From positions 1-54,327 of the forward strand of contig PFDR01000065.1 of assembly GCA_002772545.1 (NCBI GenBank): 54,327 nucleotides of DNA. Direction: 5' to 3'. The notes beneath the pieces were generated by a model. It saw only the letters and a list, made by a program, of their open reading frames with translations, was not told the DNA's origin and did no database searches. Of the stretch, positions 1 through 54,327 are shown piece by piece. This DNA is from Candidatus Peregrinibacteria bacterium CG10_big_fil_rev_8_21_14_0_10_49_10 (GTDB lineage: Bacteria; Patescibacteriota; Gracilibacteria; Peribacterales; Peribacteraceae). Every line of letters starts with the position of its first letter. Position 1 is the first letter of the stretch. Position numbers and translations under genes: made by a program.

Positions 1-3
1 GAA

Positions 4-90
4 ACCCTGTACCGAACGCTCTATAAATTGAGGAGGAACCAATGCACCATTCATTCCCGACCTTACGGTCGGGCGTTCTGGTACACGGGT
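4..90. repeat. Small palindromic element (MITE/REP-like, resembles an IS200/IS605-type end hairpin)
   Basis: Imperfect terminal IR ACCCTGTACCGAACG (4-18) / CGTTCTGGTACACGGGT (74-90) encloses hairpin CCCGACC-TTAC-GGTCGGG (56-73). Confidence 0.45.
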
Positions 91-147
91 AAAAAAAGTC
101 CAATTCCCAATTTCAAAGTTACGCCAAAGTCGCTACCCTACCTCCAA

Positions 148-1047
148 ATGCCATTCATCCAATCTGCCAAATTCTTCTTTGCACTCTCCTCTGCACTTGT
201 TGTAGCAGGGATAGTGCTGTTCTTTATTCCGGGTCCGGTACTCAGCATCGACTTTACGGGAGGAACCCTCATAGAGCTTGACCTGCCGGCAGAAGTGACA
301 AAAGAGGCACTCACTTCTGCTCTTGCAAGTATCCCGGGGGAAACACCACTCGGGAATGTGGCTCTTTCCCGCACCAAAGATGGGAGCGTTCTGCTGCGTA
401 TGCGCGATATAACCAACGAAGAACATGTGGCTCTGATAGCACATCTGGAAGAGGAATTTGGGGCTGTGACCGAACACCAGTTTACGACTATAGGACCCAC
501 CGTCGGTGCATCTCTTAAGAAACGCGCCGTGTGGGCATTGTTCATTGCCTCTGTTGCCATAGTGGTATACATCGCCTTTGCCTTCCGTAAAATTCCACGC
601 AGATTAAGTCCGTGGCGCTTTGGAATTGTTGCTGTTGTCACGCTGTTGCATGACATTATTGGCACTGTGGGAATTTTTGTGATCATGAGCCACTACACAT
701 CTTTTGAGGTAGATACGCTCTTTGTTACGGCATTGCTCACCATTCTTGGCTACTCAGTAAACGATACCATCGTTATTTTTGACCGTATTCGGGATAACCT
801 CGCAAACCAGGAACGGGGAGAGCCTTTCGCAGTCGTCGCAGAACGAAGCCTGAAGGAAAGCATTACCCGCTCCTTCAACACCAGCTTCTCCACGCTCATT
901 ATGCTCTTTGCTCTCTACTTCCTGGGCTCCGAAAGTATCCGCTGGTTCGTGCTCACACTCTGTGTGGGCACCATCATCGGAACATACTCCTCTATCTTTA
1001 TAGCTACACCACTTCTGGTCTACTGGCAGAAGAATCCCCGCGCATGA
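148..1047 (+). CDS. secF: Protein translocase subunit SecF
   Basis: IDFTGGT, IGPTVG, HD..G, GYSVNDTIVIFDRIR and GTYSSIFIA motifs; ATG 148 (MPFIQ) preferred over TTG 28. Confidence 0.95.
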   Translation: MPFIQSAKFFFALSSALVVAGIVLFFIPGPVLSIDFTGGTLIELDLPAEVTKEALTSALASIPGETPLGNVALSRTKDGSVLLRMRDITNEEHVALIAHLEEEFGAVTEHQFTTIGPTVGASLKKRAVWALFIASVAIVVYIAFAFRKIPRRLSPWRFGIVAVVTLLHDIIGTVGIFVIMSHYTSFEVDTLFVTALLTILGYSVNDTIVIFDRIRDNLANQERGEPFAVVAERSLKESITRSFNTSFSTLIMLFALYFLGSESIRWFVLTLCVGTIIGTYSSIFIATPLLVYWQKNPRA

Positions 1048-2324
1048 CCACTCCTTCCACCATTCATCGCGAAGACAACGGACGTATTACCTGCACAGTT
1101 TCTTTCAGTGCAGAAGAAGCTACTTCTTCTGAGGAAAAAGCCCTCCAAAAACTCGGAACCAACGTACAGGTAGACGGCTTCCGGAAGGGCGCAGTACCCG
1201 GTTCCGTGCTCAGGGAGAAAATAGATCCGGCAAAGCTCTTTGAAGAGACGGTTCGGGGTTTACTCCCGGGTGCATTCACGTCGCTGGTACAGGAGCATGA
1301 CATCAAGCCGGTTATTTCACCCAAAGTGGAAATTACCGGAGAATCCCCCATTACCATTAAAGTAACTTTTGTAGAACGACCAAAGGTAAAAATAAAAGGT
1401 GCATCGAAAATCTCCGTGAAGATGCAGAAACCCATAGTGGAAGAAAAAGATCTCGAACAGATGATTGGCTACATGCTCAAACAACATCAAACGAGCAAGC
1501 CGGTCGACCGACCTGCGCAGGAAGGAGACAGAATCACTATGGATTTCTGGGGAGAGGCAGCAAACGGCAAAGAGATAGAAAGTATACGCACGAACGGTCA
1601 TCAGGTTGTTGTTGGCAGTAAGGTATTACTACCCGGTTTCGAAGAGCAACTCAAAGGCCTGAAAAAAGGTGCATCAAAAGACTTTACACTCCCCTTCCCC
1701 GAAAAACATCAGTCCGAAGAACTCCGCGGGAAGCCGGTAACATTCCATGTCATTGTAAAAGCAGTGGAGGAACTTTCTACCCCCGAGCTGACCGATGCAT
1801 TTGTACAGAAACAGATGCAGACAGATTCTGTCGACGCATTCAAAAAACAGGTGAGAGAATCCATGGAAGCACAGGAAGAATCCATGTTGCGCAGAAAAAC
1901 CGAAGAAGAAGCCTTTGAAAAAATCCGTGAAGCAACCAAGGTAGATATTGTTCCCGAATTCATCGAAGATGAAAAGCAATCGCTCTTTGAAGAGCTGGCA
2001 AAGCAACTGGATCGCCAAAAAATGAGTTTTCCGGACTGGTTAACACAAACCGGAAAAAAACCGGAAGAGGTAGAGAAGGATCTGGAAGAACAGGCAGAGA
2101 AGAGGATAACACTACGACTTGGCATCTCTGCGCTTATGGAAGAGAAAGAGATTGATGTAACGGACGATGAAATGAAAAAAGTAGTGGAAGCTCTCGTGTC
2201 GCCCCTTTCTGTGGAGGAACGCCTCAAGATTGCACCAAACTACGCCAAAGGAGAACAAGCCTACGAACAACTGAAGTGGCAGAAGAAGGTAGAGAAGTTG
2301 TTGGATTCGATTACTAGAAACTAG
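1044..2324 (+). CDS. tig: Trigger factor
   Basis: VDGFRKGAVP ribosome-binding motif, FKBP domain (LPGFEEQL), C-terminal helical domain; ATGA overlap with secF. Confidence 0.95.
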   Translation: MTTPSTIHREDNGRITCTVSFSAEEATSSEEKALQKLGTNVQVDGFRKGAVPGSVLREKIDPAKLFEETVRGLLPGAFTSLVQEHDIKPVISPKVEITGESPITIKVTFVERPKVKIKGASKISVKMQKPIVEEKDLEQMIGYMLKQHQTSKPVDRPAQEGDRITMDFWGEAANGKEIESIRTNGHQVVVGSKVLLPGFEEQLKGLKKGASKDFTLPFPEKHQSEELRGKPVTFHVIVKAVEELSTPELTDAFVQKQMQTDSVDAFKKQVRESMEAQEESMLRRKTEEEAFEKIREATKVDIVPEFIEDEKQSLFEELAKQLDRQKMSFPDWLTQTGKKPEEVEKDLEEQAEKRITLRLGISALMEEKEIDVTDDEMKKVVEALVSPLSVEERLKIAPNYAKGEQAYEQLKWQKKVEKLLDSITRN

Positions 2325-2457
2325 GAATTCAGTTTTGCATCTTTTATCTCTTGGGATTTTCTCATAGCTAAGAGCTAAGAGCTTTAAGTTCTAAGTTTTT
2401 GCAGGTATCTAAGGAACAAGGAAATGAAGTTCTTAAATCCTAATTTCTAGTTTCTAG
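2314..2457. repeat. Inverted heptamer-repeat pair with no enclosed gene
   Basis: CTAGAAACTAG (2314-2324) / CTAGTTTCTAG (2447-2457), an 11-bp perfect IR; internal (CTAAGAG)2 at 2368-2381; the arms contain the tig and rel stop codons. Confidence 0.6.
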
Positions 2458-4364
2458 GAAGAGGGCCACCACACGCGAATGAGTCGTTCCGGGTTGGCAT
2501 TTCCTATCATGCCGCAATCTTTGCGATGCACAACCACCACACCGGCACGCCCTACGACTCCCATGAGTGGACCATGAGGCCATTCATTGGGTTCGCAGCA
2601 CTTGGCTGTACGGGTAGGAAGAGGAACACTCCCTTCTACTTCAAACTGCCATTTTTGTGTCTGAGATTTTGGTAAGGAAGCTGTGTGCTGCTGCACAACA
2701 CGTTTTTCGGGCAGAACATCATTCAGGGCTTCCAGACGCTGCAGCATTGGCAGAATACGCTCGGATCGTTGCCCTATTTTCATAAGGAGATCTTCCCGCT
2801 CAGCCATACTCAGCACTTTGCCATCACATATACGCAGAAGAGATAGATCTGTATCTAACAATGGCAACTCAAGCTTCTTCAGTTCTTCATTCACCATCTC
2901 CCTGCCCTCGGTTACATAGTGAGGTCTGTTCTGTGCGTACAGGTACCGCTTGAGCTTGGAACGCGAAGAAGCCATCTTCAGCAACTGCATCCAGTGAGAA
3001 GATGGCTGCGGGTGCTTATTTTTTAGTACATCCACAATATCACCGTTCTCCAATATGTAGTCGAGCGAAACAATGCTCCCGTTCACCGTAGCACTCTTAA
3101 AGGAGAGACCAAGATCGGTATGTAACTGGAAGGCAAAATCCAAAGGCGTAGCACCCTTGGGCAGTTCCACAAGATCGCCTCGCGGTGTGAGTACATAAAT
3201 GTGATCTGCGAGGGCATCGGACTCCCCCTCCTCCTCCAGTGGCTGCTGCAGCGAAAGCATACTGCGCAACTGCACTTGCTGGAGTGCATGCGCAGCAGAA
3301 CCACGCTCTTTATACATCCAGTGGGCGGCCACCCCATACTCCGCATCGTGGTGCATAGCCTGAGTACGCACTTGCACCTCCACGCACAGTGACTCATCTT
3401 CCATCCCCGGCAAATGCATCAGCGTGGTATGGAGACTGCGGTATCCGTTGGGTTTAGGGAAAGCAATATAGTCTTTAAACCTGTTCGCTACAGGTTTTCC
3501 TATTTTGTGCAGAAGTCCGAGCACCTGGTAACACTCGGATTCTGTCTGGACAATAACGCGTATGGCAAAGAGGTCGTAGAGTTGCTGCACATGCGTGGCT
3601 TCCTTCTGCTGCATTTTACGGAAGATGCTGTAGATCTTCTTGTCACGCATCTCAATGGAAACAGAAACACCCGCTCCCTGCAGATAGTCTTTGAGTCGTG
3701 CGGCAGCATCATCCAGGAAGAGACCATAGCGGTTTCGCAGTTGCTGCAGCTGCTCCGTAAGGCGCTCAGCATCATTGGGGTACACAATGGGAAACGCACC
3801 GTGCTCCAACTTGTAGCGGAGTTTATACATACCGAGCCTGGCTGCAACAGGCGCAAAAAGCTGAAGCACATCCTGTGCCGTTTGCCGTCGCTCCGGTGTG
3901 GAAAGCTGAGGCAGACACTCCAGTAAAAACGCACGATCACACAGTATAAGGAGTACCGTTCGAATGTCGTCGGAAACGGTAAGGAGTATGAGACGCAAAT
4001 CTTCTACGGATCTGCGCTTATCACGCAATGTCACGTGGGAAAGGAGATGTGCACCGCTCACGAGCTCCCGCGTTTTGGCCCCGTATGTCTCTTCCAGTTC
4101 TGTGAGCATGCACCCCTTGCAATCCAGCATATGCTGAAGCAGACAGGCAACAATGGCTTCCTCATCGGGCTGAAACGGGAGAAGAATATTCAGAACTCCA
4201 ATGGCATAGTCCATGAGAGGAATACCGGTCCAGTGGGTCTTACCCTCGTACTCCTGCTCGGCATGCCTCCAGGCAGTGGCAATCCTCTTGGTATTGCAGG
4301 GAATATCTGCTGACTCTATCCGCTTCACAAGAAGATCGCATGTGTTGACCACGGGAATGTTCAT
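2454..4364 (-). CDS. relA: RelA/SpoT (p)ppGpp synthetase with degenerate HD domain and TGS domain
   Basis: APVAARLG, KPNGYRSLHT, EVQVRT, AEYGVAAHW, TGS (LPKGATPLDFAF), AKCC zinc motif; start 4364 or 4391. Confidence 0.9.
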   Translation of the reverse strand: MNIPVVNTCDLLVKRIESADIPCNTKRIATAWRHAEQEYEGKTHWTGIPLMDYAIGVLNILLPFQPDEEAIVACLLQHMLDCKGCMLTELEETYGAKTRELVSGAHLLSHVTLRDKRRSVEDLRLILLTVSDDIRTVLLILCDRAFLLECLPQLSTPERRQTAQDVLQLFAPVAARLGMYKLRYKLEHGAFPIVYPNDAERLTEQLQQLRNRYGLFLDDAAARLKDYLQGAGVSVSIEMRDKKIYSIFRKMQQKEATHVQQLYDLFAIRVIVQTESECYQVLGLLHKIGKPVANRFKDYIAFPKPNGYRSLHTTLMHLPGMEDESLCVEVQVRTQAMHHDAEYGVAAHWMYKERGSAAHALQQVQLRSMLSLQQPLEEEGESDALADHIYVLTPRGDLVELPKGATPLDFAFQLHTDLGLSFKSATVNGSIVSLDYILENGDIVDVLKNKHPQPSSHWMQLLKMASSRSKLKRYLYAQNRPHYVTEGREMVNEELKKLELPLLDTDLSLLRICDGKVLSMAEREDLLMKIGQRSERILPMLQRLEALNDVLPEKRVVQQHTASLPKSQTQKWQFEVEGSVPLPTRTAKCCEPNEWPHGPLMGVVGRAGVVVVHRKDCGMIGNANPERLIRVWWPSS

Positions 4365-4454
4365 AGGGAGAGATTTAGAAGTATAGCACATCTTCGTGAT
4401 GAAAAACTAGAAACGAAGAATTCTGAAGCTTATCATAAAATCTCAACGGGATTC

Positions 4455-4482
4455 TTGACACACGAAACCCCTCGAATACAAT
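4455..4482 (+). promoter_or_regulatory. sigma70 promoter of rplJL
   Basis: TTGACA-16 bp-TACAAT. Confidence 0.75.
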
Positions 4483-4490
4483 AGTGACTA

Positions 4491-4632
4491 CCGTCCGAAG
4501 ACCGAGGGCATTAGGCTGATGGCCGAAGGTAAGCCCCTCCGAGGCACACAGCATCGCTCACTCGGCTCTTGCTTAGTGCGTCGTGTCGTTTGCCTCGCTG
4601 GTCTCCCGGATGGGAGACTGGCTTTATTTTTT
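4491..4632 (+). ncRNA. Ribosomal protein L10 leader with attenuator hairpin
   Basis: CCGAAGACCG...GG start typical of L10 leaders, directly upstream of rplJ; stem GCTGGTCTCCC/GGGAGACTGGC (4597-4622) followed by a U-rich run. Confidence 0.75.
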
Positions 4633-4654
4633 GCAAGGATTACTCCACTGAACT

Positions 4655-5365
4655 ATGGCACTTACCAAGGACCAGAAACAGGCACAAGTGAAGGAGCTCA
4701 CCGAAAAGATGAATTCTGCTTCCTCCATTATCCTTGCACACTACATTGGACTCAGCGTGAGTGAAGTAAGTGAACTGCGCAAAAAGTTGCGCGAAAACGA
4801 TGCGGAAATGAAAGTGGGAAAGAAAACGCTTATGCATATAGCCGCAAAGGAGGCAGGCCTCCCGGAATTTGATGAAAAAAACATGGAAGGGCCCGTTTCT
4901 CTCATTTTCAGTTTTGGTGATCCCCTCTCGGGCGCTCAGGTGGCCTTTAAGTTCGCGAAAGACCACGACAAGGTCAAACTGCTTGGCGGACTCTACGACG
5001 GCAAAGTGCTTACAAAGGAAGAGGCAGTGGCGCTGGCACAAATGCCAAGTCGCGACGTCCTTCTTGCAACATTCGTGTGTATGATTCGTTCTCCACTCGT
5101 GAGCTTTGCCGGCATATGTAACTCCCCGCTTTCCGGTTTTGCCCGTGCCCTAAAGGAATTGGCGGAAAAGGGAGGTGTGCACCCTGCAGGGGAAAGTGCT
5201 CCGGCAGAAACTGCAGAAGCAGAAAAGCCAACCGAGAGCGCTGCCCCAGCCGAAGCAGCCACGGAAGCAACCGTCGCTCCTGCTTCCACCCAAGAAGAAC
5301 CCAACGAGTCTGCGGAGGAAAACGCTCCTGACGCAGGTGCTCCCGAACCTACAGCAAACGCGTAA
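4655..5365 (+). CDS. rplJ: 50S ribosomal protein L10 with Ala/Glu/Pro-rich C-terminal tail
   Basis: YIGLSV..LR..LR, VGKKTL, LA.MPSR motifs; upstream of rplL. Confidence 0.95.
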
Positions 5366-5391
5366 TTTTATTTTATTTTCCCATTATTCCC

Positions 5392-5817
5392 ATGTCCGAT
5401 GATACAGCAACTGCAGAGGCTGAGGCGGTAAAACTCTCCAAAGAAGAGAAGGCCGTCATCGACGCTCTGGAAAAACTCAACGTTGTACAACTGAACAATG
5501 TCGTCAAATTCATGGAATCTGAGTACGGCATTTCTGCTGCTGCTCCGGTAGCCGTGGCTGCTGCTCCCGCTGCAGGTGGCGGTGACGAAGGCGGAGCTGC
5601 AGAAAAGAGCAGCTACGACATAGAACTCACGGAAGCCGGCGGCCAGAAGATTGCCGTTATTAAGGTCGTACGTGAAATCACTGGTCTCCCACTTGGTGAA
5701 GCCAAAGCAGCCGTAGATAATGCTCCCAAGGTAGTAAAGGAAGGTGTGCCAAAGGAAGAAGCAGAAACAATGAAGAAGAAGCTGGAAGAAGCCGGAGCCA
5801 AAGTGACTCTGAAATAA
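5392..5817 (+). CDS. rplL: 50S ribosomal protein L7/L12
   Basis: Ala-rich hinge, [30 protein letters not shown]. Confidence 0.97.
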
Positions 5818-5841
5818 GACAGAAGATGATGCATCGCTTCT

Positions 5842-5869
5842 AGAGCCCGGGCCTAAGCCCGGGCTTTTT
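5842..5869 (+). terminator. Intrinsic terminator of rplJL
   Basis: AGCCCGGGC-CTAA-GCCCGGGCT followed by TTTT. Confidence 0.85.
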
Positions 5870-6037
5870 GTAACATCCCATGCGCATGACTGAAGAGTTC
5901 CATAAAAATCTGCAGAGTAATTGACTTTTATTAAAATTTATTCTTTAATATGTATATTGGAATGACCTTACTAAGAGCGTAGTGCTCTTGGGTCTCCAGT
6001 GTTCGTTCGTTGATGGAATTCAAAAAGGAGAACCAGA

Positions 6038-6364
6038 ATGAAAACCATCACTGTTTGTTACATCACGCTCATTCTCACCGCCACGACTTGTTTGGCTGAC
6101 AACACTGTCAAAACGTCCGGAATCGATCTGTGGACTCAACCACAGCTTGAATTTATGGACTTTTCTCCGGTCAGATCTACAAAGGAAACATCCCGAATGG
6201 GGGATGAAAAAACACCGGGAATTATCCGGTTCTATTTTTTCCTCGATAGATATGATTTGCCTGGTAAGCGGCTTCTACGGCATGTTGAGTTGAACCTTCA
6301 CTCAGATGAAGAGGGTACCCATGTCGTGATCTTTGAATGGGTGGTACGCGTAGGCCGACGGTGA
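6038..6364 (+). CDS. Hypothetical secreted protein
   Basis: Signal-peptide-like N-terminus, AAAGGAG SD, AT-rich promoter region upstream and terminator downstream. Confidence 0.65.
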   Translation: MKTITVCYITLILTATTCLADNTVKTSGIDLWTQPQLEFMDFSPVRSTKETSRMGDEKTPGIIRFYFFLDRYDLPGKRLLRHVELNLHSDEEGTHVVIFEWVVRVGRR

Positions 6365-6384
6365 AAAGAGATGGAACGAATAGT

Positions 6385-6416
6385 TCACCCCTGCTGAAGA
6401 GCAGGGGTGATTTTTT
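6385..6416 (+). terminator. Intrinsic terminator
   Basis: TCACCCCTGCT-GAAG-AGCAGGGGTGA followed by TTTTTT. Confidence 0.85.
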
Positions 6417-6478
6417 CATTTTATCTGAATCCCTCACAATTGAGAATTTCTGTCAATTTTGGTACAATAGGAGACGAC

Positions 6479-6691
6479 ATGAAGAACATAACTCGCTCCC
6501 CCTGGTTTACCGTCTCACTCATTATTGTGGGTGTGATTCTGGGGTACAGCATTGTACTGGTACAGAATGAAGGAGCTCTGGCTGCCTGGTCATGCCCTGC
6601 AAAAGAACACTGCAGGAACGGAAACTGCAAACAGAACGCCGCATGTGCATCGGGTGAGTGCAGCACGGACTGCCCGGGGAACTGCCATTAG
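6479..6691 (+). CDS. Small membrane-anchored Cys-rich protein
   Basis: One TM helix followed by a tail with 7 Cys in 32 aa (CPAKEHCRNGNCKQNAACASGECSTDCPGNCH). Confidence 0.65.
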   Translation: MKNITRSPWFTVSLIIVGVILGYSIVLVQNEGALAAWSCPAKEHCRNGNCKQNAACASGECSTDCPGNCH

Positions 6692-6727
6692 GGACTCAGT
6701 GCAAATCATTTGGTATACTGCCACCCT

Positions 6728-7156
6728 ATGAAGACAAGTTTTTTGAAATCCACAGTTTTCTGGAAATGGACTGCGCTCACAGCTCTGTTGTGCGGCTTTT
6801 TCTTTGCGTGGGAACTGGGCATGTTTCCAGCTCTCCCCTCTTTACCACGCCCACCGGTAACACAAAACGAGATCCTCTATAGCATTGCTATTGCTGTTTT
6901 GATCTCATTCAACGCAGGATTGCTCGGCTGGAAAAAAGCAACAGGCACCTGCCCTGTTGGTTCCAAAAGAGCGGCAGAGATGGGTGGTGTACTGGGTGCA
7001 GCTGCTCTCCTCTGCCCCGTCTGTCTCATTGCACCCCTTACACTCTTTGGGGTGAGCATCAGTTTGAGTATCCTCGGACCATTTTTGCCCTTACTCAGAG
7101 TTATTGCCCTGGTTCTGCTGATCGCAAGCGGTTGGATGGTGCTTGTGCGTCCATAG
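6728..7156 (+). CDS. Hypothetical 4-TM membrane protein with CPVG/CPVC motifs
   Basis: Hydrophobic helices and an intramembrane CxxC. Confidence 0.7.
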   Translation: MKTSFLKSTVFWKWTALTALLCGFFFAWELGMFPALPSLPRPPVTQNEILYSIAIAVLISFNAGLLGWKKATGTCPVGSKRAAEMGGVLGAAALLCPVCLIAPLTLFGVSISLSILGPFLPLLRVIALVLLIASGWMVLVRP

Positions 7157-7251
7157 AATGCACATTCCTTGCTATTCTGCTGAGGCTTTTGTGGCAAGCA
7201 AATTCCAATAAACAAATGACTTAGGAGGCTTTTTGCCTTACTCTATTGCCC

Positions 7252-8787
7252 ATGTCCTTCCATGTTCGCCACATAGAAGAAAAGTCCGACACGCCTCCCC
7301 GCTGGCGGAAGCTTGTTATAGGCGCTCTGGAGATTGGGAAGCCACTTATTGGCTGGTACGGCCTGTGGAAAGAACGCAAAGAAAAAGAGCAGCAGAAAAA
7401 GAAACGAGTGATGGTACTCAAACGGTTTCTGCTCATTCTCATTGCAGTTCTTCTGGGCCTTGTACTGTTTGCACAAACTGTAAGAAGCCTGACATCCATT
7501 CACCTGTTTAGCTTTGGAAACATTGCCTCGTTTGCCGGTTCGGAACTTTTACAGAATGAGAACGGTACCATCAACCTGCTCCTTACGGGACAAGGCAACG
7601 AAGAGCACGATGGCAAAGACCTCACAGATACCATCATGGTCGCCAGCATAGACCCCACCCAAACAAAAAGTATTGTGCTTCTCTCACTGCCGCGAGATGT
7701 ATACCTCCTGAGTACTGAGAAAATGGGTAAAGGAAAGATCAACAGCTTCTACAGAGACTACAAGGGCTATCTCCGGTATCAAAAGGGAATGGAGGAGCAG
7801 GAGGCTGCAGTGGAAGCACTCCGGGAAATAGGGAATGAAATAGGAAGAAAACTGGGAATGGAGATCAACTATACGGTCAAAGTAAATTTCACTGCCTTTA
7901 CAGAGGCAGTAGATGCATTGGGGGGTGTGGATATTGTTGTACCGGAAGACATAACGGATACCGAGTACCCGGACGAAAATTTTGGCTATGAAACCTTCAC
8001 GCTGGAGAAGGGACCACAACATTTGGATGGCGCTACTGCGCTCAGGTATGCAAGGTCACGGCACTCCAGTAGCGATTTTTCCCGCTCAGCCAGACAGCAG
8101 CAGCTCCTGGAAGCTATGGGAGAAAAAGCCAGAGGAAGCGGCAAGTTGAAAGATCCGGATTTCATCACTCAGATGATGCACACGCTTTCAGAAAATGTGG
8201 AAACAACCATGTCTGTAAGAGAATTGATTGGTTTGGCAGGTCTGCTGCGCAAGATGGATACGCACCGGGTTGTTTCCTTCCAACTCAATGACCGCAATGC
8301 ACTCTACGACAGTTTCATAGAACCCGGAGGTTTCCTGTACACCCCTCCCCGCTCGCTCTTTGAAAGTATGTCTGTTCTGCTCCCGGTTTCTCGTCCGGAA
8401 TTCCCCGTCACATGGAGGCAGCCACAGGCATTTGTGCACCTACTGCAATCGGCACGGGCCGTGTACCTTGCAAAGCCTACCATCCATATCCTGAATAATG
8501 GCGCGCCGAGCGGATCGGCAGGAAAATTAGCAACCGAGCTCATTCGATACGGTTTCTCTGTGGAAAAAGTTGCCAATGCCTCTCTCCCCAAAAAACAGGA
8601 ACAGTCTGTGCTCTTTGCAGGATCTCCTGAACGTGATGATCTTGCCCTCTTTTTCTCTACACTCCTTGGAATAGATAAGGACGAAAAACCGGTGGAGCTC
8701 CCACAGAACGAAGTGGCCGATATCACCCTTATCCTAGGAGAAGACTACGCGTACACTCCCCTGCAGAATCTCCTTCCCTCCTCTTAG
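7252..8787 (+). CDS. LytR-CpsA-Psr (LCP) family protein with LytR C-terminal domain
   Basis: TDTIMV, LSLPRD, VDALGGV, ALRYARSRH, DFSRSARQQ; C-terminal ILNNG...LILGEDY. Confidence 0.9.
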   Translation: MSFHVRHIEEKSDTPPRWRKLVIGALEIGKPLIGWYGLWKERKEKEQQKKKRVMVLKRFLLILIAVLLGLVLFAQTVRSLTSIHLFSFGNIASFAGSELLQNENGTINLLLTGQGNEEHDGKDLTDTIMVASIDPTQTKSIVLLSLPRDVYLLSTEKMGKGKINSFYRDYKGYLRYQKGMEEQEAAVEALREIGNEIGRKLGMEINYTVKVNFTAFTEAVDALGGVDIVVPEDITDTEYPDENFGYETFTLEKGPQHLDGATALRYARSRHSSSDFSRSARQQQLLEAMGEKARGSGKLKDPDFITQMMHTLSENVETTMSVRELIGLAGLLRKMDTHRVVSFQLNDRNALYDSFIEPGGFLYTPPRSLFESMSVLLPVSRPEFPVTWRQPQAFVHLLQSARAVYLAKPTIHILNNGAPSGSAGKLATELIRYGFSVEKVANASLPKKQEQSVLFAGSPERDDLALFFSTLLGIDKDEKPVELPQNEVADITLILGEDYAYTPLQNLLPSS

Positions 8788-8791
8788 AAGG

Positions 8792-9709
8792 ATGAAACCA
8801 CGAGATGTGATTGCACAGGCATGGGTCATTACCAAAAAAGAGCGCATTCTGCGCAAGTGGGGTTTTGTGGGAGCACTGCTCAGAACCATGTTGAATGCAA
8901 AGCTCTTCCTCTTTCAGGCATGGCTCATTTACTCCTACTTCATTCTGCATAATCCCATTGGATTTTTTACAATTGAACGCACGCTTCTCACAAACCTTCC
9001 CACCTGGCTTGCCGTAAGTATCATTATGTTCTTCTTCTTGCTTCTCTTCATAGAGTGGCTCTTCCCGCACTTTGCCAAAGGCGCAATTATAGGACTGGGT
9101 GCAAAGGCCTACCGGAAGGAGGAAATAAAAGGAGGATTTATTTTGGGTCTGTACAACTTCTTCCCACTCTTTGCGCTGCATGAGATGCTGTTTATAAGTA
9201 CCTGGACGACAGCCATTACCCTCGGTTCGCTTGCTCTACGCTACGGAGCAGGTGCAGGCCCCATTGCCTGCGTGTTTATTATAGCGAGCTGGGCCGTCTC
9301 CAATATTGTGGAATTCTTCTGGGTATTTTCCGAAGAGGCGGTAGTGGTGAAAAAAACAGGCATCAAGGGGGGAATTCGCCAGAGCTTTAAACTTGTGATC
9401 AGTTACTTTGGACATGTGGTGTTTCTTGTGCTCCTTCTCTTTGTTATCGCCCTGCGGATTGTGGTGAACCTGTTCATGGTCATTTTAGTGCCCGCCGTTG
9501 TGCTGGGCCTGGGATTCGTTCTTGCTACCTTCCTACCCCCCGCAGTCAGCTACAGCATTACCACTCTTGCCGGACTGGTACTCATTGCATTTGCCAGCTA
9601 CTTCTTTGCCTACATAGAAGTGTTTCGGCAAACCGTGTGGACCATTACCTACATAGAACTCAGTGCGCTTAAAGAACTCGATGTGATTGAGGATGGAGAA
9701 GAGAAGTAA
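8792..9709 (+). CDS. Hypothetical multi-TM membrane protein
   Basis: Long ORF with about 6 hydrophobic segments, 4 bp after the LCP gene. Confidence 0.75.
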   Translation: MKPRDVIAQAWVITKKERILRKWGFVGALLRTMLNAKLFLFQAWLIYSYFILHNPIGFFTIERTLLTNLPTWLAVSIIMFFFLLLFIEWLFPHFAKGAIIGLGAKAYRKEEIKGGFILGLYNFFPLFALHEMLFISTWTTAITLGSLALRYGAGAGPIACVFIIASWAVSNIVEFFWVFSEEAVVVKKTGIKGGIRQSFKLVISYFGHVVFLVLLLFVIALRIVVNLFMVILVPAVVLGLGFVLATFLPPAVSYSITTLAGLVLIAFASYFFAYIEVFRQTVWTITYIELSALKELDVIEDGEEK

Positions 9710-9757
9710 TACGTTTCAGCTCATGCTGCCAAATATCCGAAGTGGTATGTAACAGTC

Positions 9758-9803
9758 TTGACCGTGCACAATCGTACACCTACTATGGTGGACGATTGTC
9801 CCC
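9758..9803 (+). promoter_or_regulatory. lexA promoter with two candidate LexA operators
   Basis: TTGACC-17-TACTAT; palindromes GTGCAC-AATC-GTACAC (9764-9779) and GTGGAC-GATT-GTCCCC (9788-9803) flank the -10. Confidence 0.75.
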
Positions 9804-9814
9804 CTTGCATACCT

Positions 9815-10423
9815 ATGTCTCCCCTCACTCCTCATCAGCGCACAGTACTTACCTACATTGGTGAATTCCAACGGAAGCGCGGGTACTCACCATCACTTTC
9901 AGATCTCGCTATTGCCTTTGGCGTGCGCAGTAAAAACGCCATCGCCAAAGTGATTACAGTACTGGTCCGCGAGGGGCACATAGAAAAAGACCCCAAGGGG
10001 CGTATTAAAATTCTGGAAAGAGCAGAAGCACTGGATGCTCCCCAGCCTATGGTGCTGCCTCTCTTCGGTCCCATTTCTGCGGGCTTTGCTGCCCCTGTAG
10101 AAGAGCAGGCAGAAGAACTTGTAAAATTGGATGATTACCTTATACGTGATCAGGCAGCAACATTTTTACTGCGGGTAAGAGGTGACAGTATGATAGACGC
10201 CGGCATCTTCGAAGGAGATCTGGTGATTGCAGAACGTGGAAAGGAGCCCAAAGCCAATGAAGTGGTTGTGGGAGTTCTGGACGGAGAATTTACTCTCAAA
10301 CGCCTAAAGAAAGAGAAGGGAAAGTACTACCTGCAGGCCGAAAATCCTGAGTACCCGGATATGTATGCACTGGAAGAGCTGAAAGTAGCGGGAGTAGTGC
10401 GGGGAGTCATTCGGAAATACTAG
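9815..10423 (+). CDS. lexA: LexA-family repressor with UmuD-like S24 peptidase domain
   Basis: Winged-helix N-terminus (LTPHQ..GYSPSLSDLA), Ala-Gly site ISAGF, catalytic Ser (GDSM) and Lys (TLKR). Confidence 0.9.
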   Translation: MSPLTPHQRTVLTYIGEFQRKRGYSPSLSDLAIAFGVRSKNAIAKVITVLVREGHIEKDPKGRIKILERAEALDAPQPMVLPLFGPISAGFAAPVEEQAEELVKLDDYLIRDQAATFLLRVRGDSMIDAGIFEGDLVIAERGKEPKANEVVVGVLDGEFTLKRLKKEKGKYYLQAENPEYPDMYALEELKVAGVVRGVIRKY

Positions 10424-10427
10424 CTTC

Positions 10428-10462
10428 GAATTAAGAATTAAGAATTATGAATGAAGATTAGC
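10428..10462. repeat. Heptamer array (GAATTAA-type), left arm of four-helix-bundle locus 1
   Basis: GAATTAA GAATTAA GAATTAT GAATGAA GATTAGC then ATG. Confidence 0.85.
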
Positions 10463-10882
10463 ATGGCACAAGTAGTACAAAATAAAACGGCTCCGCACAA
10501 GAAGATACAATCTTTCACAGATCTAGATGCTTGGAAAGCAGGGCATAATCTTGTCATTACCGTTTATGAAATTGCAAAAAAATTCCCAAAATGCGAAGAA
10601 TTTGAACTAGCAAAGCAGCTAAAAAGAGCAGTGACATCTATTACTTCAAATATTGCGGAGGGATTCAGTAGGCAGTCGTATAAGGAAAAAATGTATTTTT
10701 ATAGGATAGCGCTCGGTTCACTTACAGAGGTGCAAAATCAATTACTGATTGGTAGGGATGTACAACTGATTACTCAAGATATTTTTTATAGAGCGACTAA
10801 TCAGGCTGTTACTGCAAGTAAAATCATCAACGGACTCATCAAATCAACAGGGATGAGAAGAATGCAAGTTCCTAATTCTTAA
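10463..10882 (+). CDS. Four helix bundle protein (23S rRNA IVP/TIGR02436, Avd-like fold), copy 1
   Basis: SFTDLDAW..G, FP..E.F.L..QLKRAVTSITSNIAEG, IALGSLTEVQNQ, INGLI; start 10463 or 10451. Confidence 0.9.
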   Translation: MAQVVQNKTAPHKKIQSFTDLDAWKAGHNLVITVYEIAKKFPKCEEFELAKQLKRAVTSITSNIAEGFSRQSYKEKMYFYRIALGSLTEVQNQLLIGRDVQLITQDIFYRATNQAVTASKIINGLIKSTGMRRMQVPNS

Positions 10883-10895
10883 TTCCTAATTCCCT
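10868..10895. repeat. Heptamer array (TAATTCY), right arm of locus 1
   Basis: GTTCC TAATTCT TAATTCC TAATTCC is the reverse complement of the left-arm unit and contains the stop codon. Confidence 0.85.
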
Positions 10896-10900
10896 GCCTC

Positions 10901-12091
10901 GTGATAACGCATATTGATGCTGACGCTTTCTTCGCCTCCGTACTCCAGCGGAAGTACCCCAAACTCCGCGGAAAACCCCTTTTGGCACTGGGAATGGGCG
11001 GTGGGTGTGTTATTGCAGCCAGTTACGAAGCGAAAGCGATGGGCGTACGTACGGGCATGCGCCTGGTGGAAGCCCGCAAGCTCTGTAAGGGTGCGATAGA
11101 AATGCCCTCGGATTTTGAGGAAACGGCCGTCGCTTCGCATCAGATTGCTTCCATTCTCGGAGAACAATGTCCGGTACTGGAAAAAATGTCGGTGGATGAA
11201 TGGTTTGCGGATCTCAAATTATTGCAGGGAGGACTCCCAAAGAACCCGGGGCTGTGGGCACAGAGAATGCAGGAAGATATTGTTCTGCGTGTCGGCATTT
11301 CTGTCTCTGTCGGCATAGCACAGAGCAAATTGCTCGCTAAAATGGCCAGCGAGTACCGCAAGCCTGCAGGAGTAACAGTGGTAGAACAGAAGGACATCGA
11401 AGCATTCTTACGGGATCGTCCTGCAGCAGCTATTCCGGGCATTGGAAAAAGACGTTCTCTGCATGCCGAAGCCAATCGCTGGGAAACAGCATGGGATATT
11501 GCCACCGCAGACACTGAGATCATCAACCGGCTCTTCGGCAAACCCGGAAGGGAGATGCAGCTTGAGCTCCTTGGACACCGCCTCTATGAGGTAGAGACTT
11601 CTTGCACACCTCCCAAATCTATTTCACGGTGCCGGAGCTTTCGTGCCGACGAAAACCGGGGTGCCATCTTCTCCTCTCTGCTTGACCATGTGAGTTACAC
11701 CATCCTCAAAATGCGCCGCCATGGGCTCGTGTGCCGGGAAATAACAGTATGGCTGCGCAACGGTGAATATCGGCACAATGGCAGAAATGCCAGGCTCCCC
11801 CAGCCTATGGATACCGAAGAACAGATTTTGCCGTATGTGCGCCAGTGCTTCGGCCGTTTGTACGCCGAAACGCCCCGCTGTACGCAGACAGGACTTGCTC
11901 TCTGTGGGTTGCAGTCAAAGGGCGTACTGCAATACTCCCTTTTTGAAGACGTAAAACGCACGGGTTCCAGTGAACAGATTCAGGAAAAACTGGATGAACT
12001 CCACACACGTTTCGGAAGAATGTCGGTGACACGGGGGTCAGCCATACCGGCTAAAAAAGAGAGCAGGCCGCACCTCAATATTTTGCATTAA
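10901..12091 (+). CDS. dinB: Y-family DNA polymerase (DinB/UmuC-like)
   Basis: HIDADAFFASV, IAASYEAK, SVDE, LAKMAS...KPAG, IPGIG; clamp-binding-like QYSLF. Confidence 0.9.
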   Translation: MITHIDADAFFASVLQRKYPKLRGKPLLALGMGGGCVIAASYEAKAMGVRTGMRLVEARKLCKGAIEMPSDFEETAVASHQIASILGEQCPVLEKMSVDEWFADLKLLQGGLPKNPGLWAQRMQEDIVLRVGISVSVGIAQSKLLAKMASEYRKPAGVTVVEQKDIEAFLRDRPAAAIPGIGKRRSLHAEANRWETAWDIATADTEIINRLFGKPGREMQLELLGHRLYEVETSCTPPKSISRCRSFRADENRGAIFSSLLDHVSYTILKMRRHGLVCREITVWLRNGEYRHNGRNARLPQPMDTEEQILPYVRQCFGRLYAETPRCTQTGLALCGLQSKGVLQYSLFEDVKRTGSSEQIQEKLDELHTRFGRMSVTRGSAIPAKKESRPHLNILH

Positions 12092-14823
12092 GCCAAGCTC
12101 TGCAGGCGCTCTTGTATCTTTGCAAGCTTCTCCTGCGTACTCGTTAACTTCTCCTGCTCTCCCTGCACCACTTCCGCAGGTGCGGAAGAAAGGAATGTCT
12201 TGTTGTTGAGTTTTGCCTGTATTCCGGTAAGGAACTGCGAAAGACTTGCCTGCTCTTTTATTAATTTTGCCCGTACCTTCTCTTTGTCTACGAGTCCCTC
12301 CAGAGGCATATGCACTTCTGTTCCCTGTAGAAAAGTACTGGCTGCATTTTCATGCTGCTGTGGGTTGCCATCTATAGTCAGGTTTTCCAGACGCGCCAGA
12401 CGAATAATATGCTCACGTTCGTTCTCCAGAAGAGAACCGTGTTTGGAGTGAATAACAACATTCACTTTCTTTGCCGGCTCCAGGTCCTGCTCGGCACGCA
12501 TGACACGGATGGAGGAGATAACATCTATAACCACCTGTAGCTGATTAAAAGCCTCCTGATCGTGGAGCTTCGCATCTACCTCGGGCCAGGGCATCGTAAG
12601 AAGCATAGGAGCCTCCTGAGGCTTGCAATGCTCCCACAGGGCTTCTGTAACGAACGGACAGTAGGGATGAAGAAGTAGCAGAAGTGTACGCAGTGCATGA
12701 ACCAGTACGGCAGGATTTGCATCGCCCTTGGAAAGTTCTAAGTACCAGTCGCAGAAGTAGTCCCAGGTAAAGCTGTAGAGCCGCTCCCCCACATCACTCA
12801 GACGGTATGCTTCCATTCCTTCAGTGACATCCCGAATGAGATCCTGCAGAGCAGAAAGAAGCGCCCGATCCGCCAGCGAGCTGTCAGCTGATAGCTGATA
12901 ACTGATAGCAATTGTATGCAGATCTACCTTTGCCTCCTCACACTGCATGAATACAAACCGACTCGCATTCCAAAGTTTATTGATGAAGTTTCGGTACCCC
13001 GCAATCTTTTCATCATACAAACGTGAATCGTTTCCGGGACTCTGGCCGAGGATCATGGAAAGGCGCAATGCATCGGCGCCGTACTTGGGGATAATCTCGA
13101 GAGGATCTATACAGGTTTCGGGGTCGGACTTGCTCATCTTCTTCCCTTCCCGTGTGCGGATGAGACCATGGAGGTAGACGGTTTCAAAGGGTATGTTCCC
13201 CGTAGCGTAGGTTGTCATAAGGATCATACGAGCCACCCAGAAGAAGAGAATATCGTAGCCTGTTTCCATGACCTGCGTAGGATGGAACCGTTGGTAGTCG
13301 GGACTCTTTTCGAGGATGTCTTTGAGTGAAAGAGAGTAGTCTTCGGTCAGGCTTTTATCCACCAATGTGCTCCACGTCCAGAGAGCGGAAGAAAACCAGG
13401 TATCCAATGTATCGGAATCCTGCTCTACGAACTCTCCGCAATGTGGACATGTGGGAAGCAGCTGTACGGAGACGTACTGACCGCTTTCTGGACTACTGCT
13501 ATCACCACATTTCGTACAGTAAAAGACCGGCACCCTGTGCCCCCACCAGATCTGCCGGGAAATGCACCAGTCACGCAGGTTATCTATCCAATGGAAGTAG
13601 ATCTTGTTGAACTTCTCCGGAATAATTTTGATGTCCCCGGTATTCACAACAGTTTGCATCACCTCCTTTAAGCTCATTTTTTTCGGAGAAAGAACACCGA
13701 ACCGTTTGCCGCCCCACGGCACAACCTTCTTATTCACATCTATAAACCACTGCAAACGCACCTGCGGTTCTATCTTCCCTTTCCCACGGGAGTTGATGGC
13801 TACAGCATGTTCGTAGTTATCCTCTACACGCACGACAAGTCCTTTCTTCTCCAGTTTCTCCAGTACTTTCGGTCGTGCCTCCTCTATGGGTAAACCGGCA
13901 AACTCCTCTCCGGCAACCGAGAGCAGCTTCCCTTCAAAATCAATAATCTGACCGTAGTCGAGCTTGTGCCGCTGGGCAATTTCAAAGTCAGTATGGTCGT
14001 GCCACGGTGTAATGGTCATACAACCGGAACCGAAAGCAGGGTCTACCGCCGCATCTTTTATGACGGTAGCCGTGATGGGACCATTGATCCACTCGCACTC
14101 AAACGTATCACCGTGCTTGTACTCCCTGTAACGTTCGTCGTCCGGATGCATAACAACGTACTTGTCACCAAACTTGGTTTCCGGACGCACCGTACCTATC
14201 TGAAACGGCCCGTACTGAAACCAGTAGAAAGGATCTTTTCGGTTCACATGCTCCACTTCGTCATCCGAAACATTCGTTTGTAAATTTGGATCCCAGTTTA
14301 CGATGCGGTTACCGCGATAAATGAGACCGTCGTTGTACATCTGTACAAATACTTCATTCACACAGCGATTCAATGTGGGATCCATAGTATAGGCCTCACG
14401 GGACCAGTCGCAGGAGCTGCCCATTTTACGCACCTGCGAGCGGATGGTATCGCGACTGGTCTCTACAAATGCTGCAATCCGTTTGAGGAGCTCCTCTCGC
14501 CCCAGTTCTTCACGGGGATGCGCCATGCCCTCTTTTTGGAGTCGTGCTATGACCACATTCTCTGTGGCAATGGCAGCATGATCTGTACCGGGAACCCATA
14601 GGGCCTCCTTCCCTTTCATGCGCTCATAGCGAATAAAGATGTCCTCCAGTGCCAACATGACCGCATGACCAAGGTGCAGTTGCCCCGTCGCATTCGGCGG
14701 AGGCATGCTGATGGTAAATGTCTCCTTATCGCTCTCTGTACTGGGTGTAAAGGCGCCACTTTCCTCCCACATAGAATAGATGCGGTCTTCGGTACCCTGT
14801 GGATCATACGCTTTGGGCAACAT
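12088..14823 (-). CDS. valS: Valine--tRNA ligase
   Basis: PPPNATGQLHLGH, GTDHA, DWCISRQIWWGH, DTWFSS, KMSKS, C-terminal coiled coil; ATG 14823. Confidence 0.97.
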   Translation of the reverse strand: MLPKAYDPQGTEDRIYSMWEESGAFTPSTESDKETFTISMPPPNATGQLHLGHAVMLALEDIFIRYERMKGKEALWVPGTDHAAIATENVVIARLQKEGMAHPREELGREELLKRIAAFVETSRDTIRSQVRKMGSSCDWSREAYTMDPTLNRCVNEVFVQMYNDGLIYRGNRIVNWDPNLQTNVSDDEVEHVNRKDPFYWFQYGPFQIGTVRPETKFGDKYVVMHPDDERYREYKHGDTFECEWINGPITATVIKDAAVDPAFGSGCMTITPWHDHTDFEIAQRHKLDYGQIIDFEGKLLSVAGEEFAGLPIEEARPKVLEKLEKKGLVVRVEDNYEHAVAINSRGKGKIEPQVRLQWFIDVNKKVVPWGGKRFGVLSPKKMSLKEVMQTVVNTGDIKIIPEKFNKIYFHWIDNLRDWCISRQIWWGHRVPVFYCTKCGDSSSPESGQYVSVQLLPTCPHCGEFVEQDSDTLDTWFSSALWTWSTLVDKSLTEDYSLSLKDILEKSPDYQRFHPTQVMETGYDILFFWVARMILMTTYATGNIPFETVYLHGLIRTREGKKMSKSDPETCIDPLEIIPKYGADALRLSMILGQSPGNDSRLYDEKIAGYRNFINKLWNASRFVFMQCEEAKVDLHTIAISYQLSADSSLADRALLSALQDLIRDVTEGMEAYRLSDVGERLYSFTWDYFCDWYLELSKGDANPAVLVHALRTLLLLLHPYCPFVTEALWEHCKPQEAPMLLTMPWPEVDAKLHDQEAFNQLQVVIDVISSIRVMRAEQDLEPAKKVNVVIHSKHGSLLENEREHIIRLARLENLTIDGNPQQHENAASTFLQGTEVHMPLEGLVDKEKVRAKLIKEQASLSQFLTGIQAKLNNKTFLSSAPAEVVQGEQEKLTSTQEKLAKIQERLQSLA
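12879..12909. repeat. Heptamer array (AGCTGAT-type) inside valS, frame preserved
   Basis: AGCTGTC AGCTGAT AGCTGAT AACTGAT AGC, read as AISYQLSADS in ValS. Confidence 0.75.
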
Positions 14824-14987
14824 TAGAAGTGGAGAAACAGTACAAAGTCGCGAAGCGGAAGCTTGCTTTCGCTGGAGCGACACCTCTTAAGGGAAAGGGG
14901 TGTCCGTGAGGGGAAAACCGCAGGTTTGCCCCTCACGATAGAAATGCGGTCTTCGGTTCCCTGTGGATCGTAAGCTTTTGGGAGCAT
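14823..14987 (-). CDS. 54-aa valS leader ORF beginning with a duplicate of the ValS N-terminus
   Basis: Hand translation MLPKAYDPQGTEDRISIVRGKPAVF...FVLFLHF*; its stop overlaps the valS start (TAATG). Confidence 0.55.
   Translation of the reverse strand: MLPKAYDPQGTEDRISIVRGKPAVFPSRTPLSLKRCRSSESKLPLRDFVLFLHF
14905..14937. repeat. GC-rich REP-like hairpin
   Basis: CGTGAGGGG-AAAACCGCAGGTTTG-CCCCTCACG. Confidence 0.65.
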
Positions 14988-15136
14988 GGAAAAGCAATGA
15001 GCTATGCGTTACAAGCAGCATAATGCTACCAGCAAAGAGCAGAAAGCTAAATCCAATGAATACATAGGCATCCCGCAAAGAAATTCAGAAAAACAATTGA
15101 GTCGGCTTGTGCTCAGGATTACAGTTATCCGCTAAC

Positions 15137-15643
15137 ATGACACTTTTTGCAAATACCCTTCAGGCCGCTCTGCGAAAGCGAAAATCCATCGCCATACCTC
15201 ACCTTGTGCAACTAAAAAGGGATATTTGCATACGCCACCTGCGTACCGACGGAATTCTACAGACTGTAGGCGCTCTTCCTCTGGCAGTGGGGGCTGGTGT
15301 AACAAAACTGGGAAACGCAGTTGTGGGAGATGTTGCTGTATTCTTCGGAGCACATGTAGAACCTATTCCCCTTCCCGAAGGATACTTTCCCTACACACGT
15401 AGGAACGTTGCTTCAATTTCAGAAAATATATCCAAATTAGTGCACAACATTCTGCATCTACACCTGCTACAGGCACTGGCGAACGCTGCAAAGAGCAGCG
15501 CCGACATCTTCGACCTGTTTGGGGATACTCTCCTGGATGCAGGAACAACCGTCTTCTGCCATACGTACTCCACCCGCAGAATACAGGAGCCACTTTTCAG
15601 TGATCCTTCCGAAGTTCTGCCACAATTTGGGCTCCCTGCCTGA
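15137..15643 (+). CDS. Hypothetical protein
   Basis: Long ORF divergent from valS; no recognised motif. Confidence 0.55.
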   Translation: MTLFANTLQAALRKRKSIAIPHLVQLKRDICIRHLRTDGILQTVGALPLAVGAGVTKLGNAVVGDVAVFFGAHVEPIPLPEGYFPYTRRNVASISENISKLVHNILHLHLLQALANAAKSSADIFDLFGDTLLDAGTTVFCHTYSTRRIQEPLFSDPSEVLPQFGLPA

Positions 15644-15877
15644 CGTTTGGAAAGCACAGAAAAGTGTTTTTCTTTGTTGATATAAAAAACGACCGCCGGT
15701 AGAGGGCGGTCATCTTCAAATGGGAGAAAGATCAATAACTTCTTTAGTTGAAGCCGACACTTTTTACAGCAAGATGTAAAACCGTGCAAGTATTTCTACA
15801 GGAAATCGTTGCCAAAAAGAGTGTTTCATACTATATTTCTCGTTCACATGCATGTAGATATAGGATCAGAAATGGGC

Positions 15878-16324
15878 ATGAAGGAACAGAGGCTTGTGTG
15901 GAAGCAGACTCCAAACACATTGGGAAGCAACACAGGCTTTTCTGAGCCATCCGACAGACTGTGTACTCTTACGGGCATTACACGTATTCGAGAGAGTACG
16001 GTGGATGCTGTGGGGGGTATTATGAAAGGAACTGGGAAGATTTTGAGCGGTGAGCCTCTCAAGGGATTGGCAAAGGTCGGTGAATCTGTATTCAATATAC
16101 TGGATATTCCTGCCAGTGCAGTCGCTGACTTCAGCACCGCAATCACCCGGCCTGTAGACCGTAAACCGGGGACTTCTGAATATGGTTTAAACGTTTCCCG
16201 TGCACTCGGATCGTTTAAAGAGGCAAAGAGGCCAACAGAATTTATCGGGGCTACCATAGATACGATACACGCCATCGGCTTCCGTGCAGGCAGCGACATT
16301 CTCCGCATCATTCAGAAGAACTAA
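15878..16324 (+). CDS. Hypothetical protein
   Basis: ORF with amphipathic Gly-rich helices; TAATG coupling to the next ORF; start uncertain (15848/15872/15878). Confidence 0.6.
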   Translation: MKEQRLVWKQTPNTLGSNTGFSEPSDRLCTLTGITRIRESTVDAVGGIMKGTGKILSGEPLKGLAKVGESVFNILDIPASAVADFSTAITRPVDRKPGTSEYGLNVSRALGSFKEAKRPTEFIGATIDTIHAIGFRAGSDILRIIQKN

Positions 16325-16527
16325 TGTCTGTGGAAGCAGCAGCACCGGCGAGTGAAGCCGCACTCAACACAAGTGCAGTAGCGGGTTCTGTGGAGCTTAT
16401 TCAGAAATTCTTCAGCCTGAAACTGGGAGAATACACTGTACTGGAGTACACAGGTGCCGCTTTCATTATTGCCGGTGTGGTCGGTTTGACGCGGTGGGCT
16501 TTTGCAAAAGCGTTCGGTTCCAACTAG
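16324..16527 (+). CDS. Small single-TM protein
   Basis: TAATG overlap; C-terminal hydrophobic helix. Confidence 0.6.
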   Translation: MSVEAAAPASEAALNTSAVAGSVELIQKFFSLKLGEYTVLEYTGAAFIIAGVVGLTRWAFAKAFGSN

Positions 16528-16563
16528 CAGACAGACGACGGAGCTGCTTCAATACACATCACT

Positions 16564-16884
16564 ATGCCTACGTTTGATTTTAAATGTACAGGTTGCAGCG
16601 CAGTGTTTGAATTTCATCGCCCCTTCGGGAGCACTAAAAAACCTGCGTGCCCGGAGTGTGCATGTAAGGATGTGCAGAAGCTTATTGCTCCGCCAAGCAT
16701 CCAGTTTAAAGGGGAAGGTTTTTACAAGACAGACAGCAGGAAAGAGGCCGAAAAACCTGTAAAGGACACAAAGAGCGACAAAGCAGCTCAAACGGCACCC
16801 ACAGCGGAAAAGAAGGAACCTGGCCCAAAACCCGGGGAGAAGACCCAAAAGGAGCAAAAGGATTCTAAAGAGAAGGCGAAATAG
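16564..16884 (+). CDS. FmdB-family zinc-ribbon protein
   Basis: MPTFDFKCTGC...CPEC...FKGEGFYKTD with a Lys-rich tail. Confidence 0.9.
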   Translation: MPTFDFKCTGCSAVFEFHRPFGSTKKPACPECACKDVQKLIAPPSIQFKGEGFYKTDSRKEAEKPVKDTKSDKAAQTAPTAEKKEPGPKPGEKTQKEQKDSKEKAK

Positions 16885-17000
16885 CACGACTTCGTTGTAA
16901 AGTTTTGCCGTTACCTGCCTTGAATAAAGATTCCGTCCCCAATCATTAAGCTATTTAAAGGCAGAGCCGTATAGGGTATAATGGAGGGAACCCAACATAT

Positions 17001-17873
17001 ATGAACCAAAAAAAGCCTTTCCGCAATCACTCGTCGGTCTTCACTCGCTTCTTTGAAAAGCTGAACGATCTCACGTACTCACAACTCTTCCTGCTTTGGG
17101 CAGAACTCGCGTTGCTTTTTGCGTTTGGGTACTTTTTGTTTAGCACCATTGGCGATGTACAACACCACGGACCGGTCGCCTTGGTAGAAACCAAAGGAAT
17201 ATGGAATCGGTTTTTCAATAGTCTCTACTACAGCATTATTACAGCCACCTCTACAGGGTATGGAGATATTGTTCCACGGGGACTTTCTAAACTGCTCGCA
17301 AGTGCACAAAGCATGAGCGCTCTGCTCATTTTCGCTATATTTGTCACCAAGTTGGTTGCGCATCGCCAGGAAATTGCATTGCGCGAGGTGCACCGATTCA
17401 CCTTTGAAGATGTGTTTCATAATATCCGCGAAGGGCTCTTTATTATTCGTAAAGACTTCGACGGTATTATAGAACGGGTAGAGACGAATAAGCAGTTGGA
17501 AGAAGAGGACTGGGACACGCTTATTATCGCCTACAAACAGGCACAGAGTCTCTTTGCAGAAATTCCCGACTTCTATGACGAAGACAATCACCTCTTCACA
17601 CTGGACATGCGTCGTGAACAGCTCCTGCATGAGGCAGTCCATCGCACACTCCACCGCATAAACCATACGTTAGATGCCCTGAGCAAACATCATGTGGACT
17701 GGATTTCCAACGAGAAGAGCGTGAAAGAACTACGGGAACTTATGCTGGTGGTGAACAGGATCACACCGGTATGGCGGGAGAAGTCTCCCTATGACCGCAA
17801 GGAAGCATTTGAGGACATCATGCACTTAAAAGACAGTGTGACAAAAAGGATAGAAGGAGCATTGCCGGTATAA
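17001..17873 (+). CDS. 2-TM potassium channel family protein
   Basis: YYSIITATSTGYGDIVP selectivity filter between TM helices; helical cytoplasmic C-terminal domain. Confidence 0.85.
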   Translation: MNQKKPFRNHSSVFTRFFEKLNDLTYSQLFLLWAELALLFAFGYFLFSTIGDVQHHGPVALVETKGIWNRFFNSLYYSIITATSTGYGDIVPRGLSKLLASAQSMSALLIFAIFVTKLVAHRQEIALREVHRFTFEDVFHNIREGLFIIRKDFDGIIERVETNKQLEEEDWDTLIIAYKQAQSLFAEIPDFYDEDNHLFTLDMRREQLLHEAVHRTLHRINHTLDALSKHHVDWISNEKSVKELRELMLVVNRITPVWREKSPYDRKEAFEDIMHLKDSVTKRIEGALPV

Positions 17874-18023
17874 CCGCAAAGAAGCGTGCAGGTATTCTGG
17901 ATTGGAAGGATAACGTGAGTAAGAAGAGAGGAGGGGCATTATAAAAGTGCATGTGTTCTGCGGAGCAATAGAACAGGTTTTGTGGCTTACTGAAGAGGAT
18001 TTTTCCTAACCGTAGAAAGAAAA

Positions 18024-18047
18024 AGTGGGCAGTGGCAAGTGGGCAGT
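18024..18047. repeat. Heptamer array (AGTGGGC-type), left arm of locus 2
   Basis: AGTGGGC AGTGGCA AGTGGGC AGT. Confidence 0.85.
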
Positions 18048-18070
18048 CTCGCAATAGATACAATAGTGAT

Positions 18071-18454
18071 ATGACAAGACTACCCTATCAAAAATTGCAC
18101 ATCTGGCAGAAAGGCATGCAGTTAACCAAAAAAATCTATGCCATAACCAAATTGTTGCCTGCTGATGAACGTTACGGACTCATATCGCAAATGAATCGAG
18201 CAGCAGTCTCTGTTCCATCGAATATTGCAGAAGGCAGTCAGAGAATAACAAAAGAAGGAATGGGGCACTATTTGCGCATCGCAAGGGGATCACTGGTTGA
18301 ATTGGAAACACAAACCCTTCTCTGCAGAGAATTATTTTCGGTATGCAGTGACAGCATCACACTGCCAATTCTCAATGAAATACAGGAACTAAAAAAGATG
18401 ATGTACAGTTTCCAGCAAAAGCTACAAAGCGACAGCGAGCAAGTTTGCACATAA
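18071..18454 (+). CDS. Four helix bundle protein, copy 2
   Basis: YQKLHIWQKG, LP.DERYGLISQMNRAAVSVPSNIAEG, IARGSLVELETQ. Confidence 0.92.
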   Translation: MTRLPYQKLHIWQKGMQLTKKIYAITKLLPADERYGLISQMNRAAVSVPSNIAEGSQRITKEGMGHYLRIARGSLVELETQTLLCRELFSVCSDSITLPILNEIQELKKMMYSFQQKLQSDSEQVCT

Positions 18455-18456
18455 GC

Positions 18457-18479
18457 ACTGCCCACTTGCCACTGCCCAC
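18457..18479. repeat. Heptamer array, right arm of locus 2
   Basis: ACTGCCCACTTGCCACTGCCCAC is the exact reverse complement of 18025-18047 (23 bp). Confidence 0.9.
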
Positions 18480-18519
18480 CTGTGGTACACGTGGGCAGCA
18501 GCAAAAGAATCATTCATCG

Positions 18520-20778
18520 CTATCTCCTTGGCGGTCCTCTCCTGTCCCCCCCTCTAAACCCTCCTCCATGACGTGGCGGTCCGCTGTGGCGTGGTCTGTC
18601 CGGCGGCATGCCGGCAGGGCGCTCTGTCATCTGCTTCAGCGAGAGACGAGTCTTACCTTCGGTGGCATTGTATTCCACACATTTTGCTTTTACTTCATCC
18701 CCCACCTTCAGCACGTCTTCCACCTTTTCGGTACGAGCCCACTGCAGTTCGGAAATGTGGATCATAGCATCCTTGCCTCCAAGGAATTCTACTATGGCAC
18801 CTATACCATCAATAATCCGCACAACCTTACAGTCGTACATAGCACCCTCTTCCGGCTTGGCTACAATTGTTTCTATCCATGCCTTCGCTTTTGCCATACT
18901 TTCACCATCCACAGAAGTTACAAAGATGAGACCACTGTCCTCTATGTCTATTTCTACTCCTAAGTCTCCGGTGATCTTCTGGATGGTCTCTCCGCCCTTT
19001 CCTATAACAAGACGGATGTCATCGGGATTGATTTGAATGGTTTCTATACGCGGAGCATACGGACTCATTTCCTTGCGTGGTTCCGCAATAGCCTTGAGCA
19101 TGGTTTCCATAATAGACATACGCCCCGTTTTTGCACGTTCCAATGCCTCTTTAAACACTTCGTCCGGGAGTCCTTTAATTTTAATATCCATCTGAATAGC
19201 GGTAACTCCCTTTTCGGTACCTGTGACTTTAAAGTCCATATCTCCTCCAAAGTCTTCTTCGTCTTGAAGATCGGAGAGAATGACGTACTTGCCCGCTTCT
19301 TCATCGGAAACGAGGCCAAGTGCTATACCTGAGACCGGAGCAGAAATGGGTACACCTGCCGCCATAAGAGCAAGGGTAGATCCGCATGTAGCAGCCATGG
19401 AAGAAGAACCATTACTCTCTAAAATCTCTGTGACGGTACGAATGGTGTAAGGGAAACTTTCTTCGGAAGGCAACACAGGCTCTATACCACGCTGGGCAAG
19501 ATTTCCGTGTCCTATTTCCCTATTCCCCACAAAGAGCCTGTTGCTTGTTTCTCCTACGGAGAACGGTGGGAAGTTGTAGTGATGAAAGTAACGATCTTTT
19601 TTCTCACCCATCATACCCTCTGTAAGTTGCTTATCTCCCGGTGCGCCAAGTGTGCAGGTGGTAAGCCCCTGTGTTTCTCCACGCTGGAACAGTGCTGAGC
19701 CATGTACCCGGTTTGGGAGCACATCTACCATTACTCCAATGGGACGAATTTCATCCACCTTGCGACTGCTCATGCGAAGTCCTTCTTCCAGAATGAGACG
19801 ACGCACTTCTCCTTTGACCACTTTATCCATGAGATCACCGGCATGTGCGTAGAGCTCAGCCAATTCTTCATTTCCTTCTGCAGAACCAAATTTCTCCTCC
19901 AGTTTTGCAGCAGCGCCGTCTATAAAAGTAGTGAATATTCCTCTGCGATCCAGCTTCTCCAACGGCTCTTTAATAGCCTTGTTTACATCTGCAAGCGCCC
20001 AGTCTTTGAGTACCTGTAATGCTTCCTTATGGGTGTAGGATGCGGGTGCCTCCCACTTTTCCTTCCCGATCTCCTTTTGAATGTCTGCAAAGGCTTTGGC
20101 AATTTTCTGTGCCCACTTCTTGCCAAACTCTATGGCACGCAGCACATCCGCCTCCGGAACCTGATTTGCTCCCGCCTCTATCATCACTATCTTTTCCTGT
20201 GAAGCGGTAAGGACCATATCTAAATCTGCAGTCTTGCGGACTTCGTGCGAAGGATTGAGTATCAACTCTCCACCTACCATACCCACACGCACCGTGCCAA
20301 TGGGACCATCTGCAGGGCAATCCGAAATGGCCACAGCGAGGCTGGCTGCATTGGCCGAAGCAATGTCGTGCTCATTCTCAAAATCGTAACTCAGGATGGT
20401 GCAAAACACCTGAATATCGTTGTGAATAGTCTTGGCAAACATAGGACGCAGGCCACGGTCTATGACACGGGCCATAAGAACATAGTCATCTCCGGGACGA
20501 CCTTCTCGCTTGCGGAAGCGGGAACCGGCAATTTTACCTGCCGCATAAAATTTCTCCTGATACACCACCTGCAGAGGCAAAAAATCCACACCGTCACGTG
20601 CCTGCTTACTCACGGTGACGTTGCTCATACACACTGTGTCGCCCAGTTGGCAAAGCACAGTTGCGTTTGCTTGCTGTGCAAGCATACCCGTTTTAAAAAC
20701 GAGCTTTTGATCACCGAGTTCAACGGTGTACTCTTTTTGGGGAGCTATGGCGCTCGACCCTTTTTTTAAACCAAACAT
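18520..20778 (-). CDS. pnp: Polyribonucleotide nucleotidyltransferase (PNPase)
   Basis: DFLPL, REGRP, HGSALFQRGETQ, SNGSSSMA, GDMDFKV, KH and S1 domains. Confidence 0.97.
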   Translation of the reverse strand: MFGLKKGSSAIAPQKEYTVELGDQKLVFKTGMLAQQANATVLCQLGDTVCMSNVTVSKQARDGVDFLPLQVVYQEKFYAAGKIAGSRFRKREGRPGDDYVLMARVIDRGLRPMFAKTIHNDIQVFCTILSYDFENEHDIASANAASLAVAISDCPADGPIGTVRVGMVGGELILNPSHEVRKTADLDMVLTASQEKIVMIEAGANQVPEADVLRAIEFGKKWAQKIAKAFADIQKEIGKEKWEAPASYTHKEALQVLKDWALADVNKAIKEPLEKLDRRGIFTTFIDGAAAKLEEKFGSAEGNEELAELYAHAGDLMDKVVKGEVRRLILEEGLRMSSRKVDEIRPIGVMVDVLPNRVHGSALFQRGETQGLTTCTLGAPGDKQLTEGMMGEKKDRYFHHYNFPPFSVGETSNRLFVGNREIGHGNLAQRGIEPVLPSEESFPYTIRTVTEILESNGSSSMAATCGSTLALMAAGVPISAPVSGIALGLVSDEEAGKYVILSDLQDEEDFGGDMDFKVTGTEKGVTAIQMDIKIKGLPDEVFKEALERAKTGRMSIMETMLKAIAEPRKEMSPYAPRIETIQINPDDIRLVIGKGGETIQKITGDLGVEIDIEDSGLIFVTSVDGESMAKAKAWIETIVAKPEEGAMYDCKVVRIIDGIGAIVEFLGGKDAMIHISELQWARTEKVEDVLKVGDEVKAKCVEYNATEGKTRLSLKQMTERPAGMPPDRPRHSGPPRHGGGFRGGDRRGPPRR

Positions 20779-20804
20779 TGGAAAGAAGGAAAAAGATAGA
20801 GATC

Positions 20805-20850
20805 CCACCTTCGTTCGTCTTTCGACAAACTCAGGACAAACTTCGGCGGG
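20805..20850. repeat. REP-like palindromic element in the pnp 5' region
   Basis: CCCACCTTCG...CTTCGGCGGG with nested TTCGACAAACTCAGGACAAA. Confidence 0.45.
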
Positions 20851-20875
20851 AAGACCTTTTCCCCCAGCGCAAACT

Positions 20876-21099
20876 GTACTGTTATGGATTCACACAGCAA
20901 TCTCTGTTAGTACGAATAGAGCGGAGTGGTATGCTTGTACAACATGCAATCGTTGTTCGTGAGTAGTTATTGGTTATTAGTTCGGTGTTTTTGATGTGAA
21001 CAACCTCACTAATAACAAACAACCAATAACTATCTTGTCAGTGCCAAGCAACAACCTATCACTACAAACGTGTCAGAGACTCTTGCGTAAACCCAGTAC
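20876..21099 (-). promoter_or_regulatory. Long nested stem in the pnp 5' leader (candidate RNase III/autoregulation site)
   Basis: Nested complementary pairs GTACTG/CAGTAC, GCAATCTCTG/CAGAGA..TTGC and TAGTTATTGGTT/AACCAATAACTA. Confidence 0.5.
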
Positions 21100-21238
21100 G
21101 GTAGAGCGGCGGTGGAGGGAAGGAACTGCGGGTAGTGTAGGGATGTTTGTGTGTGAAGGAAAGTGTTCTTAGAAGGAAAATTTCCTATGCAACTGGTTTC
21201 TGAGGCGACTGTGATTGAATGTTCTTAGGAGCATTAGA

Positions 21239-23296
21239 TTACGCACCTGTAATGAAATCAACAAAACTAGAAACAGTTGGAAAGTTTTTTTTGAAAAAAC
21301 TGGGACGCTCAGCAGCCGTCATACCCTTCGTTTCTTCTTCAGGAAGCACGCGTAAGAGAAAATCCGCCAGCATATCGTAACCATCCGTAGTGAGCACAGA
21401 CTCTACATGGAACTGCGAACCGGCAAACTTCTTACCACGCAGAGCATGCACTTCTCCTGTTTCCGGATCAGAGGAATACTGAACACCTTTCTCAACTTCA
21501 GGTTTTTTAGCAGCAAACGTATTGTAGAATCCCACACGTTGAAGATCTCCAAAGAAATCAATCTCCTTACAAACACCCTGTGCAGGATCCTGCTTCTGAA
21601 CCACATCCAATTTTAGTTCTTTGCAGAGAATTTGATGCCCCAGACATATGCCCAAGAGAGGCTGCCCCGTGCTCTTGAGATGAGCTGCAATTTCCCCGAG
21701 ACACTGCATCTTTTTACAATGCTCATCATTGGGATCTCCGGGTCCGGGACCCAGAATAACAATATCTGAACTATGATCATGAACCTTAAAATGATTGTAG
21801 CGTACTACCGTTACATCTGCCCCCATATGTTGAATCATATTACGTAATATGTAACAGAAATCATCTTCATTATCGATAATGGTTATCTTTTTACCTCTAA
21901 GTCTTGGGACTTCCAGACATTTCTTTCTCTGATCCTCAAAATGATATTCCGACAATCGGGTATTCCTTTTCTTTAAAAGATGTTCGACCTCAGATCTTAT
22001 TGCAGGAGGAAAACATTCAAGACACCGCTTTGCTGCAACAGCAACCGACTGCTCCAGACTGGCAAGCGGTGCAGCTAACTTTACAGAAGCCTCCCTTGCT
22101 TCATCTGGCGGATTGGAATCTCGCACAATGGTTGTTCCAGCCATCATTGTAAGCACACCACGTACTATCTCAATGGTACGAATGAGTATGGTGCTGTCCA
22201 ATGTATCCCGATTCTTCTTATCACGACCAAGCAGAACAAGGGCGGCACTATAGAAACGACGCGGTACGGAATCATGCTTTGCAATAACACGGCAAGCATT
22301 CTCCACCGGGCTGCCTGTCACTGTGGGTGCCCACATGGATTTTATAAGCAGTTCCAATACGTCCAACTCACTCATCCCCTCGAGTTCATACTCTGTGTGG
22401 AGCAACTTAGACATTTCTTTGAATTTTGGACCTTTTATTTTACCGCCCTTCTCACACATACGTGCCATCATTTTGAGTTCTTCATCCAGTACCATAAAGA
22501 GTTCCATAATTTCCTTTTCATCATTTAAAAACTCAGTGAGCTCTTTCTCAGAAAACTCAAATCCGTCATCTGCGGCATTTTTTGTTTTACGCAACGTACC
22601 GCTAATAGGATTCATCGTAACCTTATTGACATCTATTACTGCATCATCATCCAGCTCCAGTTCTCCCGGCTCTACCGTAAGCTGACGCTCTGGAGACGCA
22701 AATATAAGATAATCTTTTCCGTTGCTAAATACACCGGTCATGTATGTGCCAAACTCATTATTCAACAGTGTGTGAAAAATGGAAAGAGCCGAAGAACGCT
22801 GAAAACCCTCTATTTCTGCACTTTTGCTTCTTGGAAGCACAAAGTTGGCACCTTCTCCCTTGCCTATTTCGTTTTCAATAATGTTCCGCACCAATTCCTC
22901 ATATTCTTCATCGGTATGGCTGTCTGTAATTGTCCCCAGCTTAAGAGCATCCACAGGCAATCGACTCAGTAGTTCACGAAGCTTCATATGCGTCACTCGA
23001 GTCACCTGAAGGCATTGAATTCTTGCCTTATTCTCTCCATCCTCAGTAACAGCTGGGTATTCTCTTTCTGTTTTAATTGAAGAATAAGGGACTGCACAAA
23101 TGGTATCTACGATACCCGGCTGTGTGCGATTTTTACGCTTCTGAGCAACCTCATTGAGCGTATCCAAAAATTCCATGGTGCCTTCATACACATCTACTTC
23201 CTCTCCCCCCTCTCTTTGAATAATGGCAAACGGTTGATGGCCGTCCAAAATACGATTCAGAGCATCAGCCGATGAAGACGGTACCGTTTCAGACAT
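21239..23296 (-). CDS. trpEG: Fused anthranilate/ADIC synthase (PhzE-type TrpE-TrpG)
   Basis: GEGANFV, ASPE, MNPISGT, ELFMVLDEELKMM, APTVTGSP, LDSTILIRT; GATase GPGPGDP, GICLGHQ, QFHVES. Confidence 0.88.
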   Translation of the reverse strand: MSETVPSSSADALNRILDGHQPFAIIQREGGEEVDVYEGTMEFLDTLNEVAQKRKNRTQPGIVDTICAVPYSSIKTEREYPAVTEDGENKARIQCLQVTRVTHMKLRELLSRLPVDALKLGTITDSHTDEEYEELVRNIIENEIGKGEGANFVLPRSKSAEIEGFQRSSALSIFHTLLNNEFGTYMTGVFSNGKDYLIFASPERQLTVEPGELELDDDAVIDVNKVTMNPISGTLRKTKNAADDGFEFSEKELTEFLNDEKEIMELFMVLDEELKMMARMCEKGGKIKGPKFKEMSKLLHTEYELEGMSELDVLELLIKSMWAPTVTGSPVENACRVIAKHDSVPRRFYSAALVLLGRDKKNRDTLDSTILIRTIEIVRGVLTMMAGTTIVRDSNPPDEAREASVKLAAPLASLEQSVAVAAKRCLECFPPAIRSEVEHLLKKRNTRLSEYHFEDQRKKCLEVPRLRGKKITIIDNEDDFCYILRNMIQHMGADVTVVRYNHFKVHDHSSDIVILGPGPGDPNDEHCKKMQCLGEIAAHLKSTGQPLLGICLGHQILCKELKLDVVQKQDPAQGVCKEIDFFGDLQRVGFYNTFAAKKPEVEKGVQYSSDPETGEVHALRGKKFAGSQFHVESVLTTDGYDMLADFLLRVLPEEETKGMTAAERPSFFKKNFPTVSSFVDFITGA

Positions 23297-23344
23297 GAAG
23301 TAAAGATAAGGAAGTAACTATAACACAAATACAGCTGTATCCGT

Positions 23345-23447
23345 GCAGCGGGAAAGGACTTTTTAGTGCACCCTACTGCAACAGGAGTTTCACTGCGGAA
23401 CTCCAACGAACGGGCCGGAGAGGGATAAGATTCCTTTGCACCGCTAC
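23345..23447 (-). promoter_or_regulatory. Structured 5' leader of trpEG
   Basis: Outer stem GTAGCGG..AAAGGA / TCCTTT.CCGCTGC and inner hairpin GGAGTT..AACTCC (23384-23404). Confidence 0.45.
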
Positions 23448-23495
23448 AACAGTACATTGTTTCTGTGCTTCATGCAAGAAATTTTTACGAAAACA

Positions 23496-23614
23496 TAATT
23501 AGAAACTAGAAACTAGAACTTGAAGCTTAGGCCGGGACCCTATTTTCTTAGGAAATTTTTGGTCCTAAATGACCAAGACACAAGAATATCTAGTGCTGAA
23601 TATTCTAGTTTCTA
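23496..23614. repeat. Inverted heptamer-repeat pair (AAACTAG) with no enclosed gene
   Basis: TAATTAG AAACTAG AAACTAG AACTTGA left arm; TTCTAGTTTCTA (23603-23614) is a 12-bp perfect complement containing the trpR stop. Confidence 0.7.
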
Positions 23615-23914
23615 TGTATTCAACTTCTTCAAAAAATGCACAAATCCCCCACTGCCGTACTGCAGCATGCGGGATCCGCGTGTAATTTTGCTGATACTCA
23701 CTCCCAGTTCCTTTGCAATATTGCGCTGCGGCTCTCCTGCATGAAGCTTTTGGATGAGTTGCCATCGCTCTGCCAGGCTATCTACTTCCTGCGGGGTGAG
23801 AATGTCTTCCAAAAGAATTTTTGCCTCGTGGGTAGTTTCCACTGCAGCAAAAAGCATATAGAGATCCCGAAGGTATTCCTGAGGGGCAGGCACAGCCGTA
23901 GTGTAACGGTACAC
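23612..23914 (-). CDS. trpR: TrpR/YerC family transcriptional regulator
   Basis: LLEDILTPQE...ERW, PQRNIAKELGVSISKITRGSR HTH; exact start uncertain. Confidence 0.85.
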   Translation of the reverse strand: MYRYTTAVPAPQEYLRDLYMLFAAVETTHEAKILLEDILTPQEVDSLAERWQLIQKLHAGEPQRNIAKELGVSISKITRGSRMLQYGSGGFVHFLKKLNT

Positions 23915-23916
23915 CG

Positions 23917-24186
23917 TTACTTTTTCAACTTATTCGCTTCCAGCACATTCTGGTACTGCTCCGGCTTATTCATTTTAAGGTAGGTAAGCAGTGTCCGGCG
24001 TCGCGCGACCTTGCTCAGTAAACCCTTGCGGGCAGAGTGGTCCTTTTCATGCTCCTGTAAATGCTTGGTAAGCAAACCAATTTCCTTTGTGAGGATGGCA
24101 ATTTGCACATGGGGGGAACCGGTATCTTTCTCGTGTGTGCGATGTTTGCTGATGAGTCGTTTTTTTATGGTTCTCTTCATGGACAT
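23917..24186 (-). CDS. rpsO: 30S ribosomal protein S15
   Basis: HEKDTGSPHVQIAILT, HLQEHEKDHSARKGLL...RRTLLTYL. Confidence 0.97.
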   Translation of the reverse strand: MSMKRTIKKRLISKHRTHEKDTGSPHVQIAILTKEIGLLTKHLQEHEKDHSARKGLLSKVARRRTLLTYLKMNKPEQYQNVLEANKLKK

Positions 24187-24211
24187 AGCTCAGAAGTGGG
24201 AAAGTGGCATT

Positions 24212-24290
24212 CCAACCACAGCCCCTAAAGCAGAACGCCTTACGTAGCGTGGTCGGCTTTCTATTGTATGCATGGATGAATCAAAATCAA
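24212..24290 (-). promoter_or_regulatory. rpsO promoter and structured leader (possible S15-binding RNA)
   Basis: TTGATT-16-TACAAT (24290-24263); closing stem CCGACCAC/GTGGTTGG around small internal hairpins. Confidence 0.5.
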
Positions 24291-24341
24291 GTATTTGGGC
24301 TATTTTTAGCAATTTGCCCTCTAAAAAGCCGAAAAAATGGA

Positions 24342-24357
24342 GTGGACAACTGTCCAC
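24342..24357. promoter_or_regulatory. Candidate LexA operator upstream of rmuC-pcrA
   Basis: Perfect GTGGAC-AACT-GTCCAC in the -35 region of TGcTAGCAT; same motif as at lexA. Confidence 0.75.
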
Positions 24358-24376
24358 CATTTGCTAGCATAGAGAT

Positions 24377-25495
24377 ATGGAAACCATAGTCGCATTTATC
24401 GTGGGGCTCGGGCTCGGGCTCGGGCTTGGCATCTGGGTCTATAAGAAGATCGCAACAGATTCCGAGAAGAATTTTAAGTCTCTCTCAGAGGAGGCACTGC
24501 GTTTGCAAACCGATCAGATTCTTAAGCTTACAGAGACCAAACTTGCCGGGAAGAAGGAAGCCATAGACGATACTCTAAAGACTATGCGGGGAGATTTGCA
24601 AAAGGTAGAAAAGCTGATGCGCGAGCTGGAAAAGGACCGGGAGCACAAGTACGGCGAACTGGGAAACAGGCTGGAAAACGCCGCAGAGGTGATTAAAAAA
24701 CTCAACACTCAAACAGAAGGACTCACCGCTGCACTCTCCAGTAACAGCAAGCGTGGTCAGTGGGGAGAGCGAATGGCCGAAGATGTTCTGCGGCTGGCGG
24801 GCCTTATAGAAGGAGTGAACTACATCAAGCAGAAAAAACTGGAAGATGCGGGCTCGCGACCGGATTTCACCTTTATGCTCCCCCACAATCTCAAGCTCAA
24901 TATGGATGTAAAGTTCCCCTTTAATAATTACGAAAGTTTTGTAGAAGCAAAAACAGACGCAGAGAAGGAGAAGTACAAGAAGGAGTTTTTAAACGACGTA
25001 AAGAAAAGAGTGCGGGAACTGCAAACGCGCGAATACATTAACCCCAACGACAACACGGTGGACTACGTACTGCTCTTCATTCCCAATGAACAAATTTTCA
25101 GCTTTATCAACGAAGTGGATCGTTCAATTGTAGATGAAGCTATGCAGGGCAAAACCATTCTGTGCTCACCACTCAGCCTCTATGCCATCCTTGCTGTTAT
25201 TCGCCAATCTATAGATAACTTCCAGTTCGAATCCAAATCACTCGAGATGCTCAAAGTCTTTGGCACCTTTAAAACACAATGGGAACGGTATAAGGAACAA
25301 ATCGCTACCGTGCGTGATCGCTTTGAAAAAGTACATAAAGAGTATGAAGATCTTGTAGGGGTACGGGAACGCCAACTGGATAAACCACTGGAGAAATTGG
25401 AGGAATTGCGGCAGGAAACAGACACTCTCCCCAGGAAGGTGATTACAAAAAAGATAGACGAAGTTCGGGAAGCGCAAAACGTAAAGACAAGGTAA
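24377..25495 (+). CDS. rmuC: DNA recombination protein RmuC
   Basis: N-terminal TM, coiled coil, RGQWGE, RPD..., DVKFP, LFIPNE. Confidence 0.93.
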   Translation: METIVAFIVGLGLGLGLGIWVYKKIATDSEKNFKSLSEEALRLQTDQILKLTETKLAGKKEAIDDTLKTMRGDLQKVEKLMRELEKDREHKYGELGNRLENAAEVIKKLNTQTEGLTAALSSNSKRGQWGERMAEDVLRLAGLIEGVNYIKQKKLEDAGSRPDFTFMLPHNLKLNMDVKFPFNNYESFVEAKTDAEKEKYKKEFLNDVKKRVRELQTREYINPNDNTVDYVLLFIPNEQIFSFINEVDRSIVDEAMQGKTILCSPLSLYAILAVIRQSIDNFQFESKSLEMLKVFGTFKTQWERYKEQIATVRDRFEKVHKEYEDLVGVRERQLDKPLEKLEELRQETDTLPRKVITKKIDEVREAQNVKTR

Positions 25496-25506
25496 GATAC
25501 TTCCCC

Positions 25507-27780
25507 GTGCCTACCGCTCCCCACCCCACACTCGAAGGCTTAAATGAAATGCAGAGAAAGGCTGTGCTGCACGAGAAGGGGCCTGCACTCATTCTTGCAG
25601 GAGCCGGTAGCGGAAAAACGCGGGCACTCACGCACCGCATTGCCTACCTTATAGAACAGGGCGTCCCCCCGTGGCAGATTCTTGCGGTCACATTTACGAA
25701 TAAGGCGGCAAAGGAAATGAAAAACCGCATTGTAAACCTGCTGCATATTACCGGAGGGGAAGATCCAGGCAGTCTGTTTACTCTGAACCCGGGAAAACTG
25801 CCTGTTATGGGCACATTTCACTCCGTGTGTGTGCGCATGCTCCGCCGTGATATAGAGCATATTGGTGGAAACCGCAGCTTTGTTATTTACGATGCAGATG
25901 ACCAGGAGAAACTCATGAAGCAAGTACTCAAAGAAATGACCATAGATGAAAAAGAGCTTAAACCGCGTGCCGCACTCTCGTACATTGGCCGGTTTAAGGC
26001 GGAAGCCATGAGTCCCAAAGAAGCCGAGGGGCAAGCCACTACGGCACATATGCACCATGTGATAGATGCGTACAAACGCTACCAGTCTGCACTCAAGCAA
26101 GCCAATGCACTGGATTTTGATGATCTGATTCTCAAAACAGTGCATCTGTTTCATGAGTGTCCTGTAGTACTGGATCGGTACCAGGAAACATGGCGCTTTC
26201 TGCACGTAGACGAGTACCAGGATACGAACCATGCACAGTACTTGCTCATGTCTTTGCTCGCAAAGAAGTACCGAAATCTCTACGTCATTGGTGACCCGGA
26301 CCAGTCCATCTACTCTTTCCGTGGTGCGGACATCCGCAACATTTTGGAGTTTGAAAAGGAATACCCGGATGCCGTGCGCATAAAGCTGGAACAGAATTAC
26401 CGCTCCACGCAGCCCATACTCACGGCAGCAGATGCGGTGATAGCTGCGAATCCAAGCCGACCCGAAAAGCAGATGTGGACAGAGCGAAAAAAGGGTCCGC
26501 AGATCATTGTGAATGAAGTGGAAAATGAACGGAAAGAAGCAGAGGAGGTACTCGTATCTGCTCAGAAGTTGCGCGGAGAAGGCGTGCGCCTGAATGACCA
26601 AGTTGTTCTGTACCGCACAAATGCACAGTCCAGACTCTTCGAAGAGGCCTGCATGCGCAGCGGTATACCCTACCGCATAATTGGGGGTGTAAAGTTCTAC
26701 GCCCGCAGGGAAGTAAAAGACCTCCTGGCGTATCTCTACGTCATTTTAAACCCGCAAGACACACTCTCACTTCTGCGCATTATAAATGTTCCCTCACGTA
26801 AAATAGGACAGACCACAATCAGTCGTCTGCAGGCTTATGCATCTGCAAACGGTCTGACTCTCTGGGAAACACTACAGGCAGTGGAAGACATTGCTGATAT
26901 CAATGCTCCCACAAAAGACCGACTCGTGCAATTTGTGCAGAAGATTCAGCACCATAGAGAACGCGCCGAGGAAGAAGTGGTTTCTATTCTCTCCGAACAT
27001 CTGCTTGCTTCCATTGGAATGGAGAAGTGGTTACGGGATGAAACAGAAGAGGGAGAAACGCGCTGGCAGAACGTACAGGAGCTTCTCTCTGTAATGCACA
27101 AGTACGACAAACTGGACCCCCAACTTTCCCTTACGAGTTTTCTGGAGGAAGTCGCTCTCGTTTCAGAGGTGGATAAATTACATGAAGTAGAGGATGACGC
27201 TCTCACGCTCATGACCTTACACCTCTGTAAAGGACTTGAATTTGAGGCAGTGCACATTGCCGGTTGTGAAGAGGGAATCTTTCCACATAGCAATAGCCTC
27301 TTCGACCGCCAGCAACTGGAAGAAGAACGGAGAATAATGTATGTAGGAATGACACGGGCGAAAACGCATCTGCACATTCTCTGTGCCCGCTCCCGTATGC
27401 TCTGGGGAAACACGCAGAGCAATGCACCCAGCAGATTTTTGGATGACCTGCCGGAAGAGGTGCTGGAACGAAGAAGTGATGACGTACTGAGTGCATTTGC
27501 CTGGGCAAGTAAAAGCGGCTTACAGAAGGCCATTCACGAAATAGAACCCTTCCGCCAGCAGAGCGGCGAACGAATGGACATGGAATTCAACCAGGACATA
27601 CGTTTTGGCGACGATGACACGAATCAGGACGAAAATCTCCGGATAGGAAGCCGCATAGAACATCCCGTCTTCGGAGAAGGGACAGTTACTGCTCTCCGAG
27701 GAGACATAGCAGAAGTACAGTTTGACACCGGAGGAAGAAAAAACTTTGCTCTGAGCATAGCACCGCTCAAGCTTCTGTAG
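25507..27780 (+). CDS. pcrA: ATP-dependent DNA helicase PcrA/UvrD
   Basis: AGAGSGKT, TFTNKAA, VDEYQDTN, GDPDQSIYSFRGA, EQNYRS, KGLEF, EEERR; C-terminal Tudor domain. Confidence 0.95.
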   Translation: MPTAPHPTLEGLNEMQRKAVLHEKGPALILAGAGSGKTRALTHRIAYLIEQGVPPWQILAVTFTNKAAKEMKNRIVNLLHITGGEDPGSLFTLNPGKLPVMGTFHSVCVRMLRRDIEHIGGNRSFVIYDADDQEKLMKQVLKEMTIDEKELKPRAALSYIGRFKAEAMSPKEAEGQATTAHMHHVIDAYKRYQSALKQANALDFDDLILKTVHLFHECPVVLDRYQETWRFLHVDEYQDTNHAQYLLMSLLAKKYRNLYVIGDPDQSIYSFRGADIRNILEFEKEYPDAVRIKLEQNYRSTQPILTAADAVIAANPSRPEKQMWTERKKGPQIIVNEVENERKEAEEVLVSAQKLRGEGVRLNDQVVLYRTNAQSRLFEEACMRSGIPYRIIGGVKFYARREVKDLLAYLYVILNPQDTLSLLRIINVPSRKIGQTTISRLQAYASANGLTLWETLQAVEDIADINAPTKDRLVQFVQKIQHHRERAEEEVVSILSEHLLASIGMEKWLRDETEEGETRWQNVQELLSVMHKYDKLDPQLSLTSFLEEVALVSEVDKLHEVEDDALTLMTLHLCKGLEFEAVHIAGCEEGIFPHSNSLFDRQQLEEERRIMYVGMTRAKTHLHILCARSRMLWGNTQSNAPSRFLDDLPEEVLERRSDDVLSAFAWASKSGLQKAIHEIEPFRQQSGERMDMEFNQDIRFGDDDTNQDENLRIGSRIEHPVFGEGTVTALRGDIAEVQFDTGGRKNFALSIAPLKLL

Positions 27781-27789
27781 AACGTCACA

Positions 27790-27810
27790 AGTGGTCAGTG
27801 GTCAGCTGAT
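27790..27810. repeat. Short solo heptamer array
   Basis: AGTGGTC AGTGGTC AGCTGAT between convergent genes. Confidence 0.5.
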
Positions 27811-27815
27811 AAGTG

Positions 27816-29537
27816 CTATTGTTCATAGTACGTTCCCCGGACCACAGGACTGCCAAAGGGGACCCAGGTGAGACTTTCGGATCCATCGGTCCAGGTAATG
27901 TCCCCTGCGGAACTCGGACTACCCGGCTGGTTGATGCTTGCAGAGAGAGACGCCTTGAGTGCATTACCCGGTATGCTCACATCAGCCTTAAGCTCTAAAA
28001 TGAGAGGACCGTCCTCAAATGAGCCGATGGTATCGGGAATGGCAGAACAGGTAATCCGGAAGGAGGAAAGGCTGCAACTGTGCCGACTGTCTATACCCTG
28101 CCGCATGAGTTCTATATTGGAAACAGTGACTCCCCCAACGGAGGAAAGAGTGAATGTGATGTCTGTGACTGCCACATCGGCCTGACCATCGCCTCTCTTT
28201 CCGCTAAAGAGATAGGACCCAATGGTGAGATCTGTTCCTTCACTCAGAACATCCCTGCCGCTATCGGGATTGGAGATAGTGGTGATGCGGGAGCGAGCCG
28301 TTTGGAACAGAGGAAAGGTGTCACTGGAATTTTTCGTGTAGGACCTGTTGCTCCACCCACCGTCTCCTTCAACCGTAACGGAAGAGACGGTGAATGACTC
28401 TCCGCTCACCCCACCCAGAGTAAAGGGCTTAAGACGTGCACGAATGTAAAAGGAGTAGTCTTCGCGACGCGGAATAGTAATATGACTGTTCTTCACGCTC
28501 AGGATGTAGGTACCACCGGATTCCCGGAACGCACGACCGAGGTATGCGCCAACGTGATCGTAAACAAGTAGCGAATCGATAGAAGAAACTGATGTATTTA
28601 AGTTGATGGTAACGGAATTGAGATTCAACGGTTCGGTATCACTGAACACATTCACCCCCGCAAGAACCGGTGAGGCATCATCACCCAGAAGCAAAACGTT
28701 GTTGTACTGAGAAACATTGGAATCGGGATCGTAGGAGACAGCGGGAGATGAAACAGACGATGTGGAAGATGACAGTGATGAGAGAGATGGGGAGGAAGAA
28801 GAGGAAGAGGCTGACAATGAGACAGTAACGTTCGATGAAACGAATGAGGAAGATGAAGAAGTGCTCTGTTGCGCCTCAGCTGTTCTGTAGGCTGCAAGCT
28901 CTCCGGACGCATTGGCAACAAATGCAACAGTCAGCCTTGCCATATCGGCACGAGAGAGAGTGATACCTGCCAGATTATCGGAAGCAAGATCAGCATTGCG
29001 GAAATCAAAGACGGGATCGGCCTGAAGCACAGGAAATGCCGCTGCAAAGTACCCCGCATACCAAGGCTCTTGCGGAGCTTGTACCTGGACCGGGATATCA
29101 AAGACTTCCACAAGTATTTTTACTGCTTCAGCTACATTCACACTGCGCTCAGCAGCAAACGGCCGGTCTCCTGCCGGCGCACCGGGCAGATCGTTGCCGC
29201 TCACTATTCCCAATGCTTTTGCCCGGCATACCGGTACTGCATACCACACATTCGGAGAAACATCGGTAAAACAGCTCAGACCGTAGGGTGTGCCGTCATC
29301 CGGGACCAAGCCCATCACTATTTTTACAAACTCTGCTCTGTTTAAAGAGTTGAGCGGCCTAAATGTTCCATCGGGGTTCCCCTCAACCACACCCATTTGA
29401 GTGAGAGTGCTTATGGCTACGGCACTGTTGGTGCCAGACCTGACATCGCTATATCGCAACGTAATCACACCATAGGATCGTGCAAAGAGAATGCCCGGTA
29501 CAAGCAGAAAGCCGATGAGTAGAATGAAACGTTTCAT
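27816..29537 (-). CDS. Secreted S-layer homology (SLH) domain protein
   Basis: Signal peptide, GNPDGTFRPLNSLNRAEFVKI, FTDV...WY, Ser-rich linker, beta-rich C-terminus. Confidence 0.85.
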   Translation of the reverse strand: MKRFILLIGFLLVPGILFARSYGVITLRYSDVRSGTNSAVAISTLTQMGVVEGNPDGTFRPLNSLNRAEFVKIVMGLVPDDGTPYGLSCFTDVSPNVWYAVPVCRAKALGIVSGNDLPGAPAGDRPFAAERSVNVAEAVKILVEVFDIPVQVQAPQEPWYAGYFAAAFPVLQADPVFDFRNADLASDNLAGITLSRADMARLTVAFVANASGELAAYRTAEAQQSTSSSSSFVSSNVTVSLSASSSSSSPSLSSLSSSTSSVSSPAVSYDPDSNVSQYNNVLLLGDDASPVLAGVNVFSDTEPLNLNSVTINLNTSVSSIDSLLVYDHVGAYLGRAFRESGGTYILSVKNSHITIPRREDYSFYIRARLKPFTLGGVSGESFTVSSVTVEGDGGWSNRSYTKNSSDTFPLFQTARSRITTISNPDSGRDVLSEGTDLTIGSYLFSGKRGDGQADVAVTDITFTLSSVGGVTVSNIELMRQGIDSRHSCSLSSFRITCSAIPDTIGSFEDGPLILELKADVSIPGNALKASLSASINQPGSPSSAGDITWTDGSESLTWVPFGSPVVRGTYYEQ

Positions 29538-29626
29538 AGAGGTAACAGTATACTCCCACCGGAAACGCGTGTCTTGAGTTTCAAAAAAGTATTGCCTATT
29601 GCGCTACGTGTACCGCAGTGACTATT

Positions 29627-31255
29627 TCAGGGTTTGTACTGCCCGACCTCTTTTGCCATGAGCACCTGGTAGACCGCCCAGACCGCTTCCCTGCGGATCA
29701 TGAGCAAATCGGGAGTAAAGAAAATCTGATCGTAGAGAAAGAAAACATACGTATCCGCTACCCCAACAAAAGGTGTGTACCACGCGCAGGGCTGTACATC
29801 TATGTACGAGTGCGGCAAATACTGTTCCAGCCGGAATGCTGAGCTCACCATCTTTAAAAATTCCGCATGGTTCACAGTACGCAACGGACGGAAAGTACCA
29901 TCCGGGTACCCCTGCATGATGGCGTGTGCAACGGCACTCATGGCGAAGAGCTCTTCCTCTGATCCGGGCGAGAGATCCGGGAAAACGCCGTCATTTTGGA
30001 CAGGGGAAACATGGTACCCGGCAGCAAGCAACAGCATGTGAGCAGCCTCTGCACGACTTATGCGCTCGTTTCCGTGGAACATGCCATCGGAGCCCAGCTG
30101 GATAATCCCCCGCTTCAGGAGTTCACGTACGGCTCTTCCCAGATTGCTATAGGGGTTCACATCCGACGGGAACGGAAAATTTCCTTCATTGAAAAACCCA
30201 ACGGTAATGACATCCTTCATTCCTACAGTTAGAAACGGACGTGAGTAGTAGTGGTATTTCCCAACATCCTCAAACGTATATTCAAATTCATTGTTCCTCC
30301 ACTTGGTAATAGGACCGGAAGAAAACAGGGCTCCGTCATCGGCACTCCACAGGCCATCACCGTCATCATCCGAGGTCACTGTGTGCGTGTAGTCGTCCGT
30401 TACGGCCCACCGCACGGTATCTCCGGGCCGAATGTGCATGCCCTTGGGACTGTAGCCCGAAACGTACTTGTCCCTGTTGATTTCTACTACATAGGTGATG
30501 GGCAAATCCGCAAATGCCGGATCCCGCGTACTGCCCGGACCATATGGCTCGGCATCGAACTCATTGAGAATGCCATCACCGTCGGCATCGGGATCTTGAG
30601 CATTCGGAATATCGTCTCCGTCCATATCATCATCTTGGTTATTTGGGATGCCATCGCCATCGATGTCATCATCCTGGTCATTTGGAATACCGTCTCCATC
30701 TCTGTCGTTTGGATCAAAACGTACAACAGAAGAGCGTGATGAAGAAGACGATACAGAAGAGGACAGAACGGAAGAGCTGGAAAAAGATGAACGACGGGAA
30801 GATAGAGAGGAACGTCTGCTACTGGAACTCTTGGAGAGTGCAGAAGAACTGGAAGACGAACGGCTGGAAATGGAAGAGGAGGAAAATGAAGAAGAGGAGA
30901 AGGAAGAAGAAGAAGAAGAAGAAGAAGAAGGCACTGAAGAAAAAGAACGGGAGCGGGAAAACGATCTGGAGGATCCCGCACTGGAACTCCCTCCGAATCC
31001 CCCACTACTCCCCGCAGTTCTCTCTCCGCAATCGCGATGGATGGTGAACGGCGCAAGACCATGCACGACAGAATCACCCCGCTTTGCACTCGGCAGATAC
31101 TCATACAGATTTGGAACTGGACCAAATACGCAGGGATAGTCCGTGGAAGGAATAGGCCCAAAGAGTGACTGTGCGTAGAGGGGTAGAGCTACGAAAGCCA
31201 TCACCAAAGTGAGGACTCCGACTACTGCAAACCGATGTAAACGATGCTTGAACAT
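29627..31255 (-). CDS. Secreted protein with Ser-rich linker, DxDGDGIPN Ca-binding repeats, cupredoxin-like domain and SLH domains
   Basis: Four DxDGD.I.N repeats, GDTVRW..HTVT..YHYY....GM, GYPDGTFRP; start 31255 or 31267. Confidence 0.85.
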   Translation of the reverse strand: MFKHRLHRFAVVGVLTLVMAFVALPLYAQSLFGPIPSTDYPCVFGPVPNLYEYLPSAKRGDSVVHGLAPFTIHRDCGERTAGSSGGFGGSSSAGSSRSFSRSRSFSSVPSSSSSSSSSFSSSSFSSSSISSRSSSSSSALSKSSSSRRSSLSSRRSSFSSSSVLSSSVSSSSSRSSVVRFDPNDRDGDGIPNDQDDDIDGDGIPNNQDDDMDGDDIPNAQDPDADGDGILNEFDAEPYGPGSTRDPAFADLPITYVVEINRDKYVSGYSPKGMHIRPGDTVRWAVTDDYTHTVTSDDDGDGLWSADDGALFSSGPITKWRNNEFEYTFEDVGKYHYYSRPFLTVGMKDVITVGFFNEGNFPFPSDVNPYSNLGRAVRELLKRGIIQLGSDGMFHGNERISRAEAAHMLLLAAGYHVSPVQNDGVFPDLSPGSEEELFAMSAVAHAIMQGYPDGTFRPLRTVNHAEFLKMVSSAFRLEQYLPHSYIDVQPCAWYTPFVGVADTYVFFLYDQIFFTPDLLMIRREAVWAVYQVLMAKEVGQYKP

Positions 31256-31373
31256 GAAGTGCACCATTCTGAGATCCGAAGTGGAGAGAGTCAACGCAGG
31301 GTTGTTCTGGTTTTGTATACAGAAAAGGCTTTCTGCAGAGAGAATCTGCTCCTGATAGAATGTAAAAAGAAAT

Positions 31374-32423
31374 CTAACCCCTTTGCCGTACGTAATCAGC
31401 CAACTCTTCGAAGAGTGACTCTGCATTATCTATTCCAATACACGGATCGGTAATAGATAGACCCTCCATATTCATATCAGGACCAGCCTTTTGCTTTCCT
31501 GGAAGAGTAAACACCTCTGTCATAATGCCACGGAAGTGACGGTATGCCTCCGGATAATCAAACCTGTTCTTCACCACTGCTCGCAGAACACGCATTTGTT
31601 CCTCCACAGTTTTTTCTCCACTCTTTCTATCAATACAATTCGCATGGCTGCAATCCACAATGACTGCAGGGTTTTTTACCTGTGCGTCACACAACATGTC
31701 AGTTATGTTTCCAATAGCGTGAGGTTCCCAGTTAGGGCCATTTGCTTCGGAGCCGCGTAAGATAGCGAATGCGTGAGGATTGCCAGAGACAGACTGTTGC
31801 TTCATCTGTAGAATAAGATGATTGCCCGGAGTTTGGGCAACAATCACTCCATCTACTGCAGATTTCAGATCGCCACTCATGTCATGCTTCATCCCCATGG
31901 GAAATTCCATACCTCCCGCCGCTCGCCTATGCCACATTGCACAAGCATTGCGAGCTCCTATGGCACCACAGCAGAGAAGATCGTTGAAGTAATCTTTTAA
32001 GTCCGGATTGAGAATTTCATCCATCACTCCTATATGCGGAGCAACCTGATGAAAAGCAGAACGGGTAGCGTAGATGCCCTCCACAATATTCACACCACCG
32101 TTATGAGGCTTATTGGGGTAAGGATTGAACTGAATCCCTTCCCATCCATTATTCGTCCGTGGCTTAATGGAATACACACGTTCTATGAAATAAAAAACAT
32201 CACCAAATCTTTTATTGAAGTCTGCTATACGCTTTGCATTTTGCACTCCTGCCTCAATAGGAAAAAATGAGCAGGGTCCGGCACCAACGAGCAAACGCTG
32301 ATCCTTTCCCTCTAAAATGCGCCGAATGCTTTCGCGCTGTTGCTCAACAACCTCAGGCATTGCCGGGTACGTTTGCAGTACTTCCTGAATGGGTGGGAGA
32401 TCACGCTCTACTGTGAATGCCAT
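31374..32423 (-). CDS. aroG: DAHP synthase class I (AroF/G/H type)
   Basis: GPCS, KPRT..GW.G, AIGAR, ILRG, DCSHAN, SITDPCI. Confidence 0.88.
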   Translation of the reverse strand: MAFTVERDLPPIQEVLQTYPAMPEVVEQQRESIRRILEGKDQRLLVGAGPCSFFPIEAGVQNAKRIADFNKRFGDVFYFIERVYSIKPRTNNGWEGIQFNPYPNKPHNGGVNIVEGIYATRSAFHQVAPHIGVMDEILNPDLKDYFNDLLCCGAIGARNACAMWHRRAAGGMEFPMGMKHDMSGDLKSAVDGVIVAQTPGNHLILQMKQQSVSGNPHAFAILRGSEANGPNWEPHAIGNITDMLCDAQVKNPAVIVDCSHANCIDRKSGEKTVEEQMRVLRAVVKNRFDYPEAYRHFRGIMTEVFTLPGKQKAGPDMNMEGLSITDPCIGIDNAESLFEELADYVRQRG

Positions 32424-32444
32424 AAGGAGAAGAGGTAAGAAATA

Positions 32445-33701
32445 CTATGGTTCTACAGGCTCAAGAGCCTGAAGCTCTTTGAGTGAATCGGTGGAACAAA
32501 TCCATACAACATTTCGTATATGGGAGTTATAGCGCAGTTGGTTGAAAAGAATGTTCATACGACTCGGAGATGTTTTGCTTGCATCCATCTCTAAAAGAAA
32601 GGCGTATGTCTTTGGGCCAATGGGTCGCGAGTGAATAGACGTAAGATTCACATCGGATGTTGCAATATCACCTGTAATATCAAACAGAACACCCGGATAA
32701 TTATCCGGTATGACCTCCACACAATGGTAACGACGACTGGTATCGAGTTCTGATCCCTGTACTATCCGATCTGCTCTTTCATAAGCCGAATTTCCCATAC
32801 CAATGGAAGGAGAAGCAATGTGATGGTTCCAGCTACCCAACCACTGCATTGCCCTTACTGCAGAACAGTTTTCCAGTTTGCGACGCATAAGTTCAAATGC
32901 TGTACCATCTCTGCAGGAATCCATTTCCATAAAAAATCTGTATCCATCTCCACCGTCAATTTTCTGTGAATGAAGAGAGCGAAGATCTGTTCCCGCATTA
33001 CGAATAATCCCCAGAATATTGTGTAGTATGCCAATACCGTCCTTTTCCGGAATAACAATAGCCGCATGATGTTCTTTCTGGATATCCGGGAGATCTACTC
33101 CCCCATTCATATGCATGAGATAAAACTGCGTAATGTTTCCCACACCCTTCTGATTTGCCATATCTTCACGAAGCACATTCAGTCCCCATTCCTCAATGGC
33201 AAGACGAGAGGCAAGACAAATACGATGAGGATCTTTCAGCTCAGCAACATGCTGAGGAGCATCTGCCGTTACGGCTTCTATTACATGGTTCTTATCTGTG
33301 AGTCCCAACTCAGCGAGAGCGTCGCCGCACTGCGCTATACCCATAGGATGTGAATGCACATAAGATATGTCTTGCAAATCCGTATTGGGCAAAACACCTA
33401 AACACATACGTACATGCAGTTCTATTTCACCACATATAGCTTCAGAACTGTTATCTCTCAATTGGTTAAGGTGTTTCCAAACGGGTCCCTTTGATGAATT
33501 TTCCACTGGAACTACTCCATAATCACCCCCCGCAATACCTTCCCAAACACCCTCAATAGTATCGGCATAGTGAATACGGGTTGTAGGTACTTCTTTTTGC
33601 ACAAGCCGTGCTGCTTCATCCGAAAATGAGAGTTTTTTCATGGCCCAGAGATTTGATTGCTCAGGAAGAATGGACGATTCTGATGAAATTTTTTGAGTCA
33701 T
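32445..33701 (-). CDS. pheA: Prephenate dehydratase with two ACT domains
   Basis: GVVPVENS, SHP.GIAQC, N.TQF (TRF-like), two ACT repeats (second: PGVL...NLTSIHSRP). Confidence 0.8.
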   Translation of the reverse strand: MTQKISSESSILPEQSNLWAMKKLSFSDEAARLVQKEVPTTRIHYADTIEGVWEGIAGGDYGVVPVENSSKGPVWKHLNQLRDNSSEAICGEIELHVRMCLGVLPNTDLQDISYVHSHPMGIAQCGDALAELGLTDKNHVIEAVTADAPQHVAELKDPHRICLASRLAIEEWGLNVLREDMANQKGVGNITQFYLMHMNGGVDLPDIQKEHHAAIVIPEKDGIGILHNILGIIRNAGTDLRSLHSQKIDGGDGYRFFMEMDSCRDGTAFELMRRKLENCSAVRAMQWLGSWNHHIASPSIGMGNSAYERADRIVQGSELDTSRRYHCVEVIPDNYPGVLFDITGDIATSDVNLTSIHSRPIGPKTYAFLLEMDASKTSPSRMNILFNQLRYNSHIRNVVWICSTDSLKELQALEPVEP

Positions 33702-33736
33702 AGTCTGAAGCAGGTAACAAACAAAACACCTCCGCT

Positions 33737-33810
33737 GCGTGGGGAAGTGCGTAGAGTCTGCTTGATTTTTTTAATCGATTACATCAGACGCATCGGCTCC
33801 TTCCCCGCAC
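33737..33810 (-). promoter_or_regulatory. Structured 5' leader of pheA-aroG
   Basis: Long hairpin GTGCGGGGAAG/CTTCCCCACGC, TGCGTCTG/CAGAC..CGCA, GATT/AATC. Confidence 0.45.
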
Positions 33811-33902
33811 TAAAGGGGGAGAAATAGAAGCCGTAGCTAAAGGTCTGCTGTATCACGTTGAACACACTTTACTTGTCTTACACAGGATGTCAAGCTACGG
33901 AC

Positions 33903-34724
33903 GTGCAAAAACTGGAAGAACACGTCCGGCAGTTCTGCAAGACCTATGCCCTCAAACTCAACACAGACCTCGGTCAGCACTTTCTTGTAGATCAGGAAGT
34001 GCTGGATGCCATTGTGGATGCATCCGGCATTCACACGGAAGACACGGTGGTAGAAATAGGACCGGGCATAGGGGTGCTTACAAAAGAACTACTCACACGT
34101 GCCGCAAAGGTTGTAGCGGTAGAGCTGGACGCACGCCTGATTCCTCTGCTGGAAACATATGTGGAAGATGACCCCAGGCTCGAGGTCATACAGGGAAACG
34201 CACTCCGGGTGCCCCTGCCAAAAGAACCGTACAGAATTGTCGCCAATATTCCCTATCACATTACCTCGCCGCTGCTGCGACATGCTTTTTTAGAATCAGA
34301 CATAACACCGGTCTCTCTTACACTTCTCATACAAAAAGAGGTGGCAGAAAAAATCTGCGATACACAGCACACCGGCCTTCTTACCATTCTTGTAGGTCTC
34401 TTTGGTACACCCGAGATTATTGCAGATGTTCCGCCTTCTTGCTTCCTGCCACCACCACAGGTCGACTCGGCGGTGCTGCACATACAGTGTTTTCCGGAAC
34501 CTATTGCTTCTGCCGACGAACTCAAGAAGATTTTTTCTCTCACAAAAATTGCCTTCTCCCGGAAGAGAAAAATGCTCAGTAACAGTATAGGAAAACAACC
34601 GGGTGGCGCAGAGATGCTAAAAAAAGCGGGAATACATGCAGATAGAAGACCGGAAACACTCACGGTGGAAGAGTGGGTGAAGCTTGCGAAGGTCGACCTC
34701 ACCCCCACGTTCTATCACCCTTAA
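33903..34724 (+). CDS. rsmA: 16S rRNA dimethyltransferase KsgA
   Basis: LGQHFL, EIGPGIG, VANIPYHITSP, QKEVA, FLPPPQVDS, RPETL; start GTG 33903 or TTG 33858. Confidence 0.95.
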   Translation: MQKLEEHVRQFCKTYALKLNTDLGQHFLVDQEVLDAIVDASGIHTEDTVVEIGPGIGVLTKELLTRAAKVVAVELDARLIPLLETYVEDDPRLEVIQGNALRVPLPKEPYRIVANIPYHITSPLLRHAFLESDITPVSLTLLIQKEVAEKICDTQHTGLLTILVGLFGTPEIIADVPPSCFLPPPQVDSAVLHIQCFPEPIASADELKKIFSLTKIAFSRKRKMLSNSIGKQPGGAEMLKKAGIHADRRPETLTVEEWVKLAKVDLTPTFYHP

Positions 34725-34822
34725 GAACAGTTTTTAGGCTTTATAAAGCCACATATCCATATGTATCGGAGAAATTTTTCACAGGGGACATACAGAGGAA
34801 AAAATGAGAGGAAACTATAGGT

Positions 34823-36334
34823 ATGCATGCCCGCAGATGTTCCTACACCTTCCTTCTCAGTTTTCTTATTGGCATCTTTCTGTTGCAGTGGAACCAGCAA
34901 AAAATGTATCCGCCGGATGTCTGGGAACTCCTGCTCATGCTCGGAGCGCTGGGTGCGGTCTCCGTTTGTATACCGCAGACAAGGAAGATGGGAGGCATAG
35001 CCCTGGCCATGGCACTGGGCATTGCCGTGTCTCTGAGTACCGTGGAACGCACAACACATGTGCCAACGGCATTGACTGTAGATACCTATGCAACGGAGCA
35101 GTTCGTAAAAGTGTATGGAACCATTGCCGCAGAACCCGACAGAAGACCTATGCAAACTAAATACACCGTAGACGTACATCAGATTCAAACTGCATCGGGC
35201 ACCATTCTTTTTCCCGTACAGGGAAAGGTACTTGCTACGTACGGGAGCTGGCCACGCTTTGCCTATGGAGAGGATGTCGTAGTGCAGGGCACACTCCAGG
35301 CACCCCGTGCCATAGAAACCTTTCAGTACGACCGCTATTTGAGCCGCTATGGAGTCTATGCAGTCATCTATAGAGCGGGTATGCAGAAGAAACAAAGTGT
35401 CGCACCGAAGGATGACATCTGGGCAAGGTTCAAATCCTCTCTCTTTACACTCAAAGACCACTTTGAATACCGGATCAATACTCTGTATGCAGAACCACAT
35501 GCTTCATTTATGGCAGGTCTGCTTACAGGTTCCCGACGTGGCATACCCGATGCATTGCTGAAGGATTTCAATACCACAGGTCTCACACACATTATTGCTA
35601 TTTCCGGCTACAACATCACCATTGTTATCACCATGATTTCAGGAATGCTCTTCTGGTTGCCACTGAAGAAACGGTTCTTCCCCGCAGTTGCTGCCATCAT
35701 TGCATTTACGCTTTTTGTGGGAGCAAGCGCCGCTATAGTTCGTGCAAGCATTATGGGAATACTCGGACTGCTTGCACTGCAAACAGGACGCCAGTCTGAA
35801 GTGCGACTGAGCGTACTGTGGACCCTCTTTTTCATGCTCCTGTGGAACCCAAAGTACCTGTGGTACGACGCAGGCTTCCAGCTCTCGTTCCTTGCCGTGC
35901 TGGGGCTCATAGAAGTAGCTCCGCTGCTCGACCCCCTCTTTCAATACATTCCTCAGACACTCGGTATTCGTGAAGCACTGCAAATGACCGTATCCGCACA
36001 GCTGAGTGCGGTACCGCTCATTATTTTTTTGTTTGGCAGACTCTCCCTTATAGCACCCATAGCAAATCTCCTTGTTGCTCCTTTTATACCGCTTGCCATG
36101 TTGTTTGGATTCCTCGGAACGGTAGCAAGTTTTGTATGGTTCCCTCTGGGGCAAATGCTCTCCTATATTGCATGGGGATGTCTGGAGTGGATTGTAATCG
36201 TGGCACATCAACTTTCTAATATTCCCTTTTCATCGGTAGAACTAGGAAAGATAAGTAGTATAGTTATTGTGGGGTATTACTGCCTTCTCCTTCTTGTGTT
36301 GTATCGCCATCAGCGAATGGTTGCTTGTTACTAG
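34823..36334 (+). CDS. comEC: ComEC/Rec2 competence protein (OB and Competence domains; no MBL domain)
   Basis: TGLTHIIAISGYN, RASIMG, GFQLSFLA. Confidence 0.93.
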   Translation: MHARRCSYTFLLSFLIGIFLLQWNQQKMYPPDVWELLLMLGALGAVSVCIPQTRKMGGIALAMALGIAVSLSTVERTTHVPTALTVDTYATEQFVKVYGTIAAEPDRRPMQTKYTVDVHQIQTASGTILFPVQGKVLATYGSWPRFAYGEDVVVQGTLQAPRAIETFQYDRYLSRYGVYAVIYRAGMQKKQSVAPKDDIWARFKSSLFTLKDHFEYRINTLYAEPHASFMAGLLTGSRRGIPDALLKDFNTTGLTHIIAISGYNITIVITMISGMLFWLPLKKRFFPAVAAIIAFTLFVGASAAIVRASIMGILGLLALQTGRQSEVRLSVLWTLFFMLLWNPKYLWYDAGFQLSFLAVLGLIEVAPLLDPLFQYIPQTLGIREALQMTVSAQLSAVPLIIFLFGRLSLIAPIANLLVAPFIPLAMLFGFLGTVASFVWFPLGQMLSYIAWGCLEWIVIVAHQLSNIPFSSVELGKISSIVIVGYYCLLLLVLYRHQRMVACY

Positions 36335-36350
36335 TTGCTTGTAACTTGTT
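36318..36350. repeat. Heptamer array, left arm of locus 3
   Basis: TGGTTGC TTGTTAC TAGTTGC TTGTAAC TTGTT then ATG; contains the comEC stop. Confidence 0.85.
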
Positions 36351-36719
36351 ATGGCTATATTTATTACATTCGAGGATATAAAGGCTTGGCAGGAAGGTCG
36401 CAAGCTCATGCAAACCATACGCCAATACTGCAATAGAGCTCGTGCCAAAAGAGACTTTGCATGGGCAGACCAAATCAGCAGATCCACTCTTTCTGTTATG
36501 GCCAATATTGCGGAAGGACATGATGCACTTAGTAAAAATGAATTCATTAGGTTTTTAGGATATGCAAAGCGCTCATGCGCAGAAACAAGATGTCACTTGT
36601 ACTATGGTTTTGATGCTGGATACATCACAAAAAAAGAATTCCAATCTACAGCTTTACAGGCAAAACAGATTTGCGCTCAAATTGCTAGCCTCATCAAGTA
36701 TCTAAGAAGTAGCAAATGA
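36351..36719 (+). CDS. Four helix bundle protein, copy 3
   Basis: TFEDIKAWQEG, DF...DQISRSTLSVMANIAEG, EFIRFL.YAKRSCAE. Confidence 0.92.
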   Translation: MAIFITFEDIKAWQEGRKLMQTIRQYCNRARAKRDFAWADQISRSTLSVMANIAEGHDALSKNEFIRFLGYAKRSCAETRCHLYYGFDAGYITKKEFQSTALQAKQICAQIASLIKYLRSSK

Positions 36720-36840
36720 GCAACAAGTAACTAGTAACCAGCAACAAGTAACTAGTAACCAGCAACAAGTAACTAGTAACCACTAACCAGCAACTAGTAA
36801 CTAGTAACCACTAACCAGCAACTACTAAACAAGCACCAGT
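36720..36840. repeat. Heptamer array of about 15 units, right arm of locus 3
   Basis: (GCAACAA GTAACTA GTAACCA)x3, then CTAACCA GCAACTA GTAACTA GTAACCA CTAACCA GCAACTA; complementary to the left arm. Confidence 0.92.
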
Positions 36841-37374
36841 CTACCACACATACATCCGGAGCTTTCTCTGGCCCGTAAGCCAAGGAACCGATTTCTCCTG
36901 TACCGGTTTTTTATGTGGAAATTGAAATGCATAGGAAACCACCTTTGTTCCGGGTTTGAGTTCCGCATCAAATTTCTTTTCCAATTTTGTAAGGAGACTG
37001 GGAATAAGGTAGAGAAAAATACAATCCGCGTCCGAAACATCCTGCTTGAGCACATCTTTCAAACGCAGTTCTACCGTTTGCCGGGAAATCCAAATACGTA
37101 CCTTTCCAAGGAGCCACACTGTGGGCACAAACTCTACTCCTATGGCAGTGATGGAAGGGTATTTTCGCTTTGCATAAATGAGCAGGCGGGCATCCCCTGC
37201 TCCCAGATCGTAGAGTGTTTCACTGCCCTGCAGACCAGCAAAATGGAGCATCTCTTCTCCCACATGTTTGGGCGTGGGGATAAAGGGGACAGCTATCCAG
37301 ATATGCGCCACGACCGTCACTACAATAAAGAGAGTGATGAGAATGGCGAAGAGAAGCAGTACATCTAGAAACAT
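36841..37374 (-). CDS. Membrane-anchored class I SAM-dependent methyltransferase
   Basis: N-terminal TM, PFIPT, YDLGAGDAR, FLYL, LKPGTKVVS. Confidence 0.88.
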   Translation of the reverse strand: MFLDVLLLFAILITLFIVVTVVAHIWIAVPFIPTPKHVGEEMLHFAGLQGSETLYDLGAGDARLLIYAKRKYPSITAIGVEFVPTVWLLGKVRIWISRQTVELRLKDVLKQDVSDADCIFLYLIPSLLTKLEKKFDAELKPGTKVVSYAFQFPHKKPVQEKSVPWLTGQRKLRMYVW

Positions 37375-37462
37375 ACAATGACTGTAATACGGTTAGATTG
37401 TTTGCATGGCATGAACTCAGCGTAACGCTTGCACAGAAATATAACCATGCAAGAATAGACGC

Positions 37463-38167
37463 ATGAACTTTACAATTTCTCCTACTGTCTTTGAAAAGCA
37501 TCCCGGTCTTACCGTGGGTGTTATTGTCACCACACAAATAGATAATGCAAAGACACACCCGGAAATAGCACAGTTGCTGCGCCAGGAAGAAGCACATATT
37601 CGCAGCAGTATGGACCCCGACACCTTTCGGGACCATCCGCACATCGCTTCGCTGCAGGAAGTGCATCGCTCGTTTGGCAGTAACCCCAACAAGTTCCCTC
37701 CTTCCGTTCAGGCACTGGTGAAACGCGTGCTAAAGGGCGGTACATTGCCGAGTATCAATTCTCTTGTGGATGTGTATAACATCATTTCCCTGCGCTACGT
37801 CATCTGTGCAGGCGCAGAAGATACCGATGCCTGCAACGGAGACATCCAGCTGGCTTTTGCAGATGGCAACGAAGCGTTCCTGCCCCTTGGTGAGCAGGAA
37901 CACGCACCACCGGAAGCAGGTGAACTTGTGTACAAAGATCATGCAGGCATCATCTGCCGCAAACTCAACTGGCGGGAAGGCGACCGGACCAAAATTACAG
38001 ATAGCACAAAGAATGCCGTGGTTGTCGTGGAAGGATTTCCACCGTTCCCAAAGAAGCAGTTGGAGCAGGCACTGGAAGAACTGGCAAACCTCCTGCAAAA
38101 GTATTGCCGGGCAACGACAAGAATAGAAGTATTACATACAGATAAGACGGATTGCATAGTCCACTAG
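37463..38167 (+). CDS. B3/B4 (PheRS-beta editing-like) domain protein
   Basis: PSVQAL.KR, LPSINSLVDVYN.IS, GELVYKD, NWRE...TKIT. Confidence 0.88.
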   Translation: MNFTISPTVFEKHPGLTVGVIVTTQIDNAKTHPEIAQLLRQEEAHIRSSMDPDTFRDHPHIASLQEVHRSFGSNPNKFPPSVQALVKRVLKGGTLPSINSLVDVYNIISLRYVICAGAEDTDACNGDIQLAFADGNEAFLPLGEQEHAPPEAGELVYKDHAGIICRKLNWREGDRTKITDSTKNAVVVVEGFPPFPKKQLEQALEELANLLQKYCRATTRIEVLHTDKTDCIVH

Positions 38168-39084
38168 GGAACTAAGTGAATCCTTCCCTGCCTCTTCAGT
38201 GTAGATACATACTGCCCGCAGTTGCTGCCTATCTGGTTTTCTTCCAGAGCTCCTATACTCACCAAACTCTCAAAACCATGCCGTGCAAGATCCTCTACAA
38301 GTGCCTGGACCGACTGACCGTCGTACGGATCTAACTTTGTTTGAAGATGATTTGTTTCTGCCATACCTGTGGGATTCAAAGGCGTAAGCTTGATAATAAA
38401 CTTTGCAGGATCAAAGTGCTGCGCAAGTACGGTGGGTTCAATGGGATACTCCTCCATCACAATAAAGTTGAGGGTAATCTTTCTGTCTCCCTCTTCGTAG
38501 AAACGCTCTCCAAATGCAGCAATGTCATCCAAATCCATTTTGCGGATGGGAATGAGTTTGTCTCTCATTTTTTTATCCGTGGTATGAACCGAAAACTGCA
38601 TCTGGAACATACCACTCCCATACAATCGCTTTTTAATCTCTGTAAGGCGCCGAAGGAAACCGTGGTCGTTCTTGGGCCCGACCGTAGAAACCGATGGGAT
38701 GAGCCCGGGGGCATGGTAATGGTGTGGCAGTTCCTCGAGTACATCCAAAATAGCAGGACAAAAAACTGGTTCCCCCATGCGGGTAAACTGCACCTTGAAC
38801 TTCTTGCAGGGAATTGTTCCGGTCGGGTACCGCCGCATGACCATATAATCGATTTGATCGAAAATTTGCTGCTCCGTAAGCACGCCGTGGCACTCCTGCC
38901 CCGCATCGCACATAAGACACTGCACAGGACACCCAATAAGACAGGAAAGAACAAGTACCCACTTTTCTTCACGTGTGTGGGGAGGCTGAATGGATTCGAC
39001 AAACTCAATAGTATGACCGTTGATCTCTGCCACATAAACTTTGGCAAGACTGTCACTACCGAATTCTTTGATGACGTTCAGCAT
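38164..39084 (-). CDS. RlmN/Cfr-like radical SAM protein (short form)
   Basis: GCPVQCLMC, MGEP, C-terminal GSNCGQ. Confidence 0.85.
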   Translation of the reverse strand: MLNVIKEFGSDSLAKVYVAEINGHTIEFVESIQPPHTREEKWVLVLSCLIGCPVQCLMCDAGQECHGVLTEQQIFDQIDYMVMRRYPTGTIPCKKFKVQFTRMGEPVFCPAILDVLEELPHHYHAPGLIPSVSTVGPKNDHGFLRRLTEIKKRLYGSGMFQMQFSVHTTDKKMRDKLIPIRKMDLDDIAAFGERFYEEGDRKITLNFIVMEEYPIEPTVLAQHFDPAKFIIKLTPLNPTGMAETNHLQTKLDPYDGQSVQALVEDLARHGFESLVSIGALEENQIGSNCGQYVSTLKRQGRIHLVP

Positions 39085-39922
39085 GAGGAGTAAGAAGAGA
39101 AAAAGTGATATCCATGGCAATACGCAATGCATCGCCGGCTGCTATGTGCACCTGACGAAATCGACTGCCGTGCACATCTCCCGCAAAGTGGATACCGGAT
39201 CGATTGTATGCAGTAATACGAGGGTAATAGGGTTCCCTGCCTACGGCAATTAATACGTAGTGTGCCTGAAGTGTTTGATTCGCACACTGTACTTCTATGC
39301 CATCACCCTTCCCTCGTACGCCCAATACGTCCAGATGTTCCAGAAAGGGAATTCCCTTCTCTTCTGCACGCACACGTAACATGGGCAAGCAGCATGCTTC
39401 ACTTCTTGTAACAAGAGTGGGAAAGTGCCCCTGTCTGTGCAAATGGAGTGCATAGTCAAATGCCGCATCTCCTCCTCCTACTACCACTATAATTGCATGA
39501 CGTGCCTCCTCCGGTACATCAGCTACTTCATAAAAAAGGGTAGTCCCCACAAGCTCTTTTTCTCCCGGAAATCCCGCCTGCTTGGCAACAGTTCCTGTGG
39601 CTATAACCACTGTGGCTCCTGTATAGCTTGCTGCTGCTGTTTTTACAACATACGCATCTTCCTCCCCACCTATCTCCACAATTTCTTCCCGAATGAGCGG
39701 TACCTGATTCTTTATGAGATGATCCTCAAAGTATGCAATGAGTTCTTTACCGGAAATACCATCCGGAAACCCCAGATAGTTCTCCACTCTGTTGGCATTA
39801 CGTAACAATCCTCCAATTCGTCCCTTTTCAAAAAGCGCTACCTTGAGACCTGACCGCTTCATGTGCACTGCAGCGGTAATGCCTGCAGGACCGGCGCCAA
39901 TGACAATACTGTCGTACGTCAT
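39056..39922 (-). CDS. TrxB-fold FAD/NAD(P)-dependent oxidoreductase lacking CxxC
   Basis: IGAGPAG, ENYLGFP, IATG, GGGDAAFD, FAGDV. Confidence 0.85.
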   Translation of the reverse strand: MTYDSIVIGAGPAGITAAVHMKRSGLKVALFEKGRIGGLLRNANRVENYLGFPDGISGKELIAYFEDHLIKNQVPLIREEIVEIGGEEDAYVVKTAAASYTGATVVIATGTVAKQAGFPGEKELVGTTLFYEVADVPEEARHAIIVVVGGGDAAFDYALHLHRQGHFPTLVTRSEACCLPMLRVRAEEKGIPFLEHLDVLGVRGKGDGIEVQCANQTLQAHYVLIAVGREPYYPRITAYNRSGIHFAGDVHGSRFRQVHIAAGDALRIAMDITFSLLTPHAERHQRIR

Positions 39923-40566
39923 GCACCCAGCATATCAGAAGTACAAAGCGGTGTTGCGAAACCGTACGAGAGATTTTGCAGGCTCAAAAGATGCATTTCT
40001 TCTGTGTAAGTAGCCAAAGCATCTGCTGGTACAAATACATCAAACCCCAAACAAAATGCTTCACGTGCTGCAGTTTCGCAACAGAGATTGGTAAGTACGC
40101 CGGTTACCACAAGACTCTGTACCTCCTTCTTTCGTAAATATTCTTCCAATTCCGTTCCCTGGAACGAGCTGTACGAGGACTTTCGTAAAAGTAGCTCCCC
40201 TTCCTGCGGTACAAGCTCCGAAGTAAGAAGGCTTTCTGCTGATCCATCCGGAACCGACTCTCCCCACCAGCGCAAAATAGGATCGTCTTCACCTTCCTGT
40301 ACCGCAAAGTATGTAAAGATAACGGGACGACCATGCCCACGAAAATGACCAACAAGATCTAAAATATTGGGAAGGATAGCTCTTCCGCTCTCCACAAACG
40401 CATGAGAGGAAGGATCCAGAAAATAGTTCTGCATGTCTATAATCAGGATTGCAGAATGCTCCACATCAAATGCATTCCAATGGAAAGAATTTTCCCGGAG
40501 TGCTGTACTCCACGCTTCTACTTTCTTCGCATCCTGTGGTCCACGGTAGTAAGACTGCTTCTGCAT
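39919..40566 (-). CDS. Isochorismatase-family cysteine hydrolase
   Basis: IIDMQNYF, K..YSSF, GVLTNLCCETAAREA; start 40566 or 40650. Confidence 0.88.
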   Translation of the reverse strand: MQKQSYYRGPQDAKKVEAWSTALRENSFHWNAFDVEHSAILIIDMQNYFLDPSSHAFVESGRAILPNILDLVGHFRGHGRPVIFTYFAVQEGEDDPILRWWGESVPDGSAESLLTSELVPQEGELLLRKSSYSSFQGTELEEYLRKKEVQSLVVTGVLTNLCCETAAREAFCLGFDVFVPADALATYTEEMHLLSLQNLSYGFATPLCTSDMLGA

Positions 40567-40686
40567 GAAGAGATTCTGGAAGGTTGTGAATGGGAGTTCA
40601 ACGAATTCCTGATGATTTTTATGACAATCAAATGCTGAAAAATGTTTCAAGGCGTATACTCTGACGTATCTCCCCCTTCTCCCATT

Positions 40687-41064
40687 ATGGAATCCTCCAC
40701 TCTCATTGCACAGCTGCTGAGCCTGGTCTACATCATTATCGGCCTCGGTATACTCGCCGATACCACACGGTACCGTTCACTCTTTGAGTCAATGCTCGGG
40801 AACCAGGTGTTTCTTTTTTTGGCAGGTATACTCTCACTGGTCATTGGATTTGTAATCGTCAAATTCCATAACACCTGGCAGGCAGACTGGAGTGTGCTCA
40901 TTACTGTAATAGGATGGATTGCCCTGGTAAAAGGAGTATTGCTCATCGTATCTCCCGATGCACTCCTGAAACAGGCACACTACTGGCTGGAGCACCTGCA
41001 GTTGGTTGCCCTGGTCACCATAGTGCTCGGACTCGCACTGGGGTATATGGGCTTTGTGGCATAG
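40687..41064 (+). CDS. Hypothetical 4-TM membrane protein
   Basis: HN.W...W..LIT.IGW...KG pattern; four hydrophobic helices. Confidence 0.75.
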   Translation: MESSTLIAQLLSLVYIIIGLGILADTTRYRSLFESMLGNQVFLFLAGILSLVIGFVIVKFHNTWQADWSVLITVIGWIALVKGVLLIVSPDALLKQAHYWLEHLQLVALVTIVLGLALGYMGFVA

Positions 41065-41131
41065 CACCCATAAAGTGCATAAAAGAGGATCTATTGGTTC
41101 TTTAGAGCTATTATTTTGGAGTTGAGAATAG

Positions 41132-41159
41132 TTGACATTAATGGAAAGTTAATTATAAT
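41132..41159 (+). promoter_or_regulatory. Consensus sigma70 promoter
   Basis: TTGACA-16-TATAAT. Confidence 0.75.
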
Positions 41160-41186
41160 GTACTTCCATTTTTACTCTTCTCTTTT

Positions 41187-42272
41187 ATGAGTACCTCAGA
41201 AAACCAGGAACAAAGCGATGGTGGTGAAGATATCAGCTTACAGGATACACAGGCAGTAGAAGTAATAGAAGCAGAAACGCCATCATCTAGCTCTGAAGTT
41301 GATACAGGTGCAAGCACCAAGGCTGTTATAGCTTCTCAGGAAGGCACATCTTCTGCACTCAGGGAAACAATTGCACCGGACTCTCCAGAGGAATTGAGGA
41401 AATTGCTCTCAGAAGCAATGGAACTTTTGGATGCAACAAAGGCACAGGAAAAAGTGTTGATGAGAGAAAAAGAAGTATTGGCTGCTGAAATAGTAAGATT
41501 AGATAAAAAGTTAGTGGAAATAACCAGTCAACAACAATCAGATAGTGCAGAGCTAGCACATACCGTACGTAATGCCTTATCTGCACCAATCGGAATGACC
41601 GAAATCCTCCTAGAAGATGAAGAGAAAGATTTAGAAGAACAAAGGAGGCTGTTAAAAATAATACTATCAGGCATGCAACAGACGATAAGATCCTTAACTG
41701 CTTTTGTAGCATCGACCGGAGTAGTAGTAGCAGAACAATCTGTAGCTGCAATGGGTGAAAGAACATCAACTGAAGAGAGAGCTCAATCGACAACAGAAGC
41801 ATCGCTGGAATTACCAGCTGCCCGAAAAGGAAGCATTCTTATTGTGGACGATGAACTTTCCATTAGAGAGTTGCTGCCTTTGCAATTGGAAGCAGCCAGT
41901 ATTCCTACCATCACCAGTACCAAAACAGCTGCTTCTGGAGAGGAAGCCCTGAAGCTCTGGGATGAAAACGATGGATTTGATCTTGTGATTACTGACGTAA
42001 GAATGCCGGGCATGACCGGTCCTGCATTAGCTGTAAAACTCAGAGAGAAGCAACCCTGCGTAAAGATACTCTTCATTACTGGCCAGGCTGGAACCGAACT
42101 GGATGATATCTATAAGGTTCTTGGGGAAAATGGTTGGGTACAAGGCCTGAGCAAGCCATATGATTTGGATGAACCAAAAGAAGGCAGGCGAAGAAATAAT
42201 CCCGATCAACCTACTCTAAAAGAACTTATACTGGATGCATTGCCTACTGACCAGGAGAAGGCTCAAAAATAA
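41187..42272 (+). CDS. Coiled-coil + HisKA-like + receiver domain protein
   Basis: ELAHTVRNALS H-box; ILIVDDE, DLVITDVRMPGMTG, FITG, SKPY. Confidence 0.8.
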   Translation: MSTSENQEQSDGGEDISLQDTQAVEVIEAETPSSSSEVDTGASTKAVIASQEGTSSALRETIAPDSPEELRKLLSEAMELLDATKAQEKVLMREKEVLAAEIVRLDKKLVEITSQQQSDSAELAHTVRNALSAPIGMTEILLEDEEKDLEEQRRLLKIILSGMQQTIRSLTAFVASTGVVVAEQSVAAMGERTSTEERAQSTTEASLELPAARKGSILIVDDELSIRELLPLQLEAASIPTITSTKTAASGEEALKLWDENDGFDLVITDVRMPGMTGPALAVKLREKQPCVKILFITGQAGTELDDIYKVLGENGWVQGLSKPYDLDEPKEGRRRNNPDQPTLKELILDALPTDQEKAQK

Positions 42273-42286
42273 ATGTAGTTATTTAG

Positions 42287-42329
42287 ATGCGCCACTTTAT
42301 CTAAACAGATTGAAGTGGCGCATTTTTTT
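42287..42329 (+). terminator. Intrinsic terminator
   Basis: ATGCGCCACTT...AAGTGGCGCAT followed by a T-run. Confidence 0.8.
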
Positions 42330-42348
42330 GGTTTAGTACCCGTGACCT

Positions 42349-42497
42349 GGAGCCGCACCCAAGGAACAAACAGTACCTAAGAAGCCTCATTCAAGGAGGC
42401 GCACTCCGGAGCCGCACCCAAGGAACAAACAGTACCCTAAGGAGCCTCATTCAAGGAGGCGCACTCCGGAGCCGCACCCACGAAGGGGTGCGGCTCC
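42349..42497. repeat. 59-60-bp tandem duplication ending in a hairpin
   Basis: Units start at 42349, 42408 and 42468 with GGAGCCGCACCC; the last copy pairs with GGGTGCGGCTCC (42486-42497). Confidence 0.85.
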
Positions 42498-42508
42498 TTC
42501 ATAACGTT

Positions 42509-42949
42509 TTACTGAATTTTGAGCGTCCTCCCCTTGCCCTTCTCCTCTTCTTTTCTCTTGGGAATGGTCACAGTGAGTTTGCCATTCTTCATGGCACACT
42601 CTGCTTTTGCTTCTTCTGCGGTAGCAGGCAAAGAAATCTGACGACAGAAGCTGCCGGAAGAACATTGTTTGCAGTAGTACTTCCTTTCTTGCTCTTCCTG
42701 TTCCTGATGCATGGTACCGGAAATGGTGAGGAGACCGTCTTCCACAGTGACCTCTATGTTTTCTTTGTCGTACCCGGGAAGGTCGGCAACGACTTGTACT
42801 TCTTTCTCTGTTTCACAGAGGTCTATCTTCGGGAGGAACATATTCCCGGACTCCTGGAAGAGTGTGGGGAAACTCCAGAAGGAGTCATCGAAGAACCGGT
42901 CAAAGGGGCTTACAAGCTGCCCCCTGTTTCGGCGTGATATAAGCTGCAT
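42509..42949 (-). CDS. Hsp20/alpha-crystallin small heat shock protein
   Basis: PKIDL.E, ADLPG, GLLTISG, GSFCRQISLP, NGKLTVTIPK. Confidence 0.93.
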   Translation of the reverse strand: MQLISRRNRGQLVSPFDRFFDDSFWSFPTLFQESGNMFLPKIDLCETEKEVQVVADLPGYDKENIEVTVEDGLLTISGTMHQEQEEQERKYYCKQCSSGSFCRQISLPATAEEAKAECAMKNGKLTVTIPKRKEEEKGKGRTLKIQ

Positions 42950-42972
42950 ACTATAAGGGGGAAAAGGATAAA

Positions 42973-43013
42973 TTAGCACTCTCCAGTGTAGAGTGCCAAC
43001 TCTAGAAAGTCAA
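42973..43013 (-). promoter_or_regulatory. CIRCE (HrcA operator) overlapping the hsp20 promoter
   Basis: TTAGCACTC-N9-GAGTGCCAA (42973-42999); TTGACT-17-TACACT on the minus strand. Confidence 0.9.
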
Positions 43014-43076
43014 GATTCTCCTTACAATTTTCCCCTCTCCTTGCAGGTCATATCTATAAGAAAAATCAAGACCGAA

Positions 43077-43150
43077 CCTTCCCTCTCCCCGCACTGAATG
43101 GAAGTGGAGGAGAGGGGTGCCCCGACCTCTAGGAGGGGCAGGGTGAGGTC
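43077..43150. repeat. REP-like palindromic element overlapping the cusA 3' end
   Basis: CCCTCTCCCC...GGAGAGGGG hairpin followed by GGGGCAGGGTGAGG. Confidence 0.45.
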
Positions 43151-46100
43151 ATCTTCTCCCGCAACATGGCAAACAACACCGGTAGTACAATGAGCGAAAG
43201 GAAAATAGATGTGGTAAGACCGGCTACCACAACCAATGCGAGCGGTTTTTGCACTTCTGCTCCTGTTCCTGTGGTTATGAGCATGGGCAGGAGTCCGAGG
43301 ATGGAAGTAAACGCTGTCATAAGAATGGGACGCAGACGGAGCGTGGCTCCTTCCAATACCGCTGCATGAATCCCCTCTTTGGTAATGCGCTGCGCCGGAT
43401 CACGCATGTACGCACCTTCTTCTTCCATAAGAGGTAAACCGAACTGCGCACGGAAGGCATTTTCCAGGTACACAATGATCACCACTCCCGTTTCCACGGC
43501 ATTACCGAAGAGTGAAATAAAGCCCACCCACACTGCCACCGAAAAGTTGTAATCTGCAATGAAGAGCGCAACCACTCCTCCTACAAGACTGAGTGGAATG
43601 GTAAGCATAACAATGGAAACAAGGCTGAGATCCTTATAGGTAAGATAGAGCAGAAGGAAGATGATAAAGATAACAATGGGTACGACAACAGCCAACTTCT
43701 TCTTGGCACGCAACTGGTTCTCGTACTGCCCTGTCCACTCCAATGCGTACCCTGTCGGGAGTTCCAGATTCTGTTCCAGGTACTCCTGTGCACTTCGCAC
43801 AAAAGAGACAAGGTCTATGCCCTGCGCATCGGTTTGTACCACAGCAAGCAACCTGCCATTCTCACTCTTAATCATAGCGGGCCCATCCACAAGACGAATG
43901 GTTGCCACACTGTCCAAAAGTACCTGAGTGCCGTTCGTACCATGAAGAGGCAATGATTTTACGTCTTCAAGATCCTGCCGGAAGGATTGCTGCAGGCGTA
44001 CCTGTACGCCATAGCGCTCACGCCCCTCTATAGTTGTGGTCACGAGCGCCCCGCCGACCCCTGCGGCGATGGTTTTGAGAGCATCACCTTTGAGGATGCC
44101 ATACTGCGCCAGAAGCTCATCGTTTAAATCTATATTGAGATAGCGCAAACCCATGGTGCGAATGGCAACGGTATCTGCTGCACCCGGAACATTGCCGAGC
44201 ATGCCCTCGATCTGTAGAGCAATCTTTTCGAGTTCCACAGGATCATCTCCAAAAATCTTCACACCTATTTGGCTCCGAATGCCGGTAGAAAGCATATCCA
44301 CACGCCCAATGATGGGCTGCGTAAAACTGTTCCAGAGATTTTTTGTACGGGTGGCTTTGTTTATTTCCGCAATGAGCTTCTGTTTGGTCATGCCCTTGCG
44401 CCACTGTTCTTTGGGCTTGAGCGTAATGAATGTTTCAAACATGGCAAGAGGAGCAGGGTCTGTGGCGGTATCTGCTCTTCCTGCTTTGCCGACCACTGTT
44501 TCCACTTCGGGGAATTGTGAAATAATTTTATTGGTCTGGAGCAGAAGTTCCTGTGCACGCTCTTCGGAGACATCGGGGATGGTAATGGGCATATACATGA
44601 TGGATCCCTCGTTGAGGGGAGGCATGAATTCCGAACCAATCTGCATCATGGCAACGACACCCGAAAGAATCAGAATGCCCATAGTCACCAGAACCTTTCT
44701 GCGATGTTCCAGAGCCCAGAGCAGGAGCGGTTCATACTTACTCTGCAAGTAACGTACAACGGGAATTTCCTGGTCTCCCCGCAAGTTTCCTTTAAGGAAG
44801 AATACGGAAAGAAGGGGTACAAGAAACAAAGCTGCAATGAGCGCACCGAGCATGGCAAAAACATTGGTAAATGCCAGAGGTGCAAAAAGTTTTCCTTCCA
44901 TACCTTCTAAGAAAAAGATGGGAAGGAAGGAAAGAATAATAATAAAGATAGCAAACACAATGGGCCTGCCTACTTCCAGAGTGGCTTCCAGTACACGTTG
45001 TACCCTCTCTTGAGGGGAATGAGGCGGGAATTGCAGAAGCTTACGATAGGCATTTTCACTGATGACAATAGCGCTATCCACCATGGTCCCAATAGCTATG
45101 GCTATGCCTCCCAAACTCATAATATTGGAGGGTAAGCCAAAAAGGCGCATGAAAATGAATGTCATGAGCACACCCATGATGAGTGCAATGGACGTGATAA
45201 TGGTTGAGCCGATATGCCAGAGAAACACACCCAACACGAGAGCGGTAATAACCAGTTCCTGACTGAGTACGCTGCTGAGCGTATGGATAGCACTTAAAAT
45301 GAGAGACGTGCGATCGTAGAATGGTTTGATGGTCACACCAGTAGGCAGCGTCTGTTCCACTTCCGTGATTCTTTTCTGTACAGCATCTATAACGGCAAGC
45401 GGATTTTCTCCGTAGCGCATAACCACTATCCCCCCGACTTTCTCTGCTCTTCCGTCTGCAAGAATGGCACGCCGGAACATACCGGATGTACGTACTTCGC
45501 CAATATCTGTGATGGTAAGCGGCATACCGTCCTGCCGCATACCCACAGTAATATGAGCAATATCATCGGGGCTCTGGAAGAACCCAAGACCCTGTATGGC
45601 CACTTCCCGTCCGCCGGTATCCACCACCTTACCGGATACGTTGTTGTTTCCCTGCATAATGGCATCCATCACCTGCATGATGCGCAGGTTGTATTGCTGT
45701 AACTTTAAAGGATCCAGAACCCCCTGATACGTTTTTACATACCCGCCGACAGATGCGACTTCTGCGACCCCGGGAACACTCTGGAGCGCATAACGGACAG
45801 TAAAGTCCTGTATGGACCGCAGCTCTGTAAGTGAATGCGTATCACTCTCAAGTGTATACATAAAGATCTGACCGAGCCCCGTAGCATCGGGACCAAGGAT
45901 GGGCGTGACACCCATGGGCAACTGCATTTGAGCAAGACTCAGACGTTCGGAAACACGATCACGGGCAAAGTAAATATCTACATCGTCAGTAAAAATAACT
46001 GTGACCATGGAAACACCCAGCATGGAAGAAGCCCGAATAGTCCGAACACCGGCAAGTCCCTGCATGCTCACTGTGAGAGGATACGTAATTTGATCTTCTA

Positions 46101-46281
46101 TATTCTTGGGACTTTGCCCGGTCCATTCGGTCATCACCACCACCTGATTTTCGGAGAGATCGGGAATGGCATCCACAGGGGTTTGGATGACGGAAAGTAT
46201 GCCCACTATGGTCAGCACACCAAAGAATACAAGGGTCAGAAACCTGTTTTGAAGAGCCTTTGTAATGAGGAAATTGATCAT
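43129..46281 (-). CDS. cusA: CusA/CzcA heavy-metal efflux RND permease
   Basis: DAIPDLSENQV, GPDATGLG, NIMSLGGIAIAIG.MVD, DPAPLAM.ET, RLRPILMT. Confidence 0.95.
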   Translation of the reverse strand: MINFLITKALQNRFLTLVFFGVLTIVGILSVIQTPVDAIPDLSENQVVVMTEWTGQSPKNIEDQITYPLTVSMQGLAGVRTIRASSMLGVSMVTVIFTDDVDIYFARDRVSERLSLAQMQLPMGVTPILGPDATGLGQIFMYTLESDTHSLTELRSIQDFTVRYALQSVPGVAEVASVGGYVKTYQGVLDPLKLQQYNLRIMQVMDAIMQGNNNVSGKVVDTGGREVAIQGLGFFQSPDDIAHITVGMRQDGMPLTITDIGEVRTSGMFRRAILADGRAEKVGGIVVMRYGENPLAVIDAVQKRITEVEQTLPTGVTIKPFYDRTSLILSAIHTLSSVLSQELVITALVLGVFLWHIGSTIITSIALIMGVLMTFIFMRLFGLPSNIMSLGGIAIAIGTMVDSAIVISENAYRKLLQFPPHSPQERVQRVLEATLEVGRPIVFAIFIIILSFLPIFFLEGMEGKLFAPLAFTNVFAMLGALIAALFLVPLLSVFFLKGNLRGDQEIPVVRYLQSKYEPLLLWALEHRRKVLVTMGILILSGVVAMMQIGSEFMPPLNEGSIMYMPITIPDVSEERAQELLLQTNKIISQFPEVETVVGKAGRADTATDPAPLAMFETFITLKPKEQWRKGMTKQKLIAEINKATRTKNLWNSFTQPIIGRVDMLSTGIRSQIGVKIFGDDPVELEKIALQIEGMLGNVPGAADTVAIRTMGLRYLNIDLNDELLAQYGILKGDALKTIAAGVGGALVTTTIEGRERYGVQVRLQQSFRQDLEDVKSLPLHGTNGTQVLLDSVATIRLVDGPAMIKSENGRLLAVVQTDAQGIDLVSFVRSAQEYLEQNLELPTGYALEWTGQYENQLRAKKKLAVVVPIVIFIIFLLLYLTYKDLSLVSIVMLTIPLSLVGGVVALFIADYNFSVAVWVGFISLFGNAVETGVVIIVYLENAFRAQFGLPLMEEEGAYMRDPAQRITKEGIHAAVLEGATLRLRPILMTAFTSILGLLPMLITTGTGAEVQKPLALVVVAGLTTSIFLSLIVLPVLFAMLREKMTSPCPS

Positions 46282-48107
46282 AAGGAAGTAGGGGTACTTT
46301 CAGGAGACTCTTCGGTCGGAAGAGCAATCGTGCCGGGAGAATCAAGAATAATACGGGACTCCGCTGTAATGTTTCCGGTCACTTCCGCAAATTCGCCATC
46401 TTCGGAACGTACACTTACACGAGCTTTATATGGTAAGTTTGATTCTTCATTCAGTACCCATAGAACATTGCCATCATCCTCCCGTTTTACAGCAAAAGAA
46501 GGAATGCGGAACAGAGGAGTAGCACGATCCACAATACGAACACGCACACTGGTATGGTGAGGAAGATTGAGACTGTCATCCACTTTCGCCTGCACCGTAA
46601 CCGTATGTGTCTGCCTGTCCACCTGCGGACTGATGCGTGCAACCTCGGCTTGGTACGTCTTTTCTTCCGATTCCGGAAGGAAGAAGACCAGAGTCTCACC
46701 TATGTGTAATGCTCCTGCCAGATGTTCCGGTAGACCAAACTGGATTTCGCTCTTTGCTTTCTTGGCCAGACTGGTAGGGACATCCGTGAGTTCAAATGCC
46801 GTCATGGAGGATGCAACAATTTTTCCGACTTCTATGAATCGCTTGGATACGGTTCCGGAGAACGGCGACCGGATTTCCCGGTGCCCGCTTTGTGCAACTT
46901 CGGATTGCAGCTGAGCATTTGCCACATCAACCATGGTTCTATATCTCTCCACCATCTGCTGCTGACTGGCATCGGTCAGTTCGTAGTTGTTTTGTATGGT
47001 ACGCAGCTCGGATGTCATCATGCGTACCTTATTGCTCATCGCAGCTTCTGTTTTACCACTGCGGTATGCTTTATAGAGTTCCGGCTCAGCAGCAATAAGC
47101 TTTTCGTACATGTTCACTGCATCTTCTATCTTCTCCTGCATTTTTAAAATGCTCTCCTGTGAAGCCAAAACTTTGTTGGTGAGGTTGGCAAGTTCCTGCT
47201 GCGTATAAAATCCTGTCTGCATGGTAGGCACCGATGGTGTCGCACTGAGTAACGTGATGGTTCCATTCAGTGCGTCATTGGCCAGATGTAAAATTTCCAC
47301 AATGTGCTCTTGTTTGCGTGCATCACTCACTGAAGGATACGCCTGCTCGGCGTCGTAAAGAGCGGTAAAGAGCGGAGCAACATCGTGTCGTGTCTGCCTA
47401 CTCAGCTGACCAAGCTGGTCAAGAAGGTCTTCTTCCTGCACGGTATCGCCCGGACGGGAATTGGAACCGATAAGGATTTGCTCTGTAACCTGCCTTGCCT
47501 GCCGTACGGTGGTAAAACCTTGGTCTACCATTTGCCGTACATTGGCAGCCTGTTCTGCAAATTGTTGCAGAAAGGAATCCTGCTCCCGTTTTGCTATAAA
47601 CAGAGCGGTTTCCTTCTCCTGAATCTTCTGCTGTGCGTTTATGAGCGTTTCCTGTGCAACATTTTGCGTGGTGACGTAGTCCGACTGCGCCTGCGCCTTA
47701 CGCGCATTCTTCTCTGCAATAACTGCGGTGCTCTGCCCTTCTACACCCTTGGGGAGCAGGAGAGCCACCACCTGGTTTTTGGTGACCTTGTCACCGATAT
47801 CAACATAAATGTCTTCCACTATCCCCTCCCTGCGGGGAAAGATGTTCGCCGTTTCGTGCGAGAGCACGGTACCCAGAAGAATAATGGAAGAAGACTGACT
47901 GAGGAGAACAGGTTGCAGGGTCGTGAATGCAGGTTCCTGCATAACTGCAGCCGCACCTGCTTCCACAAGGAGAGGCGGCTGCGTAGAACTAAAGGAAGCA
48001 AAAACGCTGTAGCTGACGCCTGCAGTAAGCAGGAGTGCAGCACCCGCAATACCTTTTCGTCCGGAGCGAGTCATGAGCCTATAGAGGGATAAAAACATAT
48101 TTTTCAT
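46278..48107 (-). CDS. Efflux RND periplasmic adaptor (MFP) with very long coiled coil
   Basis: Lipoyl half-motifs (G.VEDIYVDIGD.V; IRSPFSGTV), ISPQVD..T.T; ATGA overlap with cusA. Confidence 0.85.
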   Translation of the reverse strand: MKNMFLSLYRLMTRSGRKGIAGAALLLTAGVSYSVFASFSSTQPPLLVEAGAAAVMQEPAFTTLQPVLLSQSSSIILLGTVLSHETANIFPRREGIVEDIYVDIGDKVTKNQVVALLLPKGVEGQSTAVIAEKNARKAQAQSDYVTTQNVAQETLINAQQKIQEKETALFIAKREQDSFLQQFAEQAANVRQMVDQGFTTVRQARQVTEQILIGSNSRPGDTVQEEDLLDQLGQLSRQTRHDVAPLFTALYDAEQAYPSVSDARKQEHIVEILHLANDALNGTITLLSATPSVPTMQTGFYTQQELANLTNKVLASQESILKMQEKIEDAVNMYEKLIAAEPELYKAYRSGKTEAAMSNKVRMMTSELRTIQNNYELTDASQQQMVERYRTMVDVANAQLQSEVAQSGHREIRSPFSGTVSKRFIEVGKIVASSMTAFELTDVPTSLAKKAKSEIQFGLPEHLAGALHIGETLVFFLPESEEKTYQAEVARISPQVDRQTHTVTVQAKVDDSLNLPHHTSVRVRIVDRATPLFRIPSFAVKREDDGNVLWVLNEESNLPYKARVSVRSEDGEFAEVTGNITAESRIILDSPGTIALPTEESPESTPTSL

Positions 48108-48125
48108 AGTAAAAAGGGGGATGCA

Positions 48126-48353
48126 TTACATATCCATACCCTCCATGTTCATACTGCCTTCATCCTGAACCATTCTGATATGATCTTCGAACTTCATACC
48201 CATACGGGCAGCGGCAGCTTTTTCTTCACGGTAGCGCTCTACGGTCATACCGTACTGAGCAGCCTGCTCATTTTCTGTAAGAGGCTTCTGCGATGCACAA
48301 CCTGTGAAGAGAACAACAGAGAGGATAAGAATTGTGGAAAAAAGTTTTTCCAT
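48126..48353 (-). CDS. Small lipoprotein with Met-rich C-terminus
   Basis: Lipobox FTGC; HIRM...MNMEGMDM. Confidence 0.75.
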   Translation of the reverse strand: MEKLFSTILILSVVLFTGCASQKPLTENEQAAQYGMTVERYREEKAAAARMGMKFEDHIRMVQDEGSMNMEGMDM

Positions 48354-48428
48354 AAAAAAATGGGGAAAAAGAAATACAGTCAGTCTTTGCAGTACATGTG
48401 TATTACAAAGCTAACAGACGTAATGGAT

Positions 48429-48797
48429 TTACACTCTCAATACCACCGTTCCGGTGAGCAGTATTTCCGGGAAAGGCGGCCCTGCACTGGCAATAGATAC
48501 AGTGGATTTCTTCAAAAGATCGGAAGCGCCTTTCAAATCGAAAGGGCTTACTGCAAACATAGGAGCAAAACTCGCAGAAACAGACAGAGTGGGCGCGGAC
48601 GCAATAGCAAGCTCCTGACCTTTCTGCTCACAGCGTTCACACGTCATATCTTTGTTTTCCTGACTCCTTTGCATCATGTGTGCCATCACTTGCTGATCGG
48701 AATGGTTCATGGGCATTGCCCCCATATTCATAGGACAAATACTCGCACACAGCGTGGAGAGGCTGAAACCGATGAGTGCAAACAGTGATGGATTCAT
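48429..48797 (-). CDS. Met/Cys/His-rich exported protein (DUF2946/CruR-like architecture)
   Basis: Signal-like N-terminus, Met/His patch, CERC, late AGPP. Confidence 0.6.
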   Translation of the reverse strand: MNPSLFALIGFSLSTLCASICPMNMGAMPMNHSDQQVMAHMMQRSQENKDMTCERCEQKGQELAIASAPTLSVSASFAPMFAVSPFDLKGASDLLKKSTVSIASAGPPFPEILLTGTVVLRV

Positions 48798-48812
48798 AGA
48801 GACAAAGAAATG

Positions 48813-49088
48813 TTAGCGACTTGTAACGTCGCATGCACGCATAATTTCATCTGCAAATTGTTCTTTGGCTTTTCTGCCACCTTTTCCGAGTTTCTTGGCA
48901 CTGCAAGTAATAAGATGACTCTGAAGAACATAGTAGTTTGTCTTTTTCAGTAATCCGACTCCGGCATTTACCTGCTGAGCAATGTCCATACAATAGTCAC
49001 CTTTTTCAATCATCTTCACCAAACGGTCTATTTGGCCGGCTGCCTTTTTAAGGTTGGTAAGGGCTTTGGACTTGTAGGGATCGATCAT
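48813..49088 (-). CDS. csoR: CsoR/RcnR metal-sensing repressor
   Basis: L....GQ......MIE...YC.DI.QQ..A..G, H...C. Confidence 0.9.
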   Translation of the reverse strand: MIDPYKSKALTNLKKAAGQIDRLVKMIEKGDYCMDIAQQVNAGVGLLKKTNYYVLQSHLITCSAKKLGKGGRKAKEQFADEIMRACDVTSR

Positions 49089-49092
49089 GATA

Positions 49093-49155
49093 TAGGGATT
49101 AGGGATTAGGGATTAGGGATTAGGGATTAGGGATTAGGGATTAGGGATTAGGGAT
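49093..49155. repeat. Perfect (TAGGGAT)9 heptamer array
   Basis: Nine exact copies counted; ends 4 bp upstream of the csoR ATG. Confidence 0.97.
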
Positions 49156-49261
49156 TCCCTTAAACCATGACCTATGGTACAGGTTATGCTGCAGGAACGC
49201 AAGAAAATAGTGCACACACAAAACCAGCTACCACGCATAGATCACTACCTACAAGGGGCAT

Positions 49262-49603
49262 TCATTCTCTCTGCTCACTACCACCTTCAAACAACATCTT
49301 GATTGAATCCCATGTTTCTTTCACTGTTGTAGCCAAAGAGCACAATCTATCGACACTCTTTCTCAAGCGCAGTTGATCAGCACCTTCTGTATAACTGGTC
49401 CGCAAAGCCCATATGCCACCGATATTTTCAATCATATGCCTTTCACGAATTTTTGGGAGCATTGTTTGTATTGAACCGGGATAGTACTGATGCGCAACCA
49501 CATACTCCGCCTGCTCACGCGTAAGACCGGGCATTAGAATAAAGTATCTCTGCCCTTTTCCCGGTTCAGAACTTTCCCGCACTTCAGCTGTAAACTCTGG
49601 CAT
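49262..49603 (-). CDS. Hypothetical protein
   Basis: ORF downstream of a consensus promoter; start 49603 or 49642. Confidence 0.55.
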   Translation of the reverse strand: MPEFTAEVRESSEPGKGQRYFILMPGLTREQAEYVVAHQYYPGSIQTMLPKIRERHMIENIGGIWALRTSYTEGADQLRLRKSVDRLCSLATTVKETWDSIKMLFEGGSEQRE

Positions 49604-49660
49604 AGCAATTGACTTGTGAACTATGGAAAAGACTACGTTCATAGTGAAGAAGTTATATAT

Positions 49661-49689
49661 ATTATATATTATTTATTATATTTTGTCAA
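49661..49689 (-). promoter_or_regulatory. Consensus sigma70 promoter
   Basis: TTGACA-17-TATAAT on the minus strand. Confidence 0.75.
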
Positions 49690-49951
49690 CTATCCCAAAA
49701 CACTGCTTTCCACTCAATACGAGTTTCTCTTTCTCTACTTTCTCCCATTTTTTTACCTCTGCCTCCCTCTTCATGGCTGCAGAACGGGTGGGAAACTCCT
49801 CGCTGTGCAGGATACGCACGGGGAGCCTGGCACGCGTGTACCGGGCACCTTTCCCGGCATTGTGTACCCCTTCCCTCCCGTGAAGATCTTTGCAGTAGCC
49901 GGAGTACAGAGAGCCATCGCTGCAGCGAGCAAGGTAGAAGTAGTAGGGCAT
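49676..49951 (-). CDS. GIY-YIG nuclease family protein (YhbQ/UPF0213-like)
   Basis: YFYLARCSDGSLYSG...HNAGKGARYTRARLPV...AMKRE. Confidence 0.9.
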   Translation of the reverse strand: MPYYFYLARCSDGSLYSGYCKDLHGREGVHNAGKGARYTRARLPVRILHSEEFPTRSAAMKREAEVKKWEKVEKEKLVLSGKQCFGIVDKI

Positions 49952-49979
49952 AGGAAGAAAGTGTACAGTACCGCGTAGT

Positions 49980-50345
49980 ATGAAGATCAGAGAAATTTTC
50001 CGGCTCACATGGCTGCCTGTGGTAGGCGCTTCGCTCTGCTGCTTAAGCCCTGTGATCATAGTCCTTTTGGGACTCGGAACCGTAACTGTTGGCGGGTCAT
50101 TGGCAGATACTCTTTACGGAGAGTACAAGTGGATCTTCCGTTCCATCGGGCTTGTTCTCCTTGTTGTTGCTCTTGTTCTCCACTTCCGAAAAAAAGGAAT
50201 CTGTACGCTGGATAGCGCAAAGCGCCATCGTAACGAAATTCTGAATACCGTACTTCTCACACTGTTTGCGGGAGTAGTGGGATACATCGTCTTTCTCTAT
50301 GTGATAGTGCATTACATAGGAGTATGGCTGGGGTTGTGGGTGTAG
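49980..50345 (+). CDS. MerT-like metal transporter membrane protein
   Basis: ASLCCLSP in TM1, three TM helices, loop Cys. Confidence 0.7.
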   Translation: MKIREIFRLTWLPVVGASLCCLSPVIIVLLGLGTVTVGGSLADTLYGEYKWIFRSIGLVLLVVALVLHFRKKGICTLDSAKRHRNEILNTVLLTLFAGVVGYIVFLYVIVHYIGVWLGLWV

Positions 50346-50437
50346 GAAGAGAAAAAAATACGAGAGAGAAATGCTGCAAAAAAACAGGATAACATGTTTG
50401 TTCGCAGGCAAATACTGTTTACAATTCTCTCCTTTTT

Positions 50438-51418
50438 ATGAGTGAACAGAGTCCAATAGAAGCGGCGGAAGTAAGAACAGAAGCAATGCTGAATGGTGAA
50501 CTGTCACAGGAAGACATCCTCACTATTTTTCGGCAGATGGAAGAAACGGGCATAGCAGCAGCAGACATTATGGGAGGCCTGCGTGCCATGCGCAAAAGGA
50601 CATCACCCATTACAGTACCGGAAGATGCCATAGAAACATGCGGCTCCGGCGGAAGCGGACTCGTCACCTTTAATACTTCCACTTTCAATGCGTTTCTGCT
50701 GGCTGCTGCGGGTCTGAAGGTGGCCAAAAGCGGCAACCGCTCGGCAAGCGGCAACTCAGGATCTATGGATGTGGTGGAAGCGCTGGGTGCAAAGGTGGAC
50801 CTTACACCTCAGCAGGAAATAGCCATTTTTAAGAAGGTAGGCCTTGTTTTCAAGTTCCCGAAATCCCGTAACCCTCTGCATGCAGAAAGCCCGCTTGCAG
50901 CGGCCAGAAGAGCGTACGGGAAACTCACCATCTTTAACCTGCTGGGGTGTCTTGCAAACTCCGTAGGAACAAAAAAGAGAATGACAGGTATAGCCAAAGA
51001 AGCATACGCACCTGTGGTACGGGAAGTTGCCTCCCAGGAAGGTACGGAGGGGAAGATAGTCACAGGCTTAGATGGGCTGGACGAAGTAACGGTCTGCGCT
51101 CCCACTCGCATATGGGATATTGCCTCCGGCGAAGAATCTCTCTTTAAGCCGCAAATGCTGGACATACCCACATCTGATGCCGGAGACATAGAAGGCGGAA
51201 CACCGCAGGAGAATGCGCGTACCATGCGGGAACTGTCCTATGGGAGGACATGTGGCCCTCTTGTAAATCTGGTGCTGGTCAATGCGGCGCATGCAATACA
51301 GATTTGCAGACCCGAGTTGAGCCTGCGGCAAGCCTATGAAATAGCCAAACAGACGCTGGAAAGCGGAAGCGTCCATAGCAAAATCATGGAGTATGTAAAA
51401 AGCTCACACGAGACATAA
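50438..51418 (+). CDS. trpD: Anthranilate phosphoribosyltransferase
   Basis: TCGSGGSG..TFNTST, KSGNRSAS..SGSMDV, TIFNLLG, DGLDE. Confidence 0.9.
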   Translation: MSEQSPIEAAEVRTEAMLNGELSQEDILTIFRQMEETGIAAADIMGGLRAMRKRTSPITVPEDAIETCGSGGSGLVTFNTSTFNAFLLAAAGLKVAKSGNRSASGNSGSMDVVEALGAKVDLTPQQEIAIFKKVGLVFKFPKSRNPLHAESPLAAARRAYGKLTIFNLLGCLANSVGTKKRMTGIAKEAYAPVVREVASQEGTEGKIVTGLDGLDEVTVCAPTRIWDIASGEESLFKPQMLDIPTSDAGDIEGGTPQENARTMRELSYGRTCGPLVNLVLVNAAHAIQICRPELSLRQAYEIAKQTLESGSVHSKIMEYVKSSHET

Positions 51419-51421
51419 AAC

Positions 51422-51814
51422 CTACTTCCGAAGATCCACCCAAAAAATATCAAGATACTGCCGCACAGGATGAAGATCTCTGGCATTTACCTTCCGCCGC
51501 AAAGGAACCGGGTGTGCTTTTTGGTTTCGGATGATGAAGAGCGCATGCAAACTGCAACCGAGAAGAATAAGGAGCATACCCAGTGCTACCAGTCCTCCCT
51601 GTGTTTGTTCTGTGAGCGCTGCATAGTGCACGCTTCCCTGTACAAATGCCTGACCCTGCGCAGGAACGGAGAGTGCTACGGAACCGGGTCCGCTGTACGG
51701 GGTAATATCTGCACGAAGACCCTGCGATGTTCCCGCAATGAGAGATGCTATGCCCGCAATAACGAGGCATCCATTTACAAGACTGATGATAGGATTGGGT
51801 TGTGTGTTTGACAT
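51422..51814 (-). CDS. Hypothetical 2-TM membrane protein
   Basis: Two hydrophobic helices and a basic C-terminus. Confidence 0.6.
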   Translation of the reverse strand: MSNTQPNPIISLVNGCLVIAGIASLIAGTSQGLRADITPYSGPGSVALSVPAQGQAFVQGSVHYAALTEQTQGGLVALGMLLILLGCSLHALFIIRNQKAHPVPLRRKVNARDLHPVRQYLDIFWVDLRK

Positions 51815-51904
51815 ATTTTGTATATATTATATAACAAAATAGTATTTCTTTCAAGTCTCCGGTGTACTCGCACAGCAATTTTGAGTAACCTAGGGCAAGC
51901 TCTA

Positions 51905-51979
51905 GGCCCCGTCGTCTAACGGTTAGGACGCCAGATTTTCAATCTGGTAACGCGGGTTCGATTCCCGCCGGGGCTGCCA
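51905..51979 (+). tRNA. tRNA-Glu(TTC)
   Basis: Acceptor GGCCCCG/CGGGGCT, anticodon arm CCAGA-TTTTCAA-TCTGG, GGTTCGATT T-loop, encoded CCA. Confidence 0.96.
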
Positions 51980-51990
51980 CACAAGTAAAG

Positions 51991-52025
51991 AAAAACAGCC
52001 CGCTCCAAGGAGCAGACTGTTTTTT
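51991..52025. terminator. Bidirectional terminator-like hairpin
   Basis: AAAACAG...GCTCC-AA-GGAGC...CTGTTTTTT. Confidence 0.65.
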
Positions 52026-52041
52026 GGGATTACGAATCGGC

Positions 52042-52086
52042 TTAGTGACTACAACCGCCGCCGCAACCACCACCATCAGTGAACAT
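52042..52086 (-). CDS. Candidate 14-aa peptide MFTDGGGCGGGCSH
   Basis: Hand translation; extended -10 TGcTATACT (52126-52118), pyrimidine-rich UTR, downstream hairpin. Confidence 0.4.
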   Translation of the reverse strand: MFTDGGGCGGGCSH

Positions 52087-52157
52087 AACGGAGATGGGAA
52101 AGATATAGAACACGGCGAGTATAGCACATCACCTGTATGTTTTCTGTGCAAACACCG

Positions 52158-52997
52158 TTAAAACTCATGTTTCTTCCCCAAATCATCCCGATGGTATTTG
52201 CCAAACTCCTCTATCTTCCTGCAGATCTCCCCTTTTACTACGGGCCCGTCTACGCAGAGCCGAATACCCAAAGGATCTACCACACAGTTTCCGCAAATGC
52301 CAAAGCCGCACTTCATGTAGCGTTCCAAAGAAAGTTGGCAGGGTACACGATGCTTTTCAGAGATATCCAGCACAGCCTTGAGCATCATCTCCGGACCGCA
52401 GGCAAAAACCTTATCGATGGGTGGATCTTTGGTGTTGGGATCTGCAGCTACCTGCAGAAGCTCATCCAGGACTTCGGTGTTGTACCCCTTATGCCCCATA
52501 GAACCGTCATCGGTAGCAACGTGCAGTGAAACATGCTTGAGAGATTCCAATTCTTTGAGATACAGCAGATGTTCCGTACCGCGCGCACCGACTATGGCTT
52601 CCAGTGTACAGCCGTGCTTTACCGCCTCGGATGCCACAAAGAACATGGGCGCAGCGCCGTAGCCGCCTGCGACAAGGACGATGTGGTCACCGGCATCCCA
52701 CTGATAGTGGGTGCCGAAAGGACCACGCAACCCGACCAGATCTCCTTTTTTGGCTTGTGCCAACGCCTCGCTCATAGGCCCCACGGCAAAGAATGTAATT
52801 TTGGTCTCCGCACCGTCATCAAAGGCAACGGAGAACGGTTTTTCATCCACACCCGGGAGCCACACCATCACAAACTGCCCCGGTTTCGCTCCGAGTGAAC
52901 CGTCGAAGATATAGGTGCGCACCATTTCCGTCTCCTGAACAATATTTTTTATGCGGTAGGTCTTGGGGAGCGTAGATGCGAGTTCTATGGAAGACAT
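52158..52997 (-). CDS. pyrK: Dihydroorotate dehydrogenase electron transfer subunit
   Basis: PGQFVMV, RGPFG, GGYGAAP, TDDGS, CGPE.M, MKCGFGICGNC...C.DGPV. Confidence 0.92.
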   Translation of the reverse strand: MSSIELASTLPKTYRIKNIVQETEMVRTYIFDGSLGAKPGQFVMVWLPGVDEKPFSVAFDDGAETKITFFAVGPMSEALAQAKKGDLVGLRGPFGTHYQWDAGDHIVLVAGGYGAAPMFFVASEAVKHGCTLEAIVGARGTEHLLYLKELESLKHVSLHVATDDGSMGHKGYNTEVLDELLQVAADPNTKDPPIDKVFACGPEMMLKAVLDISEKHRVPCQLSLERYMKCGFGICGNCVVDPLGIRLCVDGPVVKGEICRKIEEFGKYHRDDLGKKHEF

Positions 52998-53038
52998 GTC
53001 CGTAGTATAGAGCGGACCCATGATGAGGGCTAGGCTTA

Positions 53039-53060
53039 GGGAATAGGGTTAGGGCTAGGG
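53039..53060 (+). other. Telomere-like G-quadruplex-forming motif
   Basis: GGG AATA GGG TTA GGG CTA GGG in the pyrK/pyrD divergent spacer. Confidence 0.55.
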
Positions 53061-53125
53061 AGAACCTGACCATATTCTTCTTCACACCCTAGATCTCACT
53101 CCAACCCTCACGTATTATCCAGGTA

Positions 53126-54073
53126 ATGAACCTTGCCCAAAATGTCCTCGGTGTAGACTTTGAGAACCCCACCATTCTCGCCTCCGGTATTTGGGGAATT
53201 ACAGCAAACGGATGGAAGGAGGTAGTACGCAATGGTGCCGGTGGTGTTACAACCAAATCACTCTGGCTTAAAGAACACAAAGGACATCCGAATCCTACTA
53301 TTATTTCCACAGAGCATTGGATGCTCAATGCTGTTGGCGTACCTGATGCAGGAGTGGAAAAGGCAAGAGAAGAAATTGGATTGTATATGGAAACAAAGCC
53401 GGCACCGCTCATTGCAAATATTATTGCAGGAAGCATAGAGGACTACGCAAAAACAGCGGAGGGCATTCTGCCACTTCAGCCTGACTTCCTGGAAGTAAAT
53501 ATTTCCTGCCCGAATGTGGAAGATGAATTTGGCAGACCTTTTGCCTGCAGCGCACCGGATGCCGCTGCCGTAACAAAGAAGGTAAAAAGTGTAAGCGGTA
53601 ATACGCCTGTGTTCATTAAACTTTCTCCCAATGTAGAACATATTGCAACAATTGCCCTTGCCTGCGCAGAGGCCGGAGCAGATGGCTTTACCGCAATTAA
53701 TACGGTGGGCCCCGGTATGGCTATAGATCTCCGGAGCCGCATGCCCATTCTGGCAAATAAAGTAGGCGGTCTCTCCGGACCGGCCATTAAACCTATTTCC
53801 GTTAAATGTATTGCAGATGTCTACGCAGCCACAGAAGGAAGACTACCCATTATTGGCACAGGCGGAGTGTACACGGGAGAAGATGCCATAGAACTCATGC
53901 TTGCAGGAGCATCCCTTATAGGAATAGGAACAGCTGTTTCAACCAGAGGAGCAGACATTTTTGCGAAAGTCTGCAAAGAAATGCAGTTTTGGTGTACAAA
54001 CGAAGGAGTGGATGCCGTATCGGAATTGGTTGGAGGAATGCATAAGGAACTTTCAAAAAGGAGTGAGAAGTAG
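53126..54073 (+). CDS. pyrD: Dihydroorotate dehydrogenase family 1B catalytic subunit
   Basis: NP.ILASG, TTKS, MLNAVG, NISCPN, KLSPN, INT, GGLSGPAIKP, IIGTGG. Confidence 0.95.
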   Translation: MNLAQNVLGVDFENPTILASGIWGITANGWKEVVRNGAGGVTTKSLWLKEHKGHPNPTIISTEHWMLNAVGVPDAGVEKAREEIGLYMETKPAPLIANIIAGSIEDYAKTAEGILPLQPDFLEVNISCPNVEDEFGRPFACSAPDAAAVTKKVKSVSGNTPVFIKLSPNVEHIATIALACAEAGADGFTAINTVGPGMAIDLRSRMPILANKVGGLSGPAIKPISVKCIADVYAATEGRLPIIGTGGVYTGEDAIELMLAGASLIGIGTAVSTRGADIFAKVCKEMQFWCTNEGVDAVSELVGGMHKELSKRSEK

Positions 54074-54096
54074 AACCTTCGCCCTACTCCATCACT

Positions 54097-54327
54097 CTAT
54101 ATCTCCCGTTCCTGCGGGAATAACGTATCTCGTCTCCACCATACTGCTCCAAAGAGGATCAACCCAAAAAGAATGAGCCGGACCGGACCAAGGACAGCCG
54201 GCGAAAGCGGAACAAAACGCAGAGCTTCTTTGAGGGAAATGAGGAGAATAGATGCCAGAGTGACACCCGGCACACTCCCCGGCTTCCCTGCTACTATGAC
54301 CATAACGTCAAAGACGAGCACGGGGAA
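54097..54327 (-). CDS. Branched-chain amino acid ABC permease (LivM-like), C-terminal part running off the window
   Basis: G.PGS..G......L.E.LRF.......GPVRLILFG.IL. Confidence 0.65.
   Translation of the reverse strand, partial: FPVLVFDVMVIVAGKPGSVPGVTLASILLISLKEALRFVPLSPAVLGPVRLILFGLILFGAVWWRRDTLFPQEREI

What the first reader, a model, noticed from the sequence alone, without database searches (positions are those of the whole stretch)
10428..36840. Three four-helix-bundle genes, each caged between inverted arrays of a locus-specific 7-mer: candidate mobile or RNA-processing unit
Seen: three paralogues (10463-10882, 18071-18454, 36351-36719) share the L..W..G / Q..R...S...NIAEG / A..S..E pattern. 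Each has a period-7 tandem array just before the start codon and the reverse-complement array at or after the stop. The heptamer differs at each locus (GAATTAA, AGTGGGC, TTGTTAC/TAGTTGC), while period and inverted geometry are constant. Known: this family was first found in 23S rRNA intervening sequences, whose complementary flanks form a stem that is cut out, and it shares its fold with the DGR accessory protein Avd. Inference: the arms pair in the transcript and loop out the ORF as an IVS-like unit in mRNA, or they are the termini of a non-autonomous element. Complementarity is kept at three unrelated sequences, which argues that pairing rather than sequence is selected. No transposase or RT is present in the window.
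Basis: partly seen in the sequence, partly recalled or inferred. Interest (0 to 1): 0.88.

Follow-up and report, generated by a model that had tools for sequence, protein, structure and literature searches.

The report
Hairpin cassettes around four-helix-bundle genes
Each of these small genes sits in the loop of a long hairpin built from short tandem repeats, the same design as a known insert in ribosomal RNA, and this design turns out to be a family-wide rule across many bacterial phyla that also ties the gene to the unexplained 7-base repeats scattered through bacterial genomes.

Summary
All three window genes are PF05635/TIGR02436. Each lies between an upstream heptamer array and its reverse complement. 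Seven of the 8 testable copies in this genome show the same inverted flanks, and they take 7 of the top 9 places among 1029 crude genes. The pattern also holds in 23 of 30 loci from relatives and in 53 of 76 loci from many phyla, against 8 of 76 for direct orientation.

The period is mostly 7, sometimes 8 or 9; two copies in this genome read as 6 and 8. The units are not unrelated: they share an in-phase YAG.

The genome also holds 39 gene-less hairpins of the same unit families. Array abundance tracks gene copy number across 121 genomes, rho 0.70.

The lexA-dinB site is filled, empty or holds a mini-hairpin in different relatives, and the two arms co-vary.

The Coxiella 23S intervening sequence (IVS) has the same anatomy and is cut by RNase III. 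I read these as IVS-type hairpin cassettes lying in mRNA. Processing is inferred, not shown: there is no G:U excess and no RNA data.

The parts
10428..10457 (+). Upstream arm of cassette 1: GAATTAA x4.3. It begins 5 nt after the lexA stop and ends 5 nt before the ATG at 10463 (an alternative ATG at 10451 lies inside the array).
   Evidence: TRF; inverted pair I1; sequence
10463..10882 (+). Four-helix-bundle gene 1 (139 aa), between lexA and a dinB-like gene, all on the + strand.
   Evidence: PF05635 E 4.9e-33, TIGR02436 E 2.6e-32; neighbours by Pfam
10869..10893 (+). Downstream arm of cassette 1: the reverse complement of the upstream array. It overlaps the last codons and the stop codon.
   Evidence: TRF; 24 nt, 92% complementary; pairs in MFE and centroid folds
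18023..18047 (+). Upstream arm of cassette 2 (AGTGGGC/AGTGGCA units). It ends 23 nt before the ATG.
   Evidence: Pairs I1 and I4; sequence
18071..18454 (+). Four-helix-bundle gene 2 (127 aa), downstream of an ion-channel gene and convergent with pnp.
   Evidence: PF05635 E 7.2e-32; PDB 2GSC E 3.6e-21; neighbours
18456..18482 (+). Downstream arm of cassette 2. It starts 2 nt after the stop codon.
   Evidence: 23 nt, 100% complementary; fold z -3.12 with arms paired
36318..36351 (+). Upstream arm of cassette 3 (GTTGCTT/GTTACTA units). It runs into the ATG.
   Evidence: TRF period 14; pairs I1-I9
36351..36719 (+). Four-helix-bundle gene 3 (122 aa), downstream of comEC.
   Evidence: PF05635 E 1.6e-27; neighbour by Pfam
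36719..36828 (+). Downstream array of cassette 3: 14.4 heptamer units. It is much longer than the upstream arm, so several pairing registers are possible.
   Evidence: TRF; inverted pairs; fold z -2.99 with arms paired
20963..21032 (.). Gene-less hairpin of the same kind: arms 20964-20982 and 21014-21032 (TAGTTAT/TGGTTAT units), loop 31 nt, upstream of pnp.
23500..23614 (.). Gene-less hairpin: TAGAAAC x2.7 and its reverse complement, loop 84 nt.

Best explanation
Each of the three genes is the ORF-bearing form of a hairpin element. The stem is made of two inverted tandem arrays, mostly heptamers of the form NNNNYAG on the inward-reading strand. The loop holds one PF05635 four-helix-bundle gene, hugged from just before its start codon to its stop codon.

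This is the anatomy of the S23p-carrying intervening sequence (IVS) of 23S rRNA. Here it sits between protein-coding genes and is co-oriented with them.

Shown:
- The architecture, its specificity for this gene family, and its presence across phyla.
- Gene-less hairpins of the same unit families in the same genome.
- Genome-level coupling between array abundance and gene copy number.
- Filled, empty and mini states at one orthologous site.
- Co-variation of the two arms.

Inferred:
- The element is transcribed by read-through from the host operon.
- The arms pair into a 20-35 bp RNA stem.
- RNase III, whose gene is present in this genome, cuts that stem. This would release the cassette RNA and uncouple the flanking messages, as it does for the rRNA-borne relative.
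- The family spreads within genomes as a selfish hairpin, with and without the ORF.

What the protein does for the element is not known.
For: Family and arms.

Specificity: 7 of the top 9 cross-flank scores among 1029 genes are 4HB genes.

Generality:
- 23 of 30 loci from 21 related genomes score at or above 13.
- 53 of 76 loci from many phyla do so in inverted orientation, against 8 of 76 direct and 3 of 76 shuffled.

Same design in a tested IVS: the Coxiella 23S IVS has GACAGAT x2-3 before the S23p start codon and a 28-bp inverted-repeat stem. RNase III cuts inside the stem in vitro and the ends were mapped by RACE (passages read).

An RNase III gene is in this genome.

The arms close the MFE and centroid folds in all three loci.

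Co-orientation with host transcription: the upstream neighbour is on the same strand in 64 of 72 clear cases, and the downstream neighbour in 60 of 71. The background for same-strand neighbours in this genome is 592 of 1056.

lexA-dinB site:
- Cassette in 4 of 15 related genomes, clean 16-24 nt gaps in 3, array mini-hairpins in 2.
- Within-element arm score median 16, against cross-element median 6.

Gene-less relatives:
- 39 hairpins in this genome. 15 of 39 share arms with one of 8 resident cassettes, against a mean of 2.05 (maximum 5) for cassette sets from relatives. None of 2000 resamples reached the observed value.
- YAG-array hits against PF05635 copies give Spearman 0.62 (31 genomes) and 0.70 (121 genomes).
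- None of the 50 hits in this genome lies within 350 nt of a 4HB gene.
Against: - No RNA evidence of any kind for this organism.
- Mismatches between arms show no G:U preference (142 against 147 A:C-type, 100 cassettes). Selection on a sense-strand RNA stem should produce such a preference, so DNA-level concerted evolution could equally keep the arms complementary.
- The fold of cassette 1 is no more stable than shuffles (z -0.68).
- The in-phase YAG is conserved equally on both arms (270 and 277 of 406 units). This points to sequence recognition that pairing alone does not explain.
- Gene-less hairpins show no skew in intergenic context.
- Arrays occur in some genomes with no 4HB gene found: G018, 100% complete, has 32 hits, and 3 of 42 gene-less genomes in the phylum sample have 10 or more hits.
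- Among the relatives searched, none of the 4HB hits listed lies inside a 23S gene.
- Related genomes are not independent, and general repeat-richness could inflate the correlations.
Confidence: 0.55

Rival explanations
1. This is a two-component repeat system in which the four-helix-bundle protein is the trans-acting factor. The pentameric ring binds the periodic YAG of single-stranded arrays (RNA or DNA), one unit per subunit. It thereby promotes the spread, maintenance or processing of both its own arms and the gene-less hairpins. This would be analogous to a RAYT gene flanked by its own REP sequences, with dispersed REPIN doublets (that analogy is recalled, not from a call).
For: - In-phase NNNN[T/C]AG consensus: information 3.37 bits against 2.47 +/- 0.11 in permuted controls. 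It is conserved symmetrically on both inward-reading strands.
- Fixed polarity: the 5' arm is G-rich in cassettes (G 509, C 173) and in 30 of 39 gene-less hairpins.
- Each unit family of gene-less hairpins tends to have one ORF-bearing member in the same genome.
- Array abundance scales with gene copy number (rho 0.70, n=121), although no hit in this genome is next to a gene.
- The solved relative 2GSC is deposited with five chains and is described as a toroidal homopentamer.
- TRF gives mostly 3-5 units per flanking array in this genome.
Against: - No covariation between variable unit positions and protein columns: top mutual information 0.693, below the 95th percentile of the null maximum, 0.726 (n=79).
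- Arm similarity tracks protein identity only weakly (Spearman 0.12).
- Arrays persist in genomes where no gene was found.
- No binding data exist.
- The YAG consensus is not universal. In several genomes the reversed control pattern is more common than the pattern itself (G011, G027).
Confidence: 0.28
2. The arrays are terminal inverted repeats of a DNA transposon-like element that is moved by a host or unlinked enzyme. Under this reading the gene is cargo, and RNA pairing is incidental.
For: - Copy number ranges from 0 to 24 among 31 related genomes.
- Filled and empty states occur at one site within a genus.
- A distant lineage carries a different cassette type at the same lexA-dinB site (L215).
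- The mismatch spectrum is symmetric between strands.
- ORF-less derivatives recall miniature inverted-repeat elements.
Against: - No transposase lies in any cassette.
- No Y1 transposase was found in the genome.
- I could not establish a target-site duplication at the lexA-dinB junction, because the flanks are too diverged and TTC/GAA is part of the arm.
- The strong co-orientation with host transcription is not expected for a DNA-only element.
- Cassettes stay at orthologous sites across genera.
- None was found in 50,697 phage records.
Confidence: 0.1
3. The arrays are ordinary slippage-prone simple repeats or G-quadruplex motifs, and they lie near these genes by chance or by composition.
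For: - Heptamer repeats are reported as over-represented in bacterial genomes, and G-rich ones fold into quadruplexes in vitro (passages read).
- This genome has 87 solo noncoding arrays, including a perfect TAGGGAT x9.1 in the window.
Against: - The statistics for inverted geometry.
- The arms co-vary.
- Most arm units are not G-tract sequences.
Confidence: 0.03

Closest known systems
23S rRNA intervening sequence carrying an S23p ORF (Coxiella; Leptospira as cited there; PMC4990558, passages read)
   Same: - Same protein family.
- The ORF lies in the loop of a stem made by terminal inverted repeats.
- Tandem heptamers lie directly before the start codon, with strain-variable copy number. Their unit GACAGAT fits NNNNYAG when rotated.
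- The ORF is sense to the host transcript.
- The Shine-Dalgarno sequence is poor.
   Different: - The window elements lie between protein-coding genes, not in helix 25 or 45 of 23S rRNA. Rfam finds only a tRNA in the window.
- There are nine copies per genome, each with its own unit.
- They are accompanied by dozens of ORF-less hairpins.
- RNase III cutting was shown for the rRNA element only.
Convergent GGGAATC heptamer arrays of Xanthomonas, GGGGA(C/T)T arrays of Nostoc, and the tandemly repetitive heptanucleotides of Calothrix PCC 7601 cited there (PMC4692102, passages read)
   Same: - Intergenic heptamer arrays, usually about four units.
- 70-75 inverted pairs per Xanthomonas genome.
- They lie mostly between aligned ORFs and are mostly transcribed.
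- A Xanthomonas PF05635 gene in my sample is flanked by inverted CGGGGAC arrays (L099).
   Different: - That paper treats the arrays as quadruplex motifs.
- In the passages I searched it does not mention the four-helix-bundle gene (0 occurrences of '23S', 'helix bundle' or 'XCC0516').
- Its supplementary tables could not be opened.
REP/REPIN sequences with their RAYT gene (recalled, no call)
   Same: - One gene is flanked by inverted copies of a short repeat family.
- The same family also occurs as dispersed gene-less hairpin doublets.
- Several families can coexist in one genome.
   Different: - The protein here is a four-helix bundle, not a Y1 transposase, and none was found in this genome.
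- The arms are tandem arrays, not single palindromes.
Avd accessory protein of diversity-generating retroelements
   Same: The fold and a distant sequence likeness: NF033474 at E 1.7e-4 and 3.1e-3, PF22296 at E 1.3e-3, all below the curated cut-offs.
   Different: - No adjacent reverse transcriptase.
- No template/variable repeat pair.
- The genome's only reverse transcriptase sits beside an HTH gene on another contig, with no direct repeats of 40 nt or more nearby.
TAACTGA direct heptamer repeats of Beggiatoaceae, cyanobacteria and Bacteroidetes (PMC4679880, passages read)
   Same: Abundant intergenic heptamer arrays, most ending just upstream of start codons.
   Different: - Those are nearly all direct repeats, with one inverted case reported.
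- No link to this gene family appears in the passages searched.

Membership tests
PF05635 / TIGR02436 four-helix-bundle (23S rRNA IVS protein) family | Profile match above the curated cut-off over the whole domain | tested here: met
   114, 110.2 and 96.3 bits against a cut-off of 33.8. TIGR02436 gives 111.3, 103.8 and 100.4 bits against 24. PDB 2GSC matches at E 3.6e-21.
rRNA intervening sequence (IVS) | Inserted in a 23S (or 16S) rRNA gene | tested here: not met
   The neighbours are LexA, a DinB-like gene, an ion channel, PNPase and ComEC. No rRNA is in the window. In relatives, none of the 4HB hits listed lies inside a 23S match.
rRNA intervening sequence (IVS) | Complementary termini that form a long stem enclosing the element | tested here: met
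   23-34 nt arms, 82-100% complementary for the best pair at each locus. The arms pair in the folds.
rRNA intervening sequence (IVS) | Excision from the transcript by RNase III | not testable with these tools
   An rnc gene is present. No RNA run was listed.
Diversity-generating retroelement (Avd) | Adjacent reverse transcriptase and a template/variable repeat pair | tested here: not met
   One PF00078 hit in the genome, on contig C8, not next to any 4HB gene. No direct repeats of 40 nt or more within 14 kb around it. Avd profiles score below their cut-offs.
REPIN/RAYT system | A Y1 (IS200/IS605-like) transposase gene flanked by the repeats | tested here: not met
   No PF01797 match in the genome, which is 89.65% complete.
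Transposon / MITE | Terminal inverted repeats plus a target-site duplication, with empty sites in relatives | tested here: inconclusive
   Inverted termini and empty sites exist. A duplication could not be established because the flanks are diverged.

The most novel reading that the evidence does not exclude
PF05635 proteins and short-period (mostly heptamer) tandem arrays form one widespread, unrecognised genetic system. It consists of an ORF-bearing hairpin and its ORF-less hairpin progeny, with the pentameric protein acting on the periodic YAG of the arrays.

If true, this single system would explain three things:
- the origin of ORF-containing rRNA intervening sequences;
- the function of a large family of unknown function;
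- much of the long-noted excess of heptamer repeats in bacterial genomes (cyanobacterial and Xanthomonas arrays included).
Probability: 0.3. Interest if true: 0.9.

Novelty: new variant of a known kind. Interest (0 to 1): 0.8.

Why it matters
The four-helix-bundle 'IVS protein' family is large and found across many phyla. It has had a solved structure since about 2006 and still has no known function.

Heptamer arrays have been reported as over-represented in bacteria, without explanation. The origin of rRNA intervening sequences is also an old open question.

The rule found here is: gene in the loop, inverted tandem arrays as the stem, ORF-less copies of the same unit families, and genome-wide coupling. 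It links these three loose ends and turns them into simple experiments, namely RNase III end mapping and protein-array binding.

In seven literature searches I found no paper that states this rule for genes outside rRNA.

Tried and rejected
RNA evidence: no RNA holder was listed for window 9700-19600.

rRNA link in relatives: 23S genes in relatives carry 0.5-2 kb of extra sequence, but none of the 4HB hits listed lies inside them. The 23S gene is not assembled in this genome.

Wobble test for RNA-level selection: negative, 142 against 147.

Protein-to-unit recognition code: mutual information is not above the null, and arm similarity correlates only weakly with protein identity (rho 0.12).

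Three-frame stop idea (a TAG every 7 nt): 18 of 53 upstream arms have stops in all three frames, against 6% of shuffles. Shuffling destroys periodicity, so the control is weak. I do not rely on it.

Intergenic context of gene-less hairpins: no clear skew (crude gene calls).

Target-site duplication at lexA-dinB: inconclusive.

Tree of lexA-site proteins: they are clustered (5 changes against 11.3 in shuffles, 1 of 500 shuffles as low) but unresolved. Monophyly is not shown.

Reverse transcriptase: it sits next to an HTH gene with no repeats nearby, so it is not a diversity-generating retroelement.

Phages: no match. Plasmids: 24 records, nearly all cyanobacterial. The Nostoc pCC7120alpha copy keeps only the downstream array, and its upstream side ends in a transposase-like ORF. 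That is my reading of the sequence and was not scanned.

In one search my coordinate filter flagged only 7 cassettes. Four more (L142, L162, L175, L179) carry the gene judging by their printed sequence.

In one search the C49 (TAAGGC) cassette was not among the 8 resident cassettes, so 15 of 39 is an undercount.

Rows dropped:
- 134 of 1163 crude genes lacked 250-nt flanks.
- 4 of 80 diverse loci lacked 150-nt flanks.
- 12 of 112 cassettes scored below the lenient 14.

The supplements of PMC4692102, which list the Xanthomonas repeat loci, could not be opened. They may show whether XCC0516 lies between such arrays.

Full report
WHAT IS THERE

The window is contig C53 of a 1.25-Mb, 98-contig genome with 49% G+C. 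The three ORFs match PF05635 and TIGR02436 far above their cut-offs. They match Avd profiles only weakly. The nearest solved structure is 2GSC (XCC0516, five chains).

- GAATTAA x4.3 at 10428-10457 faces its complement at 10869-10893.
- AGTGGGC-type units at 18023-18047 face a perfect 23-nt complement at 18457-18479.
- GTTGCTT/GTTACTA units at 36318-36351 face a 14-unit array at 36719-36828.

The arms hug the ORF closely. The upstream arm ends 5-11, 23 and 0 nt before the ATG in the three loci. The downstream arm overlaps the stop codon or starts 2 nt after it.

The neighbours are LexA and a DinB-like gene, an ion channel and PNPase, and ComEC.

IS IT MORE THAN CHANCE?

The genome has nine PF05635 genes.
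- By eye, eight have a tandem array upstream and its reverse complement downstream, each with its own unit.
- The ninth (C84) has the downstream array, but its upstream side is cut by the contig end.
- The periods are 7 at six loci, and 9, 8 and 6 at C9, C69 and C49.

I made 1163 crude ORF calls, of which 1029 had enough flank to score. The eight testable genes score 37, 26, 25, 23, 20, 18, 17 and 11 for cross-flank inverted complementarity. All other genes have median 8 and 99th percentile 12. Seven of the top nine are this family.

The two other high scorers are different things. One is a DUF559-like gene with a non-tandem inverted repeat, and the other is an unrelated repeat. So inverted arrays do not cage other genes.

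HOW GENERAL IS IT?

Relatives. Twenty-one of 31 related genomes hold the family, with 0-24 matches each. In 30 fetched loci, 23 exceed the control's 99th percentile.

Other phyla. A scan of species genomes returned 597 relatives. The best 80 come from many groups: Firmicutes, Bacteroidota, Proteobacteria (including Xanthomonas and Bosea), Planctomycetota, Acidobacteriota, Actinobacteria, candidate phyla and one archaeon. The best hit is a Candidatus Peribacteraceae MAG, which suggests where this genome belongs (that placement is an inference).

Of the 76 loci with enough flank:
- 53 score 13 or more in inverted orientation;
- 8 do so in direct orientation;
- 3 do so with a shuffled flank.

Among 99 arms of 18 nt or more, the period is 7 in 79, 8 in 12 and 9 in 8.

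THE UNITS ARE NOT ARBITRARY

I put the units in register by expectation-maximisation. The 79 heptamer units then give the consensus NNNN[T/C]AG, with A at 76% and G at 94%. The information content is 3.37 bits, against 2.47 +/- 0.11 when the letters are permuted within units.

The in-phase AG is kept equally on the upstream sense strand (270 of 406 units) and on the downstream antisense strand (277 of 406).

The 5' arm is G-rich and C-poor (G 509, C 173). The three window units fit when rotated: AATTAAG, TGGGCAG, TTACTAG.

GENE-LESS RELATIVES

The genome has 167 mostly noncoding arrays of period 6-9, and 79 of them have period 7. Eleven flank 4HB genes, 69 have an inverted partner within 1 kb, and 87 are solo.

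Pairing them up gives 39 gene-less hairpins. Their loops are 11-40 nt (20 cases) or 57-172 nt (18 cases), with one of 795 nt. The left arm is G-rich in 30 and C-rich in 7, which is the same polarity as in the cassettes. Two of these hairpins lie in the window.

Fifteen of the 39 share arms with one of eight resident cassettes. The null is a mean of 2.05 (maximum 5) for sets of eight cassettes from relatives, and 0.43 (maximum 3) for cassettes from other phyla. None of 2000 resamples reached the observed mean.

Across genomes, matches to YAG(N4)x4 track PF05635 copy number:
- Spearman 0.62 in 31 relatives.
- Spearman 0.70 in a phylum sample of 121.
- Genomes with no gene have a median of 1 hit, and 3 of 42 have 10 or more.
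- Genomes with five or more genes have a median of 44 hits, and 22 of 25 have 10 or more.

In this genome none of the 50 hits lies within 350 nt of a 4HB gene, so the coupling is not simply the cassettes counting themselves.

There are exceptions. G018 is 100% complete with no gene found and has 32 hits. G002 is 80% complete and has 72 hits. Related genomes are not independent, and general repeat-richness was not controlled.

ONE SITE FOLLOWED THROUGH RELATIVES

Fifteen related genomes have lexA next to dinB. At that junction:
- four carry a cassette (G000, G003, G007, G011);
- three have a clean 16-24 nt gap (G002 in the same genus, G010, G015);
- two have an array mini-hairpin (G017, G013);
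- four have other palindromes (G001, G008, G012, G014);
- two have longer unrelated sequence (G004, G016).

Metagenome contigs add more cassettes at this site, with many arm types (mostly xxGAATx, also GTATGTn and others). They also add more mini-hairpins and more clean gaps.

For 14 cassettes at this site, the within-element arm score has median 16 (range 12-24). The cross-element score has median 6, with 95th percentile 12. So the two arms change together.

The site's proteins are 51-60% identical where LexA is 69-87%. They cluster on a poorly resolved tree. One distant lineage has a different cassette type at the same site. Other syntenic pairs also group together (L014 with L023).

HOW IT PROBABLY WORKS

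The closest tested object is the Coxiella 23S IVS (passages read). It has:
- an S23p ORF;
- two or three GACAGAT heptamers directly before the start codon;
- a 28-bp inverted-repeat stem;

The window elements share this anatomy. The genome has rnc. The arms close the predicted folds.

Cassettes are co-oriented with their neighbours: the upstream neighbour is on the same strand in 64 cases, opposite in 8 and unclear in 36. The downstream neighbour is on the same strand in 60, opposite in 11 and unclear in 35. The background is 56% same-strand neighbours in this genome.

I therefore read them as IVS-type hairpin cassettes embedded in operon transcripts and probably cut at the stem by RNase III. 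The ORF-less hairpins would be the counterpart of ORF-less IVSs.

WHAT SPEAKS AGAINST THIS, AND WHAT IS UNEXPLAINED

- No RNA data could be had.
- Arm mismatches show no G:U excess (142 against 147), so RNA-level selection is not demonstrated. DNA-level concerted evolution remains possible.
- The conserved, symmetric, periodic YAG and the fixed polarity call for a sequence-reading partner. The pentameric protein is the obvious candidate.
- However, I found no protein-to-unit covariation and only a weak arm-protein correlation.
- No transposase is in the cassettes, and no Y1 transposase is in the genome.
- The single reverse transcriptase is unrelated to the cassettes.

LITERATURE

I ran seven searches and read passages from six papers.
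- The Coxiella paper notes the heptamers in the rRNA IVS.
- Rehm et al. describe convergent heptamer arrays in Xanthomonas without mentioning this gene.
- MacGregor describes TAACTGA direct repeats.
- A CPR study finds 23S_rRNA_IVP ORFs in 16S and 23S insertions.
- A DGR review and a CRISPR survey only name the domain.

None states that genes of this family outside rRNA sit between inverted tandem arrays, or links them to dispersed hairpins. Subscription journals and supplements were not searchable.

VERDICT

The IVS-like reading is the best supported, but it is unproven at the RNA level. The link to genome-wide heptamer arrays is new as far as I could find.

Noticed in passing
window 49093-49156: A perfect solo array, TAGGGAT x9.1, between two minus-strand genes, with no inverted partner within 1 kb. 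Similar G-rich solo arrays (TAGGGAT, TAGGGGT) lie on contigs C40 and C60. They resemble the quadruplex-type arrays described for Xanthomonas and Nostoc.
   Followed up: partly
G000 contig C90:4729-5275 (not in the window): A gene that looks DUF559-like by eye is flanked by a roughly 30-nt non-tandem inverted repeat. It has the second-highest cross-flank score among non-4HB genes. I did not scan it against Pfam.
   Followed up: no
G000 contig C8:45771-46676 (L140:2772-3677): The genome's only reverse transcriptase (301 aa) directly follows an HTH gene. There is no Avd-like gene and no long direct repeats nearby, so it is possibly a retron-like or defence RT.
   Followed up: partly
lexA-dinB junction in relatives (L034, L057, L144, L145): The same intergenic site holds a different, widely shared palindromic element (of the kind ...CCTGAGCG..TCGAAGG...). 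In other genomes it holds plain GC-rich hairpins. The site seems to be a hot spot for small hairpin inserts.
   Followed up: no
23S rRNA genes of relatives (e.g. G017:C7:35995-40580, G006:C29:19818-24735): The 23S genes span 3.4-4.9 kb against a 2.9-kb model. The large insertions hold no PF05635 hit listed. A preprint reports mainly homing endonucleases in such CPR insertions.
   Followed up: partly
G000 contig C80:3703-5047: The RNase III gene lies about 500 nt downstream of a 4HB cassette, with one NusB-like ORF between them (read by eye). This may be coincidence.
   Followed up: no
window 18466-18504: A second, local hairpin (18-nt arms, 83% complementary, 3-nt loop) overlaps the end of cassette 2's downstream arm, between the convergent 4HB and pnp genes.
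   Followed up: no
window 42349-42480 and 30593-30700: A 60-nt tandem repeat x2.2 (97% matches) and a 39-nt repeat x2.8, of unknown context.
   Followed up: no
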